Assembly: GCA_035291645.1 (NCBI GenBank)
Contig: DATDRQ010000310.1
Span: 1 to 58,289, forward strand
DNA from: Anaerolineales bacterium
GTDB lineage: Bacteria; Chloroflexota; Anaerolineae; Anaerolineales; UBA4823
DNA length: 58,289 bases
Direction of reading: 5' to 3'
In this document: piece by piece, positions 1 to 58,289 of the stretch
Layout of the letters: each line of letters starts with the position of its first letter
Position numbering within the stretch: the stretch's first letter is position 1
Position numbers and translations under genes: made by a program
The notes under the pieces: generated by a model
What the model was told of the DNA's origin: nothing
The model's input: only the letters and a program-made list of their open reading frames with translations
Database searches by the model: none

Positions 1-897
1 GCCCATGAAAAATAGGTCCTTATCATGTCCCTCCAACGCATATTCGGAAGTGGTGTCAAACATTCGTATCAGGGTTCCTAAAGGATCTATCCACATGGCC
101 GGCCAGAACAGGACGAATATCAGCACAGCTCCCGAAACGACAACCAGGAAAGGCCAGGTTAAGCGCCAGAAATTACCCCGATTCACGCGCCTGTCTTCGC
201 GCCAGGTATTCCAGATCGCCGCCAGGCTGACCAGCCCGAAGAAAGGAACCAGGAATATCGAGGGTGACTTCGTCAACCATGCAAAACCGGTCGCCAACGT
301 CGCCAGGAGCAGATCGGACCAGCGCCTTCCCTGGTAAATGAAACAAAGGAACGACAGCGCGGCGAGAAACATCAGGCTGCTGATCAGACCGTCCAGGTGT
401 AGAAGCCGTGTCAAGCCGATATGAAACGGGTCGAATGCGATCAACAGGATGCCGGCGAATGCGGGCCAGGTCCCGAATAAACGCCTGGCTGCCAGGAAAG
501 CGAGCAATAAAGCGAGCGAAGTTCCCAATACCATAAAATCGCGGGCTGATTCCAGGATCATAAGAGCTGGTCGCTCTCGAACCTTGAGAAACTGTTCCAG
601 TTTATGTATGTTAGCCAATGTCGCCGGAGGAGCTTCCCAGACCAATTCAGGGAAACGCCACAGGTAGGCAAACGATCCCGCCCACATCGCCGTCACTCCC
701 GGGTGGCTGTGTTGGAAGGTTCCGGCGAAGTTCTTGAGCCGCAACGAAGTGTAGAAACGTGCTGAGCGCCCAACCCAGGCCCACTCGTCGGCGGTCACGA
801 ACCGGTCCAGCGCCGGTGCGCGCGGCGCGACGATCGCCAATGACACCAGGATCAGGAAGAGAGCGCTCGCCCAACGCCTGTTAATCTGTGGGTTCAT
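1..897 (-). CDS. GT-C fold glycosyltransferase, family 39 (ArnT/PMT-like), N-terminal 299 codons; the 3' end runs off the window
   Basis: Absent from the supplied ORF track because it is open at the window edge. Reverse-strand translation from ATG 897-895 gives MNPQINRRWASALFLILVSLAIVAPRAPALDRFVTADEWAWVGRSARFY..HPGVTAMWAG..FDPFHIGLTRLLHLDGL.. with no stop through base 1. Collinear with the paralogs at 964-2721 and 15427-17130. Confidence 0.8.
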   Translation of the reverse strand, partial: MNPQINRRWASALFLILVSLAIVAPRAPALDRFVTADEWAWVGRSARFYTSLRLKNFAGTFQHSHPGVTAMWAGSFAYLWRFPELVWEAPPATLANIHKLEQFLKVRERPALMILESARDFMVLGTSLALLLAFLAARRLFGTWPAFAGILLIAFDPFHIGLTRLLHLDGLISSLMFLAALSFLCFIYQGRRWSDLLLATLATGFAWLTKSPSIFLVPFFGLVSLAAIWNTWREDRRVNRGNFWRLTWPFLVVVSGAVLIFVLFWPAMWIDPLGTLIRMFDTTSEYALEGHDKDLFFMG

Positions 898-963
898 ACA
901 GCCCTTCTGCCCAGACACCTTATACGCATCCGGTAGTTTTCCCAATTCGGAGAAAAGCAGCGA

Positions 964-2721
964 TTACTTGAACGAGAAGTTACGGATATCATAAATGCGC
1001 GCATATTCGATCCCATTCAACTCGATCACCCGCTCGGGCGCCAGTCCCTGGAGGGCGTTCAACATCTCGGGAAACGGCAGCTGGCGCTGCCACTGGTTGA
1101 CATAGGTTACGACGTAATCGATGTCCTCCAGCTCAAGGCGGGTGGGCTCCCACTCCGGCTGCGATCCGTTGGTCTCCCCATTGAAAAAATAGGAGAAACT
1201 GCCATCCGGGTACCAGGCCATCACCCGCAGGGAAGGCGCCTCCGGTTTGGCGTTCAGGTAGCGGGCCGCCTGGTCCAGCCCCTCTCCCCAACCGACCATC
1301 ATCACCCGGGGAGCCCTTCCCGACCCGCCCATGAGCGGGTTGTAATAGCTCAGGTAGTACGGGTAAGTCCTGACAACTGTCAGGGCTTGCAGCATAATAG
1401 CGGCGCCGAGGGTCAGCCCAACTGCCAGTCTTGCCCACCTGCTTGCAAGCCGACCTGCCAGCCAGCTCGTTCCCAGGAACAAACCGATCCCGGCGACCAG
1501 GTCGAGCGGCAGGAAGACTGGCAGCAGATAGCGGTCGAACTTCTTCGAGCCCAGGGACATGAACAGGGTAAACAGCGTAGCAAACAGGAGCAGGGCGAGC
1601 ACCGTCCATGTGAGCACCTGGTTTCCACCTTGCTTCCTGTAAAACAACAGACCCGGCGCCACCAACAACAGACCAACCAGGACAACAGGGGTGGTGCGCC
1701 AGGCGTAATTCACCAGGTAGAAACGGCGGCCCAGGTAGCTGGCCGGGAAGAGAAATTTTCCCGCGTGTTCGGTGAAGGCCTTGCGCTCATCGGTCGAGAT
1801 GATCCGCCCGTCGAAGAAAACATCCGAGGTATGCCCTTCTTGCGCATAAAGGCTGGCCTGCCCCAGCACGCGTTCTACAGTCCCGATCGGGTTGACCCAC
1901 ATCGCCGGCCACAACAGGAAATAGACCACAAGTCCGGTCGATACCCAGGCCAGAACCGGCCAAGCCTGACTCCATAGAACTCGCGCGCTCATCTTACGCT
2001 GTGTGTAAAACATTCGCCCGACCTCGATCAACGTCAGCACCAAGATGAACGGGGCCAGAAAAAAAGCCGGCGACTCGCTCAACCAGGCCAGCCCGGCGCT
2101 GACGCCGGACAGGACCAGGTCTGCCCACCGGCGGCCGCGCAAAATGAAAGCCAGGTAAGCCAGCAAGGAGAGGAACATCAAAGTGCTCATCAATCCGCTT
2201 GGGTGGAGCAGGCGCGACAGCCCAACATAGAAGGGATCGAAGGCAATCAGCAGGAAGCCGATCAGCGCCGGCCATACTCCCACCAACCTCACCGCCTCGA
2301 CAAACGCCGCCAGGAGTATCAGCGTGACCTGCAGGACGACGATAATTCGGCTGGCCTCCAGAACCTGCAACGGGTTGCGCCCGTTTGCCCGGAAGAACTG
2401 CTCCATTTCTTGCGGTTCGTCAAACCGGCCGGTCGCCTGCCTGACGTAGTCCGGGTAGCTTGTCAGGAATCCGGCAAGGCCGGCCCAGGTGATCGTCACC
2501 CCGGGGTGTTCGCGGGTGAAAGTACCCGCCAGGTCTCTCTGCGAGAGGGCCAGGTAGAAATTCGCCGATCGCTCCAGCCACTTCGGCTCATCCACCGAGA
2601 CGAAACTGGCCAGACCCAGGCCGCGCGGCAGGCTAACCGCCAGCCCGATCAGGACCAGGGCCGCGATCCATTGCCAGGTGGAGAGCTTCTCGGCGGCGCC
2701 CATGTTGAAACTCGGGGTCAT
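964..2721 (-). CDS. GT-C fold glycosyltransferase, family 39 (ArnT/PMT-like)
   Basis: 585 aa with many hydrophobic spans. Loop-1 FVSVDEPKW (Asp-Glu motif of PMT/ArnT-type enzymes), HPGVTITWAG, FDPFYVGLSRLLHPSGL. The C-terminal block YPYYLSYYNPLMGG..MMVGWGEGL is shared with 15427-17130. Confidence 0.85.
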   Translation of the reverse strand: MTPSFNMGAAEKLSTWQWIAALVLIGLAVSLPRGLGLASFVSVDEPKWLERSANFYLALSQRDLAGTFTREHPGVTITWAGLAGFLTSYPDYVRQATGRFDEPQEMEQFFRANGRNPLQVLEASRIIVVLQVTLILLAAFVEAVRLVGVWPALIGFLLIAFDPFYVGLSRLLHPSGLMSTLMFLSLLAYLAFILRGRRWADLVLSGVSAGLAWLSESPAFFLAPFILVLTLIEVGRMFYTQRKMSARVLWSQAWPVLAWVSTGLVVYFLLWPAMWVNPIGTVERVLGQASLYAQEGHTSDVFFDGRIISTDERKAFTEHAGKFLFPASYLGRRFYLVNYAWRTTPVVLVGLLLVAPGLLFYRKQGGNQVLTWTVLALLLFATLFTLFMSLGSKKFDRYLLPVFLPLDLVAGIGLFLGTSWLAGRLASRWARLAVGLTLGAAIMLQALTVVRTYPYYLSYYNPLMGGSGRAPRVMMVGWGEGLDQAARYLNAKPEAPSLRVMAWYPDGSFSYFFNGETNGSQPEWEPTRLELEDIDYVVTYVNQWQRQLPFPEMLNALQGLAPERVIELNGIEYARIYDIRNFSFK

Positions 2722-2744
2722 CCCAAGACCTGCTCCAATAAATC

Positions 2745-2764
2745 GCTCACCCGCTGGGGTGAGC
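2745..2764 (-). other. perfect 8-bp stem / 4-nt loop hairpin in the 88-nt gap between two glycan-locus genes
   Basis: GCTCACCC-GCTG-GGGTGAGC. On the transcribed (minus) strand it is followed by GATTTATT. It may be an intra-operon attenuator or stabiliser, and is not a canonical terminator. Confidence 0.3.
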
Positions 2765-2809
2765 TGCCAATCTCGTCCTCTCGAAAGACTGTCCAGCCGG
2801 ATCCAATGC

Positions 2810-4813
2810 TCAAGGTTTTGGCTCCAGGACTTCGATGCTCAGTTCCTTGAACAGCTTCTTGCTCCGGTAGGCTTCCAGGGTTGGGCGAACGACCCGTTTG
2901 ACCCAGGCATCGTTTTCCTCTCCAAATGAGAACTCCTCCCCCTTTATCACGTCCTTCAAGGGATCGGTGATGATCAGCGCGAATCTTCGCTTCGCCAGGT
3001 CGTCATAATAAGATCCCAGGTAAACCTGATTGCCCGCCATCGCCATCTCCATCAGAAATACTTTCTCGTATGGATCGACCAGGCCTACCAGCGGCAGGTT
3101 GTTGAAGGTCAGGAGCTGCCGCTCGGAGATGAACAACACTTCCCCGCCTCGTCCAACGGCCTGATCTACCATGCCTTTGATCTCGTTCAGGGCGGATGAT
3201 ATGACCGGTTTCTCCGGCAGAGGATGATAACCACCGGTCGAGATCGCCATGAGCACCGGGATGACAGACATTGCAGCCAGCACGGAAAGAGATGGCAGGC
3301 GCCCGGTAAACTTGCCTGGTTTTCCCCTCTGGATGCTCTGGAACAGGGCATAACCACCCATGATCAGCAGCAGCACCAGGTAAGCATCCAGGTTGTGCAG
3401 GTTGCTGCCCCCGCCGATCTTCGCGCTGACGACGACCCCCCCGGTGAAGAGGACTACCAGGATACCTGCCAACCCGGCCAACCGATTGAGGTGCAGCCCT
3501 CGCAGTTCTCTCGCCAGCAGGGTTAACATCGGTGCGGAGACCAGCACGGCTGCCGGCAAGATGCCCAGGGGGAAGGTCGGGTTAGGGAAAAGCCGGTACC
3601 ACAACAGGTCGGAAGAGAAGCTGGAGGTGAAGGCCTCTCCCTCCACCCCTGACCATAGGATGTAGACCGCCTGGGTCAGGGAAGCCGCCAGCGTCCCTAC
3701 CAAAATCCAGATCGCCGGCCAGGACAGGTAATTAACTGCCGACCGGAAACGGTTCGACCCAATAGCCGGTTCGAAATCCACCTCAAGAAAGTAGAGCACG
3801 GCTGCCAGCATGCCTGGGACGGGGTACCAGTTCACCCGGCTGATACCCGCCCAGGTGGAGGCAACTATTACCAAAGCCATCGCTTTCCACGGTCGTGTTC
3901 GATCGAATCCCCATACCAACAAAATCGGGATGAGCAACAAGTGGTAATATACGGGACCCTGAAAGAGGAAAAGGAAGGCCATTCCTACGAACAAGATCCC
4001 CACCAGCTCCCGGTCTTCCATACCAACCTTTGTGCGCGGTTCCTCAGCTGCGGGTAGGTTCCTACTCAATCTGTGGTTCAACAAGTAAGCCAGGCCGAAA
4101 GCGGTTGCCAGCCACAGGAGCACTTGCCAGGCGCGGTGGAACCAAAGCGGCAGCTGCGGGATGGTGAAGGGGATCGCCTGCATCAAATAGCGGCTGGGAT
4201 GCAGCGGAGACAGTGGGACAGCTTCTCCGTAAATCCTCTCTGACAAGAACAGCGAAGCGTAGTAGTAACGGCTGGCCTCCGACCAGCTCAGGGTAAACGG
4301 GTAGGTGGACACATCCGGGATGAAAGCGAGCAGCCGGTAACCCACTCCAGCCAGCAGCCAGGTAGCTGAGAGAACGACGATCCAGGACCGCTGGGGCGCA
4401 AACGCTTTAAGGAACACCGACCCGACCAGGCAGGTCATCCAAAAAAGGCTTAGCCGGGGGATAAATTCCTTGAGATATCGACCGGTCGGTCCGAGGATCA
4501 GGAATGAGTATGCCGCGATTATGAGAAGGAAGAAGAACAGGTTAAACCGTCCAAGCTGTTTCAACAGTCCAAGCCCCCGATCGAACCAGCTTTCCAGCCG
4601 CTCCCACCACTCCGTCCAGCTGGCGATCAACAGCGCGACCGGGACTGCCAATGCGGCCAGGCTCGCCAGGAACAGCGCCGTCCAGCGGATCGACTCGAAC
4701 AGATAATCTCGCCGGGAAAGCTCGGCGGCGATCTGCAGGGTTGTACCCCCAAATAGCAGGATGGTGATCCCCAGGATCAGGCGTGACTGGCTGGGGAATT
4801 CACGGCGCGTCAT
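2810..4813 (-). CDS. polytopic membrane protein with a ~190-aa C-terminal soluble domain; putative glycan polymerase or glycosyltransferase (family not recognised)
   Basis: 667 aa, about 480 aa of hydrophobic helices then a soluble tail (..VLFISERQLLTFNNLPLVGLVDPYEK..). ATGA start/stop overlap with the upstream gene at 4810-4813. The function is inferred from context only. Confidence 0.5.
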   Translation of the reverse strand: MTRREFPSQSRLILGITILLFGGTTLQIAAELSRRDYLFESIRWTALFLASLAALAVPVALLIASWTEWWERLESWFDRGLGLLKQLGRFNLFFFLLIIAAYSFLILGPTGRYLKEFIPRLSLFWMTCLVGSVFLKAFAPQRSWIVVLSATWLLAGVGYRLLAFIPDVSTYPFTLSWSEASRYYYASLFLSERIYGEAVPLSPLHPSRYLMQAIPFTIPQLPLWFHRAWQVLLWLATAFGLAYLLNHRLSRNLPAAEEPRTKVGMEDRELVGILFVGMAFLFLFQGPVYYHLLLIPILLVWGFDRTRPWKAMALVIVASTWAGISRVNWYPVPGMLAAVLYFLEVDFEPAIGSNRFRSAVNYLSWPAIWILVGTLAASLTQAVYILWSGVEGEAFTSSFSSDLLWYRLFPNPTFPLGILPAAVLVSAPMLTLLARELRGLHLNRLAGLAGILVVLFTGGVVVSAKIGGGSNLHNLDAYLVLLLIMGGYALFQSIQRGKPGKFTGRLPSLSVLAAMSVIPVLMAISTGGYHPLPEKPVISSALNEIKGMVDQAVGRGGEVLFISERQLLTFNNLPLVGLVDPYEKVFLMEMAMAGNQVYLGSYYDDLAKRRFALIITDPLKDVIKGEEFSFGEENDAWVKRVVRPTLEAYRSKKLFKELSIEVLEPKP

Positions 4814-5778
4814 TGGACTGGTTCAGCAGTATCCTTGCTTCCGGCGATCAGCCCGGGTACGAAGGCCGCTCCAGGCAGGCTGGCGATCATCATCATCGTG
4901 CGGAACAGGAGCGCGACGGTCAGCCCGCTTTGCATGGAAACCCCGCCGACTGCCGAAAATATAAAGGTCATGGAGACTTCCTGGATCCCATACCCGTTAA
5001 TCGAGAACGGGAGCAGGGTGACGAAGTAGACAATGCTATATAGGCCTCCAATTAACCACAGCGGGATACTATCGTTCATTCCACCTAACAAGACGTAAAT
5101 CACGCTAAACAGGCACAACATATTGACCCAGGTGAAGCCGAAGGATTTGAGCAGAGCACGGGGTTGGTAGCGCCAGATCACCAAGGCTGCCCATAACTTT
5201 CTCAGAATCCGCATCCCTTTTTCCCAGAATGGCCCGACCCATTTGCCCAGGGCTGAGGTCGCCGCCGCCGCCATGAAGAACGGCTGCCTGAGCGGTAGCA
5301 CGCTTTGGACACGCGTGGCTGCCAAAAAACCCGGCAGTCCAAACGGGATCATCACCGCCATCCCGGACATACCGACCAGGCGGTCCACAACCAGGGAAGC
5401 TGTGCTGATCGCCGCATCGAATTTCAAGCGGATGGCGCCCGCCAACCGGATGACATCCCCGCCGACCGTGGTTGGCAAGAAATTTGTGGCGAACAGCCCG
5501 GCGAAGGTGATGCGCAGCGTGTCACGGATCGAGATCCGCAAACCTGCCGAGCGTAGCAGGACGTGCCAGCGGCCCGCTACTGCAAAACGGGAGACAATCA
5601 TCAAGCCCATCGCCAACGCAAAGCGCCAGACGGGGATTTGCTCGACTGCCGCAATGATCTCCCCCCAACCCTGCTGGCTGAGCAGGTAAAACAACAATCC
5701 AAAGGCCAAAAGCGTCCCGAAGAGGCGGATGACGAAGCCCGATCGGCTGTTTGCAGCTCTAGACAGTTGTTCTTTCAT
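4810..5778 (-). CDS. flippase-like membrane protein (UPF0104 / lysyl-PG synthase TM-region family)
   Basis: 322 aa, multi-TM. RWHVLLRSAGL..FLPTTVGGDVIRL matches the family signature. 4-nt ATGA overlaps with both neighbours. Confidence 0.7.
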   Translation of the reverse strand: MKEQLSRAANSRSGFVIRLFGTLLAFGLLFYLLSQQGWGEIIAAVEQIPVWRFALAMGLMIVSRFAVAGRWHVLLRSAGLRISIRDTLRITFAGLFATNFLPTTVGGDVIRLAGAIRLKFDAAISTASLVVDRLVGMSGMAVMIPFGLPGFLAATRVQSVLPLRQPFFMAAAATSALGKWVGPFWEKGMRILRKLWAALVIWRYQPRALLKSFGFTWVNMLCLFSVIYVLLGGMNDSIPLWLIGGLYSIVYFVTLLPFSINGYGIQEVSMTFIFSAVGGVSMQSGLTVALLFRTMMMIASLPGAAFVPGLIAGSKDTAEPVQ

Positions 5779-6806
5779 GTTTTTCCTTCGCTACCGCCGA
5801 TAAACTTACGAACCGTATAGGTGGGTTTCGATTGTGATTCATGGTAAGTTCTAACCAACAACTCTGCGATCAATCCAAGCAGGATAGATTGAAAGCCCAG
5901 AATGAACAGCATCGTGCTCATTTGCAGCAGCGGTGATCGCACCATGGATTCCCCCTCGACCACTTTTCGAAGGATGATCACCAGCAAGGAGGCGAAGCTT
6001 GCTAGGAACAAGACGATGCCTGCCCCTCCGAAGAGATAAATCGGTTTGTTGGCATAACTGGATAGGAATTTCACCGTGAAAAGGTCGAGAATGACTTTCA
6101 CCGTTCTTTCCAGCCCATATTTGGTTTTGCCAAACTGGCGGGCGTGGTGCTTGACCTGGACTTCGATGATCCTGGCGCCGACCCAACCGGCAAAGGCAGG
6201 GATAAAGCGGTGCATTTCACCGTAAAGGCGAAACCCCGTGATGACTTCGCGCCGGTAGGCTTTCAAGGTGCAACCATAGTCATGCAGGCGAACGCCGGTT
6301 ACCCGTGAAATGAGACCATTCGCTATCTGGGAGGGGAGTCTGCGCGACAGGAATGGGTCCTGGCGGTTATACCGCCAGCCGCTGACCACGTCGTAGCCCT
6401 GGTTCAATTTCTCCAGCATCATTGGGATGTCCGCCGGGTCGTTCTGCAAGTCGGCGTCCATTAAGACCAGGATCTCTCCGGCAGAATGGTCGATACCGGC
6501 CGCGATCGCCGCGGTCTGTCCAAAATTGCGGCGCAGCTCGACCACGCGTACGTGCTCCGGATCTACTTGCGCCAGGCTTTCCAGGGCGGGAAGACTCTTA
6601 TCGGAACTGCCATCGTCCACGTAGACCACTTCCCAGGGGCGATCCAGGTCGCTCATCGCTTCAGAAATGGCCGATTGGAGCAATGAGATACTCTCCGCCT
6701 CGTTATAAACCGGGATTACGATCGACACCAGGGAACGGTCATCCGGAAATGCAACCATCGCCTCACTGGGTTGAGTTTGAACCACTCGATCGAGATCCAC
6801 GCTCAC
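5775..6806 (-). CDS. GT2 polyprenol-phosphate sugar synthase (GtrB/ArnC/DPM1-like) with two C-terminal TM helices
   Basis: VSIVIPVYNEAESI, VDDGSSDKS and MDADLQNDP motifs; C-terminal hydrophobic pair. GTG start with AAAGGA upstream. Confidence 0.85.
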   Translation of the reverse strand: MSVDLDRVVQTQPSEAMVAFPDDRSLVSIVIPVYNEAESISLLQSAISEAMSDLDRPWEVVYVDDGSSDKSLPALESLAQVDPEHVRVVELRRNFGQTAAIAAGIDHSAGEILVLMDADLQNDPADIPMMLEKLNQGYDVVSGWRYNRQDPFLSRRLPSQIANGLISRVTGVRLHDYGCTLKAYRREVITGFRLYGEMHRFIPAFAGWVGARIIEVQVKHHARQFGKTKYGLERTVKVILDLFTVKFLSSYANKPIYLFGGAGIVLFLASFASLLVIILRKVVEGESMVRSPLLQMSTMLFILGFQSILLGLIAELLVRTYHESQSKPTYTVRKFIGGSEGKT

Positions 6807-6821
6807 GTCCTTTACTAACCT

Positions 6822-8852
6822 CTAAGGTTGACAATCCTCGAGACTTACCAGTCGCCTGAAATCGCCATTCGCTGGATCTGCCTGCTGCGCCAGGGTCCGG
6901 ATACAGGGCGCCGACATGGCGTCACGAGAGGTTTCTGAGAGAATATTCCACCATTCCGCATCGATATAGACGTGGTCGAAGTCACTCTCTAGAAACGCTC
7001 CTACAGAAGGACTGGTGTGCAGCGCTTCCCATTCAGGCGAACGGGTGTAATTATAGGACATATTCCCGGTAATGGCGCGCGTTAATCTTCCGGTCAGCAT
7101 GGTCCCCCGCCAGCCCTGCGGGTCATAAATGAGACTTTCTTCCGGCAGCCGGTCCCAAACCTGGCCCGAAATCTTGGCGTCCAACCGCGTCACGTCTTCT
7201 TCCGTATATACGTACTGCGACAGAGCAGTGAGCTCTGTGCGCGCGATGACCAGTCCTGCGAAAACCATCATCGCCAAACCCAGCGCGGCTGCCAAACCCA
7301 GCGCCGTCAGGCGCATGGAGGAGAGACCGAGCAACATCAATCCCAAGACCAGAAGCCAGGTCCATAGGGCGTACTCTGTGAAGCGGGAGACGTCCCGGTC
7401 GATCTCGAATGAGAAAAAGATCGGTATAGCAAATGCCGCCCAGGCGCTGAGCACAGCTGCTCCGAGCATCCAATCTCCCTGTCGGAACTGGCTCCAGGAC
7501 CACCAGGTGATCCAGGGAGTGAAAAAGAAGATCGGCCCCAGCTCGAGCAGAGCGACGAACAGTTCGGGCGGCGAGAAGACCTCTAACGAACCGAACTGCT
7601 TGGAAAAGATCGCCGGGGGCCAGCGAAGGGCAAACCCGGCTACCTGGTTAGACCCTTCGGCGGTGATCGCCGCCGGACCCCCCGACCCGAGTAAGGCAGC
7701 CCGGGCCAGCTCGGTGACCGTCCCGCCCTGCAGGATCGCCAATGGCAGCGAGATGAGCAAGGCGGCTGCCATCCAACCCACCCAGCCATCCTGCCCCCTT
7801 TTTTGTTTCCATATCCAATATGCTGCTGCGATGACACCCGCCATCAGGAAGGCCCCATAACTCGACTCCCAGACCAGGGCCCAGAGAGCCAGCAGGAGTG
7901 ACAGGACCAGGATGGAAGACCGGCGCTGCATGCGCGAGGCCAGCATCCAGATCAGCAGGAACAGGATGAAGGAGTACGTGCTCGAACCGATGTGGATGTT
8001 CATGACGAGCGGCCAGCCGAATCCGTTCAAGAAGCCAAAGTAAAAGGGGGTAGGCGGTCCATCTTGCAGGATATACGCCTGCCGGATGGCCTGCGAGACC
8101 GGGAATCCCGCCATCACATCCGGCGCCCGCACCTCCACCAACACATCGATCCAAACCATGAGCTGCCTGGGTACAATCAAGAGCAGGTAGCGGACTCCGG
8201 TCGCAAAAGCCATCAGACCGGCCAAAGCCCAGCCGGCATATAGCTTATCTAAGTAGCGCCTGGCGAATAAAGCGATCAAGATAAACAGATACGCCCCAAC
8301 CATCGCCCGGCTGAGGTCGAAAGCACTCCACGGCTGCAGCCCGCCCAGGCGTACCAGGCTGGCGCCGAGCAATTGAAACCCATAGTGGTAAGCGAAGCCG
8401 GCCTCAGCATTCATATAATGGTGGGGTGGGATATCGCCAGCAGCCATCGTCGATACGATAGAAAGGTTCTTTGGTTCGTCGAAGACTGCCACGCCCATCG
8501 CCAGGCGCTGGAACAGGATCGCCAGCCCCAACCAGACCAGCCCGTAAGGCCAGACTCTCAGATCCTCTCGGTCCAGGAAAGGCCTCGCCGATCTGAATGC
8601 GTAGAATAACCCCAGCCCGAAAACCAGCACGGCCGGGATCGAGAAAGCCAGGCCAGGGGTGGACCAATGCCCAAGCGCGTTCACGAACCACAGGTACAGG
8701 CCAAGGCCAAGACCGATCCCGAGAATGAGCCGCTCACGTGCGGCCAGGCTGAAAGCGTGGGTGGCGATCAGCCAGCCTCCGATGCTCCACAGTACGGCAG
8801 CCGCCAGCCAGGCTAACGCCATCCAGGGGGTCTCGGTGCGGAACCAATACAT
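6822..8852 (-). CDS. large polytopic membrane protein, putative GT-C glycosyltransferase
   Basis: The track ORF extends to 8975 but would overlap the upstream gene by 83 nt. ATG at 8852 (MYWFRTETPWMALAWL..) removes the overlap. Contains a VFDEPKN loop motif and a C-terminal soluble domain. The start choice is uncertain. Confidence 0.55.
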   Translation of the reverse strand: MYWFRTETPWMALAWLAAAVLWSIGGWLIATHAFSLAARERLILGIGLGLGLYLWFVNALGHWSTPGLAFSIPAVLVFGLGLFYAFRSARPFLDREDLRVWPYGLVWLGLAILFQRLAMGVAVFDEPKNLSIVSTMAAGDIPPHHYMNAEAGFAYHYGFQLLGASLVRLGGLQPWSAFDLSRAMVGAYLFILIALFARRYLDKLYAGWALAGLMAFATGVRYLLLIVPRQLMVWIDVLVEVRAPDVMAGFPVSQAIRQAYILQDGPPTPFYFGFLNGFGWPLVMNIHIGSSTYSFILFLLIWMLASRMQRRSSILVLSLLLALWALVWESSYGAFLMAGVIAAAYWIWKQKRGQDGWVGWMAAALLISLPLAILQGGTVTELARAALLGSGGPAAITAEGSNQVAGFALRWPPAIFSKQFGSLEVFSPPELFVALLELGPIFFFTPWITWWSWSQFRQGDWMLGAAVLSAWAAFAIPIFFSFEIDRDVSRFTEYALWTWLLVLGLMLLGLSSMRLTALGLAAALGLAMMVFAGLVIARTELTALSQYVYTEEDVTRLDAKISGQVWDRLPEESLIYDPQGWRGTMLTGRLTRAITGNMSYNYTRSPEWEALHTSPSVGAFLESDFDHVYIDAEWWNILSETSRDAMSAPCIRTLAQQADPANGDFRRLVSLEDCQP

Positions 8853-8892
8853 TTCAGGCAAGATTCTGTCCTTAGGAATACACTTTATTTTA

Positions 8893-10830
8893 TTATTTCC
8901 GCACGAAGATATGAATGGAAGCCTCATCCCGGCAGGGGGCGGTCGGTAAGGTCGGTTGGAGTTCGTCGAAGTCACTGCTCTCGGTCAGCTCGCCCAGCCA
9001 GCCGCCAAAGAGCCGCTCCTCGATTAGAATCACATCCGCATCATTTGCCCACCGTTTCGCCAGGTCTTCATTCCAAAAGCCGTATCTGGACAAGTCATCC
9101 GGGTCGCCGTCAAGCCGCAAGGTATAGGAGCTGTTGATCTGAGGCGGGAAAATCGAAGCATCCCTCAGGTAGAGCAGAGGCACAGCGGAGTTCCCCCCAC
9201 TCCAATAAACCAGGGCGCCAGCGGGGACAGAACCAGCCAGCTGCGCACCAACCTGATCGAACCGCTCGATCACATCCCCATCGCAGTCATAGTTGCGGTA
9301 GCCACTCCCCAATACGACGCTGGGCGAGAGCACCAGCCCGGCGACCAGCAGCACCGTGATCGCCATCCATCCAGCGGAGAGTTCCGTACCTGCCCGCCTG
9401 AGCCTGAGAAGGCGAACGATCGCCCAGGCGACTAACAGGATCAGCACCCCAAACAGGAAGCCCGATATGCTGGGCAAGGCCCGCCGCGAGAATTGTTCGA
9501 AAGCTCTCTCTTCCAGACCGGATTTCGCCTGCAGGATGGCGCGCAACTCCACCGTCCCCGGCAGAATGCGTAATGCTTTCATCCGGGGTACTTGCAGATC
9601 GAGCAGATCTTGCAAGGGGGCTTCGATATCCGCAAAAGCCGCATAGCCGATGCCGGCAGCCAAAACCAGGACCAACAGAATCAATACGACGAGCCGCAGG
9701 CCACCAACCTCTCTCCGCCAGGAACCGGCCGAGGTCGCCAGCAATACCAGGCCAACATAAGAGAAGAATCCCAGGTAAAGCGGGAAGCAGAAGACGCAGT
9801 AATTCTTCCCCATGACATCGTGAGACTGCGGGTTTAATCCTAGCGAGGCCCAGGCGTGCAGAAAAAATAGCAGGAAGAACAGTAGCACCAGGAAAACACT
9901 CGCCCGAAAGTGGCTCTCGCTCTTCCAATCGCGCCGGCGCGGCCAGAGCAGCAGCGAAGCCAGCACCCCGACAACTGCGATGAAGTGGAAGCGCAACCCC
10001 AGGAAGAAGCTCAGCAAGCGGCTGTCCAGGCCCGGGCGCGGGTTCCAGACCGGGGTGGCCTCCGGGGGTCGCCACGGAGCCAGGAACGGAGCCAACCCCT
10101 CCGGGGTCCAGGTAGCCCACAGCCTCAGAATTCCAGGCCAGTAGATAGCATGGCCGAGCGCCAGGACGAATCCACCGGCCAGGGTTGCCCACAATCCGGC
10201 CCGCCGCCCATGCTGCCAGAAGATGTAAGCCAGGATGATGGGCACCGCCGGGATGAGGTTCAACCGGGACAACCCCATCAGGCCTGCCAGGGTTGCGCCA
10301 AGCATGATCTGCCAGGTCGGGCGATCCTCTCCCAGGATGAGCGCCAGTACCCACACCAGCATGCAGGCGATCAGCACTTCCGAGATCGCCAGGCTGTAGA
10401 TCTTAATGTCCGCTGGGTTCAACACGACGGCGACCAGGACCCCCGCCGCCCACCATCTGCCCCCCATGCGCCGGACCGTGATCCACAGGCCCAGCAGCAT
10501 GAGCAAGCCCAGGAAGATGGCCAGGTACCGGCCCGTACGCAGGCCCGGGCCAAACAGGACCTGGGCATAACCCGGGATCAGGAACGCCAGCGGCATGTGG
10601 TTGCTCCACGGGCCGAAATCCTGGTAAGGCCAGTACTGGCCGGTAGCAAACAAATAGCCTTTGACCAGGTAGGATCCCTCGTCGAGGATCGACACCTGGG
10701 TGTGAGCGTAGAGAAACGCCTGGATCAGGTACACCACCCCGGCGAGCAACGCGATGCCTTCCGCCAGCCAGGGAACTCCGACGAGGGGGAGGCTTAGGTT
10801 ACTTTTCCCGCGGGGTCGCTCTCGAATCAC
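8893..10830 (-). CDS. GT-C-like membrane glycosyltransferase, tandem paralog 1
   Basis: ILDEGSYL loop motif after TM1. Long collinear similarity to 10844-12763. GTG at 10830 is preceded by GAGGAAA and matches the paralog's N-terminal length; the track start 10878 overlaps the upstream gene by 35 nt. Confidence 0.7.
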   Translation of the reverse strand: MIRERPRGKSNLSLPLVGVPWLAEGIALLAGVVYLIQAFLYAHTQVSILDEGSYLVKGYLFATGQYWPYQDFGPWSNHMPLAFLIPGYAQVLFGPGLRTGRYLAIFLGLLMLLGLWITVRRMGGRWWAAGVLVAVVLNPADIKIYSLAISEVLIACMLVWVLALILGEDRPTWQIMLGATLAGLMGLSRLNLIPAVPIILAYIFWQHGRRAGLWATLAGGFVLALGHAIYWPGILRLWATWTPEGLAPFLAPWRPPEATPVWNPRPGLDSRLLSFFLGLRFHFIAVVGVLASLLLWPRRRDWKSESHFRASVFLVLLFFLLFFLHAWASLGLNPQSHDVMGKNYCVFCFPLYLGFFSYVGLVLLATSAGSWRREVGGLRLVVLILLVLVLAAGIGYAAFADIEAPLQDLLDLQVPRMKALRILPGTVELRAILQAKSGLEERAFEQFSRRALPSISGFLFGVLILLVAWAIVRLLRLRRAGTELSAGWMAITVLLVAGLVLSPSVVLGSGYRNYDCDGDVIERFDQVGAQLAGSVPAGALVYWSGGNSAVPLLYLRDASIFPPQINSSYTLRLDGDPDDLSRYGFWNEDLAKRWANDADVILIEERLFGGWLGELTESSDFDELQPTLPTAPCRDEASIHIFVRK

Positions 10831-10843
10831 AGGATTTCCTCGC

Positions 10844-12762
10844 TCAGCGCAACCGTTTGAATATGCGGAGGCTGGCATCCTCCCGGCAAGATAAGGTCGG
10901 CTGGGTCACTGCCACCTGCTGGAAACGATTTGGATCTGACAATTCTTCTTTCAACCAGCCCTCGTAGAAGCGTTCCTGGACGAGTGTGAAATCCGCCTCA
11001 TCAAGCCAGCGTTCCGCCAGCGGCTGGTTCCAAAATCCGTAGTTCAACAGTTCTTGTGGGTCGCCGTCCAGGCGGAAAGTATATCCGTCGAATATCTGGG
11101 GCGGGTAGACCTGCACACCTGGCAGGTAGAGCAGGGGTACCGCCGAGAGACCGCCCTGCCAGTAGACCGTAGACCCTGGCGGGACTTGCTCCGTTAGCGA
11201 CGTGCCGACCGCTTCATAGGAGGCGATCACATCCCCCCCGCAATCGTAGGTGCGGAAACCGGCGCCCAAAGCAACGGTTGGGGTGAGCGCCAACCCGGCG
11301 ATCAGAAAGCCAACCAGCGCCAGCGCGCCAAAACTCCTGGATGCCGGTGGGTGTCCTGATCGCTCGCCTCGCTTCCAGACGAACGCACTGGCCCCCAGGA
11401 TCAATAATCCGGCGGCAAGGCCGCCCAGGGCGGGCAGCAGGCGCCGGGCTTCTCCATACTTCAGATTGAAGTTGTTCTGCAGGTATTCCCATAGCGGCAC
11501 GGTACCGGGCAGCAGCTGCCCGGTCCGGATCAGCGTCCGCAGGCGAGGAATACGCCAGTCGAGCAACAGATCGCCCACGGGATCGAAGGCGCTGAAGCCG
11601 ATCCCGGCTGCCAGGAGCAGCACCAGGACGACGATGACCGCCTGTCTCCAGACAGATAGCTGCCAGCGCCAGGATGTCGCGCTGGCGGCGACCAACAGAA
11701 ACCCTAAAAAGGAAAAGAATGCCAGATAGACCGGGAAGCAGAATATGCAGTAGTTGCGCCCCAATGCATCGTAAGTCTGTGCGTTAACCCCTAAGGAAGC
11801 CCAGGCGTGGGCAAAGAACAGGACACCCAGCAGGCTGAGCAGCAGGACGCTGGCCTTGAATTTAAATTCGCTCTTCCACCGGCCCCTGGGAGGCCACAGG
11901 TATAGGGCGGTCAGCGCCCCGGCCAGGGCGACGAAGTGAAAACGGAAGCCGAGCAGGAAACTATAGATGCGGCTCTCCAACCCCACCTCTGGATTCCAGA
12001 TCGGGGTGGCGCGCGGCGGTCGCCAGGGGGCCAGGAAAGGCGCCAGGCGTTCCGGCAGCCAGGCCGCCCACTGGCGCAGGATGCCCGGCCAGAACAGTGC
12101 GTGACCGAGCAGGAAAACGCCCAGGCCCGCCAGAATTGCCAAACCACCTGCCCGCCTGCCATGCTGCCAGAAGATGTATGCGAGCAGGATGGGCAGCACC
12201 GGGAACAGGTTGAGGCGGGTGAGGACGACGGCCCCCGCCAGGGCAGCTCCCAGGCTGATCTGCCACAGCTTTAAGCCTTCGCCTACAGTCAGCGCCAGCA
12301 TCCATACCAGCATGCAGGCGACCAGCACCTGTGCGTTCATCAGGCTGTACATTTTCACCAGCGCCGGATTGATCGCCACCAGCAGGACCGCGGCCGCTGC
12401 CCACCACCGTCCTCCCAACCGGCGCGCCGTCAGCCACAGCCCAAGCAGCATCAGCAGGCCCAGGACGATCGCCAGGTAGCGACCGGTGCGGATTCCCGGC
12501 TCAGAGAGTACCTGAACAATGCCTGGAACCATAAAAGAAAGAGGCATGTGGTTCGTCCAGAAACCGAAATCCTGGAATGGGTGGTATTTTCCTTGAGCGA
12601 ACAGCTGGCCGATGAAGAGATAAGCGCCCTCGTCGACCAATGAAGCCTGCGTGTGGGCGTAGATCCAGGACTGGAGCAGGTAGATCAGGCCTCCGGCGAG
12701 AGCGGCGACATCCGCCAGGCCCGATCGGGCCCAGCGAGCTTCCCAGACCAGCGCGTTCTGCA

Positions 12763-12763
<1 letters not shown>
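10844..12763 (-). CDS. GT-C-like membrane glycosyltransferase, tandem paralog 2
   Basis: LVDEGAYL loop motif; blocks RTGRYLAIVLGLLMLLGLW and LAYIFWQHGRRAG are shared with paralog 1. ATG at 12763 overlaps the gmd stop (TGATG); the track start 12766 is a TTG. Confidence 0.7.
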
Positions 12764-15380
<2,617 letters not shown>

Positions 15381-15426
15381 ACTCAATGAAGCTATCTAAC
15401 AGCTGCCTGGCTTTGTTTTGCCTGGA

Positions 15427-17130
15427 TCAAGGCTTTACCTTATAAATCTTGACGTACTCGACCCCGTCGATCCAGATCGTATGTTCTGGAGTCTTCGTTT
15501 CCAGGTAGTCGAACAGCGACCCCGGTATGTCCCGCTGCCACTGGTTGATATACACGACGATGTAATCAGCGGTATCGTACGTCAGCTGGACGTGTTCGGA
15601 GGAGCCAGACGGAAAAGGGATCTGCTCAGCCAGGATTTTATAGCTGGCGCTGTACCAGTCGAACGCCAGGGTGTACCAGGAGTAAATGAGGCGGTCCTGG
15701 ATCCCCGGGACCTGCCGCAAATATGTCGCCGCCTCATTCAAGCCCTCCCCCCAGCCCACCATCATCACCTCCTGCGCCTTTCGGCTGCCGCCCAGCAGTG
15801 GATTGTAATAGGTCAGGTAATAGGGATAATGCTGCAGAGTGCCAATCGCCTGAAACGCCAGAGCGGCCAGCAATATGATCCCCGCCAATACTTGTGCGGT
15901 CGGTTTTCGCAGTTTTCTGGTCGACCAGCTGGCGACCGCCACCCAGCCGAGGCCTGCGATCAGATCGAGGGGCAAATATACTGGAAGAAGGTAGCGATCG
16001 AACTTCTTGCTACCCAGGGTCATCAGCAAGGTGAACGCGACGATGAATAAGAACAGGCCGAGGACTGCGAAACGGGGATTGCGATCTGCGAGGGGAGGCC
16101 AGCGTTTCCAAATAGCCAATGTTGCCGCAGCTAGCCCGATCAAGATCACGGGGGTGCTGCGCCAGAGATAACTGAGCGGGTAAAAGTACCAGAAGTTCGA
16201 TGGGTCCGCCTCGCCTGCCTGGAAAGCCTCCACGAACTGCGCGCCTCCCAGCTCTCCCTCGGCTGAATCCAGGGTATAAGCCAAGGTTTGTGATAGGGTC
16301 GTGGCAGGATTCCTCCACAAAGCCGGCCAAAGCAGAAATACAACCAGCAGAGTGGTCCCTCCCCACAAGAGCAGCCCTGCTCCGGTTCTCCGGATCGAAG
16401 CAGCTCTTTCCTGATCGGAAAACTGCTTTTGCCGGAAAATGTCAAGGATGGTCAGCAGAAGCAAGAGCGGCGCCAGGATCACGGCCGGGGTCTTGGTGAG
16501 CAGGCTCAGCCCGGCAGCCATCCCGGATACGACCAGCGACCACCCGCGCCGGTTCTGCAGGAAATCCAGGTATGCCAGGACAGACAGGAACAGGAAACTG
16601 CTGAGCAGTCCGTCGACGTGCAGCAGGCGTGAGTGGGCCAGATAGAATGGGTCAAAGGCGATGAAAAGGCATCCGACCAGGGCTGGAATGAGGCCAAACA
16701 ACCGCCGGGCGAATATAAGCCCCAACAGAAAGGCGATCAGATTCATTAGAACGACCAGGGCGCGCGCCATCGCCAGCACTTCGATCGGGCGAGGCCCGTG
16801 CCGAAAGAAGAGCTGGAACAGCTTGGAATCGCCCATACGCACTTCGCCAACCCGAGCGTACTTCGGAAATTTCAAGTGAAAAGCACCCGCCCCAGCCCAC
16901 ATCGTGGTGACCCCGGGATGCGGCGAGAGGAAAGTAGCCGGGTAATCTCCTTTGGAAAGCGCCAGGTAAAATGTGGCCGAGCGTTTTCCCCAGGTTGGCT
17001 CATCGGCAGTCACGAAGCGCCCCAGGGCGACCAGGCGCGGCGCGGCGAAAGCCAGCCCCAATATAACCAGGAGCACCCCTCCCCCCAGCATCTTCCTGAT
17101 AGAAGTCGATGATACCCGGCTTCTATCCAT
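15427..17130 (-). CDS. GT-C fold glycosyltransferase, family 39 (ArnT/PMT-like)
   Basis: FVTADEPTWGKRS, HPGVTTMWAG, FDPFYLAHSRLLHVDGL, FDRYLLPVYLPLDL and YPYYLTYYNPLLGG..MMVGWGEGL are collinear with 964-2721. Confidence 0.85.
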   Translation of the reverse strand: MDRSRVSSTSIRKMLGGGVLLVILGLAFAAPRLVALGRFVTADEPTWGKRSATFYLALSKGDYPATFLSPHPGVTTMWAGAGAFHLKFPKYARVGEVRMGDSKLFQLFFRHGPRPIEVLAMARALVVLMNLIAFLLGLIFARRLFGLIPALVGCLFIAFDPFYLAHSRLLHVDGLLSSFLFLSVLAYLDFLQNRRGWSLVVSGMAAGLSLLTKTPAVILAPLLLLLTILDIFRQKQFSDQERAASIRRTGAGLLLWGGTTLLVVFLLWPALWRNPATTLSQTLAYTLDSAEGELGGAQFVEAFQAGEADPSNFWYFYPLSYLWRSTPVILIGLAAATLAIWKRWPPLADRNPRFAVLGLFLFIVAFTLLMTLGSKKFDRYLLPVYLPLDLIAGLGWVAVASWSTRKLRKPTAQVLAGIILLAALAFQAIGTLQHYPYYLTYYNPLLGGSRKAQEVMMVGWGEGLNEAATYLRQVPGIQDRLIYSWYTLAFDWYSASYKILAEQIPFPSGSSEHVQLTYDTADYIVVYINQWQRDIPGSLFDYLETKTPEHTIWIDGVEYVKIYKVKP

Positions 17131-17133
17131 AGA

Positions 17134-18357
17134 TTATCGGATTGGCTGGTCCGACCAGCCAGGTTGTGCGATAGTGGACAGTCCAGCGAGGAGGCGTTCG
17201 GCACGCGCCTCCCAGGAGTACTGTTTAGAATCCTGCCTGGCCCTGGCGCCGAGCGCCAGCCGACGTTCAACATCCATTTGCATTTGCAGGATGGCTTCAA
17301 CCCATCGATCCAGGTCGTCCGGCGGAAGGAGCACCGCGTTCTCGAGAGCTAGCACCTCCCTCAACACGGGCAAATCGCTGGAGAGGATGGCTCTCCCGCA
17401 GGCCAGGTACTCGAACAGTTTCATCGGGCTCAGGTAGCGGGCAATGTCCCCGCCTGAGGACGCCGCTACCTTGTGCTGGTAGGGCATCAACAACACGTCA
17501 CAGGCCGCCTGGTATTTGGGCAGTTCGGCGTTGGGGATGAAGCCGGTTAATATCAGGTTTTCCAAACCGCGCTCAGCCACACGCTCCTGAATCTTGTCCA
17601 CTTCCTCCGGTTCTCCCCCCATGAGCAGGAAATTAACCTCAGGCAAGCGCGCCGCCAGGTCGAGCATCAGCTCCACCCCGCGACCTGGATACAGGTGCCC
17701 CGAGTAGCCCGCAGTGAAGCGCTCCACCTGAAAAGCAGGCCTCTGGTTACCGAGAACCGAGCAGAGAGCCGGGCCGATCACCCGGCGTGCCTGCTCAGGG
17801 GGTGGCACATCCGCATAGCGGGAGAGATCGACCCCATCTGGAGCAACCATGATCAGGTCTCCCTCCGGCGGCAATTCGAGCGCCAGGGTGAGATCGGTCT
17901 TGAGGGTGGTCGAGATCAAGACTAACCGCCTCCTGCCGCGCCCGCGCAGGAACAGCTTGACCAGTCCCGGCCCCATTTTCCCGGTTGGCAGATCGTGCAA
18001 TTCGAGGATCGTTGGGATGCTTGCCAGACTGGCGAGAGCGGCTGCTTGCAGGAGGCGTGTGTAAACCAGGCTTGCCCCGCTGCCTTTCGCCCAACGAACC
18101 GATCTCCAGGCATAATCGTATTTGCGGGCGCGCGGACCGCAGGGCAGCTCGACGATCGGGAAGCGATGCTGGAGGCCATAGTGATTGGCCAGTTGGTCCC
18201 AATTTTCCGAGCTGCGCCCTGCCTGAGATGGAGCGCCTGGATACGCCAAATCTACCTCGATGCCAAGGGATACGAACGCCTGGGCCATCTTCATCACCTG
18301 GATAGTGTTGGCCGAGTTCGCCGGTATGTGGGTAGGGGCAATGACGGCGATCTTCAT
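17134..18357 (-). CDS. glycosyltransferase family 4 (GT-B, group 1)
   Basis: 407 aa. The C-terminal ..SPMKLFEYLACGRAILSSDLPVLREV.. is the EX7E-type motif of GT4 enzymes. ATGA overlap with the Wzx-like gene. Confidence 0.85.
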   Translation of the reverse strand: MKIAVIAPTHIPANSANTIQVMKMAQAFVSLGIEVDLAYPGAPSQAGRSSENWDQLANHYGLQHRFPIVELPCGPRARKYDYAWRSVRWAKGSGASLVYTRLLQAAALASLASIPTILELHDLPTGKMGPGLVKLFLRGRGRRRLVLISTTLKTDLTLALELPPEGDLIMVAPDGVDLSRYADVPPPEQARRVIGPALCSVLGNQRPAFQVERFTAGYSGHLYPGRGVELMLDLAARLPEVNFLLMGGEPEEVDKIQERVAERGLENLILTGFIPNAELPKYQAACDVLLMPYQHKVAASSGGDIARYLSPMKLFEYLACGRAILSSDLPVLREVLALENAVLLPPDDLDRWVEAILQMQMDVERRLALGARARQDSKQYSWEARAERLLAGLSTIAQPGWSDQPIR

Positions 18358-19712
18358 GCTAGGTCAGCCTGGCGTTCCAACAATACGGCGTATGACTTGC
18401 GGACGTTGAGGGATACCGAGAAAAGATAGAAAGCGGACAATAAAGCTGCGCTTCCCAGGTAGCCAAATACCGGCACGATCAACAAAATTCCGGCGACCTT
18501 GAGACCGGCCGCGATCAGGTTGACCTTGGTCGGGTAATCAGGCAACCCTAAAGACAATAGGGCGATCCGGTTCCAATAGAAGGTAGCCGCGACCACATAA
18601 CCGACCATCAGGAGCAGGATAGCCGGGTAGGCGGGTAAGAATTCCGGCGTATAAAAGATGCGGATGATAAGCGGCCCGAAGATCAGCAGCCCCAGGCTGG
18701 CTGCCAGGGAATATGCAAAAGCTAGCAGGCTACCCTGGCGCAGCACTTTCCGCAGGCTGGCCCAATCTCGCCGGGCTGCCTCACGAGATAGTTCTGGGTA
18801 GGTCGCTTGCGGGAGCGGGCTGACCGGCAGTTGCACCAGGTTGACCAGACTCAGGGCAAGCTTATAATACCCTGCCCCAGTAGGACTGCTTAATGCCGAG
18901 ACCCACAGCAGCTCACCGTCCTTGTTGACCAGGTTGATCGTGGCGCTGATATTCGTGCTGACCGCGAAACGCCCGACCTCGCCCAGGCGCTCCCTCAACA
19001 AGCCAAACGGAGACCTCCACCAACCGGGACCCCAGCGCTGGCCGGCTTCTGACAAGGCGATCAAGGTCAGGCTTAATGAACCAACCGTCTTCCCCGCCAT
19101 GTAAGCCAGCAGAACCTCCAGCAAGCCACCCTGGATGTAATATGCAACGCCAACCAGGATCAGGGTCAGCAGACTTTGCCCGACCGTTACGATTGCGATG
19201 GCCCTGTAACGGTCGAAGATCTGCAATAATCCCGTGGAGCTTTCGGACATGAAATTTGCCAGGACGATCAAACCATACAGGATAAACCACCCGGCCAGCC
19301 CGGCGTCTTTTGCGAAATAGCGTGCGCCAAGAGGCGCCAGCAGCCAGATCAGCCCGAATGCAAATATCGAGGTGAGCGTCTCTGTGACTCCAGCAGTCTT
19401 GAAAACAGCCGCCGCCCGGCGGCTGTCCCCGCTGACGGAAAATTCCCCCACATACTTGATCACCAGCTCGCTCATCCGGAAGGAGGCAAATTTATTCACG
19501 ACGCTGGTGAAGACCGTGATCGTCCCCAGGATGCCAAAATCCGTGACACCCAGCAGGCGAGCTGTCAGGATGCTCTGCAGCATACTCAGCCCGGCTGAGA
19601 GACCGGTCGCGCTGAACAGGTAGCCAGAATTGCGGAATACCCGCTGGATTAATTCATTTTCCAGGAAGCGGGGGAAGCGGCGCGCCAAGTTGATTGGAGG
19701 GGACTTTCGCAT
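18354..19712 (-). CDS. polysaccharide flippase (Wzx-type, MOP superfamily)
   Basis: 452 aa, about 12-14 TM helices, with the N-terminal pattern typical of polysaccharide biosynthesis proteins. Confidence 0.75.
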   Translation of the reverse strand: MRKSPPINLARRFPRFLENELIQRVFRNSGYLFSATGLSAGLSMLQSILTARLLGVTDFGILGTITVFTSVVNKFASFRMSELVIKYVGEFSVSGDSRRAAAVFKTAGVTETLTSIFAFGLIWLLAPLGARYFAKDAGLAGWFILYGLIVLANFMSESSTGLLQIFDRYRAIAIVTVGQSLLTLILVGVAYYIQGGLLEVLLAYMAGKTVGSLSLTLIALSEAGQRWGPGWWRSPFGLLRERLGEVGRFAVSTNISATINLVNKDGELLWVSALSSPTGAGYYKLALSLVNLVQLPVSPLPQATYPELSREAARRDWASLRKVLRQGSLLAFAYSLAASLGLLIFGPLIIRIFYTPEFLPAYPAILLLMVGYVVAATFYWNRIALLSLGLPDYPTKVNLIAAGLKVAGILLIVPVFGYLGSAALLSAFYLFSVSLNVRKSYAVLLERQADLA

Positions 19713-19739
19713 CGGGGGATTGTGCTGGCTGCCCGGAGA

Positions 19740-20735
19740 TCAATCGGTCTCTACTTGGCACGCCCATTCCCGTTCGGCTTCATACCAGGCGATCAGCTCA
19801 GCCAGGCCCTGGCGAAGCGACACCTGTGGGCGCCATCCCAACAGCTCTTCAGCCTTCTCTACGTTAGCCAGGTTGGCGTGCATATCCGCCGGATGTGCAG
19901 GCCGCCATTCGATCTGAGCTTTGTGACCGATCAGCTCCTCCATCAAGCGAATGAGATCGTTGATCTTAACCGATTCGTGCCCGCCTAAGTTTATGATCTC
20001 GAAACCTACCGGCCGGAGCCCCAGGATCGTCCCTCGTGCGATGTCATCGATGTAGGTAAACCCGCGAGTCTGTTCTCCATCCCCGTTGAGTTTCACCGGA
20101 CGCCCCTCGCGGATCCATTGAGCGAAGCGGAACATGACCATATCCGGTCTGCCAGCCGGCCCGTAGACCGTAAAGTAGCGAAAAACCGTCACGTCGACGC
20201 CGTAGAGAAAATGGTAAGCATGGCACATCACCTCGGCGCCTTTCTTGCTGGCCGCATAAGGCTGCAGCGGGTGATCGCTATCTGCCTCCTCGGGGGTCGG
20301 TAGCGGCGCCCTGGCACCGTAAAGGCTGGAGGTTGAAGCCAGGATGAACTTCCTGATCCCGTGTGTCCGGCAGAGTTCGAGCAAATTGAGCGTCCCGGTT
20401 ACGTTGGTGTCAACATAAACCCATGGGTTCTCCACGGATTGGCGCACCCCAGCCCGGGCAGCCAGATTAATTACAGCAGAAAATCCGGGGAAATGAGGCT
20501 GCGAATAGGCTCCCTTTGCCAGGTCCTGTACCGCCAGGTTGTCGGAAATATCCAGCCGGGTGAACTGGAAGCCCGGCCGATCGAGCAGCCTGGCGAGGCG
20601 GTATTCTTTCATCCGTAGATCATAGGCGTCGTTGAGGTTATCGACGCCACTAACCTGGTGGCCATCGTCCAGGAGCATTGCAGCCAGGCGGGCGGCGATG
20701 AAACCTGCGACACCGGTGACGAGGAAATATGCCAT
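19740..20735 (-). CDS. NAD-dependent nucleotide-sugar 4-epimerase (UDP-glucuronate / UDP-GlcNAcA 4-epimerase-like, TviC/Cap1J type)
   Basis: LVTGVAGFIAARLA..GVDNLNDAYDLRMKEYRL is the N-terminal signature of the UDP-uronate 4-epimerase subgroup. YAASKKGAE is the catalytic YxxxK. Confidence 0.75.
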   Translation of the reverse strand: MAYFLVTGVAGFIAARLAAMLLDDGHQVSGVDNLNDAYDLRMKEYRLARLLDRPGFQFTRLDISDNLAVQDLAKGAYSQPHFPGFSAVINLAARAGVRQSVENPWVYVDTNVTGTLNLLELCRTHGIRKFILASTSSLYGARAPLPTPEEADSDHPLQPYAASKKGAEVMCHAYHFLYGVDVTVFRYFTVYGPAGRPDMVMFRFAQWIREGRPVKLNGDGEQTRGFTYIDDIARGTILGLRPVGFEIINLGGHESVKINDLIRLMEELIGHKAQIEWRPAHPADMHANLANVEKAEELLGWRPQVSLRQGLAELIAWYEAEREWACQVETD

Positions 20736-20798
20736 GGTCTGCCCTTTATGATTCTCCAGTCGTTTCGTTGACAGGGAACCCGGTCACGGGTGCGCGTC

Positions 20799-22118
20799 TC
20801 ACAACCGGACCACGCGGGAGCTTTTGCGCCCCATCTGACCGAGCGCGTTGCGAGTATCCACAATCAACCTGGCGCTCTCCAGCAGTTTGGGATAGTCGTA
20901 GGCTTTGTGGTTCGTGATGATCACCACGCAGTCGGCCTCCTGCGCCGCCCGGATCGCGTCCGGCACGCTGTGGAGATCCAAATCGTCTTGCTGAATGCGC
21001 GGGATATACGGATCGTGATAGCTGACCTCGGCGCCTTTTTGCCGCAGCAGACCGATCACATCCAGGGCTGGCGACTCCCTCAAATCGTCGACATCCGGCT
21101 TATAGGCGGCTCCCAAAACCAGTACGTGGCTGCCCTTGATGGGTTTTGTCTGGTCGTTTAATGCATCCTGAATCTTGTTCACTACGTAGCGCGGCATCCC
21201 AGTGTTGATCTCCGAAGCCAAATCGATGAAACGGGCAGTATAGTTGAGCGTGCGCAGTTTCCAGGAGAGGTAGAGCGGATCGATGGGGATGCAGTGACCG
21301 CCTAGACCGGGTCCCGGGGTAAATCTCATGAATCCGAACGGCTTGGTTGCGGCTGCATCGATCACCTCCCAGACATCGATCCCCAGACGGTCGCACATGA
21401 TCGCCATCTCGTTGACCAGGCCGATGTTGATCATCCGGAAGGTATTCTCCAGCAGTTTCGTCATCTCCGCGCTCTCGGTTGAAGAGACCGAGACGATGGT
21501 CTTAAGCGCCAGCTGGTACCAGCTGGCGGCGACCTCGGTGCAAGCCGCGGTTATGCCTCCGATCACCTTGGGAGTATTGTAGGTCGTCCAGTCTTCCCGT
21601 CCGGGATCGACCCGTTCGGGCGAGAAAGCCAGGAAGAAGTCTTCGCCAACGGTGAGACCGGACTGCTCGGTCAACGTTGGCAGCAGGATCTCGCGCGTCG
21701 TCCCGGGATAGGTGGTCGATTCGAGCACGATCACCAATCCGGCATGGATGTGCTCCGCCAGTTCCCTGGTCGCGTCTAATATAAAGGAGAGATCGGGGTC
21801 GCCGGTCTTGCGCAGCGGGGTAGGAACGCAAATACTGACAGCATCCGCCTGCTTTAATACGGTGAAATCTGTGGTCGCCTTCAGCTTCCCGGAGGCGACC
21901 AGCCGGGCAACCTGTTCGCCGGGGACATCCATGATGTAACTTTCCCCGCGACAAAGCGCTTCTACCTTGTGCGCATTCAAATCTACTCCGATAACATTAA
22001 AACCAGCCTCTGCGAACAGAGTCGCCAGCGGCAGGCCAACATAGCCCATACCGACAACGACAACGTTCGCCTGGCGTTGCTGTAAGCGTTCTATCAATGT
22101 CTCGCGTGCAGAACTCAT
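20799..22118 (-). CDS. nucleotide-sugar 6-dehydrogenase (WbpA/TviB-like, probably UDP-GlcNAc 6-dehydrogenase)
   Basis: VVVGMGYVGLPLATLFAEAGFNVIGVDLN; about 20-aa N-terminal extension and 439-aa length typical of the UDP-N-acetyl-hexosamine dehydrogenase branch. Confidence 0.85.
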   Translation of the reverse strand: MSSARETLIERLQQRQANVVVVGMGYVGLPLATLFAEAGFNVIGVDLNAHKVEALCRGESYIMDVPGEQVARLVASGKLKATTDFTVLKQADAVSICVPTPLRKTGDPDLSFILDATRELAEHIHAGLVIVLESTTYPGTTREILLPTLTEQSGLTVGEDFFLAFSPERVDPGREDWTTYNTPKVIGGITAACTEVAASWYQLALKTIVSVSSTESAEMTKLLENTFRMINIGLVNEMAIMCDRLGIDVWEVIDAAATKPFGFMRFTPGPGLGGHCIPIDPLYLSWKLRTLNYTARFIDLASEINTGMPRYVVNKIQDALNDQTKPIKGSHVLVLGAAYKPDVDDLRESPALDVIGLLRQKGAEVSYHDPYIPRIQQDDLDLHSVPDAIRAAQEADCVVIITNHKAYDYPKLLESARLIVDTRNALGQMGRKSSRVVRL

Positions 22119-22127
22119 TCGTTCCTC

Positions 22128-22766
22128 TTAGAACAGGTTTAGTTGTTTTGGATTTTGTTTCTCTTGAGGAGTACTGGAACCATTCTCTCCACCGGCTGAC
22201 GCTTCCAATCCTTTCGCGATCAGAGCAGGCAACTTCGAGAAATCCTTTTCCAAGACAGGTCTCAAGGATTGTTGGTGCAGGGCTGCTGCCGGGTGATACA
22301 TAGGGACGACCAGACGCCCCTTAGCCTGGAAAGCCTGCCCATGTACATCGCTGATCTTGGCGTTCGGCAGGAATAACCCCATCGAGTGCCTGCCCAGGGT
22401 CACAATCACACTCGGGTTGATCGCTTGTATTTGCCGGTCGAGGTAGTTCGAAGTACACGTCTCGACCTCCTCAGGCCGAGGATCGCGGTTGCCAGGAGGC
22501 CGGCACTTCACCACGTTGGTGATGAATACCTGCTCGCGCTGCATCCCGATCCCGGCCAGCAATTCATCCAGGAACTTCCCCGCCTGACCGACGAAGGGTC
22601 TGCCGCGTTCGTTTTCATGAAAACCCGGCCCTTCTCCGATAAACATGATCTCAGCCTCAGCCGGCCCTTCCCCGGGGACGGCCAGCTTGCGTGAATGGTA
22701 CAGGTCACACTTAACGCAGACGGAGGCTTCCTTTGCCACCATCTCCAGTATTTCATCAGGCTTCAC
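22128..22766 (-). CDS. uracil-DNA glycosylase, family 4
   Basis: CxxC near the N-terminus, GEGPGFHENERGRPFVGQAGKFL, and HPAAAL near the C-terminus. GTG start with GAGGTGA upstream. Confidence 0.88.
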   Translation of the reverse strand: MKPDEILEMVAKEASVCVKCDLYHSRKLAVPGEGPAEAEIMFIGEGPGFHENERGRPFVGQAGKFLDELLAGIGMQREQVFITNVVKCRPPGNRDPRPEEVETCTSNYLDRQIQAINPSVIVTLGRHSMGLFLPNAKISDVHGQAFQAKGRLVVPMYHPAAALHQQSLRPVLEKDFSKLPALIAKGLEASAGGENGSSTPQEKQNPKQLNLF

Positions 22767-22842
22767 ACATCACCTCGCCAAAACGATCACGGAAGTTCGA
22801 ACATCCAATCATATCACTGACTTTTATGTTCGTTAGCGGCTA

Positions 22843-23379
22843 TCAATCCACACTTACCGGAAAAAGGTTGATCCAGCCCTTGAGCTCTAACCATTGGAGA
22901 TAATCCTCATTTAATATCTCCAGGTTCATTAGCAGTGCGTCCTCCAGGTTATCGCGGTAGTATTTCGGGCGCCGGTTGACCACTTCGAAACCAAACTGGC
23001 GATAGAGCGCCTGGGCGGCTTCGTTGCCGGCGCGCACCTCGAGCATGGCCCTTTCAGCACCTCTCTGTATGGCCTGCTTGAGAGCCATTGCCAGTAACCC
23101 GCGACCGACGCCTCGCTGGCGGTGTTCGGGATGGACCGCGATGGTGGCAATATGGGCCTCATCCAATACAATCCACACGACGACCATTCCAGTAATTAGA
23201 CTTTCTCCGCCTGGTACGCTGTTCTCGGCGACCCACAGGATAGAGTTGGGGTTCTGGTTTAACTCGTAACGGTAAGCGCTCTCCGGCCAGGGGATACTAA
23301 ACGAGGTGAGATCGATGGCGTGCACATGTTGCACGTCATCCAGCTTCATTGGACGCAGTCTGATGTCAGATCCGTCCAT
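22843..23379 (-). CDS. rimI: ribosomal-protein-alanine N-acetyltransferase (GNAT)
   Basis: GNAT motif A RQRGVGRGLL. Start overlaps the tsaB stop (TAATG). Confidence 0.8.
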   Translation of the reverse strand: MDGSDIRLRPMKLDDVQHVHAIDLTSFSIPWPESAYRYELNQNPNSILWVAENSVPGGESLITGMVVVWIVLDEAHIATIAVHPEHRQRGVGRGLLAMALKQAIQRGAERAMLEVRAGNEAAQALYRQFGFEVVNRRPKYYRDNLEDALLMNLEILNEDYLQWLELKGWINLFPVSVD

Positions 23380-24047
23380 TAACCTGGGATCGGGTTTTCG
23401 TCGTGCAGGTATACTGGCGCCAGGGTGGCAGGATTACCCGCTTCGCCGGATCGCCATTTCTTCCAGGCCAGCTCAGCCAGGTAGGAAGGTCGGCGTAAAG
23501 ATTGGGCAGGGGATGCCAGGAGAATGATCCTGCGCTTCTTACCCATCGCCTGGCGATCATCGGCAGTCAGCTCACCGCTGACCAGGGTTGGCTTCTCGAT
23601 CATTCCGATAAGCGCCTCGCTCGTCATTAGCTCCGCCCTGCCAGTGGCTACCCATATCTGGCGCTGGTTGTGGTACCAGCCGACTGCCAGCCTGCCGCGC
23701 CCGGCCCGCAGGATCACCGCCAGCGGCAAATCCTTGACTGGGAGAGCCGCTGCCAGCACATCGAAGGTGGAAATCCCGATGATGGGCAAACGCCGCGCCA
23801 GAGCGAGGCCTTTCGCGAATGCCAGGCCAACCCGCAACCCGGTGAAGGAGCCTGGGCCAAGCGCAACCGCCAACGCCTGTAGAGAGGAGATGTTTACCCC
23901 TGCCTTCTCGAGGATGTGCGCCACTGCCGGCGCCAGGTCCACCGTGTGATAATCCTGGCTTGTCCAAACCGTCTCCCCCAGCACCTGGATTCCGTCATAC
24001 AGGGCTACGCCGACTGCCCGCGTGGAAGTATCGATCGCCAGGAGCAT
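23379..24047 (-). CDS. tsaB: tRNA t6A37 threonylcarbamoyl-transfer complex dimerisation subunit
   Basis: MLLAIDTSTRAVGVALYDG.. is the typical TsaB N-terminus. ATG 24047 overlaps the tsaE stop (TGATG); the track extension to 24206 lies inside tsaE. Confidence 0.85.
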   Translation of the reverse strand: MLLAIDTSTRAVGVALYDGIQVLGETVWTSQDYHTVDLAPAVAHILEKAGVNISSLQALAVALGPGSFTGLRVGLAFAKGLALARRLPIIGISTFDVLAAALPVKDLPLAVILRAGRGRLAVGWYHNQRQIWVATGRAELMTSEALIGMIEKPTLVSGELTADDRQAMGKKRRIILLASPAQSLRRPSYLAELAWKKWRSGEAGNPATLAPVYLHDENPIPG

Positions 24048-24544
24048 CACTGGCCTCCATAAAGCTGCTTGCGAAAAGCAGCCATCAGTGACAGGTAACG
24101 GTTTCCATGTCCGGTGAAGACCATGTCGCGCTGTCCCATGCTGATCAGTTGCATGGTGACCCACAGGTGATAGCGCGGCAGGACGGGTTGGACCCGCTCG
24201 GCCCACTCGACCACCAACGGCCCGCTCTCCAGCATAGGCTGAACGTCCAGGTCTTCCGCTTCCGCAGCGCTACTCAGCCGGTAGGCGTCCAGGTGGAATA
24301 GCCGGCCGCCTTCTGGGCGCCGGTAAACGTTGACCAGGACGAACGTAGGACTGGTAACCCTATCCAACGATCCCCAGCCAGCGGCGATGCCCTGGACGAA
24401 GGTCGTTTTCCCTGAACCCAGGTCCCCCACCAGGCAGACCACATCCCCGGCGTTGAGTAGCGCCCCCAGGCGCATCCCGACCCTGCGGGTATGCTCGGTG
24501 CTGCGGCTGATAAACTCCAATGAATTCGGGTCCAGGATCGGCAT
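24047..24544 (-). CDS. tsaE: tRNA t6A37 ATPase subunit
   Basis: Walker A GDLGSGKTTFVQGIA, SPTF, and 165-aa size. Confidence 0.88.
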   Translation of the reverse strand: MPILDPNSLEFISRSTEHTRRVGMRLGALLNAGDVVCLVGDLGSGKTTFVQGIAAGWGSLDRVTSPTFVLVNVYRRPEGGRLFHLDAYRLSSAAEAEDLDVQPMLESGPLVVEWAERVQPVLPRYHLWVTMQLISMGQRDMVFTGHGNRYLSLMAAFRKQLYGGQ

Positions 24545-24627
24545 GTCTATTGTGTCTATGAGGCTGATTTGTTGAATTTAATGTCACAATGCTGATCGAT
24601 CAGGCCGGTGTACTCTGCTGTAGACTC

Positions 24628-26799
24628 TCAAAATTTTTTTTCCATTTTTGCGAGCGAAGCCGCCACGCGTTTCAGCCCCACCTCTGCGAAAAACACGTCC
24701 ACGATCTCGTCGTCGTCCTGGAGGCGGCTGTTGAGCACCATCCCCTCTCCCCAAACCGGATGGAAAACCTTCGCCCCCGGGCTGTATTGGGGTTCAATTA
24801 ACCGCTGGCTGTGTGAGAGGGAAGGTTCCCAGCGGTCAGGCCGGTAGGGACTGCTCGTCCTGGTCCTCCGGCGGGATAGACCCACCTCCTCCAGCAGCTC
24901 GACTGGGATATCTTTCAAAAATCGCGACTCTACCGTTGGCTCTGAATAACCGTAAGCGCTGCGATTGAGGGGGGTCATCAGGTACAGGCGATCCTTGGCG
25001 CGGGTGATACCAACGTAAAACAGGCGCCGCTCCTCCTGCATTCCCTCCGGATCGTCGAAGGATCGAGCGTGCGGCAATAAACCGTCGTTCAGACCGACGA
25101 TGAAGACGTTCGCGAACTCCAGACCCTTGGCAGCATGCAGGGTGAGCAGGGAAGGGACGTTCGCTGACGTCTCCAGGGTATCTTGATCGGATACAAGGGC
25201 GACATCTTCGAGAAAAGTCACCAGTCCTCGCTCCTGGTATTCGCCTGCCAGACGACGCAATTCCATCACGTTCTCCCAACGCTCGCGCCCCTCGTCGGTG
25301 CCATCGTCGATGTAACTGCGGTAATCTACTTCTTCCAGGATGCGATCCATCAAGGAAAGGGGAGCCAGTTCCTCCGCCTGGGCGCACCAGGTATTCAGCC
25401 GGGAGCCGAACTGCGCCATGGCAGCCACCGCTCTACCGGGCAACGCCTCCAGGTGTGGGGAGTGATTGTTCCTGCCTAGCTCCAGAAGCAACCTGCCGGG
25501 GGCAGACTTCGATTTCTGCGCCAGGCTGCGGAATAACGCCAGAGTCTTCTCACCTATCCCTCGCGCCGGGACGTTGATAACCCGCAACAGGCTGACCTCG
25601 TCCTCCGGGTTATAGACCAGGCGCAGATAAGCAATGATATCTTTAATCTCACGCCGTCCATAGAAGCGCTGTGCTCCGACCAGCTTATAAGGCAGACCGG
25701 CGTGCAGGAAGGCTTCTTCCAGCAGGCGGGATTGGGCATTCGTACGGTACATCACAGCGAAGTCGCCCGGCTGAGCTGCCTGGCTCGCCACCAGCCGGGC
25801 GATCGTCTCCACGACGTAGGCCGCCTCTTCCCTGTCATCATACGTTTCATGGATGAGGATCTTTTCCCCCTGGCCGCGGTCGGTGAACAAGCGCTTGGGT
25901 TTACGCGCCGGGTTGCGATCGATCACCGCCATGGCAACGTCCAGAATCGATTGGGTGGAGCGGTAATTCTGCTCAAGCAAGATGACCTGCGTGTCGGGAA
26001 AATCTCGCTCAAAACGCAGCACGTTGCGGTAATCCGCGCCGCGCCAGGCATAGATCGATTGATCCGTGTCCCCGACCACGAAGATGTTTCGATAAAAAGA
26101 GGCCAGGTGCTTCAGTAGTGTGTACTGGGCCATGTTTGTGTCCTGGAACTCGTCGACCAGGACATGCTCAAAGCGCCGGGCGTACTTCTCGCGCACCTCA
26201 GGGAATTCCTGCATGAGCCGGGTGGTCCAAAGCAACAGATCGTCGAAATCCAGGCCGTTGCTTCCAGCCAGCAGGTCCTGGTAGCGGGAATAGATTCGCT
26301 TGACCACCTCATCACGGTAATTTTGAAGCGGAAACTCATCCGGGAGGGCGAGTTCATTCTTGGCGTTCGAGATGGCCGCATGGACGCTCTGTGGTGTATA
26401 GCGTTTCGGATCTAAGTTGAGGTCGTCCAACGCCTGGCGAACCAGGGTGAGCTGGTCATCGGCGTCGTAGATGACGAAACTGGATGTGAAGGGGAGATGT
26501 TCCGCTTCCCTGCGCAAGATGCGCGCACAGGTGGCGTGGAAAGTACCCAGGGTCAGGCCGTGGGCTTGCGGGCCAAGCAGCTGCTCCACCCGGTGCTGCA
26601 TCTCTTGGGCAGCTTTATTGGTAAACGTGACCGCCAGGATATGGTAAGGGCGGACTCCCAGCTCGCCGATTATATAGGCGATCCGGTAGGTTAAGACGCG
26701 CGTCTTTCCCGAGCCCGGACCTGCCAGGACAAGAACCGGTCCTTCACCTGCCTGGACAGCCTGCTGCTGCTGGGGGTTCAGTCGTTCCAGGAATTCCAT
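24628..26799 (-). CDS. pcrA: ATP-dependent DNA helicase, UvrD/PcrA family
   Basis: AGPGSGKTRVLT (motif I), VDEFQDTN (motif II), YRS (motif IV) and HAAKGLEF..VGITRA (motifs V/VI). Confidence 0.92.
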   Translation of the reverse strand: MEFLERLNPQQQQAVQAGEGPVLVLAGPGSGKTRVLTYRIAYIIGELGVRPYHILAVTFTNKAAQEMQHRVEQLLGPQAHGLTLGTFHATCARILRREAEHLPFTSSFVIYDADDQLTLVRQALDDLNLDPKRYTPQSVHAAISNAKNELALPDEFPLQNYRDEVVKRIYSRYQDLLAGSNGLDFDDLLLWTTRLMQEFPEVREKYARRFEHVLVDEFQDTNMAQYTLLKHLASFYRNIFVVGDTDQSIYAWRGADYRNVLRFERDFPDTQVILLEQNYRSTQSILDVAMAVIDRNPARKPKRLFTDRGQGEKILIHETYDDREEAAYVVETIARLVASQAAQPGDFAVMYRTNAQSRLLEEAFLHAGLPYKLVGAQRFYGRREIKDIIAYLRLVYNPEDEVSLLRVINVPARGIGEKTLALFRSLAQKSKSAPGRLLLELGRNNHSPHLEALPGRAVAAMAQFGSRLNTWCAQAEELAPLSLMDRILEEVDYRSYIDDGTDEGRERWENVMELRRLAGEYQERGLVTFLEDVALVSDQDTLETSANVPSLLTLHAAKGLEFANVFIVGLNDGLLPHARSFDDPEGMQEERRLFYVGITRAKDRLYLMTPLNRSAYGYSEPTVESRFLKDIPVELLEEVGLSRRRTRTSSPYRPDRWEPSLSHSQRLIEPQYSPGAKVFHPVWGEGMVLNSRLQDDDEIVDVFFAEVGLKRVAASLAKMEKKF

Positions 26800-26918
26800 A
26801 CGCAGGGATTGTAACGTCAGGCAGAGGGGGTGTCAACAGGTTGCTACGGAGGGCAGCCTGGAAGAACCCATCTTTGCCGGCGGCCCGGCACTGTATAGCC
26901 GGAAGATCTTACGACTGG

Positions 26919-26947
26919 TTGTCATGCGAACCGCTTTCGGCTAAAAT
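26919..26947 (+). promoter_or_regulatory. sigma-70-like promoter of holB (TTGTCA-17-TAAAAT)
   Basis: -35 at 26919-26924 and -10 at 26942-26947. The ATG at 26954 begins 7 nt after the -10 with no SD, which predicts a leaderless mRNA. Confidence 0.5.
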
Positions 26948-26953
26948 TCTGGC

Positions 26954-27970
26954 ATGGAATGGGATATCCTGGGCCACGAGTGGGCCGTGCAGCTACTGCA
27001 AGAGAACCTCCGCCGAGAGTCACCCCACCACGCCTATTTACTCAGCGGACCTGAAGGTGTCGGACGGCGAACGCTGGCGATCCGGCTGGCTCAGGCTCTG
27101 AACTGCCCTCAGCCGAGCCAGCCTGGCCTTCCATGCCGGGAATGTCGCACCTGCCGGCAGATCGAAAAACTAACCCACCCGGACCTGCACCTGATCCAGG
27201 CGGACCAGTTGGGCGGCGTGCTCAAAGTCGATCAGGTTCGTGAACTCCAGCACTGGCTCTCCCTGGCGCCTTACGAAGCCCGCTACCGCGTGGCCCTACT
27301 CATGCGGTTCGAAGAGGCGAACGACAATGCGGCCAACGCCCTGTTGAAAACACTGGAAGAACCGCCTCCACAGGTGGTTCTGATCCTGACGGCAGATAGC
27401 CCCGAGCGCTTACTCCCAACCATCGCCTCACGTTGCGAGCTGCTGAGGCTGCGCCCGCTTCCGATCGATGTTGTCCGGGAGGGTCTAGAATCCCGTTGGG
27501 GAGTGCCCGCACGGGAAGCAAACCTGCTCGCTCACATCTCCGGTGGCCGTCCGGGCTATGCCTTGAGACTTAGCCAGGAGCCTGATCGGCTTCGCTGGAG
27601 AGATGAATGGCTGAATGATCACCGCCGTTTGCTCGGATCGAACCGGGTGGGAAGATTTGCATACGCCGATAAACAGGCCAAGAACAAAGATGTCCTTCGA
27701 GAACTGCTTGGCATCTGGTACTCCCTGTGGCGAGACGCGATGCTGCAGTCATCCGGTGCCGCACAGCCTTTCCTTAACCCTGACCGGATCTCGGACATTC
27801 GATTTCTGGCAACTCAATTAGACCTGCAGATCATCCTCCATATCCTCCAGGGATTTGAAAAAACCATCGAATTGATCGACCGGAACATCAACCCGCGCCT
27901 CGCCTTCGAAGTGCTCTTGCTCGATCTGCCACGGGTGCAGGATGAACCTTCTGCGGTACCGGGTGCCTGA
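26954..27970 (+). CDS. holB: DNA polymerase III delta-prime subunit
   Basis: HAYLLSGPEGVGRRTLAIRLAQALNC, a zinc-module-like CRECRTC, and ..NALLKTLEEPP.. Confidence 0.85.
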   Translation: MEWDILGHEWAVQLLQENLRRESPHHAYLLSGPEGVGRRTLAIRLAQALNCPQPSQPGLPCRECRTCRQIEKLTHPDLHLIQADQLGGVLKVDQVRELQHWLSLAPYEARYRVALLMRFEEANDNAANALLKTLEEPPPQVVLILTADSPERLLPTIASRCELLRLRPLPIDVVREGLESRWGVPAREANLLAHISGGRPGYALRLSQEPDRLRWRDEWLNDHRRLLGSNRVGRFAYADKQAKNKDVLRELLGIWYSLWRDAMLQSSGAAQPFLNPDRISDIRFLATQLDLQIILHILQGFEKTIELIDRNINPRLAFEVLLLDLPRVQDEPSAVPGA

Positions 27971-28239
27971 ATCCCTCTTGACAACCCCAGGCGATTGAAT
28001 CCCACAACCTGGATTTTCAACTTACTATTTCGATAAGTCCTGTTGACGGAATCGACCGCTTCTACACAGGACGATATGCTATACTCCGAATCGCAGAGGT
28101 TTATAACCATTAACTATCGGTTGAACCGGAAAATCCGCAGAGCGATCACCCTATTACTCAGGCGGGGGTATCTATAGATACGGAAAGGCCGAATCAACGT
28201 CGTAAACTTCCCGGGGATGGACACCAGGACCCAGCAAGG

Positions 28240-30327
28240 ATGACGATACACGTCAAAGACCAGGAATTAACCAGGTCCTCACTCAACCTGCTGTACGATA
28301 TCAGCCGAGAACTGGCGACAGCCATCGATCTCAATGCTGTCCTCAAACGCGTCTTGTCCCTATCGATGGAAAACGTCGGGGCGGCCAGTGGGAGTTTGAT
28401 CGTCTTAGACGATGAGGGCCAGCCGATCGAATCGATGCTCATCGTTGGCTCCAGGATCATCCAGCACACCACGCAGGAACTCAGCGCCACACTTAATTAC
28501 GGGCTGGCAGGCTGGGCAGTCCGCAATAGCCAGGCAGCTTTGATCACAGACACAAGCCGAGATCCAAGGTGGCTGATCCGGCCGGATGACCGGGCAGAGC
28601 GGACCGGAAGGAAGTCTGCTATCAGCGTCCCCTTAACAACCCACGACCGGGTGATCGGGGTGATGACGTTGGTTCATCCTGCACCAGGCTTCTTTTCAGC
28701 CGCGCATCTGTCCTTGTTGCAGTCTATCGCCGACCAGGCCAGCATCGCTTTGTTGAATGCCCGGTTGTATCATGAGAGCCAGCGCCAGGCCAGGGTGATG
28801 CAGGCGGTCGCCGAAAGCGCCGCGGTGATTACAGACGTGCTCGATCTTGAAGAAGTCCTGCAGCGCATCCTGGTACAGATCAGCCGGGCTTTAAGAGTCG
28901 AGGTGGTCTCCCTGGCCTTGATCGACCAGAAAGACGGAGGTTTAATTTTTCTTGCCTCCACAGATCAGTCCAGCCATCGTATTATCGGACAACGCCTGGC
29001 GCTGGGTGAAGGCATAGCCGGTTGGGTTGCGCAGGAGGGCCGCGGTATGATCGTGACAGAATCCAGCGATGACCCCCGGTTCTTATGTGAGTTCGATCGG
29101 CAGAACGGTCTAGATACCCAGGTAGTTGCCTGCGCGCCGATCAGTTTACACGGCAACGTGATCGGGGTGATCGAGGCGATCAATCCATTAGAGGGAAGCT
29201 TCGAGCCGGATGCACTTAAGGTCTTAACAGGGATCGGCAGCCTGGCTGGGACTGCGATCCATAATGCACAGCTATTTGAACAGCTGCAGGCAGCTCATCG
29301 CCGCTACCTGGAGTTGTTCGAAGATAGCATCAACGCGATCTTAATCACCGATCTGGCGGGAAAGATCCTGGAAGCCAACCGGCAGGCAGAACTCCTGACC
29401 GGCGCAGGAAAAGATTCATTGCGCCGGCTAGCTATCCACCAACTTATCACCGAACAGGACGAAGGAGCCGAGCCCCAAACAGACCCGCACACTTATGGAG
29501 ATACCCGCACTTACGAGTCTTTCCTTCGCCCGGACAATGGGCGGCTGATCCCGATCCAGATTTATATTCGCATTGTAAAGATAGAAGACGACGACTGCCT
29601 GCAGTGGATCATTCAAGATATCTCTGAACGCAAGGATCTGGATCGCCTGCGGGAAGATCTGATCTCCATGGTCTATCACGATCTGCGCTCGCCTCTGGCC
29701 AATATCGTCTCCAGTCTGGATGTGGTCGCGGCCCTCCTTCCCCCGCAGGTCGATCCGGCGGTACGATCTCTGCTCAATATCGCCATGCGTTCGACCGAGC
29801 GCATCCAGCGGCTTACCAACTCCTTGCTTGACATCAAACGCCTGGAGAGCAATCAGCCGGTTGGCAATCTCTCAACCGTATCCCTGTCTCAGCTGGGAAA
29901 AGAGACCATCGAAGCCGTTCAGCCTCTCGCCGATGGTAAAGGTCAAACGCTTCACCTGAACATCCCGGCAGATCTTCCCCAGATTCGCATCGAAGCTGAT
30001 ATGATCAGGCGCGTCTTGATCAATCTGGCGGAAAACGCAGTGAAATACTCCCCACCTGGCGGCCAGATTTATCTCGGGGCCCAGCTTGGGGAAGACTGGA
30101 TCACGATCTGGGTACAGGATACCGGCCCAGGGATTCCGCCAGTGGAAAAAGACCGTATCTTTGATAAATACACCCGCCTGAATACGATGGACGGACCGAA
30201 AGGCATCGGCCTGGGATTGAATTATTGCCGGCTAGCGGTAGAAGGGCATGGGGGAAGGATCTGGGTGGAAAGCCAGCCCGATGAAGGTTCCCGTTTTTGT
30301 TTTACGCTTCCAATAGGGAACCGTTAG
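28240..30327 (+). CDS. GAF-GAF-PAS sensor histidine kinase
   Basis: Two GAF-like regions, then a PAS-like region, then HisKA MVYHDLRSPLANI and HATPase blocks NLAENAVKYS, DTGPGIP and GIGLGLNYC. Confidence 0.88.
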   Translation: MTIHVKDQELTRSSLNLLYDISRELATAIDLNAVLKRVLSLSMENVGAASGSLIVLDDEGQPIESMLIVGSRIIQHTTQELSATLNYGLAGWAVRNSQAALITDTSRDPRWLIRPDDRAERTGRKSAISVPLTTHDRVIGVMTLVHPAPGFFSAAHLSLLQSIADQASIALLNARLYHESQRQARVMQAVAESAAVITDVLDLEEVLQRILVQISRALRVEVVSLALIDQKDGGLIFLASTDQSSHRIIGQRLALGEGIAGWVAQEGRGMIVTESSDDPRFLCEFDRQNGLDTQVVACAPISLHGNVIGVIEAINPLEGSFEPDALKVLTGIGSLAGTAIHNAQLFEQLQAAHRRYLELFEDSINAILITDLAGKILEANRQAELLTGAGKDSLRRLAIHQLITEQDEGAEPQTDPHTYGDTRTYESFLRPDNGRLIPIQIYIRIVKIEDDDCLQWIIQDISERKDLDRLREDLISMVYHDLRSPLANIVSSLDVVAALLPPQVDPAVRSLLNIAMRSTERIQRLTNSLLDIKRLESNQPVGNLSTVSLSQLGKETIEAVQPLADGKGQTLHLNIPADLPQIRIEADMIRRVLINLAENAVKYSPPGGQIYLGAQLGEDWITIWVQDTGPGIPPVEKDRIFDKYTRLNTMDGPKGIGLGLNYCRLAVEGHGGRIWVESQPDEGSRFCFTLPIGNR

Positions 30328-30410
30328 GGCCGGGCGCGGTCTCAGGATCAAGCGTGCTTGCGCGCAAGCACGCTTGCGTGCAAGCACGGATTTGGAGACC
30401 TGCGTATCAT
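30324..30410 (+). repeat. intergenic structured repeat, copy A
   Basis: TTAGGGCCGGGCGCGGTCTCAGG..GTGCTTGCGCGCAAGCAC-GCTTGCGTGCAAGCACGGATTTGGAGACCTGCGTATCAT. It overlaps the kinase stop codon (TAG 30325-30327) and ends 12 nt before the next ATG. Confidence 0.8.
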
Positions 30411-30422
30411 AAAGGAATTGCG

Positions 30423-31277
30423 ATGCATCAAGTAACCCCTGCGGTTTATTATGAAGATGGTTATTCAGGCGTCACGCTGGGCGCCTTAACCTTCCCACAT
30501 GGCACCATCCTGATCGATGCGCCTCTGCGAACGGAGGATGCGCGCACCTGGCGCTCGACGCTCAACAACCTCTCCCAGGGTCCAAATCGCATTCTGATCA
30601 ATCTAGATGCCCATCTTGATCGCACCTTGGGCGCCCGTGCCCTGGATACCACCATCGTAGCCCACCTGAAAACAGCCCAGGTGTTCCGCAACCGGCCTTC
30701 GATATTCAAAGGCCATAACACCGAGAGTGGCGCGGAATGGGAAGCGAACAACGACGTCCTTGGAACGCGCTGGGCGATCCCCGATGTGACCTTTACCAAC
30801 CGCCTGTTCTTTTACTGGGGAGGGCCGGAGGTGGTCCTGGAACACCATCCAGGTCCGGCTCTTGGGTCGATCTGGGTCATTATCCCTCAGGAGCGGGTGG
30901 TTTTTGTCGGAGATACCATCCTCTCGGACCAGCCTCCATTTCTCGCGTCTGCTGACTTGACCGCCTGGATCGAATCGATGGAACTCTTGCTGGCTTCGTA
31001 CAAGGAATATACGATCATCAGCGGGCGCGGCGGCGTGGTTAGTATGGATTCGATCCGCAGCCAGCTAAAAGTCCTCAAACAAATCCTGAAGGGACTGGAG
31101 AAGCTGGCAAAGCGCAATGCTCCTCCCGAGATGACCGAAGGTCTGATATCCGGGCTGCTCGCAGACATGGATTTACCCCCCAAGCGCCGGGAACATTTCG
31201 CGCAACGCTTAAGACACGGTCTGTACTACTATTACGCCAGGCGTTACAGGCCGATCGACTCCTACGAGCAAGATTAA
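30423..31277 (+). CDS. MBL-fold-like protein with a degenerate metal motif
   Basis: ATG 30423 (MHQVTPAVYYEDGY..). ILIDAP..INLDAHLDRTLGA sits where HxHxDH is expected. The track's 5' extension runs through repeat A. Confidence 0.5.
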   Translation: MHQVTPAVYYEDGYSGVTLGALTFPHGTILIDAPLRTEDARTWRSTLNNLSQGPNRILINLDAHLDRTLGARALDTTIVAHLKTAQVFRNRPSIFKGHNTESGAEWEANNDVLGTRWAIPDVTFTNRLFFYWGGPEVVLEHHPGPALGSIWVIIPQERVVFVGDTILSDQPPFLASADLTAWIESMELLLASYKEYTIISGRGGVVSMDSIRSQLKVLKQILKGLEKLAKRNAPPEMTEGLISGLLADMDLPPKRREHFAQRLRHGLYYYYARRYRPIDSYEQD

Positions 31278-31360
31278 GTTTGGGCGCGGTTTCCGGGCCA
31301 CACAGGCTTGCGCGCAAGAACGCTTGCGAGCAAGCACGGATTCGAAGACCTTCGTAATAA
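31273..31360 (+). repeat. intergenic structured repeat, copy B
   Basis: ATTAAGTTTGGGCGCGGTTTCCGGGCC..GCTTGCGCGCAAGAACGCTTGCGAGCAAGCACGGATTCGAAGACCTTCGTAATAA. It contains the stop codon of the upstream gene (TAA 31275-31277). Confidence 0.85.
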
Positions 31361-31386
31361 AAAAAAGAACCGAGAATGGGAGAGCA

Positions 31387-32454
31387 ATGGCTCAACCTCA
31401 ATACCTGCCTCTGCTCGAACTCACCCGGGGTGACACGGTCGAGTCGCTTCACCACGGATCGATCGCCATCTCGGATTCGAAAGGTCACCTGGTCGCCTGG
31501 TATGGGGATCCACAGGTGGTCACCTTCCTGCGCTCCACGGCAAAACCTTTCCAGGCTCTTCCGTTCTTCGAACATGGCGGCCAGGCCGCCTTCGACCTGA
31601 CACCCGCCGAAATCGCCCTGATCTGCGCCTCCCACTCGGGGACGGATGAGCACGTCGCCGTAGCCTTGAAAATCCAATCCAAAGCAGGCCTCCAGGAAAC
31701 AGACCTGCTGTGTGGTGTTCATCCACCATACGACGATGCCACTGCGGATGCCATGCGGCTACGCGGAGAACAGCCCACTCCCAACCGGCACAACTGCTCG
31801 GGGAAACACACCGGGATGCTGGCTTTTGCCCGCATGCAAGGCTGGTCAACCGATAACTATATCGATCTGCACCATCCTGTCCAGCGCGAGATCATCAAGA
31901 CTTTTGCGGAGATGTGCGCCCTGCCTCCTGAGCAGGTACGCATCGGAATCGACGGCTGCTCCGCGCCGAACTTTGCCGTTCCACTGTGCAATGCTGCTTT
32001 GGCATTCGCAAAATTGGGCGATCCTACCAGTCTACCCCCGGCTCGGGCCGCTGCCTGCCGGCAAATCGTGACTTCCATGACCAGCCATCCGGAAATGGTG
32101 GCTGGACCCGGGCGGTTCGACACCCTTTTGATGAGAAATACTTCCGGGCGCATATTGGCCAAGGCAGGCGCCGAGGGCTATCAGGGACTGGCTCTGCTGC
32201 CCGGGTGGTTAGGCCCCGGTTCACCTGCCCTCGGCATCGCCATAAAGATCGCGGACGGCGACTTGCGCGGCCGCGCCCGGCCAGCCGTTTCTCTCGCAGC
32301 CCTGTGGCAGCTCGGCGCGCTTTCCACCGCCGAGCTGGAGTCCCTGGCCGAATTCGGTCCCGAGTTTACCCTTTCCAACTGGCGCCAGATCCAGGTTGGA
32401 CTCGGTAGACCTTGCTTCCGGCTAGCCTTTGCAGAACGAGATATCCGGGAATAG
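31387..32454 (+). CDS. asparaginase, type II family (Rhizobium-type, PF06089-like)
   Basis: LRSTAKPFQALP, CASHSGTDEHV and NCSGKHTGML blocks. GGGAG lies upstream of ATG 31387. Confidence 0.8.
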   Translation: MAQPQYLPLLELTRGDTVESLHHGSIAISDSKGHLVAWYGDPQVVTFLRSTAKPFQALPFFEHGGQAAFDLTPAEIALICASHSGTDEHVAVALKIQSKAGLQETDLLCGVHPPYDDATADAMRLRGEQPTPNRHNCSGKHTGMLAFARMQGWSTDNYIDLHHPVQREIIKTFAEMCALPPEQVRIGIDGCSAPNFAVPLCNAALAFAKLGDPTSLPPARAAACRQIVTSMTSHPEMVAGPGRFDTLLMRNTSGRILAKAGAEGYQGLALLPGWLGPGSPALGIAIKIADGDLRGRARPAVSLAALWQLGALSTAELESLAEFGPEFTLSNWRQIQVGLGRPCFRLAFAERDIRE

Positions 32455-32456
32455 CG

Positions 32457-33128
32457 ATGGATCAGGCCGAGCTAGCGCGTGCTGTTCACGAGAGACTGCT
32501 CGAATACTACGGCTATCCCCAGTGGCGCGAGCCGCTGCCTCCCTTAGACGAGCTGATCTCGACCATCCTGTCCCAAAACACCAACGATACCAACCGGGAC
32601 CGGGCTTTCCGGGCTTTACGCACGCGTTTCGAATCCTGGGAAGAGGTGAGGGATGCCGCTCCTTCGGCGGTGATCGAGGCTATCCGCCCGGCGGGACTGG
32701 CGAACCAAAAGGGGCCGCGCATCCAGGCTATCTTGCGAGCGATCACGGAAGAGCGTGGAGACCTCGAGCTCGACTTCCTGAGAGAGCTGCCCACCGAGGA
32801 CGCACAGCGCTGGCTGCTACACTTCAACGGAGTCGGCCCGAAAACCGCCGCCATCGTGTTGCTCTTCTCCCTGGACAGGCCGGCTTTCCCGGTCGATACC
32901 CATATCTTCAGGGTGACCGGGCGGCTCGGGATTCGCCCTGAAAAAGTTGACGCAGTCCAGGCGCACGTTCTTCTGGCTGAACTGCTGCCCCGCGAGGCGT
33001 ACTATCCGGGCCATCTGAACCTGATCCGTCTGGGGCGCGAGATCTGCCAGGCACGCAAGCCGCTCTGCCAGATCTGCCCGCTGAAAGACCTGTGTGCATA
33101 TTACGCGAGTCTCGGTTCAATACTCTAA
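32457..33128 (+). CDS. nth: endonuclease III family DNA glycosylase/lyase
   Basis: HhH-GPD region LHFNGVGPKTAAIVLLF and a C-terminal C-x6-C-x2-C-x5-C cluster (CQARKPLCQICPLKDLC). Confidence 0.85.
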   Translation: MDQAELARAVHERLLEYYGYPQWREPLPPLDELISTILSQNTNDTNRDRAFRALRTRFESWEEVRDAAPSAVIEAIRPAGLANQKGPRIQAILRAITEERGDLELDFLRELPTEDAQRWLLHFNGVGPKTAAIVLLFSLDRPAFPVDTHIFRVTGRLGIRPEKVDAVQAHVLLAELLPREAYYPGHLNLIRLGREICQARKPLCQICPLKDLCAYYASLGSIL

Positions 33129-33186
33129 CATCCGGTCCAATCGCCCGGCCTGATAGATTGCCACCATCCGAATTGAGGATACTCTC

Positions 33187-33630
33187 TTGGACATCTACTT
33201 TGCCTGCTCGATCACAGGAGGCCGCCAGGCAGAAGCGGCCTATCAGGTCATCGTCCAGACACTCGAGGCAGCCGGGCATACCGTTCCGACCGCACACCTC
33301 TCGCAACCAGATGCGCTCTCCATGGAAGCAATCGTCGATCCGTATGTTGTCTTTCGGCGTGATATCGAATGGATCAACACTGCCCAGGCATTGATCGCCG
33401 AGGTGAGCACCCCTTCGCATGGGGTCGGATACGAGGTCGCTTACGCGTTGAGCATCGGCAAGCCGGTGCTGTGCTGCTATCTGGACGGCATCCCAGTCTC
33501 GAAGATGATCACCGGCAACACCCACCCACGCCTGCAGGTCCGGGCATACCGGAGCCTGGAGGAGATCCAGCCGCTTGTGAGGCAATTCCTCCAGCAGGTG
33601 GATCTGCTTTATAAGCCAATCATGGACTGA
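33187..33630 (+). CDS. 2'-deoxynucleoside 5'-phosphate N-hydrolase (DNPH1/Rcl-like, nucleoside 2-deoxyribosyltransferase superfamily)
   Basis: TTG start. DIYFACSITGGR.. and ..LIAEVSTPSHGVGYEVAYAL.. align by eye with the DNPH1 blocks YFCGSIRGGR and VVAEVTQPSLGVGYELG. Confidence 0.7.
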   Translation: MDIYFACSITGGRQAEAAYQVIVQTLEAAGHTVPTAHLSQPDALSMEAIVDPYVVFRRDIEWINTAQALIAEVSTPSHGVGYEVAYALSIGKPVLCCYLDGIPVSKMITGNTHPRLQVRAYRSLEEIQPLVRQFLQQVDLLYKPIMD

Positions 33631-33856
33631 GGTGAACAATATCACCTTTAACTTGTGACCTTTGGCATTCAACATCGCTGGCCGAATCCGGTAAACTATA
33701 GGCAGAGCAAAGACGGGACTCAGGACACCTCCTGATGCTCATCGCTGTTTCCTCCTTTGGCGAAAGCCTCCGCCGGGATTTTCCTCACCGCCCCGGCGGA
33801 GGCGGCTTTAACCTTCCCTTACGTTTCCAGGCGATTTTTTCCCTCCCTTTCTTTTT

Positions 33857-33941
33857 TATACGACGGTCTTCGAATCCGTGCTTGGACGTAAGCCTGCTTG
33901 CGCGCAAGCCTGGGTGGTCCGGAAACCGCGCCCAACTTAAT
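33857..33941 (-). repeat. intergenic structured repeat, copy C (inverted orientation)
   Basis: The reverse complement reads ATTAAGTTGGGCGCGGTTTCCGGACCACCCAGGCTTGCGCGCAAGCAGGCTTACGTCCAAGCACGGATTCGAAGACCGTCGTATAAA, nearly collinear with copy B. Confidence 0.85.
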
Positions 33942-34002
33942 CGGGAGTCTTCCAGTACAGATTCCACTTTGTTAGAGTTGTATAATAGATCTGCGAAAGT
34001 GC

Positions 34003-34032
34003 TTGACTCGACATCCTTAGAGCGCATAGAAT
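34003..34032 (+). promoter_or_regulatory. candidate promoter of the DnaJ-class gene (TTGACT-18-TAGAAT)
   Basis: Hexamers at 34003-34008 and 34027-34032, about 60 nt upstream of ATG 34094. Same hexamer pattern as the hsp20 promoter candidate. Confidence 0.4.
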
Positions 34033-34093
34033 ATATTTGAGTTTTTAATGTCTGGTGCTCGCCTCGGGGAAGGATCACCACCAAAGATATTTT

Positions 34094-35062
34094 ATGGATT
34101 ATAAAGATTACTATAAGATCCTGGGCGTCGATCGGAAGGCAAACGAAGGTGAGATCAAACGCGCCTACCGGAAACTGGCTCTGCTATACCACCCGGACCG
34201 AAATGCAGGAGATAAGCAAGCAGAAGAAAAATTCAAGGAGATCAACGAAGCTTATCAAGTCCTGAGCGACTCTGAAAAGCGCGCCCGTTACGAAGAGCTG
34301 GGGGAATCCTATTCACGCTGGCAGCAGCGCGGTGGAGCACCTGGCGGCTTCGACTGGGATGAGTGGTACTCCGCGCAAGCCCAGGGTCGCGGTCCGAGGA
34401 CCGGGGGTGTACGGGTCGAGGTCGGCGATCTAGGGGATATCTTTGGCCAGGCAGGCGCAGGAGACTTTTCCGAGTTCTTTCGCCGTATTTTCGGGGGGAT
34501 GCCGGATGTCGATCCGATTTATCGCAGCGAAGGCCGGAAAAGCACGCGGCGCCGTCCAACAGAGTCCTACCAACAACCGGTTACGATCAGCCTGCAGGAG
34601 GCCTTTCAAGGAACGACCCGTCGAATCGAGGTGGATGGGCGCCAGCTGGAAGTGAAAATCCCGCCAGGATCACGCACCGGCACCAAGGTCCGGGTCGCCG
34701 AAGCGCTCACCACCAGTCCTGACACGCCAAAGAGCGATCTGTACCTGGTCATCCAGGTAGCAGATGACCCGCGCTTCGAGAGAAAAGGGGATGATCTGCA
34801 CACAGACATCCCTGTCGATCTTTTCACAGCTGTTCTCGGAGGAACGGTGACGGTTCCTACGTTGAGTGGAGATGTCGTCCTTACTATTCCAGCTGGGACC
34901 CAGAATGGGCAATCTTTCCGGCTTTCCGGGAGAGGCATGCCGCACTTAAGGAACCCACAGGAGCGAGGGGACATGTACGTCCGGGTCTCGGTGAAAATCC
35001 CGCGGGATTTATCTCCCCGACAAAAAGAATTGTTCCAGGAGATCGCCAACCTGAAAAAATAG
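34094..35062 (+). CDS. J-domain co-chaperone, class II (CbpA/DnaJB-like, no zinc finger)
   Basis: DYYKILGV..YRKLALLYHPDRN (HPD), a G/F-rich linker and DnaJ C-terminal beta domains. No CxxCxGxG repeats. Confidence 0.88.
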   Translation: MDYKDYYKILGVDRKANEGEIKRAYRKLALLYHPDRNAGDKQAEEKFKEINEAYQVLSDSEKRARYEELGESYSRWQQRGGAPGGFDWDEWYSAQAQGRGPRTGGVRVEVGDLGDIFGQAGAGDFSEFFRRIFGGMPDVDPIYRSEGRKSTRRRPTESYQQPVTISLQEAFQGTTRRIEVDGRQLEVKIPPGSRTGTKVRVAEALTTSPDTPKSDLYLVIQVADDPRFERKGDDLHTDIPVDLFTAVLGGTVTVPTLSGDVVLTIPAGTQNGQSFRLSGRGMPHLRNPQERGDMYVRVSVKIPRDLSPRQKELFQEIANLKK

Positions 35063-35127
35063 GTAACAAGATTCCCAGGCAACCATTGGTTGATCATGAA
35101 TAGCACACAAAACAAAAGGGATCGGTG

Positions 35128-36351
35128 ATGAATATACGTACCGTTAATTTTCTTGCCTTAGTCAGTTTACTTACCATATCGCTGTTTGCCTGCCAGGTAC
35201 TCAGCACCCCGGCATTTGTTAATCCTGCGCCTTCGGACACGATCGAGCTGGGGACCTCCATCCCTGTCCTACCGGGGGTTACAGAAATTGCCCAGCAGAC
35301 GACGGAAGAGTCGCTGCAAACCACCGGTAGCGTCCAGAGTTTCCCCGATCTGGTCGATTTGGATGGTACGCTGGTCGCCCTGTACGAGGAAGTCAATCCG
35401 GGAGTCGTCGCCATCCAGGTGCTTACGGAGGATGGGGGCGGACTCGGTTCGGGTTTCGTGATCGACAAAGACGGGCATGTTGTCACGAACTACCACGTGA
35501 TCGAAGGCTTTGATGATCTGGAAGTTGATTTCCAGTCTGGGTTTAAAGCACGCGGGAAAGTCATCGGCACGGACACAGATTCCGACCTGGCTGTTGTAAA
35601 GGTCGAGGCGCCTGAAGAGGAGCTCTTCCCGCTTCCACTGGGAGATTCAGCCCAGTTGAAGGTCGGGCAGACGGTGATCGCCATCGGCAATCCCTTCGGG
35701 CTGAGCGGCTCAATGACGACCGGGATCGTCTCTGCTCTCGGGCGAACGCTCGATTCGATGCGGATCGCTCCAGGTGGGAACAGTTCGTTCACCGCCGGAG
35801 ATATCATCCAGACCGATACCGCCATCAACCCGGGCAACTCCGGAGGACCTTTGATCAACCTGGAAGGCGAGGTGGTAGGGATCAACCGGGCCATCCGCAC
35901 GCTCAACTTCTCCGCCGACTCCGAGCCGGTTAACTCCGGGATAGGCTTCGCAGTCGCCATCAATATCGTCAAACGGGTTGTGCCCGCTTTGATCGAAAAA
36001 GGCAGTTACGACTATCCCTATATTGGCATCTCTAGCCTGGACAATATCAGCCTGCTCGAACAGGAAGCCTTAGGCCTCCCAAGCTCGATCGGGGCTTACA
36101 TTACCGATGTATCGCAAGGCAGTCCTGCCGAGGAAGCCGGGTTACGCGGCGGCGATCGAGCGACTGACTTTCAGGGGATTGAGGCTGGGGGGGATCTAAT
36201 CACCGCCATCGACGGCCAACCTGTGCGCAATTTCAGCGACCTGCTATCTTACCTGATCAACTATAAGAACCCGGGAGATACCGTCCTGCTGACCGTGATT
36301 CGGGATAACGAGGATTTCGAAGTCGAAGTCACCCTCGACAAACGCCCTTAA
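35128..36351 (+). CDS. HtrA/DegP-family serine protease with PDZ domain
   Basis: Signal/anchor helix. Catalytic triad context TNYHVI, DSDLAVVKV and NPGNSGGPL. C-terminal PDZ (..GLRGGD..ITAIDGQPV..). Confidence 0.88.
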   Translation: MNIRTVNFLALVSLLTISLFACQVLSTPAFVNPAPSDTIELGTSIPVLPGVTEIAQQTTEESLQTTGSVQSFPDLVDLDGTLVALYEEVNPGVVAIQVLTEDGGGLGSGFVIDKDGHVVTNYHVIEGFDDLEVDFQSGFKARGKVIGTDTDSDLAVVKVEAPEEELFPLPLGDSAQLKVGQTVIAIGNPFGLSGSMTTGIVSALGRTLDSMRIAPGGNSSFTAGDIIQTDTAINPGNSGGPLINLEGEVVGINRAIRTLNFSADSEPVNSGIGFAVAINIVKRVVPALIEKGSYDYPYIGISSLDNISLLEQEALGLPSSIGAYITDVSQGSPAEEAGLRGGDRATDFQGIEAGGDLITAIDGQPVRNFSDLLSYLINYKNPGDTVLLTVIRDNEDFEVEVTLDKRP

Positions 36352-36463
36352 AGTCCCCACAAACAATGGCCAAAGGAGGCTTAATCCGCCATTACAAGCG
36401 CACCTGGATTACGAAACCGCGTAAGGTCGATCGATTCATCTGGCATGAAGAGAGGAGATTTGT

Positions 36464-37564
36464 ATGTTTACCGAACGCGATTTAGGGGAGTTGTTGGAAT
36501 ACAAAGCGAATCACCCGGTGCTGAGCGTCTATTTGAACACAGACCCGGCTGGTGGGAGCGCAGATGGGTATAAACTTCGCCTGCGCAGCATGCTGAAGGA
36601 AATCGACCTCCCAGCGGACGAACAGATCGTCGAACGCTACTTCGATCACCAACATGACTGGTCGGGTCGGAGCGTAGCCGTTTTTTCCTGCGAACCAGAA
36701 AACTTCTTCCGTGTTTACCCGTTTGCTGTTCCGCTGCGCGACCGTCTCCGGGTGAGCGAGCGCCCGCATGTTAAACCGCTGGCTGACCTGATGGATTCTT
36801 ACGGCGGGTATGGGATCGCCCTGGTCGATAAGCAGGGCGCACGCTTGTTCTACTACCATCTAGGTGAAATCAGGGAGCAGGAGGGGATGGTGGGGGAAAC
36901 CGTCCGCCGCACGAAAAGGGGAGGCAGTTCACAAACCCCGGGAAGGCGCGGCGGCGTCGCCGGGACAACGAATTATGTCGAAGAAGTGACCGAGCGAAAC
37001 ATGAAAGAGGCGGCCGATTTCGCCGCCCGCTTCTTTGCGGAAAACAATGTACGCCGGGTGTTGATCGCAGGCACCGACGAGAACGCGAACGCCTTCCGTA
37101 ACCACCTGCCTAAAGCCTGGCAATCCCTGATCGTTGGCACCTTCCCAATGAGTATGACCGCCGCTTCAGCCGACGTGATGGAACGCGCCGGCGAGGTTGG
37201 CACCCAGGCTGAGCGCCGCCGCGAAGCCCAGCTGCTGCAAACCTTGGTGACCAGCGCTGCCAAAGGGCGAGGTGGGGTGATCGACCTGGAGGATACGCTC
37301 AATGCCGTGCGCGCCGGGCGGGTGATGACGCTAGTTATCCAGGAAGGCTACCGCGCGCCGGGATTTCGCTGCCAGGGATGTGGCTATCTCACTGCCAGTA
37401 TGTTGGAGAGCTGCCCATTCTGTGGAAAATCCTTCGACCAGATCCCCGATGCCGTCGAGCTGGCTGTGCGGCGGGTGATGCAGGATGGCGGTGAGGTGGA
37501 AGTCCTGCATGATGCAGGTGGGGAGAAGGGCTTTCGCGGGATTGGAGCCTTGCTCAGGTATTAA
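36464..37564 (+). CDS. bacterial archaeo-eukaryotic release-factor-like protein (baeRF / Vms1-eRF1-Pelota-like) with an inserted zinc ribbon
   Basis: N-terminus ..HPVLSVYLNTDP.. typical of baeRF/VLRF1-like proteins. A basic loop RRTKRGGSSQTPGRRGG sits where eRF1 has GGQ. C-terminal eRF1-domain-3-like region with CQGCG..CPFCG. GAGGAG SD upstream. Confidence 0.55.
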   Translation: MFTERDLGELLEYKANHPVLSVYLNTDPAGGSADGYKLRLRSMLKEIDLPADEQIVERYFDHQHDWSGRSVAVFSCEPENFFRVYPFAVPLRDRLRVSERPHVKPLADLMDSYGGYGIALVDKQGARLFYYHLGEIREQEGMVGETVRRTKRGGSSQTPGRRGGVAGTTNYVEEVTERNMKEAADFAARFFAENNVRRVLIAGTDENANAFRNHLPKAWQSLIVGTFPMSMTAASADVMERAGEVGTQAERRREAQLLQTLVTSAAKGRGGVIDLEDTLNAVRAGRVMTLVIQEGYRAPGFRCQGCGYLTASMLESCPFCGKSFDQIPDAVELAVRRVMQDGGEVEVLHDAGGEKGFRGIGALLRY

Positions 37565-37581
37565 TCCCACTTTGTTTCGCG

Positions 37582-37615
37582 AAAGAATCCCCTTCCACTG
37601 AGAAGGGGATTCTTT
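37582..37615. terminator. bidirectional hairpin between the convergent baeRF-like and hsp20 genes
   Basis: Perfect 14-bp stem AAAGAATCCCCTTC / GAAGGGGATTCTTT with a 6-nt loop; T/A-rich flanks. Confidence 0.65.
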
Positions 37616-37647
37616 AATTGAGGCAGTCCTCAAAATGAATATTAGAA

Positions 37648-38076
37648 CTACCCGGCGTTTACCTTGATAACCTTCGGGCGGTGTGCTTCGGCCTTGGGGA
37701 CTCGCAGAGTGAAGACGCCGTTCTTCAGGCCGGCCTCCGCCTTGGAGGGATCGAGAGCAGTCGGGAGTGTGATTACGCGAGAGAACCGCCCGGCTGGAAG
37801 TTCGCACACCAAGTACTCGGCGTCATCCTTCTTCTCCCGGAACTCGCCCCGTAAGGTAACGGTGTTGTTCAAGATTTCGATATTTATCTCGTCAGCTTCT
37901 ACCCCAGGCGCCAAAGCCTTGATCAGGTAGGCCTCTTCTTCGGCTTCCACATCCACTGCCAGGAGCCTTTCGCGTTCCGCAGTCTCCTTTTCCGGGAAGC
38001 TCTCAGCCATCAGCCGGTTCATCGCTCCACGCATCGAGACCATCCGCCGGTAAGGGGAAACGTACAGGGTCATCAT
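37648..38076 (-). CDS. small heat-shock protein, Hsp20/alpha-crystallin family
   Basis: 142 aa. Alpha-crystallin domain pattern (..VDVEAEEEAYLIKALAPGV..ITLPTALDPSKAEAGLKNGVFTLRVPK). AAGGAG SD. Confidence 0.9.
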   Translation of the reverse strand: MMTLYVSPYRRMVSMRGAMNRLMAESFPEKETAERERLLAVDVEAEEEAYLIKALAPGVEADEINIEILNNTVTLRGEFREKKDDAEYLVCELPAGRFSRVITLPTALDPSKAEAGLKNGVFTLRVPKAEAHRPKVIKVNAG

Positions 38077-38110
38077 GATCTATCTCCTTGAAATAATTTA
38101 CTTGAGGTTC

Positions 38111-38140
38111 GTTCTATTGGGACAGATGATAATGACTCAA
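38111..38140 (-). promoter_or_regulatory. candidate hsp20 promoter (TTGAGT-18-TAGAAC on the minus strand)
   Basis: -35 is plus-strand 38135-38140 and -10 is 38111-38116, about 28 nt upstream of the AAGGAG-ATG. Confidence 0.4.
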
Positions 38141-38214
38141 TATCAGAAGGGTGCATAACTTCTATAGACGTTTTATAAGAATTGGACCGGGAATTCCGGA
38201 CGAGCGGAGCATTA

Positions 38215-38970
38215 TTATTCCGCCGGGGTTTCCTTGCGGGCAATCAAGATCATGTCTGTGGATGAGGCGCGGTAACGGGTTCGCGTAAAGCTGCCATAAC
38301 TGGCGACCTCCTGGAGCCCGGCCCGCTCCAGTTCAACCAGGTAATCTTCCCGCAATGCCAGGTCGTGACTCGCCACCGCTGTCAGCCGCTGCACACGCCC
38401 ATCCGGCAACAAAAGATCGTAATGCCACTTCACCACGAACCTGTCATCTCTTCTGTTCCATTCGCTGCTGACCTGGAAAGGACCACCGCCGCCAGGATCC
38501 AGCAACGTCTCTTCCCATTCCGGTGCGCCGTAATCAGGCAAATCCCTGAGCGCCAATGGATTCGGCAGGCTGGCCACGAACGCTCCGCCGGGGGAAAGAT
38601 GCTTGTAGACGCAGGCGAGACAATCCTGCCTGGCCTTTCTGGTGAGAGTGCTGAAGGTATTACACGGCATCAGGATCAACGGGAATTCGATCGCCAGGTG
38701 GAACGCAGACATGTCAGCCAGAAAAACACAGGCGTTAGACTCGAACTTTGCCGGCAGATTGTTATGCAAGAAGTCGAGTACATCCGGATCGTTGTCGAGA
38801 CCGTAGACGGTAAACCCGGCCTCGACCAGCGGGGTAAGCACGCGCCCGGTTCCGCAGCCCAATTCCAGCACAGGTCCTCCGTATTCTCCCGCCAGAGAGA
38901 GCCAGAATGGAATATCCTCGGATCGTTGTGAGTGGTGGGTGTGGTACAGCTGCGGGAATTGGTTTTCCAT
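38215..38970 (-). CDS. class I SAM-dependent methyltransferase
   Basis: Motif I VLELGCGTGRV and the acidic residue of motif II (VYGLDNDP). Confidence 0.8.
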   Translation of the reverse strand: MENQFPQLYHTHHSQRSEDIPFWLSLAGEYGGPVLELGCGTGRVLTPLVEAGFTVYGLDNDPDVLDFLHNNLPAKFESNACVFLADMSAFHLAIEFPLILMPCNTFSTLTRKARQDCLACVYKHLSPGGAFVASLPNPLALRDLPDYGAPEWEETLLDPGGGGPFQVSSEWNRRDDRFVVKWHYDLLLPDGRVQRLTAVASHDLALREDYLVELERAGLQEVASYGSFTRTRYRASSTDMILIARKETPAE

Positions 38971-38979
38971 AGTCCTTAT

Positions 38980-39029
38980 TTGATCCTACGGTCTTCGCAT
39001 CCGTGCTCGGAAACCGCGCCCAACTTATT
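38980..39029 (-). repeat. intergenic structured repeat, copy D (internally deleted)
   Basis: The reverse complement reads AATAAGTTGGGCGCGGTTTCCG/AGCACGGATGCGAAGACCGTAGGATCAA. Both termini of the family are kept but the central double palindrome is missing. It ends 9 nt before the methyltransferase ATG. Confidence 0.7.
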
Positions 39030-39076
39030 CCGAGCGAACACTATCCTCCAGGTCAACTCCTCCTGTCAACTCCTCC

Positions 39077-39106
39077 TTGACGGCAATCCGCTATCCGCAT
39101 TATACT
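39077..39106 (+). promoter_or_regulatory. candidate tRNA-Pro promoter (TTGACG-18-TATACT)
   Basis: The -10 ends 9 nt before the first tRNA base. Confidence 0.5.
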
Positions 39107-39115
39107 CACGACACC

Positions 39116-39191
39116 CGGGGTGTAGCGCAGTTGGTAGCGCACCGCGTTTGGGACGCGGGGGTCAGCGGTTCGAGTCCGCTCACCCCGACCA
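39116..39191 (+). tRNA. tRNA-Pro (anticodon TGG), CCA encoded
   Basis: Acceptor CGGGGTG/CACCCCG, D arm GCGCAGTTGGTAGCGC, anticodon arm CCGCG-TTTGGGA-CGCGG, T arm GCGGTTCGAGTCCGC, then ACCA. Confidence 0.92.
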
Positions 39192-39209
39192 ATGGGTTTC
39201 CTCTCGGAT

Positions 39210-39264
39210 GAAACGTGAACCGTGAATCTCTAAACTCTTTCACGCTTCACGTTTCGCATTTTTA
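39210..39264 (+). terminator. rho-independent terminator after tRNA-Pro
   Basis: 17-bp imperfect inverted repeat GAAACGTGAACCGTGAA ..12-nt loop.. TTCACGCTTCACGTTTC, followed by GCATTTTTA. Confidence 0.6.
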
Positions 39265-39308
39265 CGCATGCTCATCTAAATTCACATCTTATCGCGGGAG
39301 CTAATCAG

Positions 39309-39620
39309 ATGGCGCAGACGAAATACGACGGCATTATCCAGGCGGTCCGATATGATGGTCAGAGTCAAGTCGAATGGGTGCGGGTTTTCTTGCGCCGGGG
39401 ACCGACCTGGTCAGATTATGTGATCCTCGACCGGCAAACCGTGATCGATCAGATCAAATCCGGCAAACGCTTTGCCGCCGGGAAGCGCATCCCACAGCTG
39501 GCAAGCACCTTCGAGATCACCGCCCAGGTTAAACTCAGCCAGGCTAACGGGCAGGAGTTCCTGGTCACCGGAGATTTCCAGGCCGACAAAGACCGCCTGG
39601 AAGGCGTCCCGCTCATCTAG
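39309..39620 (+). CDS. small conserved hypothetical protein (DUF3892-like pattern)
   Basis: 103 aa with good coding appearance. The C-terminal ..FLVTGDFQADKDRLEGVPLI resembles the DUF3892 tail. Weak assignment made from memory. Confidence 0.4.
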   Translation: MAQTKYDGIIQAVRYDGQSQVEWVRVFLRRGPTWSDYVILDRQTVIDQIKSGKRFAAGKRIPQLASTFEITAQVKLSQANGQEFLVTGDFQADKDRLEGVPLI

Positions 39621-39625
39621 CTGGC

Positions 39626-40450
39626 GTGCCCACTCCTTTCTATCACCTGGACGTTGCCGAGAGACTGCTGTACCATCCGGACTTACCCGGTCCAATCCGG
39701 CACAATCTGCTAGTTCAGCAAAGCGCTTTTCTTTTGGGGAATACAGCACCCGACGTCCAGGTCCTTTCGAGGCAGAAACGTCAGGCTACTCACTTCTTTT
39801 CCTTCCCTTTCGATCCCGGCTCTCTGCCTCCCTGGGAGAGAATGCTGGTTCTTTACCCAGACCTGGCCCCTCAGCCAACTCATCCGGCTGAACGGCAGGC
39901 TTTCCTGGCTGGCTACCTGTGCCACCTCCAGGCGGATTGGTTCTGGATCCGGGACATCTTCCTGCCCGCCTTCGGCCCCGATCTGACCTGGGGGACTTTT
40001 CCTGAGCGCCTTTACTTGCACAACGTACTGCGAGCTTATCTCGACCGGCACGTGCTGGCTGGTTTGCCGCTCGAAACTCCCCGGCTGCTCTCCCGTGTCC
40101 AGCCTGATCACTGGCTGCCTTTCACCGAAGACCACTTCCTGCTGGCCTGGCGAGATTATTTGGCAAGACAGCTGCAACCAGGGGCCAGCATAGAAACGGT
40201 TGAAGTGTTCGCTTCCCGGCAAGGCCTTTCTCCAACCGAGTTCTACCGCTTGCTAGACTCCGAGGATCAGATGGAAGAGCAGGTTTTTATCCATGTCTCT
40301 CACTCCCAGCTTGATGCATATCGTGAGCGCCTGATCCAGGCGAATCTTATCCTGCTCGCGGCTTACCTGACAGGTAAGAGACCTGATCCAAGTACAGCGG
40401 CCGCTAAACCTGAGGATCCGCCCAAGACCCTGGACGCCAGGAAAGGATAA
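39626..40450 (+). CDS. hypothetical protein, possibly zinc-dependent phospholipase C-like metallohydrolase
   Basis: GTG start 5 nt after the previous stop. His/Asp pattern FYHLDV.., GNTAPD.., THFF.., GYLCHLQAD... Confidence 0.4.
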   Translation: MPTPFYHLDVAERLLYHPDLPGPIRHNLLVQQSAFLLGNTAPDVQVLSRQKRQATHFFSFPFDPGSLPPWERMLVLYPDLAPQPTHPAERQAFLAGYLCHLQADWFWIRDIFLPAFGPDLTWGTFPERLYLHNVLRAYLDRHVLAGLPLETPRLLSRVQPDHWLPFTEDHFLLAWRDYLARQLQPGASIETVEVFASRQGLSPTEFYRLLDSEDQMEEQVFIHVSHSQLDAYRERLIQANLILLAAYLTGKRPDPSTAAAKPEDPPKTLDARKG

Positions 40451-40515
40451 GCGCGCCTCCAAGCTGGAACGCTTCTTGCATTCTGGCTGATCGGCTATCA
40501 AGAATCCGTCATTGA

Positions 40516-41292
40516 GTGAATCCCTTGTCTGAACCGTTCCTGTCTTTGATTATCCCTGCACACAATGAAGAAGAGCGCCTCCCCGGTACTCTAGACCAGG
40601 TCTTCGACTTCTTAATACGTCAAGATTACCTCTCCGAAGTGCTCGTCATCGAAAATGGCAGCCATGACCGCACCTTCCAGGTCGCCCAGGAATTCGCAGC
40701 CCGGCTAGGAGACGGAGCTGTGGAAAGAATGGGGAAGTCTTATCCCCCTTTGCGCTTGTTCCAGGTTTCTGCGCGGGGAAAAGGGTTGGCAGTGCAACGC
40801 GGCATGCTGGAGGCGCGCGGCGCTTACCGCTTCATGTGCGATGCCGATCTATCCATGCCGATCGATCAGGTCAACCGGTTTCTACCACCCGCCCTGCCGA
40901 ACTGCGATATCACCATCGCTTCTCGAGAAGCGCCGGGCGCCCGCCGCTTCAACGAACCCGCTTACCGCCACTTCGTCGGGCGCCTCTTCAACCTGTTAAT
41001 CCGCCTGCTGGCTCTTCCGAACCTGCAGGACACCCAGTGTGGCTTTAAATGCTTCCAGGCGAAAGCGGCAGACGATCTCTTTCCCCGCATGTCCATAACA
41101 GGCTGGTCCTTCGATGTAGAAATCCTGTTCATCGCCCGGAAGCGCGGCTACCAGATCCAAGAAATCGCCATCCCCTGGTACTATAACCCATTCAGCCACA
41201 TCAGCGTCGTCCGAGATTCGTTGCGTATGGGGCTGGATATCCTCCAGATTCGCTTGAATAACTTACGTGGAAAATATGACCGGGCGCTTTGA
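40516..41292 (+). CDS. soluble GT2 glycosyltransferase (polyprenol/dolichyl-phosphate beta-glucosyltransferase-like)
   Basis: LSLIIPAHNEEERLPGTL, ..IENGSHD.., ..MCDADLSMP.., ..QCGFKCF... No C-terminal TM helices. Confidence 0.78.
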   Translation: MNPLSEPFLSLIIPAHNEEERLPGTLDQVFDFLIRQDYLSEVLVIENGSHDRTFQVAQEFAARLGDGAVERMGKSYPPLRLFQVSARGKGLAVQRGMLEARGAYRFMCDADLSMPIDQVNRFLPPALPNCDITIASREAPGARRFNEPAYRHFVGRLFNLLIRLLALPNLQDTQCGFKCFQAKAADDLFPRMSITGWSFDVEILFIARKRGYQIQEIAIPWYYNPFSHISVVRDSLRMGLDILQIRLNNLRGKYDRAL

Positions 41293-41947
41293 CCCAGACC
41301 TGTTGCCGGTCGCGCCCGATCTTAGTTTCGAGGAGAACCTGTGGGCTGCCGGTGCGCTTGAGGTGGCCGGGATTGATGAGGTCGGGCGAGGCGCGCTGGC
41401 TGGCCCGGTGGGGGCGGCTGTCGTTGTCTTTCCCCCAGAGCCGGATAAGCTTGCTGTTCTTTTCGGAATGCTGGATTCAAAGAAACAAAGCCCCGCTGAA
41501 AGGGTCTTTTGGGCAGAAAAGGTGCGCCGGGTGGCAACCGGCTGGGGGATCAGCTTTGCTTCAGCGAAAGAGATCGATGACCTGGGTATCCTACCAGCGA
41601 CCCGGCTGGCGATCCAGCGGGCGCTTGAAATTCTGCCTCTCACCCCCCAGCATTTATTACTGGACTGTATGTTCCTGCCCGACAACCCCATCCCGCAAAC
41701 TTCGCTCATTAAGGGAGATGAGCGCTCGTTGAGCATCGCGGCAGCTTCCGTGCTGGCGAAGACTGCCCGCGATCAACTCCTCGTCGAGATGGACTCACAT
41801 TATCCCGGATACGGCTTCGCTTCTCACAAGGGATACGCGACTCCATACCACCGTGCCGCATTGGGCGAAATAGGCCCATGCCCGATTCATCGATACAGCT
41901 ACTCCCCGATTAAGTTTATTAGAACCAATCCCGCTTCCAGAAAATAA
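41276..41947 (+). CDS. rnhB: ribonuclease HII
   Basis: AGIDEVGRGALAGPV, ..DSKK.. and ..ASVLAK..R.. blocks. ATG 41276 (the track GTG is at 41267). Overlaps the upstream GT2 by 17 nt. Confidence 0.9.
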   Translation: MTGRFDPDLLPVAPDLSFEENLWAAGALEVAGIDEVGRGALAGPVGAAVVVFPPEPDKLAVLFGMLDSKKQSPAERVFWAEKVRRVATGWGISFASAKEIDDLGILPATRLAIQRALEILPLTPQHLLLDCMFLPDNPIPQTSLIKGDERSLSIAAASVLAKTARDQLLVEMDSHYPGYGFASHKGYATPYHRAALGEIGPCPIHRYSYSPIKFIRTNPASRK

Positions 41948-42854
41948 AAACCGTCGCCAGGGTAATCAGGAAGATAAAGCCCAGGATCGCCAGGAAGGCC
42001 GAGCCGGCGTTCGTCATCGGCACACCCACGTTCATCCCCCACAGACCGGTAACAATCGTGGGCAGGCTGAGTACGATGGTGACCGAAGCCAGGAACTTCA
42101 TGACGCCGTTCAGATTGTTTGAGATGATCGAGGCAAAAGCATCCATCATGCTGCTTAAGATATTACTGGCGATGTTCGTCATCTCGATCGCCTGGCGGTT
42201 CTCGATCAACACATCCTCCAACAGGTCCTCGTCTTCCGGGTAGGTCTTGAATACCTGCATGCGCTGAAGGCGTTCCATTAATAACTCGTTCGACTTCAGC
42301 GCCGTCGTGAAATACGTCAGGCTCTTCTGGTATTTGAGCAGCTCCAACACTTCCTTGTTCCGGGTAGAGCGCTGCAGCTGGTCTTCCAATGCGTCAACCA
42401 CTTTATTGATCTCCCGAAGATAAGCCAGGTAAGACTGCGCCGTCCTGAGCAGCAAACGCAGCACGAACCGGTAGCGTTTTGCGGTCGAAAGGTCTCGCAT
42501 CCGCCCAGAGGAGAAGCCCTGGACGATCTCGTTTTCCCGCTTACAAATGGTCAGGATCAACCGGTCCGTTAGAATAATGCCTAAGGGTAAGGTCGAATAT
42601 GGGACGTCGTAATTATCGCCCTGGTAGAACGGAATCCTCACGACGATCAGCGTTGCGCCGTCGTCCCGCTCTGTCCGGGCTTGCTCGTCCATGTCCAGTG
42701 GATAGGTAATAAAATCGGGGGGTATGCCTAACTCCTGGAGCCGGGCGATCTCTGCCGCGTCCGGATCCACTACATTAATCCAGCAGCCAGCGCTGATCTC
42801 GTCTTGGGTCAATAGTCCACTTGCAGTGTGGTTGAAAATTGTAATCATCATCAT
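41919..42854 (-). CDS. corA: CorA-family magnesium/cobalt transporter
   Basis: Two C-terminal TM helices with GLWGMNVGVP (the GMN motif). GGAGA SD. Confidence 0.9.
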   Translation of the reverse strand: MMMITIFNHTASGLLTQDEISAGCWINVVDPDAAEIARLQELGIPPDFITYPLDMDEQARTERDDGATLIVVRIPFYQGDNYDVPYSTLPLGIILTDRLILTICKRENEIVQGFSSGRMRDLSTAKRYRFVLRLLLRTAQSYLAYLREINKVVDALEDQLQRSTRNKEVLELLKYQKSLTYFTTALKSNELLMERLQRMQVFKTYPEDEDLLEDVLIENRQAIEMTNIASNILSSMMDAFASIISNNLNGVMKFLASVTIVLSLPTIVTGLWGMNVGVPMTNAGSAFLAILGFIFLITLATVFIFWKRDWF

Positions 42855-43265
42855 TTCTCCATACAGGAAATCTTGGCATTCGCATGATCAGGGTGGTTCC
42901 GAGAGATCTAAGGGGACCTCTTCAGGATGTGAATTGTTTTCATCCATTTCTATTACTCTCCCTTCTTAAAAAAATCGCTTCCCGATGGGTGCCGATTTGT
43001 TCTTCAGCAGGCATTTTAACTTGCTATGCTGGAGGCCCGGCCAAACGGGAAGCGTTTACGCGCAGGAAATACTCCCTTTATGCAGGAGCCTCCGTGATCG
43101 TGCAGCTACGTTCCGGCGCGTTTGTATGGCGCGGAATCCCAGAGCGCCGGCAAACGACCCGTTCACCGGAGGCTCTCCGGCCTGCTACATGAGAATAAAG
43201 AGCGAATCTGCTCACAAAACAACCCTTTTCTTGCCTATCTGGCGATGATAAACATGTGCCTCACT
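42855..43265 (-). promoter_or_regulatory. long (~410 nt) structured 5' leader of corA; candidate cis-regulatory RNA
   Basis: No credible ORF. GC-rich hairpins, e.g. CCGGAG-AGC-CTCCGG. A segment CACGGAGGCUCCUGCAUAAAGGGAG loosely resembles the M-box 5' core. A helix CGCUUCCCG..CGGGAAGCG is followed by U7 (42968-42974). Confidence 0.35.
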
Positions 43266-43271
43266 TGAATG

Positions 43272-43300
43272 AGTATAGCGCGACCAGTTCAAATGAGCAA
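43272..43300 (-). promoter_or_regulatory. candidate promoter of the corA leader (TTGCTC-17-TATACT on the minus strand)
   Basis: -35 is plus-strand 43295-43300 and -10 is 43272-43277, just downstream of the ATPase stop. Confidence 0.4.
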
Positions 43301-43327
43301 GACCCTTTGATATTTGAAACGAGTCTA

Positions 43328-46231
43328 TTAACGTTGGGGCAGCCTTGAATACCCTTGCTCCCGGCGATCTCGCCAGCGCAAATAGGCCTTGGTGATCTCC
43401 TCAGAAATCGCCGGGATCAGCGCCAGGCTGAGAACGACTGCCCATTCTCTGGCGTCCAGCGGGACGGTATTGAAGACCGGCTCCAGGAACGGCACATACA
43501 TCACCAGGAGCAGCAGCCCAATGGAAAGGCCGACTGCGTACTGCATCACCCGGTTCGAGAAAACACCCAGCCGGAACAGGGAGGTCCGTTCCGACCGGAC
43601 CGTGTAAGCGCGGAAGAGCTCGCACAGCGATAGGGTCACAAAGGCCATCGTCTCGGCATCCGCCACGTTTACGCCCCGCCAATCGAAACGGATCAGGTAA
43701 GCGATCGGGTTCACCCCGGCCGGCAACAGATTCTCGGCTGTCAGGTGCCAGATCAGACCGACGGCAAAGGCCGTCAAGGTGGCGCCGGTCTGCGTGATCG
43801 TCTGGATGAAAATACCCAGGCGCATCGAACGGTTGATGATGGGTTCTGCCGGTGGCCGCGGCGGGCGCTGCATGGTGTCCGGGTCGCCGGCCTCCTTGGC
43901 GAGCGCCAGAGCCGGGGCGCCGTCGGTCAGCAGGTTCAGCCAGAGCAATTGAATCACAGTCAGAGGGGTGGGCAACCCAGCCAGCGTTGCCAGAAAGATG
44001 ATCATGATCTCGGCGACGTTCGACGAGAGCAAGAAGAAGACGAACTTGCGGATGTTCGCATAAATGATGCGCCCCTGCTCCACTGCAGACACGATACTGG
44101 CGTAATTATCGTCGGTCAGGACCATGTCGGCGCTTTCTTTAGCCACATCAGTCCCGGTGATGCCCATGGCAATGCCGATATCGGCGCGCTTAATCGCCGG
44201 CGCGTCGTTGACGCCGTCACCCGTCATTGCCACCACTTCGTTGTTCGCCCGCAGCGCCGACACGATACGCAGTTTATGCTCCGGGGATACGCGCGCAAAC
44301 ACATCGGTCTGACCTACCTGACGGCGCAGCACCTCGTCATCGATCTGGTTGAGTTCCGGGCCGGTGATTACGTTATGACCGGTCTCAAGCAAACCGATCG
44401 AGGCGGCGATGGCGCGGGCGGTGTTGGGGTAATCCCCGGTGATCATCACCGTCCGGATGCCCGCCTGGCGAGCAATGTCCAGGGCAGGCGGCACTTCCGG
44501 TCTGGGGGGGTCGATCATCCCGATCAAGCCGGCGAATACCATGCCCTCTTCCAATGCCTGCGGGGTGATCTCGTCCGGTACTTCCGGGATCGAACGGAAG
44601 GCCAAAGCGAGCACTCGCAGGGCCTCCTGAGTCATAGCGTCGTTCGCCGCCAGGATGCGCGCCCGGTCCACTTCATGCAGAGTTTCCGCCTGGTCTTCTG
44701 AGCCCAGATAATGAGTACACTGCCCGAGCACCAGATCGGGAGCCCCTTTCAACGTCACCAGGTATCTTCCGTGGCTGTTTTCACTAGATAGCGAGGTAGG
44801 AACCGCAGGCTGGCTCTCCTGTCTGGCGTGGATGGTTAACATGCGTTTGCGTTCGGAATCAAACGGGACCTCCTGAACGCGCGGCAATTCCCGGTTCAGC
44901 GCGCTCTGCCAGAGACCGGCCTTGGCTGCCGCCACGACCAGCGCCCCCTCGGTCGGATCGCCGACCATCCGGTAAGCCTTCTTGCCATCCTCGCCGGATT
45001 GTTTCACTTCCAACTCGGCGTCGTTATTCAGGACTGCGATCTCCAGGGCAGTCAGGAGCGCGGGAAATTCGGGCAAAGATATAGGGCTGCCGTTCGAGCG
45101 GAAATCGCCCTCCGGTATATAGCCTCCGCCGGTGACCTCGATGAATCTCCCATCCACCCACAAGCGGGTGACGGTCATCTCGTTCTGCGTCAGCGTGCCG
45201 GTCTTATCGGAGCAAATGATCGTCGCCGAACCGAGCGTTTCAACCGAGGAGAGCCTGCGGATGAGCGCATGGCGCTTGATCATCTCACGCATCCCCAGCG
45301 CCAGGCTGATCGTCACCACCGCCGGCAGGCCTTCCGGCACGGCGGCAATCGCCAGACCGACTGCGATCATAAACATATCCAGCGGGTCCCCGCCCTGGAG
45401 CCAGCCAACCAGGAACACGATGGCGCAGATCGCCAGGGCTGCCCAACCTAAAACCCTTCCTAATGAATCGAGCCGGCGTTGCAGGGGTGTAGGCTCGTGT
45501 TCTACCGCCTGGAGCATCTCGGCAATGATGCCGATCTGCGTGTGCATGCCGGTGCTGACCACCACGCCCTTGCCGCGCCCATAGCTGACCAGCGTTCCCA
45601 TGAAGGCCGTATTTCTGCGATCGCCGAGCGGGATATCGACTTCCAGGTGAACGGCAGCATCTTTCTTCACCGGGACGGATTCGCCGGTTAGGGCCGCTTC
45701 GTCGACTCTTAGATTGACCGCTTCTAACAGGCGCACATCCGCAGGGACGAAGTTGCCGGCTTCCAATAGAACCAGGTCACCTGGAACCAGCTCGCGGGAG
45801 GGAATGGAACACCGCGACCCGCTACGGATGACATGCGCTTCCGGCGCCGCCAGCTTGCGTAGAGCTGCCAGGGCCTGCTCTGCACGCCGCTCTTGGACAA
45901 CGCCCAGGGCGGCGTTCAAGATCACGATCGAGATAATCGCCGCCGCTTCGATGTAGTCCCCCAGCACGGCTGAGATCACCGCCGCGACGATCAACAGGAT
46001 CACCACGAAGTTGTTGAGCTGGTCCCACAGCATATCGAAGAAGGTGGTAGGCGGGACTTCCTGTAGCTGGTTAGGACCGTACTGGTCTAAGCGACGGGCT
46101 GCATCTTCCTGCGTAAGGCCCATCTCTGAGAAAGTCGCCAGGCGTTCGAGGACTTCCTCCGCCGTAATGGCATGCCAGGGTCCATTTCTTACCGAAGAAT
46201 TTTCAACCGGAGTCAAGTTATTAATCGCCAT
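43328..46231 (-). CDS. P-type ATPase, P2 (Ca2+-transporting, SERCA/PMR1-like)
   Basis: ICSDKTGTLTQNEM, MITGDYPNTA and TGDGVNDAPAIKRADIGIAMG; N-terminal cation-ATPase-N region; 967 aa with 10 TM helices. Confidence 0.92.
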   Translation of the reverse strand: MAINNLTPVENSSVRNGPWHAITAEEVLERLATFSEMGLTQEDAARRLDQYGPNQLQEVPPTTFFDMLWDQLNNFVVILLIVAAVISAVLGDYIEAAAIISIVILNAALGVVQERRAEQALAALRKLAAPEAHVIRSGSRCSIPSRELVPGDLVLLEAGNFVPADVRLLEAVNLRVDEAALTGESVPVKKDAAVHLEVDIPLGDRRNTAFMGTLVSYGRGKGVVVSTGMHTQIGIIAEMLQAVEHEPTPLQRRLDSLGRVLGWAALAICAIVFLVGWLQGGDPLDMFMIAVGLAIAAVPEGLPAVVTISLALGMREMIKRHALIRRLSSVETLGSATIICSDKTGTLTQNEMTVTRLWVDGRFIEVTGGGYIPEGDFRSNGSPISLPEFPALLTALEIAVLNNDAELEVKQSGEDGKKAYRMVGDPTEGALVVAAAKAGLWQSALNRELPRVQEVPFDSERKRMLTIHARQESQPAVPTSLSSENSHGRYLVTLKGAPDLVLGQCTHYLGSEDQAETLHEVDRARILAANDAMTQEALRVLALAFRSIPEVPDEITPQALEEGMVFAGLIGMIDPPRPEVPPALDIARQAGIRTVMITGDYPNTARAIAASIGLLETGHNVITGPELNQIDDEVLRRQVGQTDVFARVSPEHKLRIVSALRANNEVVAMTGDGVNDAPAIKRADIGIAMGITGTDVAKESADMVLTDDNYASIVSAVEQGRIIYANIRKFVFFLLSSNVAEIMIIFLATLAGLPTPLTVIQLLWLNLLTDGAPALALAKEAGDPDTMQRPPRPPAEPIINRSMRLGIFIQTITQTGATLTAFAVGLIWHLTAENLLPAGVNPIAYLIRFDWRGVNVADAETMAFVTLSLCELFRAYTVRSERTSLFRLGVFSNRVMQYAVGLSIGLLLLVMYVPFLEPVFNTVPLDAREWAVVLSLALIPAISEEITKAYLRWRDRREQGYSRLPQR

Positions 46232-46330
46232 AGTTCTGCATTATTCCGGAAGGTGTCACCGGAGATTTACCCCACAATAATATTTGAGTGTTTCACACAC
46301 AATGTACATTATAGTTCCCAGCGATTCTGC

Positions 46331-46972
46331 TTAGACCAGAACCCAGACGTTGAGCGACTTGGGACCGTGCACCCCTAAGGTGACGGTCAGCTCGATGTCG
46401 GCGGTGCGACTCGGCCCGGTGATTAAGATCAAATAACCTTGCCCCTTCGCCTCCGCAAAGACCTGGGCCAGGTCCGGGCGGAACGCAGCCGCCCGCAGGA
46501 GCGCCAGATGGACGCGCGGCAGCAGGGAGACCGGGCGCGGCTTTTCGGGCGACGAGAGCAGGCCGATCGTGCCCGTCTCTGCCAGGGCAAAGTCCGCCTC
46601 AGTCACCCCCAGGTCACAGGAAGCCAGCCGGTGTTTATCTTCGCCCGCTGGAATGATCTCGACCCCCAACCGCTCCAGGTGGTCCGCCACACCCAAATCA
46701 CCCAGCACAGGCGTTTTCCACACAGTAGCCCTCCGGATTTCCTCTGCCTGGACCAGCTCATCCAGGGCTTGGGCCAGCTGTTCCTGGTGAACACGCCTGG
46801 CGTGCCCGGAAAGTTGGTTCAATTCAGACACAAACAGGTCAATCTCTGCCTGGATCTCGAGCGCTGGGCGGGGGGGCAGGACTGCAGGCCGCGGCTCCAC
46901 CGCTTGACCGGGCTGCCTTCCCAATGATTTGCGGATATTCTCGATGACCGGATTCTTGTCCAGAGGGCTCAT
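46331..46972 (-). CDS. lutC: lactate utilisation protein C (LUD domain)
   Basis: ATG 46972 forms an ATGA overlap with the lutB stop (46969-46971). The product MSPLDKNPVIENIRKSLG.. has LUD-domain length. The 386-aa track ORF is a spurious 5' extension inside lutB. Confidence 0.8.
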   Translation of the reverse strand: MSPLDKNPVIENIRKSLGRQPGQAVEPRPAVLPPRPALEIQAEIDLFVSELNQLSGHARRVHQEQLAQALDELVQAEEIRRATVWKTPVLGDLGVADHLERLGVEIIPAGEDKHRLASCDLGVTEADFALAETGTIGLLSSPEKPRPVSLLPRVHLALLRAAAFRPDLAQVFAEAKGQGYLILITGPSRTADIELTVTLGVHGPKSLNVWVLV

Positions 46973-48438
46973 GGCGATCCTCTTGAGTCCCGATCTCCGT
47001 TTCGACGCTGGCGCTGGGCCCACCACTCCCGGAAACCGCCTCGAAAGGCAGGCAAAGGCCTGACACGCGTCCAGCGGTTGACCGGTGGAGGCAGCGCGGG
47101 CAGCCAGCCGTCGCGCCGCAGGGGCGCCATTAGCAATGGCAGCAGGCGCGTGCCCAGGCGGTATAACCAGGGTGTGGAGAGCGCTACCCTGCCCAGGCTG
47201 GCGCTGGCTCTGAGCGGGGCCGGGGCGGCGGGTTTTTCGAACTCGTCCCCCTCGACCACGCGGTGTCTCAAGTGCAGCAGGATCTTGGGAATCGGGATTT
47301 TCACCGGGCAAACGTCCGCACACGCGCCGCACAGCGAGGAGGCGAACGGCAGCTCGCGCGCCGCCTCGACTCCCAGGATTTGCGGGGAAAAGATCGCTCC
47401 GATCGGCCCGGAGATGAACCAGCCGTAAGCGTAGCCGCCGACATGCTTGTAAACCGGGCAGACGTTCAGGCAGCAACCGCAGCGGATGCACTTGAGCGTC
47501 TCGCGGGCGACGGGATCTTGCAGGATGCGGCTGCGCCCGTTGTCCAGCAAGACCAGGTGGAATTGCTTTGCTCCCCCCTCTCCAACGGTACGGCGCGGTC
47601 CTGTGATGAAGGATGTATAGGCAGAAAGCTTCTGACCGGTAGCGCTGCGCGCCAGCAGCTTGAGCAAGACCGTCAGGCTTTCCCAGTCAGGCACGACTTT
47701 ATCGATGCCTACCACGGCGACGTGCAGGTCAGGCAAGGTCGTACACATGCGCCCGTTGCCCTCATTGGATACGATCACCAGCGCGCCGGTCTCGGCTACC
47801 AGGAAATTGGCCCCCGAGATGCCCATCTCTGCTTCCAGGAAGCGCTCGCGCAGTATCCTCCGGGCGATCGCCGCCAATTCTAGTGGGTCCGTAGGCGCGT
47901 CGATGCCGAGCTTCTCCCGGAAAAGTGCAGCGATCTCCTCTTTACGCATGTGGACCGCCGGGACGATGATGTGGGAAGGGCCGGTCCCTGCCAGCTGGAT
48001 GATGAATTCACCCAGGTCGGTCTCATAAGCCTGGATACCGGCTGCTTCTAACGCCTGGTTGAGCCCGATCTCCTCCGTCGCCATCGACTTGACCTTTACC
48101 GCCGTCCGGGCTCCATGCTGCCGGGCAATATCCACCACGATCGCGCTGGCTTCGGCGGCGTCCACGGCCCAATGCACCACGCCGCCGGCTGCGACGACCT
48201 GTTTCTCGACCAGTTCCAGGTACAAGTCCAGATTGAGCAGGGTGTGCAGACGGATCTCGTGCGCCGCCTGGCGTAGCTCTTCCCACTGCGGCATTTCAGC
48301 AATGCGCGCTTCCCGGTTCCCCAGGAAGCGACCGGTCGCCTGCTCAAGCGCGATGGGGATGTTCTTAGGGACGTGGGTCGAGTACTCCCCAAACTCGATG
48401 TAGGCCGGAGCCTGGTGGGAGTGGGTAGATTCGGTCAT
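46969..48438 (-). CDS. lutB: lactate utilisation protein B (4Fe-4S, LUD domain)
   Basis: CIRCGCCLNVCP and CGACADVCP ferredoxin motifs. ATGA overlap with lutA. Confidence 0.88.
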   Translation of the reverse strand: MTESTHSHQAPAYIEFGEYSTHVPKNIPIALEQATGRFLGNREARIAEMPQWEELRQAAHEIRLHTLLNLDLYLELVEKQVVAAGGVVHWAVDAAEASAIVVDIARQHGARTAVKVKSMATEEIGLNQALEAAGIQAYETDLGEFIIQLAGTGPSHIIVPAVHMRKEEIAALFREKLGIDAPTDPLELAAIARRILRERFLEAEMGISGANFLVAETGALVIVSNEGNGRMCTTLPDLHVAVVGIDKVVPDWESLTVLLKLLARSATGQKLSAYTSFITGPRRTVGEGGAKQFHLVLLDNGRSRILQDPVARETLKCIRCGCCLNVCPVYKHVGGYAYGWFISGPIGAIFSPQILGVEAARELPFASSLCGACADVCPVKIPIPKILLHLRHRVVEGDEFEKPAAPAPLRASASLGRVALSTPWLYRLGTRLLPLLMAPLRRDGWLPALPPPVNRWTRVRPLPAFRGGFREWWAQRQRRNGDRDSRGSP

Positions 48439-49169
48439 CGATACCCCCCATTCGAGGCCAGGATATCAATCAGATGGAGCGCCTTGACCTGCGATCCAGC
48501 TTTGCGCAAGCCCCCGCCGATGTTCATCAGGCAACCGGCGTCACAGGCGACCACCGCCTCCGCCCCGGTGGCAAGAATGTTGTTGACCTTGGCTTCCATC
48601 ATCGCCCGGCTGACCTCGGGGTATACCACGCTGAACACACCCCCAAACCCACAGCAGGTCTCCTCTTCCGGGAGAGGGACGATCTCGAGATCGCGCACTT
48701 CGCTCAAGAGCAGCCCGGCTTCCCGGCGCAACCCCAGCCCGCGCAGCAGGTGGCAGGAGGGATGGTAGGTCACCCGGCCGGGGAAACGCGCCCCGACGTC
48801 GGTGACGCGCAGCTGATTGACCAGGAAATCTGTGAACTCGAAGGTCCGCCCGGCCAGGTCTCTGGCGAGTTCATGCTCGCGGGTCCCCTCGGGGAACAGC
48901 TCCGGGTAATGGTGGTGGACCATGTCGACACACGAGCCGGAGGGAGAGACGATCACGGCTTCACTGCGGCCGAAGACCTCCAACCAATTACGCGCCATGG
49001 CGCGCGCCTGGGATTGGAATCCACTGTTATAAAGCGGCTGCCCGCAGCAGGTCTGTTCTGCCGGAAATTCAACCTGCACGTCCAGGCGCTCCAACAGCAA
49101 GACCATCTGTTGCAAGATGTTCGGATAGAACTGTTCGGCCAGGCAGGTAATAAACAACTGTGCTTTCAC
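48435..49169 (-). CDS. lutA: lactate utilisation protein A ((Fe-S)-binding CCG-domain oxidoreductase)
   Basis: Two CCG-type cysteine motifs (..QTCCGQP.., ..ETCCGFGG..). GTG start with GGAGA upstream. Confidence 0.85.
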   Translation of the reverse strand: MKAQLFITCLAEQFYPNILQQMVLLLERLDVQVEFPAEQTCCGQPLYNSGFQSQARAMARNWLEVFGRSEAVIVSPSGSCVDMVHHHYPELFPEGTREHELARDLAGRTFEFTDFLVNQLRVTDVGARFPGRVTYHPSCHLLRGLGLRREAGLLLSEVRDLEIVPLPEEETCCGFGGVFSVVYPEVSRAMMEAKVNNILATGAEAVVACDAGCLMNIGGGLRKAGSQVKALHLIDILASNGGYR

Positions 49170-49222
49170 GGATAGACCAATCTCCAGGCTGGTATTTTAG
49201 CCCACTTCAGTGATTAATTGAG

Positions 49223-49238
49223 AGTGATCATTGTCATT
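49223..49238. promoter_or_regulatory. CRP/FNR-like operator (AGTGA-TCATTG-TCATT) in the divergent lutA-icd region
   Basis: Shares the 13-mer GTGATCATTGTCA with 51693-51708. There are 23 nt to a minus-strand TAAAAT (49199-49194) and 18 nt to the plus-strand TATAAT. Confidence 0.5.
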
Positions 49239-49253
49239 TCGCTGGCGCCCCCA

Positions 49254-49262
49254 TGCTATAAT
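49254..49262 (+). promoter_or_regulatory. extended -10 promoter element of icd (TGcTATAAT)
   Basis: Perfect TGnTATAAT 39 nt upstream of ATG 49301; GAGGAG SD. Confidence 0.5.
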
Positions 49263-49300
49263 TTTCTCGAGACTTTAATACGACGAGGAGACAGGTCAAG

Positions 49301-50602
49301 ATGGGAAATATGATCGCAGCACCGGAGGGTGGAGAGAAGATTATTATCCGGGACGGGCAGCTGCAAGTGCCGGATTTCCCCGTCATCCCTTTTGTCGAGG
49401 GCGATGGGACCGGGCGGGACATCTGGCGGGCCTCCCGGCGTGTCCTGGAGGCCGCCGTGGAGAAAGCCTACCGGGGCAAGCGCAGGATCGCCTGGATGGA
49501 GGTTTACGCCGGCGAGAAGGCTTTCAACTCATCCGGCAGCTGGCTACCCGAGGAAACAGTCGGGGCCTTCCAGGAATATCTGGTCGGGATCAAAGGTCCC
49601 CTGACCACTCCGATCGGGGGCGGGATCCGCTCCCTTAATGTCGCCCTGCGGAAGTTACTTGACCTGTACGTCTGCCAACGGCCGGTCCGCTACTTCCAGG
49701 GAGTTCCATCCCCGGTGAAACATCCGGAATATGTGGACATGGTGGTTTTTCGAGAGAACACCGAGGACATCTACACCGGCATAGAATTCGAACACGGCAC
49801 TCTTGAGAATACCCATTTCAAAGCCTTGCTGCGGGATAATTTTCCCAGCGAATATCAAAAGATCCGTTTCCCGGAGACTTCCGGTATCGGTCTGAAACCC
49901 GTGTCGAAAGAAGGCACTTCCCGTCTGGTGCGGGCGGCGATTCGCTTTGCCCTGGCGAATAAACGCCGCAACGTCACCCTGGTTCACAAAGGGAATATTA
50001 TGAAGTACACAGAGGGCTCCTTCCGCAACTGGGGTTACGAGATCGCCGAGACCGAGTTTGGCGACCAGGTCTATACCTGGAGCCAGTGGGAACGCACCGT
50101 GCAGGCAAAAGGCGAAGCAGCCGCCAACGCCGAGCAAGACGAGGCGTTGAAAGCCGGCAGGCTGCTCATCAAGGACGCCATCGCCGATATCGTCTTCCAG
50201 CAGACTATCACGCGCGCTCGCGAGTTCGACGTCCTGGCGACCATGAACCTGAACGGGGATTACCTGTCGGATGCGCTGGCGGCGCAGGTGGGCGGGATCG
50301 GCATCGCCCCCGGTGGAAACATCAATTACTCCACCGGTCATGCCGTCTTCGAGGCCACCCACGGCACTGCCCCCAAGTATGCCGACAAGGATATGGTCAA
50401 CCCCGGTTCGGTGATCCTCTCCGGTGAGATGATGTTCAATTACATGGGCTGGCCTGAGGCGGCTGGGCTCGTCATTAAAGGCATGGAAGGAGCGATCACA
50501 GCCAAGACGGTGACCTACGACTTCCACCGGCTGATGGACGGGGCGAAACTGCTCAAAACCTCTGAGTTCGGAGACGCCATAATCCAGCATATGGACGATT
50601 GA
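49301..50602 (+). CDS. icd: isocitrate dehydrogenase (NADP), homodimeric prokaryotic type
   Basis: ..[20 protein letters not shown].., ..[21 protein letters not shown].., ..[23 protein letters not shown]... Confidence 0.93.
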
Positions 50603-50624
50603 GCTCATCCTGGATAAATCACAT

Positions 50625-50653
50625 CCGCCCCATAAGTTCGGGGCGGTTTTTTT
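50625..50653 (+). terminator. rho-independent terminator of icd
   Basis: CCGCCCC-ATAAGTTC-GGGGCGG followed by T7. Confidence 0.8.
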
Positions 50654-50790
50654 CGTTTTCTCGAGAACCGCGATCTATTCAGGAAGGCCTGAGAACAAAC
50701 CGTAGTAAAATACTCGAGAACCCCCGAATTACAGGGGCAATTGCAGGTAGTTTTCAGATCTAAACCAATCAAATCCTGTCGGAGGCTAGG

Positions 50791-51201
50791 ATGGACTCTG
50801 TCAAACTAAACCTTACCGGTCTGGCGCGTTACCGGGGGCGCGAAGGGCAGTTTAGCTTCCTGCTTCACCGCCTGACCGGCCTGGGGACCCTGTTATTCCT
50901 GGTTATTCACATCCTGGATACCTCCACGGTTTACTTCTTCCCTTCCCTGTACTCGCATGCCATCGAGATCTACCGCAGCACCCCCATGATGATCGGAGAG
51001 ATCTTCCTGGTTTTTAGCGTCATTTACCACGGCGTGAACGGGGCGCGCATCGCAATTTTCGACCTTTTCTTCCCGAACCTGTGGAACATCGAGACCCAAC
51101 GCAGCACAGCAGTCTGGACCCTGGCAATCGCCATCCTGCTCTGGCTCCCAGCAGCCTTCTTGATGGGCCGCAGCTTGCTCGTTCATAATTTTGGGCTGTA
51201 G
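50791..51201 (+). CDS. sdhC: succinate dehydrogenase cytochrome b subunit, copy 1
   Basis: ..YRGREGQFSFLLHRLTGLGTLLFLVIHI.. and three TM helices. GGAGG SD. Confidence 0.75.
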   Translation: MDSVKLNLTGLARYRGREGQFSFLLHRLTGLGTLLFLVIHILDTSTVYFFPSLYSHAIEIYRSTPMMIGEIFLVFSVIYHGVNGARIAIFDLFFPNLWNIETQRSTAVWTLAIAILLWLPAAFLMGRSLLVHNFGL

Positions 51202-51213
51202 GGGAAAAAAGCG

Positions 51214-51606
51214 ATGTCTGCGACTACGGAGCAAATCTCGAGACAATCGGTTGAGATGCAGGGCAGTTTTGAGAATACCGCCTGGAGGTGGATGCGCTAC
51301 AGTGGTTTGCTGCTCATCCCGCTGGCCTGGATCCACGTTGCCATACAAGACGTACTGGTAGGTGTGCACAGCATAGACCTGGATTACGTCGCCTTTCGCT
51401 GGGCTTCCCTCGGCTGGCGGGTTTATGATTTCGCCCTGTTGGCCTTCGCCTTCGCCCACGGTGTGAACGGCCTGCGCCAGGTGCTCTTCGACTACATCGG
51501 AAATGATAAGGCCCGCCGCCGGCTTTCCTGGTTATTGCTGGCCTTCTGGCTGATCGTCTCGCTGATCGGGGCTGGCGCGATCGTAGGCGGGGTTCGAATG
51601 GAATAG
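51214..51606 (+). CDS. sdhD: succinate dehydrogenase hydrophobic anchor subunit, copy 1
   Basis: 130 aa with three TM helices. W..MRYSGLLLIPLAWIHV and ..AHGVNGLRQV.. Located directly after sdhC. Confidence 0.6.
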   Translation: MSATTEQISRQSVEMQGSFENTAWRWMRYSGLLLIPLAWIHVAIQDVLVGVHSIDLDYVAFRWASLGWRVYDFALLAFAFAHGVNGLRQVLFDYIGNDKARRRLSWLLLAFWLIVSLIGAGAIVGGVRME

Positions 51607-51692
51607 AATTGACTCTGGCACCGGACCACGTGTAAATATTGGAGACCACTGCATCAAAAAGAGCTCCTAACAGGATATCTGAAACCAATTAA

Positions 51693-51708
51693 TGTGATCA
51701 TTGTCACT
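51693..51708. promoter_or_regulatory. CRP/FNR-like operator (TGTGA-TCATTG-TCACT) upstream of the second sdhCD pair
   Basis: 9/10 match to TGTGA-N6-TCACA. It is followed after 23 nt by AATAAT inside TGcAATAAT (51729-51737). Confidence 0.55.
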
Positions 51709-51801
51709 TTTCTTCGGATGGTGAAAACTGCAATAATGAAATAGATAAGGTAAACAGGGAGTCCTGTTGGCGTCCTTCCGCTGCGCTATTAAGGAGTGTA
51801 T

Positions 51802-52191
51802 ATGAGCCAAAACCGGCAAGTCAGCGCCCTGACCGGGTTCAAATACCGGGGTGGAAACCCGATGTGGGCCTGGATGCTCCACCGCATCACCGGTCTGGGT
51901 ATGGTCGTGTTCATCAGCCTGCATATCCTCGCCTCTTTCTTCATGCAACAAACCGGTAGCCAGCTGGCAACCTTCATCAACACCCTGTACGAATCCTGGG
52001 TCCTGCAGATATTTGTCGTCTTTTTCGTCGTCTACCACGCCCTGAACGGCCTGCGCATCGCCATCCTGGACCTGTGGCCTCAGTTTATGGTCTATCAGAG
52101 GCAGGCTTTGTGGTTGCAGTTGTTCATCTTTGCACCGGTCTATGGCCTGACGGTGCTCATCTTAATCCAAAACGCCCTGGCGGGCAGTTGA
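51802..52191 (+). CDS. sdhC: succinate dehydrogenase cytochrome b subunit, copy 2
   Basis: ..YRGGNPMWAWMLHRITGLGMVVFISLHI.. is collinear with copy 1. AAGGAG lies 5 nt upstream of ATG 51802 (the track GTG is at 51796). Confidence 0.7.
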   Translation: MSQNRQVSALTGFKYRGGNPMWAWMLHRITGLGMVVFISLHILASFFMQQTGSQLATFINTLYESWVLQIFVVFFVVYHALNGLRIAILDLWPQFMVYQRQALWLQLFIFAPVYGLTVLILIQNALAGS

Positions 52192-52209
52192 GATGCGGAG
52201 GTTTAGCAG

Positions 52210-52638
52210 ATGAGCTCCAGAACAGTTCAGTCCGGATTTAATTTCGAATACTTCATGTGGATGTTCACCCGCCTCTCCGGCGTTGGGTTGGTGGCGATGG
52301 CGATGATCGGCTTGTTAGGAGCGCTTGTCCTGGGAGCCAGTACTCAGGTCAACCTGCCGACGCTGATGCGCTGGACGTTCTTCCCGAACCCGAACCACGT
52401 CCAAAGCAGCGTCCCGGATGTTGCACTCGGCTGGGCCAACGGTTTTTGGCAGATCATGCAGATCCTGATCGTTTTCTTTGGAGCCACTCATGGTTTCAAC
52501 GGACTGCGGGCAGTCGTCGAGGATTTCGAGGGGAAGTCCGAATGGAAGCCGTTATTGCGAGGATTGATCTTCCTGCTGTGGATCTTCGTGCTGATGATGG
52601 CGCTTTACATTATCCTGGCCCCTGAGGCGCAAGTCTAA
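52210..52638 (+). CDS. sdhD: succinate dehydrogenase hydrophobic anchor subunit, copy 2
   Basis: 142 aa with three TM helices. ..FTRLSGVGLV.. and ..THGFNGLRAV.. parallel copy 1. GGAGG SD. Confidence 0.55.
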   Translation: MSSRTVQSGFNFEYFMWMFTRLSGVGLVAMAMIGLLGALVLGASTQVNLPTLMRWTFFPNPNHVQSSVPDVALGWANGFWQIMQILIVFFGATHGFNGLRAVVEDFEGKSEWKPLLRGLIFLLWIFVLMMALYIILAPEAQV

Positions 52639-52665
52639 ACAGACATTAATAATCCGTATATTATA

Positions 52666-52697
52666 ATTGTGGGGCAGGCTTGAACCTGCCCCACAAT
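52666..52697 (+). other. 13-bp perfect hairpin between sdhD2 and sdhA
   Basis: ATTGTGGGGCAGG-CTTGAA-CCTGCCCCACAAT followed by GTTATT. A TATAAT (52662-52667) overlaps its 5' edge. Confidence 0.55.
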
Positions 52698-52759
52698 GTT
52701 ATTAAACAGCATTGCCCCTGGTTCAGAAGAGCCTGCGAAGGAGGTCGAAGGATCGCTGC

Positions 52760-54550
52760 ATGAATGTCCATCAGCATGATGTCATCGTGGTTGGGGCCGG
52801 GGGGGCTGGCTTAATGGCTGCACTTTATGCTTCGAAGAGCGCCAACATTGCCGTGCTCAGCAAGCTGTATCCCATGCGCTCACACACCGGCGCCGCCCAG
52901 GGCGGCGTCGGAGCCGCGCTCGGCAACCTCGAAGAGGATCACCCGGAGTGGCACACCTATGACAGCGTCAAAGGCAGCGACTACCTCGGCGATCAGGATG
53001 CGATCGAGTTCATGTGTTTCGAAGCCGTCCAGGCTGTCTACGAACTGGAGCACATGGGCTTACCCTTCTCGCGCACTCCGGATGGGCGCATCGCCCAGCG
53101 ACCCTTCGGAGGACACACCAACAACATCACCGGAAAACCGGTCCGGCGGGCCTGCTACGCGGCTGACCGCACCGGGCACATGATCCTGCAAACACTCTAC
53201 CAGCAGTGTATCAAGAACCGAGTGAGTTTCTTCGACGAATTTCAGGTGCTTGACCTGCTGCTCGTCAACGGGCAGACAGCCGGGGTGGTCGCGATCCAGC
53301 TTTCTACCGGTGAGCTGCATGTTTTTCAATCCAAGGCGGTCATTTTCGCTACCGGCGGTCACGGGCGCATCTGGGAGATCACCTCCAATGCCTATGCTTA
53401 TTCCGGGGATGGGATCGCCATCACGTTACGCCGGGGGATCCCGGCTGAAGATATGGAGTTCTTCCAGTTCCACCCTACCGGCATATTCAAGCTCGGCATC
53501 CTGATCACCGAGGGCGTGCGCGGCGAAGGCGGGGTCCTGGTCAATGACCAGGGTGATCGCTTCATGGAGAAATACGCCCCCAACGTTAAAGACCTGGCCT
53601 CACGCGACGTGATCAGCCGCGCCATGCACCTCGAGATGCAGGCCGGCCGCGGCATCAACGGCAAGCGCTACCTGTACCTGGATGTCCGCCCTGAGACGGT
53701 GAATAAGTATGCCGCCCTGGATGGGCGTAAGCACCCGGACGGTTCACCCTACGTCGTCACCGCCAAGGAGATCCTTTCGAAACTGCCGGACATCGTCGAC
53801 TTCTGCCGGACATACCTGGGCGTCGATCCCGTCTCCCAACCCATGCCGGTCCAGCCGACCGCCCATTATGCCATGGGTGGGATCCCGACCAATAAGTTCG
53901 GGGAGGTCGTGATCGATGAGCACAACACGGTACTCCCAGGCCTGTACGCCGCTGGCGAGGTCGCCTGTGTCTCGGTGCACGGGGCCAACCGCCTCGGCAC
54001 GAACTCGCTGCTCGACCTGCTGGTATTCGGCAAGCATTCCGGACTGCAGGCTGCCGGGTACGTAGCGGGCGCTTCCCTGCAGAAGCTGCCCTCGGATGCC
54101 ACCGATTTCTCCCGCTCCCAGCTGGATGCTTTACTCACTTCAAAGGGAAAAGAACGCCCGAACGAGATCGCCGAAGAAATGAAGAAGACGATGAACGATC
54201 ACGTGGGTGTATTTCGGACAGAGGAGGGCATGCAGACCGCCCTCGAATGCCTGCGTGACCTCAAAGAACGCTTCAAACAAGTGCGTGTGGACGACCATGG
54301 CAAGATCTTCAACACCGACCTGCTAAATGCCTGGGAGCTGGGCAACCTGATCGACCTGGCAGAGGTAACCACCGCAGCGGCGCTGGCCCGCAAGGAAAGC
54401 CGGGGTGCGCACGCCCGTGAGGATTATCCGAAGAGGGACGACGCCAACTGGACCAAGCACAGCCTGGTCTGGGCCAGGGGTGATGGGCTGGAACTGCGCT
54501 ATAAACCCGTCGTTATCACCCATTATCAGCCTAAAGAACGAGTTTACTAG
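52760..54550 (+). CDS. sdhA: succinate dehydrogenase flavoprotein subunit
   Basis: [17 protein letters not shown], ..[10 protein letters not shown].., ..FHPTG.., ..RGEGG... ATG 52760 with AAGGAGG upstream. Confidence 0.93.
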
Positions 54551-54565
54551 ACAGGTTGATTGTAT

Positions 54566-55270
54566 ATGCAAGTAACCTTACGCATCCTTCGCTTCAATCC
54601 TGAAAAGGATGAGAAACCACATTTTGAGAAATATGAGGTCGAAGCAGATCCAACCGATCGCGTCCTTGACCTGTTGGAGCATGTCAAGGGACGGATCGAT
54701 GGGACGCTTTCATTTCGCCGCTCCTGCGCCCATGGGGTGTGCGGTTCCGATGCGATGCGCGTCAACGGACGCAACTACCTGGCCTGCAAGGTCCTGGTTA
54801 AAGACTTAAACTCTTCGAAGATAACCGTCGAACCGATGCTGGGTCTGCGGGTGCTTAAGGACCTGATCGTGGATATGGAGCCGTTCTTCGAGCACTACCG
54901 CTCGGTGTTGCCGTACTTCATTAACGATGAACCCCCGCCCAACCAGGAACGGCTGCAAAGCCCGGAAGAGCGCGAGCGCTTCGACGACACTACCAAATGT
55001 ATCCTGTGCGCCGCCTGCACCACCTCCTGCCCATCCTTTTGGGCGAATGAACGCTACGTCGGGCCGGCCGCCATCGTCACCGCCCACCGCTTTATCTTCG
55101 ACAGCCGGGATACCGCCGCCGCCGAGCGGTTGAATATCCTCAACGACCAGTTCGGAGTTTATCGCTGCCATACCATCTTCAACTGTACCGAGGCCTGCCC
55201 GCGCGATATCCAGGTGACCAAGGCGATCGGTGAGGTGAAGAAAGCCATCGCCACCGGCCGGCTGGATTAG
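54566..55270 (+). CDS. sdhB: succinate dehydrogenase iron-sulfur subunit
   Basis: 2Fe-2S CAHGVCGSDAM..C, 4Fe-4S CILCAACTTSCP and 3Fe-4S CHTIFNCTEACP. ATG 54566 (the track TTG is at 54560). Confidence 0.93.
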   Translation: MQVTLRILRFNPEKDEKPHFEKYEVEADPTDRVLDLLEHVKGRIDGTLSFRRSCAHGVCGSDAMRVNGRNYLACKVLVKDLNSSKITVEPMLGLRVLKDLIVDMEPFFEHYRSVLPYFINDEPPPNQERLQSPEERERFDDTTKCILCAACTTSCPSFWANERYVGPAAIVTAHRFIFDSRDTAAAERLNILNDQFGVYRCHTIFNCTEACPRDIQVTKAIGEVKKAIATGRLD

Positions 55271-55289
55271 GATACACGAGTTCCCCGTG

Positions 55290-55298
55290 TGCTATAAT
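55290..55298 (+). promoter_or_regulatory. extended -10 element (TGcTATAAT) upstream of tRNA-Arg
   Basis: It ends 10 nt before the first tRNA base. Confidence 0.45.
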
Positions 55299-55308
55299 TT
55301 GGCCGTCC

Positions 55309-55380
55309 GCCCCAATAGCTCAATGGATAGAGCGAGGCTCTCCTAAGGCCGAGATCCGGGTTCGAGTCCCGGTTGGGGCT
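55309..55380 (+). tRNA. tRNA-Arg (anticodon CCT), CCA not encoded
   Basis: Acceptor GCCCCAA/TTGGGGC, D arm GCTCAATGGATAGAGC, anticodon loop CTCCTAA, T arm CCGGGTTCGAGTCCCGG. Similar to E. coli argW in the anticodon arm. Confidence 0.85.
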
Positions 55381-55455
55381 ATCAAGAAAGGAAAAGTTTC
55401 ACAATTTCTCACCAGAAAAAATCGAATCCCTCTTGATTTTTTCTAAAATTTTTGG

Positions 55456-55510
55456 TATTATTCCGCCGTCAAGCGTCTGGGTGCCCCCCTCACCCAGGCG
55501 TTTGACTATT
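55456..55510 (+). repeat. direct repeat unit 1 containing an 11-bp hairpin
   Basis: TATTATTCCGCCGTCAAGCGTCTGGGTG-CCCCCCT-CACCCAGGCGTTTGACTATT. Confidence 0.75.
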
Positions 55511-55608
55511 AACCAGTCGTTTCACAAACTCGATGTATCTTGTATTATTTTAAGTTAGTTTTTAACAACAGATTCGTAAGAATGCTTGCGTTCGAATCAA
55601 GAATGTGC

Positions 55609-55662
55609 TATTATTCGCCTGGCAAGCGTCTGGGTGCCCCCCTCACCCAGGCGTTTGCTATT
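55609..55662 (+). repeat. direct repeat unit 2 containing the same hairpin
   Basis: TATTATTCGCCTGGCAAGCGTCTGGGTG-CCCCCCT-CACCCAGGCGTTTGCTATT(TTTATT). The 35-nt core is identical to unit 1. Confidence 0.75.
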
Positions 55663-55770
55663 TTTATTAGGTTAGTTCTAGTTCCCTCATCTCGGCGAAG
55701 ATTTCTATTTCACGAATTTTCCGGTAAACTTTAAGGTAGCCCCAAACGCGATTTTTCATAGGAGAATCCG

Positions 55771-57039
55771 ATGCCCCTCGACCTGACCCAGATCCGCGCC
55801 CAGTTCCCGGCTCTCAGCCGGGAGGCTATCTTCCTCGATAATCCCGGTGGGACACAAACCGCCCGCCAGTCGATCGACCGCATTGTGGAGTACTTGACCC
55901 ACCACAACGCCAACCACGATGGCGCCTTCGCGACCAGCATTGAATCGGATGCCATCCTCGACGAAGCCCACCAGGCTGTGGCTGATTTCCTCAACACCTC
56001 CCAGCCGCAGGAGATCGTCTTCGGCGCCAACATGACCACCCTGACCCTGCATATCAGCCGCTCCTTGTCTTGCACCTGGAATCCCGGCGACGAGATCGTG
56101 GTCACCCGCCTCGATCACGACGCCAACGTGACCCCCTGGGTTCTGGCGGCTGAAGATCGCGGCTGCCAGGTGCGCCGGGTGGATTTTCACCCGGAAGATG
56201 GCACGCTCGACCTGTCGGATCTTAAGAAGGCGCTGGAGGGAAGGCCGCGCTTGCTGGCAGTCGGCTACGCTTCCAACGCCCTGGGCACGATTAACCCGGT
56301 GGAAGAGATCGTCGAGATGGCGCACGCTACAGGTACCCAAGTTTACATCGACGCAGTCCATTATGCCCCGCACGGGCCAATCGACGTGCAGCGCCTGGAC
56401 TGCGATTTCCTGGTGTGCTCGGCCTATAAGTTCTTCGGCCCTCACGTTGGCATTCTGTATGGCAAGTATGAACTGCTGGACAAACTGCCCGCTTACAAGG
56501 TACGCCCGGCCCCCAACAACCTGCCCGGCAAGTTCGAGACCGGTACACAGAACCACGAGGGCATCGCCGGGGTGCTCGGGGCGATCGAGTACCTGGAATG
56601 GCTGGGCGAGACTTTCGGTGGAGACTACCAGGAGGCATACACCGGCCGGTATGAGGGCCGGCGCTTGCGCCTCAAGCAGGCTATGGCTGCCATCCGGGCC
56701 TACGAGTTTGAGCTCTCGCGCGCCTTGCTGGACGTGCTGGAGGAGACGCCCGGGTTGACCCTATACGGAATCCGTGACCCGCGTCTCCTGGAGCAGCGCG
56801 CCCCAACTTACGCCTTCCGGTTGAAGGGTCTGCACCCGCTGGAAGTCGCCCGGCAGCTCGGCGGCCAGGAGATCTTCGTCTGGGACGGCAATTACTACGC
56901 CCTCTCGGTGACCGAGCGACTGGGGGTGGAGCAGAGCGGCGGCATGGTGCGCGTCGGGCCGGTGCACTACAATACGGTAGAGGAGATCAATAAATTTGGG
57001 GAGATGTTGGGAAAGCTGGCTACCGCAAGTTCAGAATAG
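55771..57039 (+). CDS. class V PLP-dependent aminotransferase (cysteine desulfurase-like protein)
   Basis: 422 aa. ..FLDNPGGTQ.., ..HDANV.. and the PLP-lysine context CSAYKFFGPHVG. AGGAGA SD. Confidence 0.85.
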   Translation: MPLDLTQIRAQFPALSREAIFLDNPGGTQTARQSIDRIVEYLTHHNANHDGAFATSIESDAILDEAHQAVADFLNTSQPQEIVFGANMTTLTLHISRSLSCTWNPGDEIVVTRLDHDANVTPWVLAAEDRGCQVRRVDFHPEDGTLDLSDLKKALEGRPRLLAVGYASNALGTINPVEEIVEMAHATGTQVYIDAVHYAPHGPIDVQRLDCDFLVCSAYKFFGPHVGILYGKYELLDKLPAYKVRPAPNNLPGKFETGTQNHEGIAGVLGAIEYLEWLGETFGGDYQEAYTGRYEGRRLRLKQAMAAIRAYEFELSRALLDVLEETPGLTLYGIRDPRLLEQRAPTYAFRLKGLHPLEVARQLGGQEIFVWDGNYYALSVTERLGVEQSGGMVRVGPVHYNTVEEINKFGEMLGKLATASSE

Positions 57040-57043
57040 AGGT

Positions 57044-57484
57044 TTATTCTCCCACCCAAAACACCCAGGACACACCCAACTGGTGAGCGCGGTTCACAAG
57101 GTGTAGGTCGGTCGTCCAAAACGGAACATCGAGTTTCTCTGCTAATGCAAGGTAAAAACCATCATAGGCTTGGTGTTGGGTTAATCGAGTCGACCAGGCG
57201 AATGCTTGTCGGCAAGCTTCCGTATCCGCATCATACAATTCGATGCTTAAACCTAACAGAGCTTCGAGAGCCTCCATTGCTCTTTCTTCAGTAAGAAGCT
57301 TCTTCATGTAAATTTTATGCAGAACAGAGGTTGTTTCGTTCAGCCACAAGCGTGGTGCACATACACTGACTCCCTCTTCTATCCAGCCAGACCAACGCAC
57401 ATCCACCTTCTCAGATAGTGGATCAGCAATCACCTGGAAGACGCCTACCCCGGCGTCAATCACCACGGCTGAGGATCTGATCAT
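57044..57484 (-). CDS. vapC: PIN-domain toxin, VapC family
   Basis: Acidic PIN residues in VVIDAGV, NETTSVL, AYDGFYLALA and TTDLHL; 146 aa. Confidence 0.85.
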   Translation of the reverse strand: MIRSSAVVIDAGVGVFQVIADPLSEKVDVRWSGWIEEGVSVCAPRLWLNETTSVLHKIYMKKLLTEERAMEALEALLGLSIELYDADTEACRQAFAWSTRLTQHQAYDGFYLALAEKLDVPFWTTDLHLVNRAHQLGVSWVFWVGE

Positions 57485-57764
57485 CCCGTTCCTCTCGTAA
57501 TTCAGAGATCAAATCAGGGAAACTCACATCGAGTGGAACGCCTCCATGTTCTCTCATGATAGCCAAACGTACCTGGCGGGTTTTCTCGAGAACCTGTAAG
57601 CGTCGCTGTTTCTCCACGGCAAATAGCCGCTGGCGCTGTTCAATCCCTTCTTGAACGAATTCCCGGGTGAGCTCGGAAATGCTTCGACCTTCGAGCTTGG
57701 CGAGTTGAGCCAGGTTCTTGTGCTGATCGGGATCAAGCAACAGGTGTGTTCTATACTTGCTCAT
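57456..57764 (-). CDS. vapB: ribbon-helix-helix antitoxin (VapB-like)
   Basis: N-terminal RHH pattern THLLLDPDQHKNLAQLAKLEGRSISELTREFV. Lies upstream of vapC and overlaps it by 29 nt. Confidence 0.7.
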   Translation of the reverse strand: MSKYRTHLLLDPDQHKNLAQLAKLEGRSISELTREFVQEGIEQRQRLFAVEKQRRLQVLEKTRQVRLAIMREHGGVPLDVSFPDLISELREERDDQILSRGD

Positions 57765-57784
57765 AAGCAGAACTCCTCAAATCA

Positions 57785-57813
57785 ATTATCACATGCACAT
57801 GTGAGTGTGTCAA
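57785..57813 (-). promoter_or_regulatory. vapBC promoter with an embedded palindromic operator
   Basis: On the minus strand: TTGACA-17-GATAAT. The spacer contains TCACATG-TG-CATGTGA (plus-strand 57789-57804). GAGGAG SD follows. Confidence 0.6.
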
Positions 57814-57881
57814 GTGCGATTTCCTATTATACTGGCCTTGTGCCAGGTGACTCGTGAAGAACGGGGGGATAAACTCCGGAG

Positions 57882-58046
57882 ACGGCCTGGGGAGATGTAA
57901 GTGTGGCAAGGAAACTATTATGCCTTAACCGTCACCGAACGGCGGCATGGTGCGCGTCGGCCCGGTGCGTTACAACACGGAGGAGGAGATCCACAGGTTC
58001 GGGGAGGCGTTGGGGAAAATCGCACACCTTAAGCTGGCTGAATGAT
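57882..58046 (+). pseudogene. 3'-terminal fragment of a second copy of the class V aminotransferase gene (frameshifted)
   Basis: Aligns by eye to 56866-57039. It encodes WQGNYYALTVTER, then a 20-nt deletion, then GGMVRVGPVRYNTEEEIHRFGEALGKIAHLKLAE*, against the intact WDGNYYALSVTERLGVEQSGGMVRVGPVHYNTVEEINKFGEMLGKLATASSE*. A TAA lies just upstream and there is no 5' part. Confidence 0.75.
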
Positions 58047-58097
58047 TCTCATGCCAGCCAAGCTCTCATGCGACAAATTCTTGATGTACCGCCAAAG

Positions 58098-58125
58098 TTG
58101 TTTGCTGATCGTCGGATGATATAAT
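58098..58125 (+). promoter_or_regulatory. candidate promoter (TTGTTT-16-TATAAT) of the last gene
   Basis: Hexamers at 58098-58103 and 58120-58125, 60 nt upstream of ATG 58185. Confidence 0.35.
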
Positions 58126-58184
58126 GATCTATATAAGCAGAGCTACAGGCCCGGCTCCAGCGTCTCGTCGATTGACGCGTCCGC

Positions 58185-58289
58185 ATGGATAATTTATTCC
58201 ACACGATCCAAACGATTCAAGAGCGTTTGCTTGAGGCAAATATTCCCTCTATTGTCATTGGCGGCATGGCAGTTGCCGCTTGGGGTGAG
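58185..58289 (+). CDS. partial CDS (first 35 codons), possibly a nucleotidyltransferase-fold protein
   Basis: MDNLFHTIQTIQERLLEANIPSIVIGGMAVAAWGE. The ..IGG.A...G.. start is typical of small Pol-beta-fold NTases often found in TA/defence contexts. Not in the ORF track (open at the window edge). Confidence 0.3.
   Translation, partial: MDNLFHTIQTIQERLLEANIPSIVIGGMAVAAWGE

Follow-up and report, generated by a model that had tools for sequence, protein, structure and literature searches.

A GT-C-rich locus of an Anaerolineales bacterium as a probable part of a conserved envelope polysaccharide cluster

The question raised by this locus is what function is served by eight large polytopic membrane proteins encoded in close succession with genes for sugar activation and sugar transfer. 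The window analysed here is an entire contig of 58,289 nucleotides in the metagenome-assembled genome of an uncultured Anaerolineales bacterium, and one end of the contig cuts through the first gene of the locus. Comparison with related genomes suggests that the locus is probably the larger part of an envelope polysaccharide assembly cluster that is conserved throughout Anaerolineae, a class of Chloroflexota.

Organization of the locus

The locus (1-22118) contains 15 closely spaced open reading frames on the minus strand, on which all the features described below are found; a preliminary description had counted 16. It had also reported eight polytopic proteins of 540-720 aa, and eight are indeed present, but the product of the truncated gene (1-897) amounts to 299 aa. 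The junctions read from the sequence are those reported earlier. The stop codon of Gmd and the start codon of M6 have 1 nt in common within a TGATG at 12761-12765, and ATGA overlaps are found at 4810-4813, 5775-5778 and 18354-18357, the remaining intergenic gaps being 3-88 nt. The minus-strand run extends past the locus to 26799, through udg, rimI, tsaB, tsaE and uvrD. Promoter and terminator scans of the locus were close to background. The only terminator-like match within an intergenic gap is a hairpin at 2745-2764, in the 88-nt M3-M2 gap, with an 8-bp stem containing 6 GC pairs. This consensus match may mark a transcriptional boundary, or an attenuator, between the core and family-A genes.

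The polytopic membrane proteins

Seven of the eight polytopic proteins are GT-C proteins by family or fold, and M3 is weakly GT-C-like. The GT-C-like character proposed earlier thus agrees with the PMT_2 scores, the family of M5 and the Foldseek matches of M4 and M3, and none of the eight matched a transporter family. The Pfam PMT_2 gathering score (26.1 bits) is passed by M1, M2, M6, M7 and M8. Family A comprises M1 (1-897; PMT_2 46 bits, PMT 27.8 bits), M2 (964-2721; 585 aa, PMT_2 28.8 bits) and M8 (15427-17130; a PMT_2/PMT protein, PMT_2 45.6 bits). M1 is represented by its N-terminal part, the C-terminus lying past the contig end, and its paralogues are approximately 570-585 aa long; it shares 44% identity with M2 and 37% with M8. 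M2, which has a soluble domain at its C-terminus, is 42% identical to M8. When the family-A profile was compared with the PDB the only match was yeast Pmt2 (6p25, E 9.6e-4).

Family B consists of the tandem paralogues M5 (8893-10830) and M6 (10844-12763; PMT_2 30.2 bits). M5 is assigned to GT-C on account of its 54% identity to M6 (629 aa) and of its family, in which 18 of 20 proteins match PMT_2; its start codon is uncertain, either GTG 10830 or ATG 10878. The five Asp-Glu motifs described previously are all present after the first hydrophobic segment, as ADEWAW in M1 (D37E38), VDEPKW in M2 (D44E45), LDEGSY in M5 (D50E51), VDEGAY in M6 (D44E45) and ADEPTW in M8 (D43E44). The motif is invariant in family B, where D50E51 of M5 aligns with it, and at least 90% conserved in family A, so its occurrence is not due to chance. 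A crude topology estimate for the DE motifs gave a clear result for family A alone and a plausible one for M4. The C-terminal domain of M6 also contains a Cys pair (C508/C626) that is invariant in family B. M7 (13767-15380; PMT_2 44.2 bits) differs in having two additional N-terminal helices and, in the family alignment, a long loop with an invariant D120...R124-D125.

M4 (6822-8852) is a 676-aa distant relative of DUF2298, a domain matched in 5 of 48 relatives. Its AlphaFold model (pLDDT 88.7, pTM 0.91) identifies it as a GT-C protein, the top 10 Foldseek matches all being GT-C proteins with probabilities of at least 0.98, including AftA (8.5e-6), DPY19, STT3, ArnT, PglB and Pmt4. An FDEPKN motif (D125) that follows helix 4 is invariant, as is the pair C650/C674. 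Such Cys pairs, invariant in the soluble C-terminal domains of both M4 and family B, fit an extracytoplasmic location. M3 (2810-4813; 667 aa) belongs to an unnamed family; Pfam and NCBIfam searches gave no match, and profile-profile comparison revealed no similarity to M4 or M7. The top four Foldseek matches of its AlphaFold model (pLDDT 88.6) are all GT-C proteins, among them AftA, Stt3 and ArnT, with E values of 4e-3 to 0.2 and TM scores of about 0.4, which suggests a weak GT-C likeness. Its candidate loop has no invariant Asp, and E179 alone reaches a conservation of 90% or more. The M3 family comprises 1125 clusters at 50% identity, and M3 is the best-conserved membrane protein of the cluster.

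Sugar donors, flippase-like proteins and conservation of the cluster

The preliminary description proposed a GtrB/ArnC-like polyprenol-phosphate sugar synthase translationally coupled to a UPF0104 protein, and both points are borne out. The putative synthase, GT2 (5775-6806), has a GT-A domain and, C-terminal to it, two transmembrane helices; it matches ArnC (9bhc, E 1e-60) and GtrB (5ekp, E 4e-39) over its full length, with a score below the ArnC equivalog cutoff (234 vs 529 bits). It overlaps by ATGA (5775-5778) the gene for a stand-alone MprF-type flippase-like protein of PF03706/UPF0104 (4810-5778; LPG_synthase_TM 120 bits, cutoff 33.4), which is joined to its other neighbour in the same manner. 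This protein scores 36.6 bits, under the 43.2 cutoff, with the flippase-like domain model TIGR00374; for stand-alone PF03706 proteins flippase activity is putative (PMC12713373).

A Wzx/GT4/nucleotide-sugar branch had also been noted, and Pfam and NCBIfam matches support it. A Wzx-like flippase of the MOP superfamily (18354-19712; Polysacc_synt 68 bits, Polysacc_synt_3 55.6 bits) overlaps by ATGA the gene for GT4, a cytoplasmic GT-B glycosyltransferase (17134-18357; Glyco_trans_1_4 62 bits, Glycos_transf_1 59 bits). Gmd, a GDP-mannose 4,6-dehydratase (12763-13731), lies above its NCBIfam equivalog cutoff (TIGR01472, 440 vs 415 bits; PF16363, 437 bits) and most likely starts at ATG 13731 rather than at TTG 13794. 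An SDR-family nucleotide-sugar epimerase or dehydratase (19740-20735; Epimerase 180 bits) has only sub-threshold equivalog matches, such as TviC (85 bits). The nucleotide-sugar 6-dehydrogenase (20799-22118; TIGR03026, 450 bits vs 190 cutoff) is closest to UDP-ManNAc and UDP-GlcNAc dehydrogenases, although the WecC-type (281-293 bits) and TviB (211 bits) scores are all under their cutoffs. Computationally, these enzymes correspond to a uronic-acid type nucleotide sugar and a GDP-6-deoxyhexose precursor.

Phylogenetic linkage of the genes is evident from dozens of Chloroflexota species that keep this gene order at protein identities of 40-57%. An ordered cluster is common to 47 related Chloroflexota loci with full flanks, and loci L001-L003 have the gene order seen here. 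In these 47 loci the flippase-like gene is directly upstream of M3 in 45 and Wzm plus Wzt are downstream in 39, while M7 and GT4 are each present in 33, Wzx in 31, Gmd in 30 and GT2 in 29; in most relatives M7 is kept beside GT4/Wzx. In a set of 80 relatives the flippase-like gene directly precedes M3 in 70, and 42 of those 70 have it coupled, as here, to an ArnC/GtrB-type GT2. Median gaps in relatives are -4 nt between GT2 and flippase and 5 nt between flippase and M3. A sizeable clade keeps the flippase-M3 pair with GT2 absent from the locus, so the chain from GT2 to flippase to GT-C is not obligatory. The conserved unit is the flippase-M3 pair, and variation lies in the PMT_2 paralogues. 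Most loci contain two or three GT-C genes, this one eight and its closest relatives seven. The set of eight reflects lineage-specific duplication of PMT_2 paralogues, including the tandem pairs M5/M6 and M1/M2, and predicts a glycan that is unusually branched or heterogeneous.

Downstream, the relatives encode Wzm and a Wzt bearing a Wzt_C domain, together with methyltransferases and multidomain GT2/GT4 proteins, a combination typical of ABC-dependent polysaccharide synthesis. The absence of an ABC exporter and of Wzy noted earlier holds for the window: tblastn detected no Wzm/Wzt there, and no phosphoglycosyltransferase, LCP ligase or Wzy was found within it. The contig, though, stops where the relatives continue to wzm/wzt. 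By analogy, the exporter of this genome is probably encoded just past the contig end, and the locus appears to be the 5' two-thirds of the larger cluster that in relatives ends with Wzm/Wzt.

Proposed function and comparison with known systems

From its gene content, the most likely role of the cluster is to make or modify a cell-surface polysaccharide, the candidate acceptor, outside the membrane with lipid-linked sugars. GT2 would transfer a sugar from a nucleotide sugar to polyprenyl phosphate at the inner membrane face, and the PF03706 protein would flip the product. Each GT-C enzyme would then transfer the sugar to the external glycan in a different linkage or position, relying on an acidic loop residue outside the cytoplasm (DE for families A and B and for M4, D...RD for M7). 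In a parallel branch a lipid-linked unit may be extended by GT4, flipped by Wzx and then transferred en bloc or polymerized by a GT-C enzyme, as in the lactococcal PSP pathway; such a route would explain why the window contains neither Wzy nor an initiating phosphoglycosyltransferase. The backbone acceptor would probably be a polymer exported by Wzm/Wzt.

The same enzymes could instead serve protein O- or N-glycosylation, modifying secreted or surface-layer proteins with the GT2-made sugar after the manner of actinobacterial Pmt/Ppm1, Streptococcus mutans PgfS/PgfM1/PgfM2 or archaeal AglD/Agl. The PMT and PMT_2 matches point this way, as do the yeast protein O-mannosyltransferase as sole PDB match of family A, the GDP-mannose metabolism indicated by Gmd, the presence of STT3, PglB and DPY19 among the structural matches of M4, and GT2 scores of 174 bits to PgfS and 60 bits to AglJ. 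However, those scores are far under the equivalog cutoffs (500 and 325), PMT_2 is broad enough to include ArnT-like lipid and glycan transferases, and the locus encodes no candidate acceptor protein. The co-conserved Wzx, Wzm/Wzt with Wzt_C and multidomain polymerizing glycosyltransferases are markers of polysaccharide synthesis, and protein glycosylation is considered unlikely. Action of the flippase-M3 pair on membrane lipids is a fainter prospect. Here an MprF-type protein would flip a modified phospholipid or glycolipid that M3 uses or remodels outside, resembling MprF, P. aeruginosa GpgSDF or C. difficile HexSDF. The flippase domain of MprF is PF03706, GlcN-PG flippase and MprF models were matched weakly, stand-alone UPF0104 proteins have been assigned to glycolipid operons (PMC12713373), the pair persists in the clade lacking GT2, and some relatives have a GT4 and a type-I phosphodiesterase-family gene inserted beside a second flippase copy. 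Against this, neither a deacetylase nor an aminoacyl-PG synthase domain is present, the flippase is frequently coupled to a GT2 whose known relatives have polyprenyl phosphate as their substrate, and the best structural matches of M3 are GT-C enzymes using polyprenol sugars.

It is slightly less probable again that some PMT_2-like proteins, especially family A, are Agl23-like translocation helpers, in which case the transferase set would be overstated. TIGR03663 ('flippase activity-associated protein Agl23') is the only NCBIfam match of M8 and M1, purified archaeal Agl23 moved lipid-linked oligosaccharide in proteoliposomes (PMC11182771), and a second flippase-like gene precedes the family-A genes in L001, L005 and L006. 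Yet the scores (48.8 bits for M8, 20.7 for M1) are far under the cutoff of 126, the conserved DE motif of family A is typical of catalytic GT-C enzymes, and the locus already has a dedicated PF03706 protein and Wzx. That the genes are functionally unrelated neighbours, resembling an operon through coincident strand and spacing, is scarcely credible. Co-directionality alone proves little, as the run reaches housekeeping genes, and the near-background scans would suit this explanation, but it is contradicted by the synteny across dozens of species, by the 1- and 4-nt overlaps and by M3+M4 and M7+M3 fusion proteins in metagenomes.

The envelope polysaccharide assembly line proposed here has parallels. 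The three components of a Gtr-type system had been ascribed to the locus, and GT2, a UPF0104 protein and GT-C proteins are all present, but there is no GtrA; the locus is therefore Gtr-like in logic without being a member of that group. There is precedent in three-component systems (PMC11127046), and in Archaea the triad of GT2, UPF0104 and PMT/STT3-like protein is already known as a conserved neighbourhood, in which UPF0104 proteins are predicted glycosylation flippases beside an AglD-like GT2 and a PMT/STT3-like protein (PMC5898192). The locus is read as similar to mycobacterial arabinogalactan assembly and to the lactococcal Rha-CWPS, for which an ABC transporter exports the backbone and a GtrB-like GT2 initiates a C55-P-linked unit, with a Wzx-like flippase and GT-C polymerase/transferases also taking part (PMC10821137). 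It is an unusually transferase-rich copy of a conserved cluster that follows a known strategy, and not a new kind of system.

Layout and surroundings of the glycan locus

The window is a complete contig (58,289 bp) of an uncultured Anaerolineales genome. The glycan locus lies on the minus strand at positions 1–22118. All of its open reading frames are present where the preliminary description had placed them, and reading the sequence bore out the claimed junctions: TGATG at 12761–12765, in which one base is common to the stop codon of gmd and the start codon of M6, and ATGA at 4810–4813, 5775–5778 and 18354–18357. The other intergenic gaps are 3–88 nt. The locus holds 15 genes and not 16, and the gmd gene (12763–13731) probably starts at the ATG at 13731. 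The gene for M1 (1–897), the first of eight polytopic membrane proteins (M1–M8), is cut by the contig end and encodes 299 aa, as against approximately 570–585 aa in its paralogues; exact-sequence look-ups of M2 (964–2721) found no longer contig extending past the left end of the window.

The co-directional minus-strand run continues beyond the locus via udg, rimI, tsaB, tsaE and a uvrD/pcrA helicase gene to 26799. The cluster adjoins tsaE–tsaB–rimI–udg both in the window (22128–24544) and in the related locus L002 (1–3300), the M4 protein of which is only 40% identical. A neighbourhood shared at this level of M4 identity indicates that the chromosomal position of the cluster is old and stable. 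GC content varies little over the contig (0.55–0.62); on the grounds of this uniformity and of the identical neighbourhood in a relative as distant as L002, a horizontally acquired island was rejected. The plus-strand AT skew is strongly positive across 1–20000 (0.09–0.27) compared with approximately zero in the remaining contig, which reflects coding strands rich in T, a pattern that a minus-strand run of hydrophobic membrane proteins would be expected to give.

Promoter and terminator scans gave results close to the shuffled expectation; all they yielded was a single hairpin between genes and, ahead of uvrD, a single good promoter-like site. The hairpin (2745–2764, minus strand), which is GC-rich with 8 bp and a T-containing tail, lies in the 88 nt that separate M3 from M2 and is the sole terminator-like match in any intergenic gap of the locus. 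In two related loci, L001 and L006, its position is occupied by an inserted GT4 gene, together with a gene of the phosphodiesterase family and a second gene for a flippase-like protein. The promoter-like site (26808–26836, minus strand; TTGACA-17-TACAAT, 11/12) is the best sigma-70-like match of the region and heads the 20-gene run that contains the glycan locus. An Rfam scan of the contig matched only two plus-strand tRNA genes (39116–39188 and 55309–55380), both outside the locus.

Elsewhere in the window, a plus-strand gene at 36464–37564 encodes a baeRF_family10 protein (bacterial archaeo-eukaryotic release-factor-like, 142 bits) and follows genes for dnaJ-like and HtrA-like protease proteins. 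A zinc-dependent phospholipase-C-like gene (39626–40450, plus strand) adjoins a gene for a small soluble GT2 (40516–41292, plus strand), and a methyltransferase gene (38215–38970) lies on the strand opposite to the latter; no link between these genes (38215–41292) and the glycan locus was established. The 255-aa open reading frame at 32908–33675 (minus strand) has no Pfam match at E ≤ 1e-5 and, because it and the end of an opposite-strand HhH-GPD glycosylase gene overlap, may be no real gene.

Families and folds of the eight membrane proteins

The eight membrane proteins split into five groups, between which sequence comparison and hhalign detect no similarity: family A (M1, M2 and M8, the last at 15427–17130), family B (M5, 8893–10830, and M6, 10844–12763), M3 (2810–4813), M4 (6822–8852) and M7 (13767–15380). 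Three pairings compared by hhalign (M3 with M7, M3 with M4, and M4 with family A) were without signal, at a probability of <2%, so that the groups cannot be joined by sequence here. By a crude count, each of the seven complete proteins has 10–13 transmembrane segments and the truncated M1 has 5. Soluble tails are approximately 135–143 aa in M2–M6 and M8, and 10 aa in M7.

The gathering threshold of Pfam PMT_2 (PF13231; 26.1 bits) is passed by M1 (46 bits), M2 (28.8 bits), M6 (30.2 bits), M7 (44.2 bits) and M8 (45.6 bits); M3, M4 and M5 were not matched to PMT_2 in the Pfam scan. M5, a tandem paralogue of M6 with 54% identity, is without the match though 18 of 20 family-B members carry it. The members of family A are 37–44% identical to each other. 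Their only NCBIfam match is the Agl23 family TIGR03663, with 48.8 bits for M8 and 20.7 bits for M1 against a cutoff of 126.25 bits. PDB profile searches connected family A with yeast Pmt2 (6p25, E 9.6e-4) and returned nothing for the M3, M4, M7 and family-B alignments; single-sequence phmmer searches of the PDB with M8, M7 and M6 gave nothing useful.

M4 has no Pfam match of its own. DUF2298 (PF10060) is matched by 5 of 48 aligned M4 relatives (E ≤ 0.01), and approximately a third of the M4 database matches carry a precomputed PF10060 match. Structure models and Foldseek searches cover M3 and M4. For the AlphaFold model of M4 (pLDDT 88.7, pTM 0.91) the ten top matches are all GT-C proteins (AftA, DPY19, STT3, ArnT, PglB and Pmt4), with a probability of at least 0.98, TM of 0.33–0.46 and E down to 8.5e-6. 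M3 belongs to no Pfam or NCBIfam family, and no GT-C family emerged when 46 of its relatives were scanned against Pfam. The top four matches to its model (pLDDT 88.6) are AftA, yeast Stt3 and ArnT; these are weak (E 4e-3 to 0.2, TM approximately 0.4), and lower-ranked matches are noise. Seven of the eight proteins are GT-C by family or fold, all eight having been described earlier as GT-C-like, and the model of M3 suggests, at low confidence, that it too is GT-C-like. An identity as transporters, which would have run counter to that description, was looked for with the M3 and M4 models and rejected, as the transporter matches have a probability of ≤0.11 and a TM of ≤0.16.

Conserved acidic loop residues are found in families A and B (Asp-Glu), M4 (D125) and M7 (D120 and D125). 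All five Asp-Glu motifs of the preliminary description are present and, across aligned relatives, are invariant in family B or at least 90% conserved in family A. D125 of M4 is part of an invariant FDEPKN motif, and in M7 the long loop that follows the third hydrophobic segment contains D120...R124-D125, which does not vary in the family alignment. The membrane side was judged by a home-made hydropathy and positive-inside count, in which two analyses over- or under-segmented the helices; by this measure the location of the acidic residues is clear for family A, plausible for M4, where short-loop charges put the FDEPKN loop outside the membrane, and ambiguous elsewhere. M4 and family B each have an invariant pair of cysteines in the soluble domain at the C-terminus, in keeping with an extracytoplasmic location. 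The conserved loop of M3 contains E179, R182, YYY, H205, R208, H226/R227 and a GGGSNLHNLD motif; no invariant Asp is found in it, and E179 is conserved at ≥90% in the family alignment.

Donor genes and conserved gene order in Chloroflexota

The GT2 protein (5775–6806) aligns over residues 26–336 with ArnC 9–314 (E 1e-60) and over residues 27–334 with GtrB 28–328 (E 4e-39). It matches PF00535 at 115 bits, and two hydrophobic C-terminal segments are seen in its sequence. The ArnC equivalog NF007986 gives 234 bits against a cutoff of 529, and family scans found no arnA, arnB, arnD or arnT gene in the window. The end-to-end alignment and the sub-cutoff score together point to a polyprenyl-phosphate glycosyltransferase that is not assigned to one sugar. 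Its gene is translationally coupled to that of the flippase-like protein (4810–5778, minus strand), a flippase domain of the MprF type that stands alone (PF03706, 120 bits). At 322 aa and with no synthase domain, this protein falls outside MprF itself (NF033480, 20.9 bits against a cutoff of 600), and it has no PDB sequence match. The flippase activity of stand-alone PF03706 proteins is unproven (PMC12713373). The three components of a Gtr-type system claimed for the locus are present in their logic (GT2, flippase-like protein and GT-C); Pfam scans matched no locus protein to the GtrA family (PF04138), and the PF03706 protein takes that position.

Gmd passes its equivalog cutoff, and the nucleotide-sugar dehydrogenase (20799–22118) is closest to UDP-ManNAc and UDP-GlcNAc 6-dehydrogenases. 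With the adjacent SDR protein (19740–20735), which was assigned no specificity, these enzymes suggest that a hexosaminuronic acid is made, as well as a 6-deoxyhexose derived from GDP-mannose. A Wzx-like MOP protein (18354–19712; PF01943, 68 bits) and a GT4 (17134–18357) round out the gene set. Pfam scans of the window matched no Wzy_C, O-antigen ligase or phosphoglycosyltransferase family; the rest of the contig is housekeeping, from which an LCP ligase and an ABC exporter are also absent. The absence of Wzy, ligase and ABC exporter noted earlier thus holds for the window, by family scans and, for the exporter, tblastn. Of a Wzx/Wzy-dependent pathway the window contains the Wzx-like protein only, and M3 or M4 could have the putative role of polymerase.

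Relatives of M3 occur in 579 species-level genomes, and the M3 family comprises approximately 1100 clusters at 50% identity; the best 80 M3 loci are all from Chloroflexota, mainly Anaerolineales and Anaerolineae. The window proteins were mapped to the open reading frames of 83 loci, and gene presence was counted in 47 loci with full 10-kb flanks. One co-directional order recurs: (tsaE tsaB rimI udg)–dehydrogenase–epimerase–Wzx–GT4–(other polytopic protein)–M7–Gmd–(family B)–(M4)–(GT2)–flippase–M3–(M4, family A)–HTH regulator–two SDRs–Wzm–Wzt, followed by more glycosyltransferases and methyltransferases. The flippase is found in 45 of the 47 loci, M7 and GT4 in 33 each, Wzx in 31, Gmd in 30, GT2 in 29, M4 in 21, family B in 10 and family A in 9. 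The flippase gene is directly upstream of M3 in 70 of the 80 loci (median gap 5 nt), and in 42 of these 70 GT2 is directly ahead of the flippase (median gap −4 nt). Wzm and Wzt (39 loci each) lie downstream and co-directional with the cluster in 39/47. The downstream domains (ABC2_membrane, ABC_tran with Wzt_C, methyltransferase and multidomain GT2/GT4 signatures) are typical for ABC-transporter-dependent polysaccharides. A mostly soluble conserved protein of approximately 510–550 aa follows Wzt in 27/47 loci (for example L007 20330–21853 and L025 17033–18676); one copy weakly matches Capsule_synth (PF05159), and the protein is perhaps an enzyme of the KpsC/KpsS type serving the polymer that the ABC transporter exports.

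L007, the relative closest in synteny, reads GT4–M7–Gmd–M5–M4–GT2–flippase–M3–M2–M2–HTH–SDR–SDR–Wzm–Wzt. No Wzm or Wzt was found in the window by tblastn, the contig stopping short of that position. As the contig ends inside M1 and L007 continues to Wzm–Wzt, the ABC exporter of this locus is most probably encoded just beyond the contig. The number of GT-C genes per locus ranges from 1 to 8; within 10 kb of M3 most loci have 2–3, the nearest relatives L001 and L006 seven, and the window eight, the eighth being the M5/M6 tandem duplication. Metagenomic proteins include predicted fusions of M3 with M4 (P0242, 1313 aa), of an M7-like protein with M3 (P0327, 1141 aa) and of M3 with a C-terminal alpha/beta hydrolase (P0262, 985 aa), which hint at joint function in the Rosetta-stone sense or are gene-calling artefacts. 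The earlier reading of the locus is supported with four refinements: the locus is one copy, cut short, of a polysaccharide cluster that is larger and conserved in Anaerolineae, its ABC exporter is probably encoded off the contig, flippase–M3 is the conserved heart of the cluster, and the numerous PMT_2 genes are lineage-specific accessories.

Proposed roles and relation to known systems

The component types and their conserved linkage are established by computation. In the proposed mechanism GT2 would load a sugar onto polyprenyl phosphate, the PF03706 protein would flip the product and the GT-C enzymes would attach the flipped sugar to an extracytoplasmic glycan. Wzx may in addition flip a lipid-linked unit, extended by GT4, that a GT-C would then transfer en bloc or polymerize, as in the lactococcal PSP pathway; by this route neither Wzy nor an initiating phosphoglycosyltransferase would be needed in the locus. 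A weak point of the GT2–flippase–GT-C model is one clade (L034–L038, L042, L047, L048, L066 and L081) in which flippase–M3 directly follows Gmd (around 8000–12000) and no ArnC/GtrB-type GT2 is found anywhere in the 22-kb locus. Loci of the same clade have a further polytopic protein, of 524 aa, between GT4 and M7.

It is possible, and is put forward tentatively, that flippase–M3 is a new two-gene module in which the MprF-type flippase would hand M3 a lipid-linked donor, possibly a non-polyprenol one. M3 would then found an unclassified GT-C-like family and be the missing polymerase or ligase, and with M4 and M7, its occasional fusion partners, would build or anchor an outer polysaccharide layer of Anaerolineae or Chloroflexota. 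Co-location of these genes by chance is contradicted by the synteny. The MprF-type domain also brings to mind a lipid-headgroup system, a reading of flippase–M3 that we consider improbable. In Archaea, AglD-like GT2, UPF0104 (arCOG00899) and PMT/STT3-like arCOG00563 (Agl23) proteins form a conserved neighbourhood with a predicted role in glycosylation (PMC5898192), and these are the same three domain families as in the locus. Unlike the archaeal triad the locus is bacterial and lies inside a polysaccharide cluster with Wzx, plus Wzm/Wzt in relatives. That the locus is itself protein glycosylation machinery is unlikely. Family A scores far under the Agl23 cutoff, and no archaeal counterparts of M3 and M4 were identified here. 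For Agl23, the nearest named relative of family A, a role as flippase instead of transferase is now proposed (PMC11182771); similar non-transferase roles for family A seem very improbable.

Chloroflexota stain Gram-negative and have layered envelopes without genes for LPS or outer-membrane biogenesis, the composition and biosynthesis of their outer layers being unexplained (PMC13319060). The Anaerolineae-wide cluster of Wzm/Wzt, Wzx, a lipid-phosphate sugar synthase, an MprF-type flippase and several GT-Cs is a genetic candidate for that layer. Interest lies in this possible tie to the envelope (PMC13319060) and in M3 as an uncharacterized, unclassified membrane-protein family with a fixed flippase partner. 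Loci with 1 to 8 GT-C genes also offer a natural series for relating enzyme content to glycan structure.

Three-component systems with differing flippase families are well established (PMC11127046), among them GtrA/GtrB/GtrC, ArnC/ArnEF/ArnT, GacI/J/K/L, CsbB/GtcA/YfhO and Citrobacter ORF15/14/12. They share with the locus, as read from its genes, the logic of a GT2 that makes polyprenyl-phosphate sugars, a flippase, and transfer by a GT-C outside the membrane. The lipid A pathway is not expected in Chloroflexota (PMC13319060). Unlike these systems the locus has a stand-alone MprF-type PF03706 protein in place of GtrA or an SMR-type flippase, and a single synthase for a set of GT-C-like proteins that numbers up to eight and spans at least five unrelated sequence families.

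The mycobacterial arabinogalactan/lipoarabinomannan cluster (AftA–D, EmbA–C, Rv3789, Rv3806c and Wzm/Wzt Rv3781/3783) similarly combines numerous GT-Cs with proteins that make and flip a lipid donor and with an ABC exporter, for a wall polysaccharide built outside the membrane. AftA is the best structural match for both M3 and M4, at a TM of only approximately 0.4, and PDB profile searches, which came back empty, showed no kinship at the level of sequence. The mycobacterial donor comes from a UbiA-type DPPR synthase and DprE1/E2, where the locus has GT2 instead.

Each component type of the lactococcal and streptococcal dual-chain pathway for rhamnose-rich cell-wall polysaccharide (Rha-CWPS/GAC) is also found in the Anaerolineae cluster. 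There the backbone is exported by an ABC transporter, and lipid-monophosphate units are begun by a GtrB-like GT2, extended by cytoplasmic glycosyltransferases, flipped by a Wzx-like protein and polymerized or attached by GT-C enzymes (PMC10821137); in the lactococcal PSP pathway the unit is C55-P-linked and the GT-Cs polymerize it and attach it to the ABC-exported rhamnan (PMC10821137). In contrast, the locus is without rml/rgp rhamnan genes, its sugar genes pointing to a uronic acid and a GDP-6-deoxyhexose, and has an additional PF03706 flippase, GT-Cs of the PMT_2, DUF2298-like and M3 families, and an ABC exporter known from relatives and not from the window. The overall strategy is already known and the locus is a variation on it, which extends the triad of GT2, UPF0104 and GT-C, noted earlier in Archaea, to a bacterial polysaccharide context.

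Follow-up and report, generated by a model that had tools for sequence, protein, structure and literature searches.

A strain-variable family of hairpin repeats, probably mobile, at gene junctions of an uncultured Anaerolineales bacterium

The pneumococcal BOX element consists of boxA and boxC modules that flank a variable tandem array of boxB modules, forms stem-loops, supplies the stop codon of 36 genes, and has been used as a VNTR marker (PMC3049150). In an uncultured Anaerolineales bacterium, we found a family of repeats for which BOX, with its A-Bn-C organization, is the closest architectural match. Like BOX, these repeats are scattered non-coding sequences with predicted stem-loops; two conserved, mutually pairing terminal modules enclose a middle module that is repeated in tandem, folds largely by itself, and ranges in count from 0 to several, varying between loci and strains; and the element often supplies or overlaps the stop codon of the preceding gene. 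There is no evident sequence relationship between the two families, however. The arms of our element are ~25–30 nt as opposed to 59 and 50 nt in BOX, its unit is 16 nt rather than 45 nt and is itself a perfect palindrome, its host belongs to the Chloroflexota rather than the Firmicutes, and its copies lie mostly between co-directional genes, in the sense orientation and directly 3′ of TAA or TAG. We conclude that these repeats probably constitute a lineage-specific, non-coding, non-autonomous hairpin family that is, or recently was, mobile. The family is previously undescribed; it is of a well-known small-bacterial-repeat kind and represents no new type of system.

Correia elements (CREE/NEMIS) of Neisseria are MITEs of ~100–155 bp that are bounded by inverted repeats, occur in long and internally deleted short forms, and are co-transcribed with their neighbors. 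Inverted-repeat bounds, long and internally deleted short forms, and long hairpins recur in our family, but the 26-bp TIRs, TA target duplication, IHF site, and promoter-creating ends of Correia elements were not seen here, and Correia elements have no tandem palindromic centre. Derivatives of IS200/IS605 elements (PATEs, REPs) are moved by HUH single-strand transposases and insert directly 3′ of a short specific sequence. Our elements resemble these derivatives in their apparent insertion next to such a sequence, their fixed orientation, the lack of a clear duplication of the target, hairpins in which G-T pairs fall on one strand, and a right end (AAAG) similar to the target (TAAG). By contrast, each end of an IS200/IS605 derivative carries a separate sub-terminal hairpin, whereas the arms pair together here, and no partner transposase was found. 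IS200/IS605 derivatives also have a strong replication-strand bias, whereas strands are divided 2:2 in the window (the whole 58-kb stretch of DNA analysed) despite negative GC skew in 27 of 29 windows, which argues, albeit with n = 4, against a strictly lagging-strand-directed mechanism of the IS200/IS605 type. Mycobacterial interspersed repetitive units (MIRUs) were reportedly placed by Supply and colleagues, in 1997, between the cistrons of operons, one of them a two-component operon, and in contact with the stop and start codons on either side. Intercistronic operon sites, one orientation to transcription, and strain-variable copy number are common to MIRUs and our elements, but MIRUs are not hairpins and repeat a whole unit of 46–101 bp with a small ORF overlapping the flanking stop and start codons, whereas only a 16-nt internal palindrome is repeated here and no such ORF is present. 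BIME-2 arrays vary in unit number, and REP/BIME sequences of Enterobacteria and Pseudomonas, which are linked to RAYT transposases, share with our family GC-rich extragenic palindromes, commonly just 3′ of stop codons and within operons, and arrays of palindromic units of variable number. Roles in mRNA stabilization have been proposed for REP/BIME sequences (PMC3733652, PMC2817692), and RNase III is cited as cleaving the long Correia hairpins (PMC3049150).

Window copies and element architecture

The initial annotation reported four copies, all of which were recovered in place by alignment, nhmmer, and a covariance model (Table 1). In nhmmer searches with the family HMM they scored E = 1e-28 to 3.5e-8, and neither this HMM nor the covariance model detected a further copy across the window. 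The right terminus AGCACGGATTCGAAGACC, with up to 3 mismatches allowed, matched four times against 0.02 expected, and a pattern of both termini matched exactly the same four sites (0.00 expected). We refined the extents to run from the stop or TAA triplet to the last G of the A-rich tail.

Table 1. Copies of the element in the window, their central arrays, and neighboring gene features
Feature	Position	Strand	Central units	Array	Covariance model (bits)
Copy A (starts with stop codon below)	30325..30414	+	2		71
TAG stop, GAF-PAS histidine kinase	30325–30327
Copy A array	30356..30388	+		16-nt palindromic units GCTTGCGCGCAAGCAC, then GCTTGCGTGCAAGCAC; TRF period 16, 2.1 copies, 94% matches
ATG, MBL-fold hydrolase	30423
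Copy B (starts with stop codon below)	31275..31367	+	2		90
TAA stop, MBL-fold hydrolase	31275–31277
Copy B array	31306..31338	+		16-nt units; TRF period 16, 2.1 copies
ATG, asparaginase II	31387
Copy C	33851..33939	-	2		83
Copy C array	33879..33912	-		16-nt units; TRF period 16, 2.1 copies, 83% matches
ATG, methyltransferase	38970	-
Copy D (short form)	38975..39027	-	0		42
Predicted methyltransferase promoter	39069–39040	-

As first annotated, copies A and B take in the stop codon of the preceding gene, and an ATG follows closely in A, B, and D. Copy A, with left end TAGGGCCGGGCG and arm GGTCTCAGG, is the most diverged and has an MFE z-score of -5.9. Copy C is antisense to both of its neighbors, nucleoside deoxyribosyltransferase and dnaJ, each on the + strand, and occupies a non-conserved spacer with a conserved ~100-nt block on one side and the dnaJ promoter on the other; no gene ends at its left junction (GATTAA/GTTGGGCG). 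Copy D, with left junction GGAATAA/GTTGGGCG, is probably in the methyltransferase 5′ UTR, because it lies between the predicted promoter and the ATG. The window encodes only housekeeping genes, with no transposase or RAYT gene among them.

Each element comprises a left arm, (G)TT(T)GGGCGCGGTTTCCGGACCACGCA, a centre of n = 0–5 tandem 16-nt self-palindromic units, GCTTGCNNGCAAGCAC, and a right arm, GGATTCGRAGACCGTCGTATCAAAAAAG. The centre, already recognized as palindromic, is a 16-nt tandem repeat in copies A, B, and C, and its unit is a perfect 14-bp dyad, GCTTGC-N2-GCAAGC, with a period of 16 bp. Contrary to the earlier view that terminal inverted repeats were not obvious, the right arm is an imperfect inverted repeat of the left, with 90.6% of cells in the arm and centre helices paired compared with 30–47% when the partner is slid. 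Because the two arms are imperfect inverted repeats, the whole element folds as a single long irregular hairpin, the tip of which grows with every extra unit. Both arms are kept where the centre is reduced to half a unit (L077 and L079) or missing, as in the first copy on L076 (892–948) and, as originally described, in copy D, where left and right arms are joined directly. Across the family the consensus tail, ATCAAAAAAG, is A-rich instead of TAT-rich and -10-like, as had been proposed; TATAAA or TATCAA is present in the tail of some copies. The inverted repeats of the arms, the strain-variable array, and the location of the left end at TAA or TAG did not figure in the initial annotation.

Distribution, position, and strain variation

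A metagenome scan yielded 16 contigs with the element, among which nhmmer and BLAST against the window show 11 new distinct loci, bringing the total to at least 15. These extra loci were placed in one genome by composition only, with tetranucleotide correlations to the window of mostly 0.87–0.97 (the lowest values, 0.68 for L079 and 0.83 for L072, come from the shortest contigs); values for chance loci were mostly 0.59–0.78, with one of 0.85. All copies derive from a few related metagenomes. Searches of Rfam and of plasmid and phage sequences gave no match, in keeping with the initial annotation, which recognized no described family.

At 13 of the 15 loci the element and the adjacent gene point the same way (binomial p = 0.007). 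The left end of the element always abuts TAA or TAG, rarely TGA or TCA, and this triplet mostly serves a co-oriented upstream gene as its native stop codon: at nine of the 15 loci it terminates an upstream ORF of 100 aa or more, and an upstream stop lies within 15 nt at two more. The TAAG junction is kept where no ORF ends, in window copies C and D and the L075 copy. We saw no consistent duplication of the target site. Where the element occupies an operon junction, the ribosome-binding site of the downstream gene comes after its right end, and at most loci a gene starts 6–30 nt past the tail. One metagenomic copy lies between the genes for ribosomal proteins L10 and L7/L12 (rplJ–rplL; L077) and another between a response regulator and its partner histidine kinase (L074). 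Among the readings first offered, a dispersed, structured, undescribed repeat of MITE/REP type is supported, whereas a promoter module and a small RNA are not; copies inside tight operon junctions such as rplJ–rplL speak against the small RNA.

Comparison of orthologous regions revealed empty sites. In syntenic relatives (L085–L089; MBL protein 76–89% identical), the HMM and covariance model detected no copies. Site A is empty in L086 (TGA-GGAGCACC-ATG), L087, L088 (TAA-GGAGCTGAC-ATG), and L089 (TAA-GGAGACTTC-ATG), and in L085 it holds a relic with a decayed right arm; the stop codon of the relatives and that of the window fall at the same codon. Site B is empty in L085–L089, site C in L085, L086, and L089, and site D in L085 and L086. 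At sites A and B the element lies directly 3′ of the native stop codon, and at A also 5′ of the Shine-Dalgarno sequence, with boundaries uncertain by 1–3 nt because the flanks of the nearest empty-site relatives have diverged.

Unit number also differs between strains. Site B has alleles with one unit (L001), two (L005 and the window), or three (L008); site A with one (L009) or two (window); and site C with two (window) or five (L002), so the centre behaves as a VNTR.

Alternative readings and a probable mode of spread

The repeats could instead be selected, cis-acting operon RNA elements of the REP/BIME-function type, whose hairpin tunes expression by shielding the upstream cistron from 3′ exonucleases, providing an RNase III processing site, or stalling the terminating ribosome, with unit number as a tuning knob and mobility merely the mode of spread. 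Stop-codon adjacency and orientation bias could then come from selection for RNA function. We consider this explanation unlikely, although the prevailing sense orientation agrees with it, the stem begins 5 nt past the stop codon in most copies, the copy A helix reaches ~31 bp, conserved G-U pairs (columns 20:108, 27:100, and 32:95) are valid on the sense strand alone, and in 11 of 17 copies this strand has the more stable fold (mean advantage, 2.1 kcal/mol); the cutting of Correia elements by RNase III and BIME-mediated attenuation are cited precedents (PMC3049150). The energy gap between strands is small, however, and an asymmetric target accounts equally well for the orientation bias. Pair 23:104 is broken in 8 of the 17 copies, and the MFE folds of copy B alleles lack the terminal helix. 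Selection on the fold had initially been suggested from a compensatory T-to-C change in copy A, but T27→C pairs with invariant G100, A98→G pairs with invariant C29, and these one-sided changes arose independently in different copies; 130 of 500 shuffles reached the observed covariation score. Moreover, the flanking genes are functionally unrelated to each other, and relatives do without the element at matching junctions. A strict REP/BIME system, in which a RAYT tyrosine transposase, encoded at another genomic locus, moves palindromic units, appears quite improbable. Its tandem, short GC-rich palindromes, variable arrays, and extragenic placement right after stop codons would fit, and GTAG-type REPs have been reported in Chloroflexi (PMC3733652). 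REPs, however, span 20–40 bp, bear a GTAG or CGTC head that is left unpaired, and alternate in orientation. The units here measure 16 nt, have stems that do not exceed 6 bp, lack an unpaired head of the GTAG/GTGG or CGTC type, run head-to-tail, and never occur outside the conserved arms; CGTC is present in the right arm of only 9 of the 17 copies, where it is base-paired, and no RAYT gene was seen in the window.

That the element is a portable promoter or 5′-UTR module, driving the gene downstream or modulating it, is a very improbable reading. The gene starts that follow most tails and the TATAAA or TATCAA motifs speak for it, as do the promoters that Correia elements are known to create (PMC3049150). 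Against it, no copy contains a sigma-70-like hexamer pair in a scan that may miss some Chloroflexota promoter types, the consensus tail has no suitably spaced -35, and the predicted methyltransferase promoter is upstream of copy D rather than inside it; furthermore, junctions holding copies are 8–9 nt long in relatives, so copies there would be co-transcribed. We find it hardly plausible that the centre is an operator array in which a dimeric DNA-binding protein binds each dyad and thereby defines a regulon. The perfect dyads at a 16-bp period would suit such a protein, but arms persist where the unit is halved or lost, lone units were never found, the flanking genes have no common function, orthologous genes in relatives have no sites, and the central dinucleotide as well as unit number varies freely between strains. 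Finally, local duplication or chance resemblance without any family could be suspected because a 9-kb segment holds all window copies and the remaining 49 kb has none, and because 185,579 species-representative genomes gave chance matches only; this reading is ruled out by the 11 further loci, which have unrelated flanks, and by a chance expectation of 0.00–0.02 matches.

We therefore favor the mobile hairpin-repeat family. Insertion would be sequence-directed, immediately 3′ of W-T-A-R and in one fixed orientation, and this by itself would account for the overlap with stop codons as well as for the 13:2 bias in orientation; W-T-A-R insertions inside genes would be purged by selection. As target-site duplications are not consistent, the enzyme may insert beside a short target without duplicating it (HUH/IS200-IS605-like), or a 2–3 bp duplication of (A)AG may arise at insertion. 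Because we found neither a transposase, a RAYT, nor an IS whose ends match, the case for mobility comes from the distribution of copies. Unit number would shift by replication slippage or unequal recombination. Copies fill operon junctions of 8–25 nt, including rplJ–rplL, and so are presumably co-transcribed in polycistronic mRNA. No terminator consensus was found in the element, and copies are likely to be tolerated because they have no U-tract terminator and because the unpaired A-rich tail frees the downstream ribosome-binding site. If the elements influence expression at all, they would do so as a by-product, to a degree that depends on the number of units; a stabilizing 3′ hairpin, RNase III cutting of the long helices, or a stem just past the stop codon that stalls the terminating ribosome could be involved.

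Anatomy of the repeat and strain variation of its centre

The four elements in the window (copies A–D) belong to a real, previously undescribed family of small, non-autonomous hairpin repeats of the MITE/BOX type, which is a well-known kind. The shared termini and palindromic centre that the initial annotation had described at four places were present on reading, and the copies gave a clean MAFFT alignment. With up to 3 mismatches allowed, the right terminus matched 4 times in the window compared with 0.02 times expected from shuffles, and a pattern requiring both termini occurred at precisely the four sites (0.00 expected). An HMM built from the four copies recovered all of them in the 58-kb window (E = 1e-28 to 3.5e-8) and no copy beyond them, the covariance model agreed, and Tandem Repeats Finder independently detected a period-16 array in copies A, B, and C.

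Coordinates of the repeat copies and associated features (window positions unless a contig is named)
Feature	Coordinates	Strand	Remark
Copy A	30325..30414	+	histidine kinase / MBL-fold hydrolase junction (site A)
Copy B	31275..31367	+	MBL-fold hydrolase / asparaginase II junction (site B)
Copy C	33851..33939	-	upstream of dnaJ (site C)
Copy D	38975..39027	-	upstream of methyltransferase gene (site D)
L076a	L076:892-948		first of two copies on this metagenome contig
L076b	L076:10082-10154		second copy on L076
Probably spurious ORF, 255 aa	32908-33675	-	overlaps + strand endonuclease III and deoxyribosyltransferase
Nucleoside deoxyribosyltransferase stop	33630
Conserved blocks	33658-33806	+	between deoxyribosyltransferase stop and copy C
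Probably spurious ORF, 101 aa	33735-34040	+	runs through copy C; no family match
Predicted dnaJ promoter	34003-34037	+	TTGACT-18-TAGAAT
Perfect 13-nt tandem duplication	39052-39077		GTCAACTCCTCCT x2, between copy D and tRNA-Pro
Predicted methyltransferase promoter	39069-39040	-	upstream of copy D
Predicted tRNA-Pro promoter	39077-39106	+	begins at 3' edge of the 13-nt duplication
Contig starting or ending in or beside a copy	L006:1-56
Contig starting or ending in or beside a copy	L072:104-191
Contig starting or ending in or beside a copy	L078:146-265
Contig starting or ending in or beside a copy	L003 3' end
Mosaic, shared segment	L072:1-212; L076:10079-10262		left flank and element 100% identical over 184 nt
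Mosaic, L078 copy with right flank	L078:124-259		94.7% like first ~30 nt of L072 right flank
Insert at site A of L085	L085:9936-10000		65 nt, in place of copy A
Other GC-rich hairpin repeat, site B of L085	L085:10856-11024		GGGGGTGATTTGACGG..CGCCCGCCAAACACCCCCAT
Other GC-rich hairpin repeat, site C of L089	L089:4835-5263		GGGGGCGGTGTTTGGGCGGGCGTTGCCCGCCCAAACACCGCCAT

In an alignment of 17 sequences (the four window copies, strain alleles, and copies at other loci), the consensus consists of a junction triplet T-A-A/G, a left arm (G)TT(T)GGGCGCGGTTTCCGGACCACGCA, a centre [GCTTGCNNGCAAGCAC]n, and a right arm GGATTCGRAGACCGTCGTATCAAAAAAG. The element is 50–150 nt long, its first triplet being a stop codon, with modules of about 27, 16, and 28 nt. 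The arms CGCGGTTTCCGGA / TTCGRAGACCGTCG pair imperfectly: 89.6% of the cells in the 16-pair arm helix were paired, as were 90.6% (standard pairs) for columns 20–36 x 91–108 plus one unit hairpin, versus 30–47% in each case when the 3' partner was slid. The arms are thus imperfect inverted repeats, and the initial annotation was wrong in seeing no obvious terminal inverted repeats. After the hairpin, the sense strand continues with AUCAAAAAAG and the antisense strand with AACUUA.

The constant arms enclose 0 to 5 units, arranged head-to-tail with a 16-nt period; only this internal unit repeats, not the whole element, and the 16-nt palindrome was not found on its own outside elements. One unit is the commonest form. 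Units are absent from copy D and L076a, a half unit is present in the copies on metagenome contigs L077 and L079, window copies A, B, and C have two, L069 and L078 have three, and three and five units also occur in alleles of window copies B and C, respectively. A look-up, by exact sequence, of the MBL-fold protein whose gene separates A from B yielded 10 contigs from the window's population (ENA, JGI, and Logan), all 10 of which carry copies A and B with differing unit numbers. Samples containing this Anaerolineales population include JGI 3300025325, 3300025313, and 3300002120, ENA assemblies ERZ27254791, ERZ27254793, ERZ27254843, ERZ27254844, ERZ27254851, ERZ27254858, and ERZ27254873, and SRR3990171. 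At site B, most contigs have 1 unit, the window and L005 have 2, and L008 has 3; site A has 1 unit in L009, and site C has 5 in L002. Because unit number at sites A, B, and C differs between strains, the centre is a VNTR, which forms the tip of the hairpin.

Covariation does not support selection on an RNA fold; despite good pairing, the helix varies no more than shuffles do. Among 17 copies, the score, the double-change pairs, and the extra pair types were each reached by 130 of 500 column shuffles, a lack of signal that we attribute to the family being too young for the test. The compensatory change read from copy A in the initial annotation (T-to-C matched by GAGACC) dissolved into two independent one-sided changes that occur in different combinations. 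Column 27 changed from U to C in 4 sequences, its partner G100 being invariant, and column 98 from A to G in 7, its partner C29 being invariant. Copy A has both changes, L076a and L079 have the first alone, and the second alone is found in L076b and in the copies on L075, L077, L078, and L084. The sense strand was more stable in 11/17 copies (mean 2.1 kcal/mol) because of three conserved G-U pairs, a slight bias that is compatible with, and at most faintly suggestive of, a sense-strand RNA or a single-stranded-DNA hairpin.

Dispersal among genomes and empty sites in relatives

The family is dispersed, and its presence at a given site differs between species. Of 16 contigs returned by a metagenome scan, 2 represent the window's own locus (98.7–99.2% identical) and one, L071, was rejected as a chance match; the others carry genuine copies with flanks unrelated to the window. 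After merging of duplicates, these provide 11 new distinct loci, or 15 with the window's four, so that copies exist beyond the window, where the initial annotation had allowed that there might be none. Tetranucleotide correlation with the window was 0.87–0.97 for most new loci and lower for the shortest contigs (L079, 0.68; L072, 0.83), which indicates that they stem from the window's own genome or from close relatives of it. Proteins homologous to the MBL protein bear the name Anaerolineales bacterium. Species-representative genomes were scanned with a relaxed two-termini pattern that needs exact arms, which diverged relatives would escape. The 58 matches, one per genome and all in high-GC sequence of unrelated genomes, showed no similarity to the family and were rejected as chance (tetranucleotide correlation mostly 0.59–0.78, one at 0.85); the family was therefore not detected in GTDB species representatives at exact-arm stringency. 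Viral contigs gave 0 matches, and BLASTN against plasmids and phages gave none.

Four syntenic relatives, with MBL proteins 89% (L085), 79% (L086/L087), or 76% (L088 and L089) identical to that of the window, allowed the comparison of orthologous intergenic regions and the covariance-model search that the initial annotation had proposed. The covariance model, which recovers the four window copies and further loci outside the window, found no copy in these relatives, nor did the HMM, and sites A–D are empty in them apart from a relic at site A of L085. Site A reads ...GCG TAA GGAGCTGAC ATG in L088, ...AGC TAA GGAGACTTC ATG in L089, and ...TCC TGA GGAGCACC ATG in L086, compared with ...CGT TAG/GGCCGGGCG...GTATCATAAAG/GAATTGCG ATG in the window (slashes mark the element's ends). 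The histidine kinase stop occupies the identical codon position in all four, which places copy A within an 8–9-nt operon junction, exactly after the native stop codon and ahead of the Shine-Dalgarno sequence. The stop codon at site B (GAT TAA) is likewise unchanged where the element is absent, and sites C and D are empty too. Most copies have AG or AAG at both junctions (TAAG/...AAAG/). A target-site duplication is not separable here from the element's own ends, and the empty-site flanks are too diverged to tell the two apart.

In the L085 insert at site A, the right part is a decayed right arm, ATTCAAAGACCTTCCTTTCAAAAAGGAA, and the left part is an unrelated AT-rich palindrome, GAATTTTCTT...AAGAAAATTC. 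This insert could be a relic, or it could represent a sister sub-family of that species; the decayed arm is in keeping with the view that copy A is the oldest copy and has diverged most. Other GC-rich hairpin repeats lie at these intergenic hot spots in relatives (site B of L085 and site C of L089), and different small repeat families seem to occupy the same kinds of intergenic site in related Anaerolineales.

Several metagenome contigs start or end in or beside a copy (table). Short-read assemblies seem to be interrupted at the repeat, and this may be why it was not detected in MAG-based species representatives; coincidence of copies with contig ends means that MAG assemblies are fragmented. 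L072 and L076 share left flank and element and have entirely different right flanks, and the L072 right flank begins like that of the L078 copy. Such a mosaic could have arisen by recombination between copies or by chimeric assembly at the repeat, or it could represent a longer composite sub-family.

Placement at stop codons and operon junctions

The left end abuts TAA or TAG, rarely TGA or TCA. In an ORF analysis of all 15 loci, the triplet at the boundary terminates a co-oriented upstream ORF of at least 100 aa in 9/15, and an upstream stop falls within 15 nt in 2 further loci. The left junction is W-T-A-R in 13/15 loci. Copies C, D, and that of L075 have no ORF ending at the junction yet have TTAAG or ATAAG there, which favours a sequence-directed target (W-T-A-R) over a need for the stop codon itself. 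The element is in sense orientation relative to the adjacent gene in 13/15 loci (binomial p = 0.007), the exceptions being copy C and the L075 copy. The flanking genes are functionally unrelated (histidine kinase, MBL hydrolase, asparaginase II, methyltransferase, Ser/Thr kinase, RACo-type activase, epimerase, and LysM protein). Copies also reside at operon junctions, between the genes for ribosomal proteins L10 and L7/L12 (rplJ-rplL) in L077 and between a response regulator and its histidine kinase in L074. Both kinds of junction are co-transcribed in bacteria generally, so polycistronic mRNA must contain the element without being terminated by it.

The predicted methyltransferase promoter lies upstream of copy D, which probably places this copy in a 5' UTR. 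On the minus strand, the nearby 13-nt duplication includes the TTGACA -35 hexamer of this promoter. The predicted dnaJ promoter and an upstream TTAGAGTTGTATAATAG motif are conserved in L085, L086, and L089, and copy C is inserted just upstream of this conserved region. On the other side of copy C, a ~100-nt block (...CAAAGACGGGACTCAGGACACCTCCTGATGCTCATCGCTGTTTCCTCCTTTGGCGAAAGCCTCCGCCGGG...CCCGGCGGAGGC) preceded by a short block, CCTTTGGCATTCAACA, is nearly invariant in nucleotides in the same three relatives, whose proteins are only 76–89% identical. Within the longer block are a 12-bp GC hairpin and two CCUCC motifs. On its minus strand, a perfect SD and ATG open a 43-aa ORF, which L086 has only in truncated form, whereas on the + strand L085 has lost the ATG. 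Rfam gave no match at E <= 1; the block is a candidate conserved non-coding RNA or 3' UTR element. The 255-aa ORF first taken as the gene downstream of copy C is probably spurious. Copies generate spurious gene calls, as with the 101-aa "gene" called in public assemblies (L001).

Relation to known repeats and possible origin

Cultured Proteobacteria, Firmicutes, and Actinobacteria provide the familiar examples of small interspersed hairpin repeats (REP/BIME, BOX, Correia, ERIC, and MIRU). To our knowledge, such repeats have hardly been described in Chloroflexota, and we found no description of small hairpin repeats for Anaerolineae and nothing specific on Anaerolineae or Chloroflexi repeats of this type in the literature. 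At the Rfam 15 gathering threshold, only two tRNAs passed, and at E <= 1 only tRNA-Pro was found in 30000–39300; as the search proposed in the initial annotation thus established, no described RNA family matches the element. A promoter module, also entertained there, finds no place in the copies: none of 9 predicted sigma-70-type sites in 30000–39300 (-35 and -10 hexamers with 16–18-nt spacing) falls within one, and the methyltransferase promoter lies upstream of D. No site resembling a Rho-independent terminator (GC-rich hairpin plus U-tract) overlaps any copy. A tRNA-like reading of GGATTCGAA, with its T-loop-like TTCGAA, was rejected: neither ARAGORN nor Rfam detected a tRNA-like gene where the copies lie, and the sequence does not yield a proper T-arm. 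An integron attC site was likewise rejected; such a site is an imperfect palindrome following a cassette ORF, its 5' end matching RYYYAAC and its 3' end GTTRRRY. In the element, GTTGGGC fits GTTRRRY but at the 5' (wrong) end, RYYYAAC is missing opposite, and the neighbours are syntenic housekeeping genes. Against an operator array, unit-less copies retain their arms and units never occur alone.

Among repeat families, the description of a dispersed MITE-type element fits what was found, and this part of the initial annotation's list of options, with the family being undescribed, held up: the element is small and non-coding, has imperfect terminal inverted repeats, occurs in multiple dispersed copies (15 loci), and is present or absent at orthologous sites. 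In MIRUs, the whole unit is tandemly repeated, with a small ORF overlapping the flanking stop and start codons. The element resembles them in intercistronic placement, orientation, and VNTR behaviour, but MIRUs are not hairpins and carry overlapping ORFs, whereas the element begins with a stop codon and has no start codon overlapping it. Correia elements similarly have long and short forms and offer a precedent for RNase III. The closest architecture is that of pneumococcal BOX, in which conserved 5' and 3' modules also surround a variable tandem middle module: boxA and boxC flank a boxB array of strain-variable length, boxB folds largely alone, and BOX supplies the stop codon of 36 genes (PMC3049150). 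Compared by description and module lengths, the likeness is an analogy in architecture rather than membership, as module sizes (59, 45, and 50 nt for boxA, boxB, and boxC) and host are unrelated and no kinship in sequence is apparent. REPs are defined as 20–40-bp palindromes with an unpaired GTAG or CGTC head (PMC3733652), and BIME units alternate in orientation. The strict REP/BIME option fell on all of these points: units here are 16 nt, head-to-tail, and without a head, CGTC being found in the right arm of only 9/17 copies and paired there (PMC3733652, PMC2817692).

IS200/IS605-type elements insert 3' of a fixed short target, in one orientation and without duplication. The W-T-A-R junction could be such a target, and the stop codons at sites A and B are unchanged, although a short duplication may have occurred. 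Insertion beside a short target without clear duplication, together with the likeness of the right end (AAAG) to the target (TAAG), is reminiscent of HUH single-strand transposons. The fit is poor in that window copies are split 2:2 between strands under a GC skew that is negative in 27/29 windows and in that the arms pair with each other; no transposase or RAYT was found in the window, where Pfam scans of about 50 ORFs returned housekeeping genes only.

If the element inserted directly 3' of W-T-A-R and always in one orientation, both its association with stop codons and its orientation bias would be explained, with selection then purging insertions at W-T-A-R inside genes. Slippage or unequal exchange would alter unit number, and the lack of a U-tract, together with an unpaired A-rich tail ahead of the ribosome-binding site, would make the element tolerable in operons. 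At the RNA level, it might as a side-effect stabilise the RNA, expose its long helices (about 31 bp in copy A) to RNase III, or impede the terminating ribosome with a stem that begins 5 nt past the stop codon; all of these effects would vary with unit number. A far more specific version, which we regard as improbable, is that the element is a non-autonomous HUH-type single-strand transposon whose effective target is the ochre/amber stop codon (W-T-A-R) and which has been domesticated into an intercistronic RNA module compatible with operons, its strain-variable number of 16-nt palindromes setting hairpin length and thereby RNase III cleavage, 3' stability, and ribosome termination or re-initiation. 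If that were true, the expression of neighbouring cistrons relative to one another, with rplJ-rplL and two-component pairs among them, would be tuned in a heritable and rapidly mutable way.

The family is distinctive in its near-exclusive placement right after TAA/TAG stop codons in gene orientation and in its mini-palindrome VNTR. Beyond these features, its tolerance in operons, and its effects on assembly and annotation, the finding is ordinary and indicates no new kind of system. The strain-variable array of mini-palindromes is a possible strain marker for metagenomes, and the family is a compact example of a repeat tolerated inside essential operons.

Follow-up and report, generated by a model that had tools for sequence, protein, structure and literature searches.

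Gene organization and two related intergenic sites

The window, here meaning the whole 58,289-nucleotide stretch of Anaerolineales DNA that was analysed, carries the lutABC operon on the minus strand (46331..49169; Pfam CCG, LUD_dom plus Fer4, and LUD_dom), in which lutA occupies 48435-49169 and lutB 46969-48438, while lutC ends at 46331. Divergently oriented on the plus strand is icd, encoding isocitrate dehydrogenase (49301..50602; Pfam Iso_dh), behind which a terminator scan placed a terminator at 50625-50646. The same strand further harbours sdhC2-sdhD2-sdhA-sdhB (51796..55270), comprising sdhC2 (51796-52191) and sdhD2 (52210-52638), each with a Pfam Sdh_cyt domain, sdhA (52712-54550; FAD_binding_2 plus Succ_DH_flav_C) and sdhB (54560-55270; Fer2_3 plus Fer4).

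Two predicted operators, neither assigned to a strand, lie in the spacers between these genes: site 1, AGTGATCATTGTCATT, at 49223..49238 in the divergent lutA/icd spacer, and site 2, TGTGATCATTGTCACT, at 51693..51708 upstream of sdhC2. The first-pass annotation had placed both 16-mers at these coordinates, with a common 13-nt core and a fit to TGTGA-N6-TCACA at 7/10 (site 1) and 9/10 (site 2) positions, and all of this was confirmed. The core, GTGATCATTGTCA, is present in two copies in the window and in two copies in the whole 3,744,252-base assembly, both being the sites described here, and both are intergenic, in the lutA(-)/icd(+) and the sdhD1/sdhC2 spacers. Under a first-order Markov model covering both strands of the assembly 0.079 copies are expected (P for at least two copies = 0.003), while the probability that a second copy falls within 2.5 kb of the first by chance is approximately 0.001. 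The sites also have the inner spacer TCATTG in common, and the flanking DNA beyond the 16-mers is unrelated.

An ATTAAT had been reported just upstream of each site and is indeed present near both, but its spacing is unequal, as it lies 4 nt upstream of site 1 and overlaps the first base of site 2, and it is not conserved in relatives; it therefore probably lies outside the signal and was rejected as a part of the site. An RNA element was likewise ruled out, since no Rfam family matched in either intergenic spacer and the orientation of the motif relative to icd flips.

Motif definition, enrichment and promoter geometry

The sites belong to a motif that takes the form of a 14-bp dyad, GTGAY-N4-RTCAC, with GTGACA-NN-TGTCAC as its perfect or best form; it is these inner positions that are conserved, unlike the outer T and A of TGTGA/TCACA. 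With a PWM derived from 11 sites, nine matches in the genome scored at least 18, eight of which are intergenic as compared to an intergenic fraction of 15.5% (P = 2.6e-6), the gene calls being crude and the intergenic and coding labels consequently carrying some error. Site 1 scored 25.5, the best match in the whole genome, and site 2 scored 24.2. The pattern GTGAYNNWTGTCAY matched 83 times in 10 genomes, where the control matched 11 times, and 196 times in 25 related GTDB genomes, where the reversed control matched 16 times, so that the comparison with controls covers 35 related genomes in all; in one of the genomes analysed (G031) the motif was not enriched. The cultured relative Thermanaerothrix solaris 4228-RoL carries 15 copies.

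Three putative -10 elements accompany the window sites. The candidate for lutA is TAAAAT on the minus strand (GGCTAAAAT, 49194..49199), which is kept upstream of lutA in the relatives L309 and L310; that for icd is the extended -10 TGCTATAAT (49254..49262, plus strand), a TGnTATAAT that precedes icd in almost every relative; and that for sdhC2 is the extended -10 TGCAATAAT (51729..51737, plus strand). The gap of exactly 23 nt that had been stated for both sites holds, from site 1 to TAAAAT (49199-49194) and from site 2 to AATAAT within TGCAATAAT, as does the 18-nt gap from site 1 to the icd TATAAT within TGCTATAAT. No -35 hexamer was found for the putative lutA or sdhC2 -10, nor any -35/-10 pair in either spacer. 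The motif arm TTGTCA was considered as a -35 and rejected, as the spacer would have to be 24 nt and the motif occurs in both orientations.

Across motif copies the gap between the 16-mer and a -10-like hexamer peaks sharply at 22 nt (11 sites), followed by 23 nt (three) and 21 nt (two), while other gap lengths average 0.75 sites per bin (P approximately 5e-10). The 22-23-nt gap is also seen in genomes that encode no CRP-type protein and in genomes that encode no Rex, the dyad is used in both orientations relative to the promoters, and the downstream hexamers are often of the extended TGn type in promoters without a recognisable -35. If transcription is assumed to start 7 nt after the -10, the dyad would, with this gap, be centred near -42 to -43, in line with the class II-like geometry suggested by the first-pass annotation; both the -10 elements and this centre are predictions from sequence. 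At galP1 of E. coli, a class II promoter with an extended -10, CRP is centred at -41.5. A repressor that blocks upstream contacts of RNA polymerase could also be held at such a fixed position. With 23 nt to the lutA -10 and 18 nt to that of icd, the gap of site 1 suits the former gene and not the latter. Site 1 also overlaps the icd -35 zone.

Conservation of the sites

In five relatives (G003, G004, G007, G010 and G015) the region upstream of icd contains the 16-mer, then 22 nt, then TATAAT, and sites equivalent to site 2 precede the sdhC2 orthologues of L037, L044 and L046, a clear -10 at 22 nt being absent from some of the sdhC2 sites in relatives. Phylogenetic footprinting thus bore out the motif before icd and sdhC2 orthologues of distant relatives, but not site 1 itself, which is absent from L309, L310 and L313, the closest relatives that have the divergent icd-lutA pair with both -10 boxes. 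Judged by these comparisons, the motif is a conserved Anaerolineales signal, and site 1 is lineage-specific. The idea that site 1 couples lactate oxidation to the TCA cycle is weakened accordingly: its gap does fit lutA, but it does not fit icd, and the nearest icd-lutA relatives do without the site.

The missing site 1 in close relatives, together with the identical TCATTG spacer, would fit a recent copy, and the two sites might then be a small local duplication without function, or a chance likeness. We regard either as very improbable, in view of the unrelated DNA around the 16-mers, the uniqueness statistics of the 13-mer, the conservation of site 2 and of the icd sites in distant relatives, and the enrichment of the motif across genomes with its fixed -10 spacing.

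Proposed mode of action

Conservation of the motif at icd and sdhC2 promoters, its enrichment and its fixed gap to the -10 support the earlier suggestion that a single regulator serves both window sites. We consider it likely that both 16-mers are operators of one dimeric factor conserved across the Anaerolineales, which would act as an activator with its dyad near -42. Such a factor would bind the GTGAY-N4-RTCAC dyad in either orientation and sit 22-23 bp upstream of a -10, often an extended TGn one, at promoters without a recognisable -35, so that the dyad centre would fall near the position at which class II activators (CRP, FNR, LuxR) touch RNA polymerase. In the window the factor would most likely turn on sdhC2-sdhD2-sdhA-sdhB and lutABC, and the conserved motif in its class II position makes it very probable that one dimeric regulator controls these two operons. 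At icd the site would be 4-5 bp too close and overlap the -35 zone, and the factor may there dampen expression or do nothing.

Motif copies elsewhere give a first indication of the signal. They are associated with multihaem cytochromes in the genome under study (contig C283), G007, G016 and G002, with an NrfH-like cytochrome, with ArsR genes here (C57:9084-9482, C88:311-661 and C306:4585-4932, upstream of the gene) and in G003, G011 and G013, with a LacI-type regulator gene here (C237) and in G022, with a pair encoding the iron permease FTR1 and DtxR here (C131) and in G012, and with a GltD-like gene in G016 and G022. Given cytochromes, ArsR and LacI regulators and the iron-permease/DtxR pair among the targets, the signal is probably respiratory, redox or metal status.

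Identity of the regulator

The first-pass annotation proposed that the regulator is a member of the CRP/FNR family, and several observations are in keeping with that label. The core fits TGTGA-N6-TCACA, both window sites and the family-wide motif containing GTGA-N6-TCAC, and the distance to the -10 deviates by no more than 1-2 bp from that at E. coli class II sites. Most relatives encode between one and 11 such proteins, and a CRP-type gene of G002 (recognition helix RETVSR) has a perfect GTGACATTTGTCAC at its start. Searches of the 91%-complete assembly with PF13545 and PF00027 nevertheless revealed no CRP-type HTH protein: all PF13545 matches were DtxR, GntR, SorC, ArsR, MarR or ROK proteins, none of the cNMP-domain proteins had an HTH, and a helix-pattern scan detected no RE..R recognition helix in any frame of the assembly. 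Individual candidates for a hidden CRP were rejected for want of a CRP HTH, namely C308 (DUF134-like, the best weak HTH match), the single-domain cNMP proteins C97 (beside a NifU-like gene and ferritin) and C6 (beside hypABF), and C352, in which a cNMP domain is combined with a coiled coil. Nor was a CRP/FNR gene found in G016 (95% complete, five contigs), G033 (98% complete), G017, G025 or G010, all of which keep the motif, and G016, like the genome under study, also keeps the -10 spacing. The CRP genes of relatives fall into patchy groups with no universal orthologue, the motif precedes only two of their 28 CRP-family genes, and the unconserved flanking T and A are a further departure from the family consensus. 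The family label is thus unsupported and the regulator is not a canonical CRP/FNR protein; that a class II activator of this family is encoded in the approximately 9% of the genome missing from the assembly is unlikely.

Rex, the NADH/NAD+-sensing repressor, is encoded here (C77:2411-3028), in 30 of 34 relatives and wherever a full icd site occurs. PMC2883068 gives the Rex box of S. aureus and Streptomyces as the 18-bp TTGTGAA-N4-TTCACAA, which has the GTG-N8-CAC spacing of the dyad, and some Thermanaerothrix sites, for example before eno, read TTGTGA-N6-TCACAA. If the window sites were Rex operators, matches in Rex-less relatives would have to stem from CRP-type proteins with the same half-sites. 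However, the conserved box at rex, gapA and a Rieske gene is another one, TTGTG-N8-CACAA, whose inner bases vary and which at rex is located 15 nt from the -10. The window sites agree with the Rex operator at only 7/14 (site 1) and 9/14 (site 2) fixed positions; they are flanked by A/T...T instead of TT...AA, and they carry Y and R at the inner positions that are A and T in Rex boxes. The motif is moreover retained in the Rex-less genomes G021 (90% complete, 10 contigs; 10 matches against none for the control) and G022 (17 against none), along with the 22-nt spacing and shared targets, and it is not enriched in G031 despite the presence of Rex; fixed spacing to -35-less promoters is in addition atypical of a repressor. 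The regulator is probably not Rex, and we judge this reading of the sites improbable.

The proximity of motif copies to a particular group of orthologous regulators raises another candidate, a NarL/DosR-type response regulator which is encoded next to multihaem cytochrome clusters and, in partnership with a membrane histidine kinase, would bind a GAC-N4-GTC-cored dyad and activate from about -42 as LuxR-type activators do. Members of this group are encoded no more than approximately 300 nt away from copies of the motif and from multihaem cytochrome genes: of the two sites in G007, one is separated by 22 nt from a -10 that faces the regulator gene, G016 has a site after the regulator gene, a kinase-regulator pair in the genome under study (C130, regulator at 6626-7351) is accompanied by the variant GTTGACATATGTCATG, and a paralogous pair (regulator at 1529-2179) shares contig C283 with a site. 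A 6-2-6 operator layout is common in the NarL family. The DevR palindrome, whose half-site is G4G5G6A7C8T9 (PMC3177182), has the GAC-N4-GTC core in common with the dyad. DevR, however, requires at least two tandem boxes (PMC3177182), while each window promoter has a single site and only G007 and G022 showed sites in pairs; the genome under study contains about 20 NarL-type paralogues, and the adjacency may mean merely that such regulators control cytochromes. This candidate provides a lead, though a rather doubtful one.

An ArsR/SmtB-family protein has also to be weighed, for which the dyad would be the autoregulatory operator and the metabolic genes extra targets. The dyad shares the 6-2-6 layout of TGAACA-NN-TGTTCA and lies, as noted, upstream of three ArsR genes here and of others in three relatives. 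Yet G001, G002, G007 and G009 keep the motif but do not encode the C88-type protein, the site was present at only one of the nine orthologues first examined, the dyad at ArsR promoters occupies the usual 22-23-nt activator-like position and not one over the -10, and two unrelated ArsR types would need to share a single operator, all of which renders this explanation very unlikely.

Other routes to the regulator were followed and abandoned. Autoregulation gave no pointer, with the motif at two of 28 CRP-family and one of nine ArsR genes and a different box at rex, and the distribution of the motif across genomes follows neither that of the CRP/FNR family nor that of Rex. PocR-type and PadR regulators adjoin Thermanaerothrix sites but have no homologue in the genome under study, and Fur, LexA, LacI and GntR-type boxes were set aside because their consensus sequences differ in spacing or have a CG centre.

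As a tentative and broader proposal, the dyad may belong to a global Anaerolineales regulator of respiratory, redox or metal functions, neither CRP/FNR nor Rex and possibly NarL/DosR-like with a membrane kinase beside cytochrome clusters, which would have converged on a CRP-like dyad and a class II position and would coordinate SDH, icd, lactate oxidation, multihaem cytochromes and metal-homeostasis regulators.

Significance and comparison with known systems

Sediments, digesters and wastewater harbour abundant Anaerolineales, of which few have been cultured; no described regulon of the order was found in the literature searched. The motif offers a concrete, conserved handle on how these bacteria may control the respiratory chain and the TCA cycle, and the presence of the second SDH membrane-anchor pair (sdhC2/sdhD2) among its predicted targets would make this pair a separately switched module. 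That genomes without a CRP/FNR gene have a CRP-like dyad in the class II position is also a caution against naming a regulator by its motif alone.

The dyad resembles the class II sites of E. coli CRP and FNR in being a single 14-16-bp GTGA-N6-TCAC dyad used in either orientation, in its fixed place upstream of -35-less promoters with an often TGn-extended -10, and in targets that belong to respiration and central carbon metabolism. It differs in a gap to the -10 of 22-23 nt as compared to 21, in the conservation of inner positions (GTGAY...RTCAC) in place of the outer T/A, and in the absence of a family gene here and in two near-complete motif-keeping relatives. GlxR of Corynebacterium glutamicum is a global regulator of the CRP family with TGTGA-N6-TCACA sites, and its regulon is said to include sdhCAB, which is mostly repressed, lactate utilisation and respiratory genes. 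The target set is similar, but GlxR is a CRP-family protein, of which none is encoded here. With the Rex operator the dyad has in common the GTG-N8-CAC spacing, the presence of Rex in the genome and redox-related targets; it departs from that operator in lacking the TT/AA flanks, in its inner Y/R, in its activator-like placement and in being kept where Rex is missing, while rex and gapA here use the separate TTGTG-N8-CACAA box at another position. As compared to DevR (DosR), the NarL-family regulator of Mycobacterium tuberculosis, positions 2 and 13 differ (GGGAC, from the half-site GGGACT, versus GTGAC here) and sites are single in place of at least two tandem boxes. Shared with DevR are the palindrome with its GAC-(A/T-rich N4)-GTC core, a regulon of hypoxia or redox type, activation from upstream of the promoter, which is predicted here, and the fact that some sites adjoin NarL-type regulator genes (G007, G016 and C130).

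Location and conservation of the two sites

In the window, the source assembly (Anaerolineales, Chloroflexota; 3.74 Mb in 402 contigs, 59.5% G+C, 91% complete) encodes lutC-lutB-lutA on the minus strand (46331-49169), icd (49301-50602), sdhC1 with sdhD1 (50791-51606), sdhC2 with sdhD2 (51796-52638), sdhA (52712-54550) and sdhB (54560-55270). The first-pass annotation had described an identical CRP/FNR-type site at two places and suggested that one regulator couples lactate oxidation, the TCA cycle and the alternative SDH anchor, and both sites are present: site 1, AGTGATCATTGTCATT (49223-49238), in the divergent lutA/icd spacer, and site 2, TGTGATCATTGTCACT (51693-51708), before sdhC2. Their common 13-nt core was confirmed by counting, as it has two copies in the window and two in the entire assembly where a Markov model expects 0.08, the chance of a second copy within 2.5 kb of the first being approximately 0.001. 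The two sites have an identical inner spacer, TCATTG, perhaps through copying or because selection favoured one optimum in both; the flanks are unrelated. The spacings previously proposed were also correct: site 1 is 23 nt from TAAAAT in the direction of lutA and 18 nt from the icd TATAAT, and site 2 is 23 nt from AATAAT inside TGCAATAAT before sdhC2. An ATTAAT does lie near each site as had been noted, but at differing offsets and without conservation in relatives. Neither intergenic spacer contains a classical -35/-10 pair, and an Rfam search of both matched no family. Directly after icd (50625-50646) a strong, GC-rich hairpin leads into a run of T, so that icd is probably transcribed alone, apart from sdhC1D1, while the spacer before sdhC1 (50603-50790) holds no copy of the dyad and the first anchor pair, sdhC1D1, therefore appears to be controlled differently from sdhC2D2 with sdhAB. 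Two adjoining dyad-like sequences, GTGAACAATATCAC (33632-33645) and TGTGACCTTTGGCATT (33654-33669), occupy 33632-33669 in the spacer behind a gene ending at 33630.

The motif, GTGAY-N4-RTCAC with GTGACA-NN-TGTCAC as its commonest perfect form, is widespread in related genomes: the pattern GTGAYNNWTGTCAY gave 83 matches in ten genomes and 196 in 25, as compared to 11 and 16 for the same pattern read backwards, and among the genomes scanned only G031 lacked an excess. Orthologous intergenic regions also carry it. Among relatives retrieved via Icd (Anaerolineales, 64-77% identity), four loci (L031, L037, L046 and L062) have a dyad of the same kind upstream of icd, in opposite orientation, the 16-mer being followed after exactly 19 nt by TGnTATAAT; L044 and L051 have degenerate half-sites there, and in L037, L044 and L046 a dyad precedes the sdhC2 orthologue. 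In a second set of 24 genomes picked by taxonomy, a full icd site was found at 22 nt in G015 and at 27 nt in G012, and half-sites in G025 and G023, the remainder having no icd site.

From these comparisons site 2 is judged to be the conserved site and site 1 a recent one. Three metagenomic relatives with LutA identity of 72-77% keep the divergent icd-lutA pair, with TGCTATAAT at icd and GGCTAAAAT at lutA, and have no dyad in the spacer between them, nor do the closest family members have one at icd. At 23 nt, site 1 is rightly spaced for lutA, whereas at 18 nt it stands 4-5 bp too near for icd, so that the newly arisen site most likely serves lutABC; it may also disturb the -35 zone of icd. 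In other lineages icd carries its own dyad at 22 nt, which makes icd a recurrent member of the regulon.

Promoter geometry and regulon

For 59 non-redundant sites it was measured, in both directions, how far any good -10-like hexamer lies from the 16-mer's end, and the distances peak sharply: 11 sites at 22 nt, three at 23 nt and two at 21 nt, as against an average of 0.75 sites at other distances (P ~5e-10 for the peak). The dyad occurs in both orientations, and the first bases after it bear no resemblance to a -35 element. The cleanest layouts in the source genome are those of lutA, sdhC2 and an ArsR-family gene on contig C88 (all 23 nt); a gene on C74 has 22 nt. On the assumption that transcription begins 7 nt beyond the -10, the centre of the dyad would be at about -42 to -43 relative to the sequence-predicted start, no more than one or two base pairs away from the position of class II CRP and FNR sites in E. 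coli. An activator that touches polymerase requires fixed spacing at promoters without a -35, which a repressor does not, and because such spacing is seen here the factor is read, with moderate confidence, as an activator. The earlier reading of the two sites as a shared operator with class II geometry is supported.

A weight matrix built from 11 sites was scanned over the source genome, and eight of the nine matches scoring at least 18 are intergenic, as compared to an intergenic fraction of 15.5% (P = 2.6e-6). Apart from the two sites of the window, matches lie upstream of three ArsR-family genes (C57, C88 and C306), a metallo-beta-lactamase-fold gene (C53), a multihaem cytochrome adjoining an XRE-cupin regulator (C283), a LacI-family regulator (C237), an NrfH-like cytochrome (C59) and a radical-SAM gene (C74). 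On C131 (3371-5122), a GTGA-N6-TCAC site, GTGATTGATCTCAC, lies between divergent genes for an FTR1-type iron permease and a DtxR-family regulator, an arrangement repeated in G012 (L238) with the perfect dyad GTGACATTTGTCAC. In other genomes, the targets of Thermanaerothrix solaris include enolase together with an alcohol dehydrogenase of the iron type; G007 and G016 have multihaem cytochromes among theirs, and G002 an ActA-like cytochrome. A GltD-like oxidoreductase is a target in both G016 and G022, FeoA and a LacI regulator are targets in G022, cytochrome bd is one in G021, and ArsR genes are targets in G003, G011 and G013. From these predicted targets the regulon would concern respiration, iron-rich enzymes and metal homeostasis.

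Candidate regulators

Assignment of the regulator to the CRP/FNR family, as first proposed, is not supported. CRP/FNR genes are present in most relatives, but they form patchy groups with no universal member, only two are preceded by the motif, and G016 (95% complete, five contigs), G033 (98%), G017, G025 and G010 keep the motif without any such gene. The best matches of the CRP search in G016 and G033 are ArsR-type and GntR-type proteins. In the source genome, seven matches to the CRP-type helix-turn-helix profile PF13545 belong to DtxR, GntR (two), SorC, ArsR, MarR-like and ROK proteins, nine cNMP-domain matches all lack a helix-turn-helix, no frame encodes the RE..R recognition helix, and the CRP protein of G002 used as query recovered nothing beyond a cNMP domain and a small helix-turn-helix that is unrelated; this genome and the CRP-less G016 nevertheless keep the spacing.

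Rex, which is encoded in the source genome and most relatives, is not favoured as reader of the motif either, since rex is preceded by a different conserved box, TTGTG-N8-CACAA (TTGTGGGGGTTTGCACAA in the source genome), 15 nt from the -10, in which the TT/AA ends are kept and inner positions vary, the reverse of the motif studied here. Moreover, the motif occurs without Rex in G021 (10 matches; 90% complete, ten contigs) and in G022 (17 matches), with the 21-23 nt spacing and shared targets, whereas G031 has Rex and no motif excess. The box, probably the true Rex operator of the clade, precedes rex, a Rieske iron-sulfur gene, gapA, formate-tetrahydrofolate ligase and a proton pyrophosphatase (C77:3093-3110, C396:3139-3156, C238:5419-5436, C269:225-242 and C77:51795-51812), and relatives keep it before rex, where an extended -10 lies 15 nt away. 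An ArsR-type protein is a further candidate; the C88-type ArsR is missing in four motif-bearing genomes, and as the dyad occupies an activator-like position at ArsR promoters these genes look like targets.

The element is of an ordinary kind, a transcription-factor operator with its regulon, in a lineage for which the literature searched gives no description of one. A NarL-type response regulator is a lead for its reader. In three genomes, members of one orthologous NarL-type group are next to copies of the motif and to genes for multihaem cytochromes. G007 has two sites, of which one stands 22 nt from a -10 directed towards the regulator gene; in G016 the site comes after that gene; and in the source genome a kinase-regulator pair with the variant GTTGACATATGTCATG lies on C130, while C283, which also bears a canonical site, has a paralogous pair. 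The G007 locus (L190; C19:64000-74000) has two dyads 104 nt apart at 3881-3998, with a large multihaem cytochrome gene and the NarL-type regulator gene on either side, and a third dyad within the next large gene. The pairs on C130 (6626-8834) and C283 (64-2179) have genes for cytochrome c maturation and clusters of multihaem cytochromes as neighbours, and in their kinases the N-terminus, a membrane region of several helices, is conserved and carries the motif FG(L/F)LHG..EW. Among known systems, the DevR half-site GGGACT shares a GAC-N4-GTC core with the present motif, a likeness against which it counts that DevR requires tandem boxes (PMC3177182).

Follow-up and report, generated by a model that had tools for sequence, protein, structure and literature searches.

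A vapBC toxin–antitoxin cassette appears to have entered the 3′ end of a metabolic gene in an Anaerolineales genome together with a foreign version of that gene's end, leaving a hybrid remnant of the gene on the far side. The window, meaning the whole stretch of DNA that was analyzed, is a complete contig of 58,289 nucleotides, and locus L083 reaches 10 kb farther to the right. We put the probability at roughly 55% that one reciprocal, Campbell-type crossover with DNA carrying a foreign gene end and vapBC explains the arrangement.

The gene at the left of the cassette (55771–57039, forward strand) is intact and encodes a 422-residue cysteine desulfurase-like protein with a class V aminotransferase fold. 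Its assignment to NCBIfam TIGR01976 is a full-length match (residues 4–413; 470.4 bits against a cutoff of 352.35), and Pfam Aminotran_5 is matched at 4.5e-69. The last ~178 nt of this gene recur in the same orientation at 57883–58045. A local alignment of 56934–57014 with 57937–58017 gave 66 identities in 81 positions (81%) and a score of 87, far above the 17.7 ± 2.1 (maximum 26) obtained from 300 shuffles, and a repeat search of the window recovered the same 81-nt pair as direct repeat D5. Lowering the gap penalties extends the homology, which then reaches from ~56862 to the stop codon and, in the second copy, from ~57883 to 58045; overall, the repeats are ~65–81% identical. The longest exact run between them is a block of 20–21 nt (56937/8–56957 and 57940/1–57960) that covers the codons for GGMVRVG. 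A 20-nt gap in the second copy, between ~57939 and 57940, causes a frameshift. One frame of this copy reads VWQGNYYALTVTER (57901–57942), with a TAA just before it at 57898–57900, and the other reads GMVRVGPVRYNTEEEIHRFGEALGKIAHLKLAE and ends at its own TGA at 58043–58045. At the second-copy position, the first ~1090 nt of the aminotransferase gene are wholly missing. These results bear out an initial annotation of the window, which had described a repeat of the gene's last ~175 bp at about 80% nucleotide identity, a second copy with a 20-nt deletion, a frameshift, and a stop codon of its own, and the loss of the rest of the gene.

The order of gene, vapBC, and fragment is not an assembly artefact, because five other metagenome contigs (at least 99.3% identical) and a spanning unitig carry it. 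Counting the window, the arrangement was seen in six independent assemblies, and the single unitig, from a soil run, covers 56937–58178 exactly and at even depth. Many partial unitig matches were homologues from other organisms. Four runs were searched as assembled unitigs for excision, a circular form, or a cassette-free subpopulation; no deletion joint was found and depth was even.

An exact look-up of the window aminotransferase returned no match, and related loci were reached through a cluster representative and its members. The window is collinear with one relative (L087) from 46341 to 57003 at 79–80% nucleotide identity, and synteny ends there. The uninterrupted locus that the initial annotation had proposed to look for exists in another, L090, where the aminotransferase gene (84% amino acid identity to the window protein) and a rubrerythrin gene converge across a 140-nt spacer that holds neither vapBC nor the fragment. 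This rubrerythrin and its counterpart past the fragment in the window species share 87.5% identity. Comparison with this close relative shows that the vapBC cassette is an insertion. Between the fragment and the rubrerythrin gene lies an 80-residue open reading frame with no match in Pfam or NCBIfam; only its start falls in the window (58185–58289, forward strand), it is complete in L081 (5831–6073), and it is absent from the L090 spacer.

The repeat could, in principle, have no connection with how vapBC arrived, having arisen by tandem duplication in situ or being what is left of a second, decayed paralogue. Unequal exchange can produce flanking direct repeats, and a frameshift and stop codon resemble a decaying pseudogene. 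Against this, differences between the two copies fall overall on codon positions 1, 2, and 3 in the ratio 7/5/22 (chi-square p = 0.0005), and those on the branch to the 5′ part of the fragment are distributed 3, 0, and 11, with 9 synonymous and 2 non-synonymous. This third-position bias points to divergence as a functional gene, not to neutral decay of a local copy. The initial annotation had reasoned that a full-length aminotransferase paralogue at the position of the fragment would reduce it to a remnant of gene decay; none was present at any of 165 loci, where no full-length second copy lay within 6–7 kb, and the site in L090 is empty. We regard a local duplication as very improbable.

The sequence between the two copies contains only vapC and vapB. 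By homology to the same module elsewhere (L182, L188, and L181), the module spans 57028–57823 on the reverse strand; its outer end, at 57814–57823, was set by homology to L181, L182, and L089, and a junction stretch (57824–57882) separates it from the aminotransferase homology that begins at ~57883. The predicted PIN-domain toxin gene, vapC (57044–57484, reverse strand, 146 residues), converges on the aminotransferase gene, and the two stop codons are separated by 4 nt. Its product scores just below both Pfam cutoffs (PIN_2, 22.2 bits against 22.4; PIN, 20.3 against 23.6) and has no NCBIfam match. Among its 61 homologues, several carry precomputed PF01850 assignments and NCBI gives two the name VapC family toxin, and residues D9, E49, D107, and D125 are conserved in the alignment with L089. 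Directly upstream, vapB (57456–57764, reverse strand, 102 residues) would encode a ribbon-helix-helix antitoxin, with weak profile matches to RHH_5/RHH_1 and a RelB-like antitoxin, and orthologues at 63% (L089) and 77% (L181) amino acid identity. The genes overlap by 29 nt in one operon, so that a small, probably DNA-binding antitoxin gene overlaps the toxin gene, as in type II VapBC systems. A promoter-like TTGACA-17-GATAAT (57785–57813, reverse strand), TG-extended and with 11 of 12 matches to consensus, encloses a perfect 16-nt palindrome, TCACATGCACATGTGA (57789–57804), which from its sequence is a putative VapB operator. Both are kept in L089 and L181, and vapB and vapC are kept as a unit in L089, L181, L182, and L188. 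At 0.491, the GC content of the cassette is below that of every other 800-nt stretch of the contig (mean 0.579, sd 0.030), and GC3 is 0.49–0.52 in vapBC against 0.79 in the aminotransferase gene. The earlier description of an insert less GC-rich than its flanks, consisting only of vapBC with its own apparent promoter and operator, agrees with these findings. Rfam matches to SNORD94 and Plastid-ycf2 in the sequence were far under threshold and were discarded.

The module has relatives in quite different surroundings. It is 83.5% identical over 787 nt to a copy in a GDPD context (L182), 74% to one in a PGM context (L188), and 79% to that of L181, and the nearest VapC (85%) is located in a different genomic context. 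Between the window and L181, dS falls from 1.60 in the aminotransferase gene to 1.02 in vapC and 0.33 in vapB. These comparisons show vapBC to be horizontally mobile and, between lineages, of more recent date than the host gene; its composition is foreign as well. A further scan of GTDB, this one with a VapC alignment, returned only L089 again, and a metagenome scan gave, among the matches listed, no relative nearer than 74%. The survey of other vapBC loci for gene-end duplications that the initial annotation had suggested yielded no further case, the modules in the L182/L183 and L188 contexts not being bracketed by fragments of neighboring genes. Homology to modules in non-aminotransferase contexts extends to 57028–57031; the last ~10 nt and TAG stop codon of the intact gene are cassette-linked, lying within sequence that travels with vapBC. 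The junction is the same in the window and in L181 (stop codon within the module, 4-nt gap), while their aminotransferases are only 71% identical. As a point against the crossover model below, identity between the two shows no visible rise until vapC itself.

To find where the two copies exchange affinities, informative sites were scored against L090. Left of the 20-nt core (56938–56957 and 57941–57960, forward strand; the presumed crossover region), all 16 sites side with the intact copy and none with the fragment. Across 56958–57021, the split is 5 to 11 in favor of the fragment, which is not significant alone, and the switch between left and right is (Fisher p = 0.0002). A maximum chi-square test with L090 as the reference placed the breakpoint at 56910–56958 (permutation p = 0.002); with L082 as the reference, p was only 0.05. 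These mosaic tests use short segments (42–82 nt). The 5′ part of the fragment (57883–57940, forward strand), which has the in-frame TAA and ends at the 20-nt deletion, matches the intact copy at 28 of 42 sites and L090 at 27, and it is nearest to distant lineages (L089, 33/42; L181, 32/42). Over the same 42 sites, the intact copy (56862–56937, forward strand) is native, with 38 matches to L090 and 36 to L082. The fragment is thus a mosaic, with ~60 nt of 5′ sequence from a foreign, once-functional gene copy and a breakpoint within 56910–56958.

On the other side of the core, the 3′ part of the fragment (57961–58045, forward strand), ~85 nt that include its stop codon, is about as near to L090 as the end of the intact copy and nominally nearer (48/60 against 44/60; 85.7% over 84 nt). 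It is contiguous with the native downstream region toward the rubrerythrin gene that is common to L090, and we infer that it is the displaced native end. The intact copy right of the core is matched by L181 at 45 of 60 sites and by L090 at 44. A foreign origin of 56958–57027 in the intact gene may be inferred from the site pattern, where the signal is weak because divergence right of the core is near saturation. Together with the vapBC-module homology, this pattern suggests that 56958–57039 (forward strand) is an incoming, surrogate 3′ end. Across the family, the last 81 nt are slightly nearer to the fragment than to the intact end at 47 of 73 loci, and sliding identity against L082 drops in the variable tail only. 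The mosaic places the crossover ~100 nt inside the gene, and therefore at most the last ~80–100 nt of the intact gene would be surrogate. The initial annotation had envisaged a surrogate end on the gene and the displaced original on the far side. This stands for the intact gene's extreme end, which is cassette-linked, and fails for the ~60 nt at the fragment's 5′ end, which are foreign.

The foreign 5′ portion also bears on an alternative in which homology anchored one side of a linear donor, consisting of the 3′ part of the gene and vapBC, while illegitimate joining fixed its other end inside the resident gene and displaced the resident 3′ end. Such events have been proposed for displaced 3′ ends in Rhs, CDI, and T6SS loci and need no recombinase, and variable fragment boundaries and an ordinary operon as the cargo of one analogous locus (L044) would suit them. 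However, the fragment would then be wholly resident, whereas its first 60 nt are foreign (27/42 against 38/42 for the intact copy; none of 16 informative sites), and the synonymous-biased divergence disfavors this explanation as well. We consider it quite unlikely at the window; it may hold at some of the other four loci described below.

Our preferred reading, a single reciprocal crossover, would begin with horizontally transferred donor DNA in which vapBC was linked to a foreign cysteine desulfurase-like gene's 3′ end, vapC already abutting the stop codon of that gene. One "ends-in" exchange with the resident gene, in or beside the 20-nt block, would leave the resident gene ending in the incoming surrogate sequence, with its last codons and stop inside the vapBC module; then vapC and vapB with their own promoter and putative operator; then a hybrid remnant, incoming up to 57940 and continuing past the core as the displaced native end; and finally the native downstream region. 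The remnant would later have been disabled by the stop codon and the 20-nt deletion, and the structure may be stabilized by the addictive toxin–antitoxin pair and by the weak similarity between the repeats. The intermediate was presumably circular or otherwise ends-in. Host homologous recombination on the short conserved block is favored over an element-encoded integrase, the host enzyme itself being presumptive. The model presupposes DNA in which the gene-end homology and the cargo had already come together. Homologous recombination between partners ~70–80% identical, with only 20 nt of exact match, would be inefficient. Capture of the module by homologous recombination from a relative, one of the options in the initial annotation, lies nearer to the evidence than an integrating element; its enzyme and intermediate are the conjectural part.

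The same footprint recurs at the aminotransferase gene. The layout of gene, cargo, and 3′ fragment was found in four other, unrelated lineages with different cargo, making five lineages, three of which bracket a toxin–antitoxin pair. All five remnants cover only the last 105–250 nt of the gene, and their left ends all differ (at about −52, −58, −60, −88, and −93 codons). Left ends that at first seemed shared (window and L052; L044 and L089) were rejected, as nucleotide inspection showed differences of 2–8 codons. Pairwise comparison of all flanks of the five loci on both strands revealed no common junction motif above chance. The cargo of L044 is an ordinary chromosomal operon that occurs elsewhere in seven other loci, L089 is a two-step array of cargo and gene-end remnants, and the youngest analogous locus has repeats 92% identical around 5.5 kb of cargo. 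The crossover position was mapped for the window locus only; in L138, L052, and L044, patterns were mixed with distant outgroups (74–77% nucleotide identity). Among other genes in 1.55 Mb of loci, apparent 3′-fragment duplications were only paralogues, internal repeats, and intergenic repeats.

A recurrent target would be expected if a tyrosine or serine integrase had inserted an island whose attP mimicked the gene's 3′ end, the island then decaying, as in a CIME, to vapBC and its att repeats. This would account for a layout like that of e14 at icd with icdC, an intact gene, an exact 20-nt core, and the use of this gene and no other in 1.55 Mb. Toxin–antitoxin pairs resist deletion. Yet a recombinase gene was absent from the cassette, from 10 kb downstream (in L083, which also lacked a third copy), and from the four analogous loci and their flanks, the youngest locus among them. 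When the 142 reading frames lying first or second downstream at 76 loci were grouped into families, the 25 commonest included no integrase, so any integrase family has at most two members there. Five different left ends and the missing junction motif also speak against it, as do the ~60 nt of coding homology left of the crossover, which are real coding sequence shaped by purifying selection and which an attP arm would not need. While the initial annotation was right that no recombinase is present between the repeats, its proposed search beyond the right edge for an integrase came up empty, and its minimal or decayed integrating element is, on these grounds, unlikely.

More tentatively, short stretches from the conserved 3′ end of a housekeeping gene may serve in Anaerolineae as portable "address labels" that direct small cargo, toxin–antitoxin pairs above all, to one and the same gene in different genera with no element-encoded recombinase, a possibility that we would not yet bet on. 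If true, each arrival would renew the gene end and move older cargo and remnants outward, an integron-like accretion whose driver would be either the recombination machinery of the host or an unlinked recombinase specific for the block coding for GGMVRVG. Recurrence in five lineages offers a testable case for the spread of toxin–antitoxin pairs as minimal mobile units, and for the nucleation of variable regions beside conserved genes. The consequence for annotation is that remnants appear as small predicted open reading frames; the C-terminus of the intact gene would be chimeric.

Among known systems, a familiar likeness is prophage e14 in E. coli K-12, which, like phage 21, occupies icd and is accompanied by the icdC pseudogene (PMC13626634; Hill et al. 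1989, PMC210168). There, as at the window, a metabolic gene is occupied at its 3′ end, the intact gene finishes in sequence supplied by the element (apparently so at the window), and a C-terminal fragment lies in direct orientation on the far side. However, e14 is 15 kb long, encodes an integrase, and excises after SOS induction, whereas the window cargo is 0.8 kb, has no recombinase, and is followed by a mosaic fragment. Direct repeats with an identical core and a reconstituted target gene, as expected of integrative elements, are seen at the window; a fixed crossover or boundary across insertions is not apparent, the five left ends being different. CIMEs are att-flanked remnants of ICEs or IMEs without integration genes, for example at the fda 3′ end in streptococci (PMC7563491, PMC6323972). 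As at the window, a gene's 3′ end is the source of their flanking repeats, and no recombination module lies inside, but they coexist with cognate integrase-bearing ICEs, and none was found at this gene in ~165 loci.

C-terminal displacement in Rhs, CDI, and T6SS effector loci, which leaves orphan modules (PMC5361080, PMC3150448; Jackson et al. 2009, PMC2935791), also uses the gene body as an anchor, inserts a new 3′ end with cargo proximally, and leaves downstream old fragments that remain homologous to the body and may build up into arrays, as in L089; it takes place without a dedicated recombinase. At the window, by contrast, the target is a housekeeping PLP enzyme gene and no polymorphic toxin, the cargo is functionally unrelated, and the end received is homologous, with no new domain. 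The dif modules of Acinetobacter plasmids and integron cassettes are recombinase-less units of ~1 kb that often carry toxin–antitoxin pairs (PMC6449649, PMC13141974); they too are small units that gather at defined sites, their recombinase encoded elsewhere. They are bounded by pdif or attC, whereas the window boundary shares only target-gene homology, and pairwise comparison of junction flanks at the five loci gave no such common site above chance. In Streptococcus pneumoniae, merodiploids form during transformation when repeated homology allows pairing of donor DNA in an alternative register, so that host recombination alone produces a duplication on either side of inserted material (PMC3784515). 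That system is experimental, in a competent firmicute with near-identical repeats, while the window partners are diverged. The acquisition of genes by bacterial chromosomes is generally attributed to recombinase-bearing elements or to double crossovers in flanking core genes. The window locus would represent a third footprint, in an understudied phylum, in which cargo arrives with the end of its target gene, the gene stays functional in outline although its end is exchanged, and the event is marked by a hybrid remnant that can be dated.

The class V aminotransferase-fold gene at 55771-57039 encodes 422 aa and matches TIGR01976, 'cysteine desulfurase-like protein', over its full length, scoring 470 bits where the cutoff is 352. 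A second copy of its final ~178 nt lies at 57883-58045. The top ungapped block of the local alignment pairs 56934-57014 with 57937-58017 at 81% identity and scores 87, compared with 17.7 +/- 2.1 for shuffled sequences, so the duplicated gene end reported in the initial annotation is real, with slightly adjusted coordinates. Inside this block is a 20-nt exact run, the core (56938-56957 = 57941-57960). On the 5' side of the core, the second copy carries an in-frame TAA and is missing 20 nt; it still translates as VWQGNYYALTVTER and ends at its own TGA (58043-58045), and the alignment bears out both the deletion and the stop described earlier. The sole genes separating the two copies are a PIN-type vapC (57044-57484) and an RHH-type vapB (57456-57764), both on the minus strand. 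Annotation of the interval confirms this content, together with a promoter-like TTGACA-17-GATAAT that precedes vapBC around a perfect 16-nt palindrome. As had been suspected, the cassette is less GC-rich than its flanks: in a windowed run its GC of 0.491 is the contig minimum (contig 0.579 +/- 0.030), and its GC3 is 0.49-0.52 versus 0.79 for the aminotransferase gene.

The contig holds other repeats. Between sdhB and the aminotransferase gene is a tRNA-Arg(CCT) gene (55309-55380), followed by an AT-rich 390-nt spacer with two copies of a 52-nt repeat (55453-55504 and 55606-55657, 90% identical). Both contain an identical 28-nt hairpin, GCGTCTGGGTGCCCCCCTCACCCAGGCG, absent from the rest of the contig, and the pair could represent either terminators in tandem or a small repeat element. 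An 82-nt direct repeat with many nested palindromes (GCTTGCGCGCAAGCACGCTTGCG...) occurs at 30332-30413 and 31282-31363 (80% identical, 950 nt apart). Three collinear blocks at 9267-12379, spaced 1951-1957 nt and 73-77% identical, indicate two tandem paralogous genes.

The window spans the complete 58,289-nt contig, and the same arrangement is present on five further metagenome contigs from different samples at an identity of at least 99.3%. A single soil-metagenome unitig matches 56937-58178 exactly; its depth is even, and it shows no deletion joint. Another contig of the species, L083, continues 10 kb rightward, with the fragment followed by an 80-aa ORF, rubrerythrin (minus strand), an AlkZ-like glycosylase, a Fic/MazE-type pair, a ROK regulator, and sugar-related genes. 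Those 10 kb contain no third gene-end copy and no recombinase; a search for an integrase past the window's right edge had been suggested. The Fic/Doc gene with its MazE-type antitoxin (L083 13101-13735) lies a few kb from the vapBC module, as does a PIN gene with a MazE-type antitoxin at another vapBC locus (L188 3746-4424); toxin–antitoxin pairs are abundant in the variable region beside the gene.

The source organism belongs to the Anaerolineae (Chloroflexota), and its best GTDB relatives share 72% aa identity. Two metagenomic relatives are nearer, at 85% (L082/L087/L088) and 84% (L090). The former is collinear with the window over 10.6 kb upstream (79-80% nt), ending at 57003, and has nothing in common with it downstream. 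In L090, the aminotransferase gene is followed by a 140-nt spacer and a converging rubrerythrin gene, 87.5% identical to its counterpart on the far side of the window fragment. This uninterrupted locus establishes the cassette as an insertion at the gene end. From aminotransferase stop to rubrerythrin stop, the window species has gained ~1.55 kb, comprising vapBC, the fragment, and the 80-aa ORF region. That ORF (MDNLFHTIQTIQERLLEANIPSIVIGGMAVAAWGEPRVTRDVDL...; 58185-58289, complete at 5831-6073 of L081, another contig of the species) lies between the fragment and rubrerythrin, has no match in Pfam or NCBIfam, and is absent from the L090 spacer. One possibility is that a second insertion left it behind in truncated form.

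Left of the core, the intact copy matches L090 at 38/42 positions and L082 at 36/42, versus 27/42 and 30/42 for the fragment, which is nearest to distant lineages (L089, 33/42; L181, 32/42). All 16 informative sites relative to L090 favor the intact copy. The fragment's differences there fall 3/0/11 by codon position, with nine codons synonymous and two non-synonymous. Because of this synonymous bias, the left piece must have diverged within a working gene of another lineage and is not a duplicate that decayed locally. The same pattern speaks against duplication in situ and against a decayed paralogue, as do the empty site in L090 and the lack of a full-length second copy at the ~165 loci of this gene. 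Right of the core, relatedness to L090 flips or levels between the copies: the fragment matches at 48/60 positions and the intact copy at 44/60, and informative sites in 56958-57021 split 11:5 for the fragment, a split that alone is not significant. The left–right heterogeneity is significant (Fisher p = 0.0002 for L090 and 0.011 for L082), and by maximum chi-square the change in relatedness falls within 56910-56958 (permutation p = 0.002 and 0.05, respectively). One reciprocal crossover predicts such a mosaic if the incoming DNA had gene-end homology on both sides plus vapBC. A foreign origin of 56958-57027 is weakly indicated, since divergence there is near saturation. The remnant had been read as the displaced native end, which probably holds for its right part, continuous with native downstream sequence, but not for its left part, which is foreign (0/16 sites for L090).

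Homologues of the window VapC are scarce, and two GTDB scans gave L089 alone. The nearest (85%; L182/L183) lies between a short-chain dehydrogenase cluster and a GDPD gene, and that of L188 (71%) converges on a phosphoglucomutase gene. Nucleotide homology to vapBC in other contexts sets the module limits at ~57028-57823, a range that takes in the final ~10 nt of the aminotransferase ORF and its TAG stop. In L181, VapC is 80% identical to that of the window and the aminotransferase merely 71%; the junction is the same, with the aminotransferase stop within module sequence and the stops 4 nt apart. Between the window and L181, dS is 1.60 for the aminotransferase gene and 1.02 for vapC. For vapB it is 0.33, less than the 0.87 between the window aminotransferase gene and its closest relative. 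vapBC is missing from both of the nearest relatives. These comparisons are most simply read as import of the module, together with its gene-end junction, from an L181/L089-like lineage. Within the module, vapB is far nearer to L181 than vapC is, a gap that suggests recombination inside the toxin–antitoxin operon or separate toxin and antitoxin histories. In L182, a perfect 18-nt palindrome (2656-2673) lies immediately beyond the vapC 3' flank, in a non-aminotransferase context.

Among ~165 non-redundant loci of the aminotransferase gene, as listed from GTDB and metagenome scans, the layout of gene, cargo, and 3' fragment in direct orientation recurs in at least four further lineages. The cargo is a DUF433/DUF5615(PIN-like) pair in L138 (repeats 89% identical), an alpha/beta hydrolase in L052 (87%), and a 5.5-kb operon of MarR, two ABC transporters, and HlyD in L044 (= L175; 92%), an operon found elsewhere in seven other loci. 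The fourth, L089, looks like a two-step array, with DUF2442/DUF4160, fragment, HTH gene, and orthologous vapBC in order. Comparable 3' fragments of any other gene are absent from the 1.55 Mb of retrieved loci, so this gene's end is a genuine hotspot. The fragments' left ends vary among the five events (about -52, -58, -60, -88, and -93 codons), and the boundary is therefore not fixed. The cargo junctions of the five loci share no common motif, no recombinase genes occur in the cargos or flanks of the analogous loci, and among 142 proteins encoded directly downstream of the gene, none of the 25 commonest families is an integrase. The integrating-element reading of the initial annotation is consequently unsupported.

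Some of these loci have peculiarities of their own. The displaced fragment of L089 is without its final ~50 codons, and the HTH_3 (HigA-like) gene between it and vapC (3630-3923) has no neighboring toxin partner. In L044 (7058-7260; L175 5113-5316), from a long-read MAG, the intact gene appears to carry a frameshift close to its 3' end, which, given the nanopore-based assembly, may reflect a sequencing error and not a biological change. In L053, a 126-nt direct repeat (4404-4529 and 5818-5943, 93% identical) flanks an FHA-domain gene and a small ORF directly upstream of the aminotransferase gene; it is intergenic and not a gene fragment.

Taken together, the sequence comparisons support, for the window, an insertion of the ends-in (Campbell) type that brought in gene-end homology along with cargo. 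Incoming DNA with gene-end homology and vapBC would have undergone a single reciprocal crossover with the resident gene, yielding an intact gene (native left, incoming right) and a remnant (incoming left, native right) that runs on into native downstream sequence. The favored route is host homologous recombination that starts at a block near-identical across genera, because boundaries vary, some cargo is ordinary chromosomal material, recombinases are lacking, and coding-like homology lies on both sides of the crossover. We put the full model at slightly better than even odds, as its key inferences use short segments and small counts. The earlier outline of insertion, surrogate end, and displaced remnant is partly supported, with the remnant's origin and the crossover position revised.

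Gene-end-duplicating insertion is already known; new here are its recombinase-less form, cargo limited to a toxin–antitoxin pair, and repeated occurrence at a single housekeeping gene in Anaerolineae. In S. pneumoniae, merodiploids are documented to form during transformation by a related route that uses host functions alone (PMC3784515). Homology-facilitated illegitimate recombination in its simple form, the mechanism proposed for C-terminal displacement in Rhs and T6SS loci (PMC5361080), may apply to some other loci, but it leaves the foreign 5' part of the window fragment unexplained. A site-specific recombinase, since lost or acting in trans, is possible; none is found in the cassette, 10 kb downstream, or the four analogous loci. 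With such an enzyme, the window locus would be the counterpart of e14 at icd with icdC (PMC13626634; PMC210168) or of CIMEs (PMC7563491).
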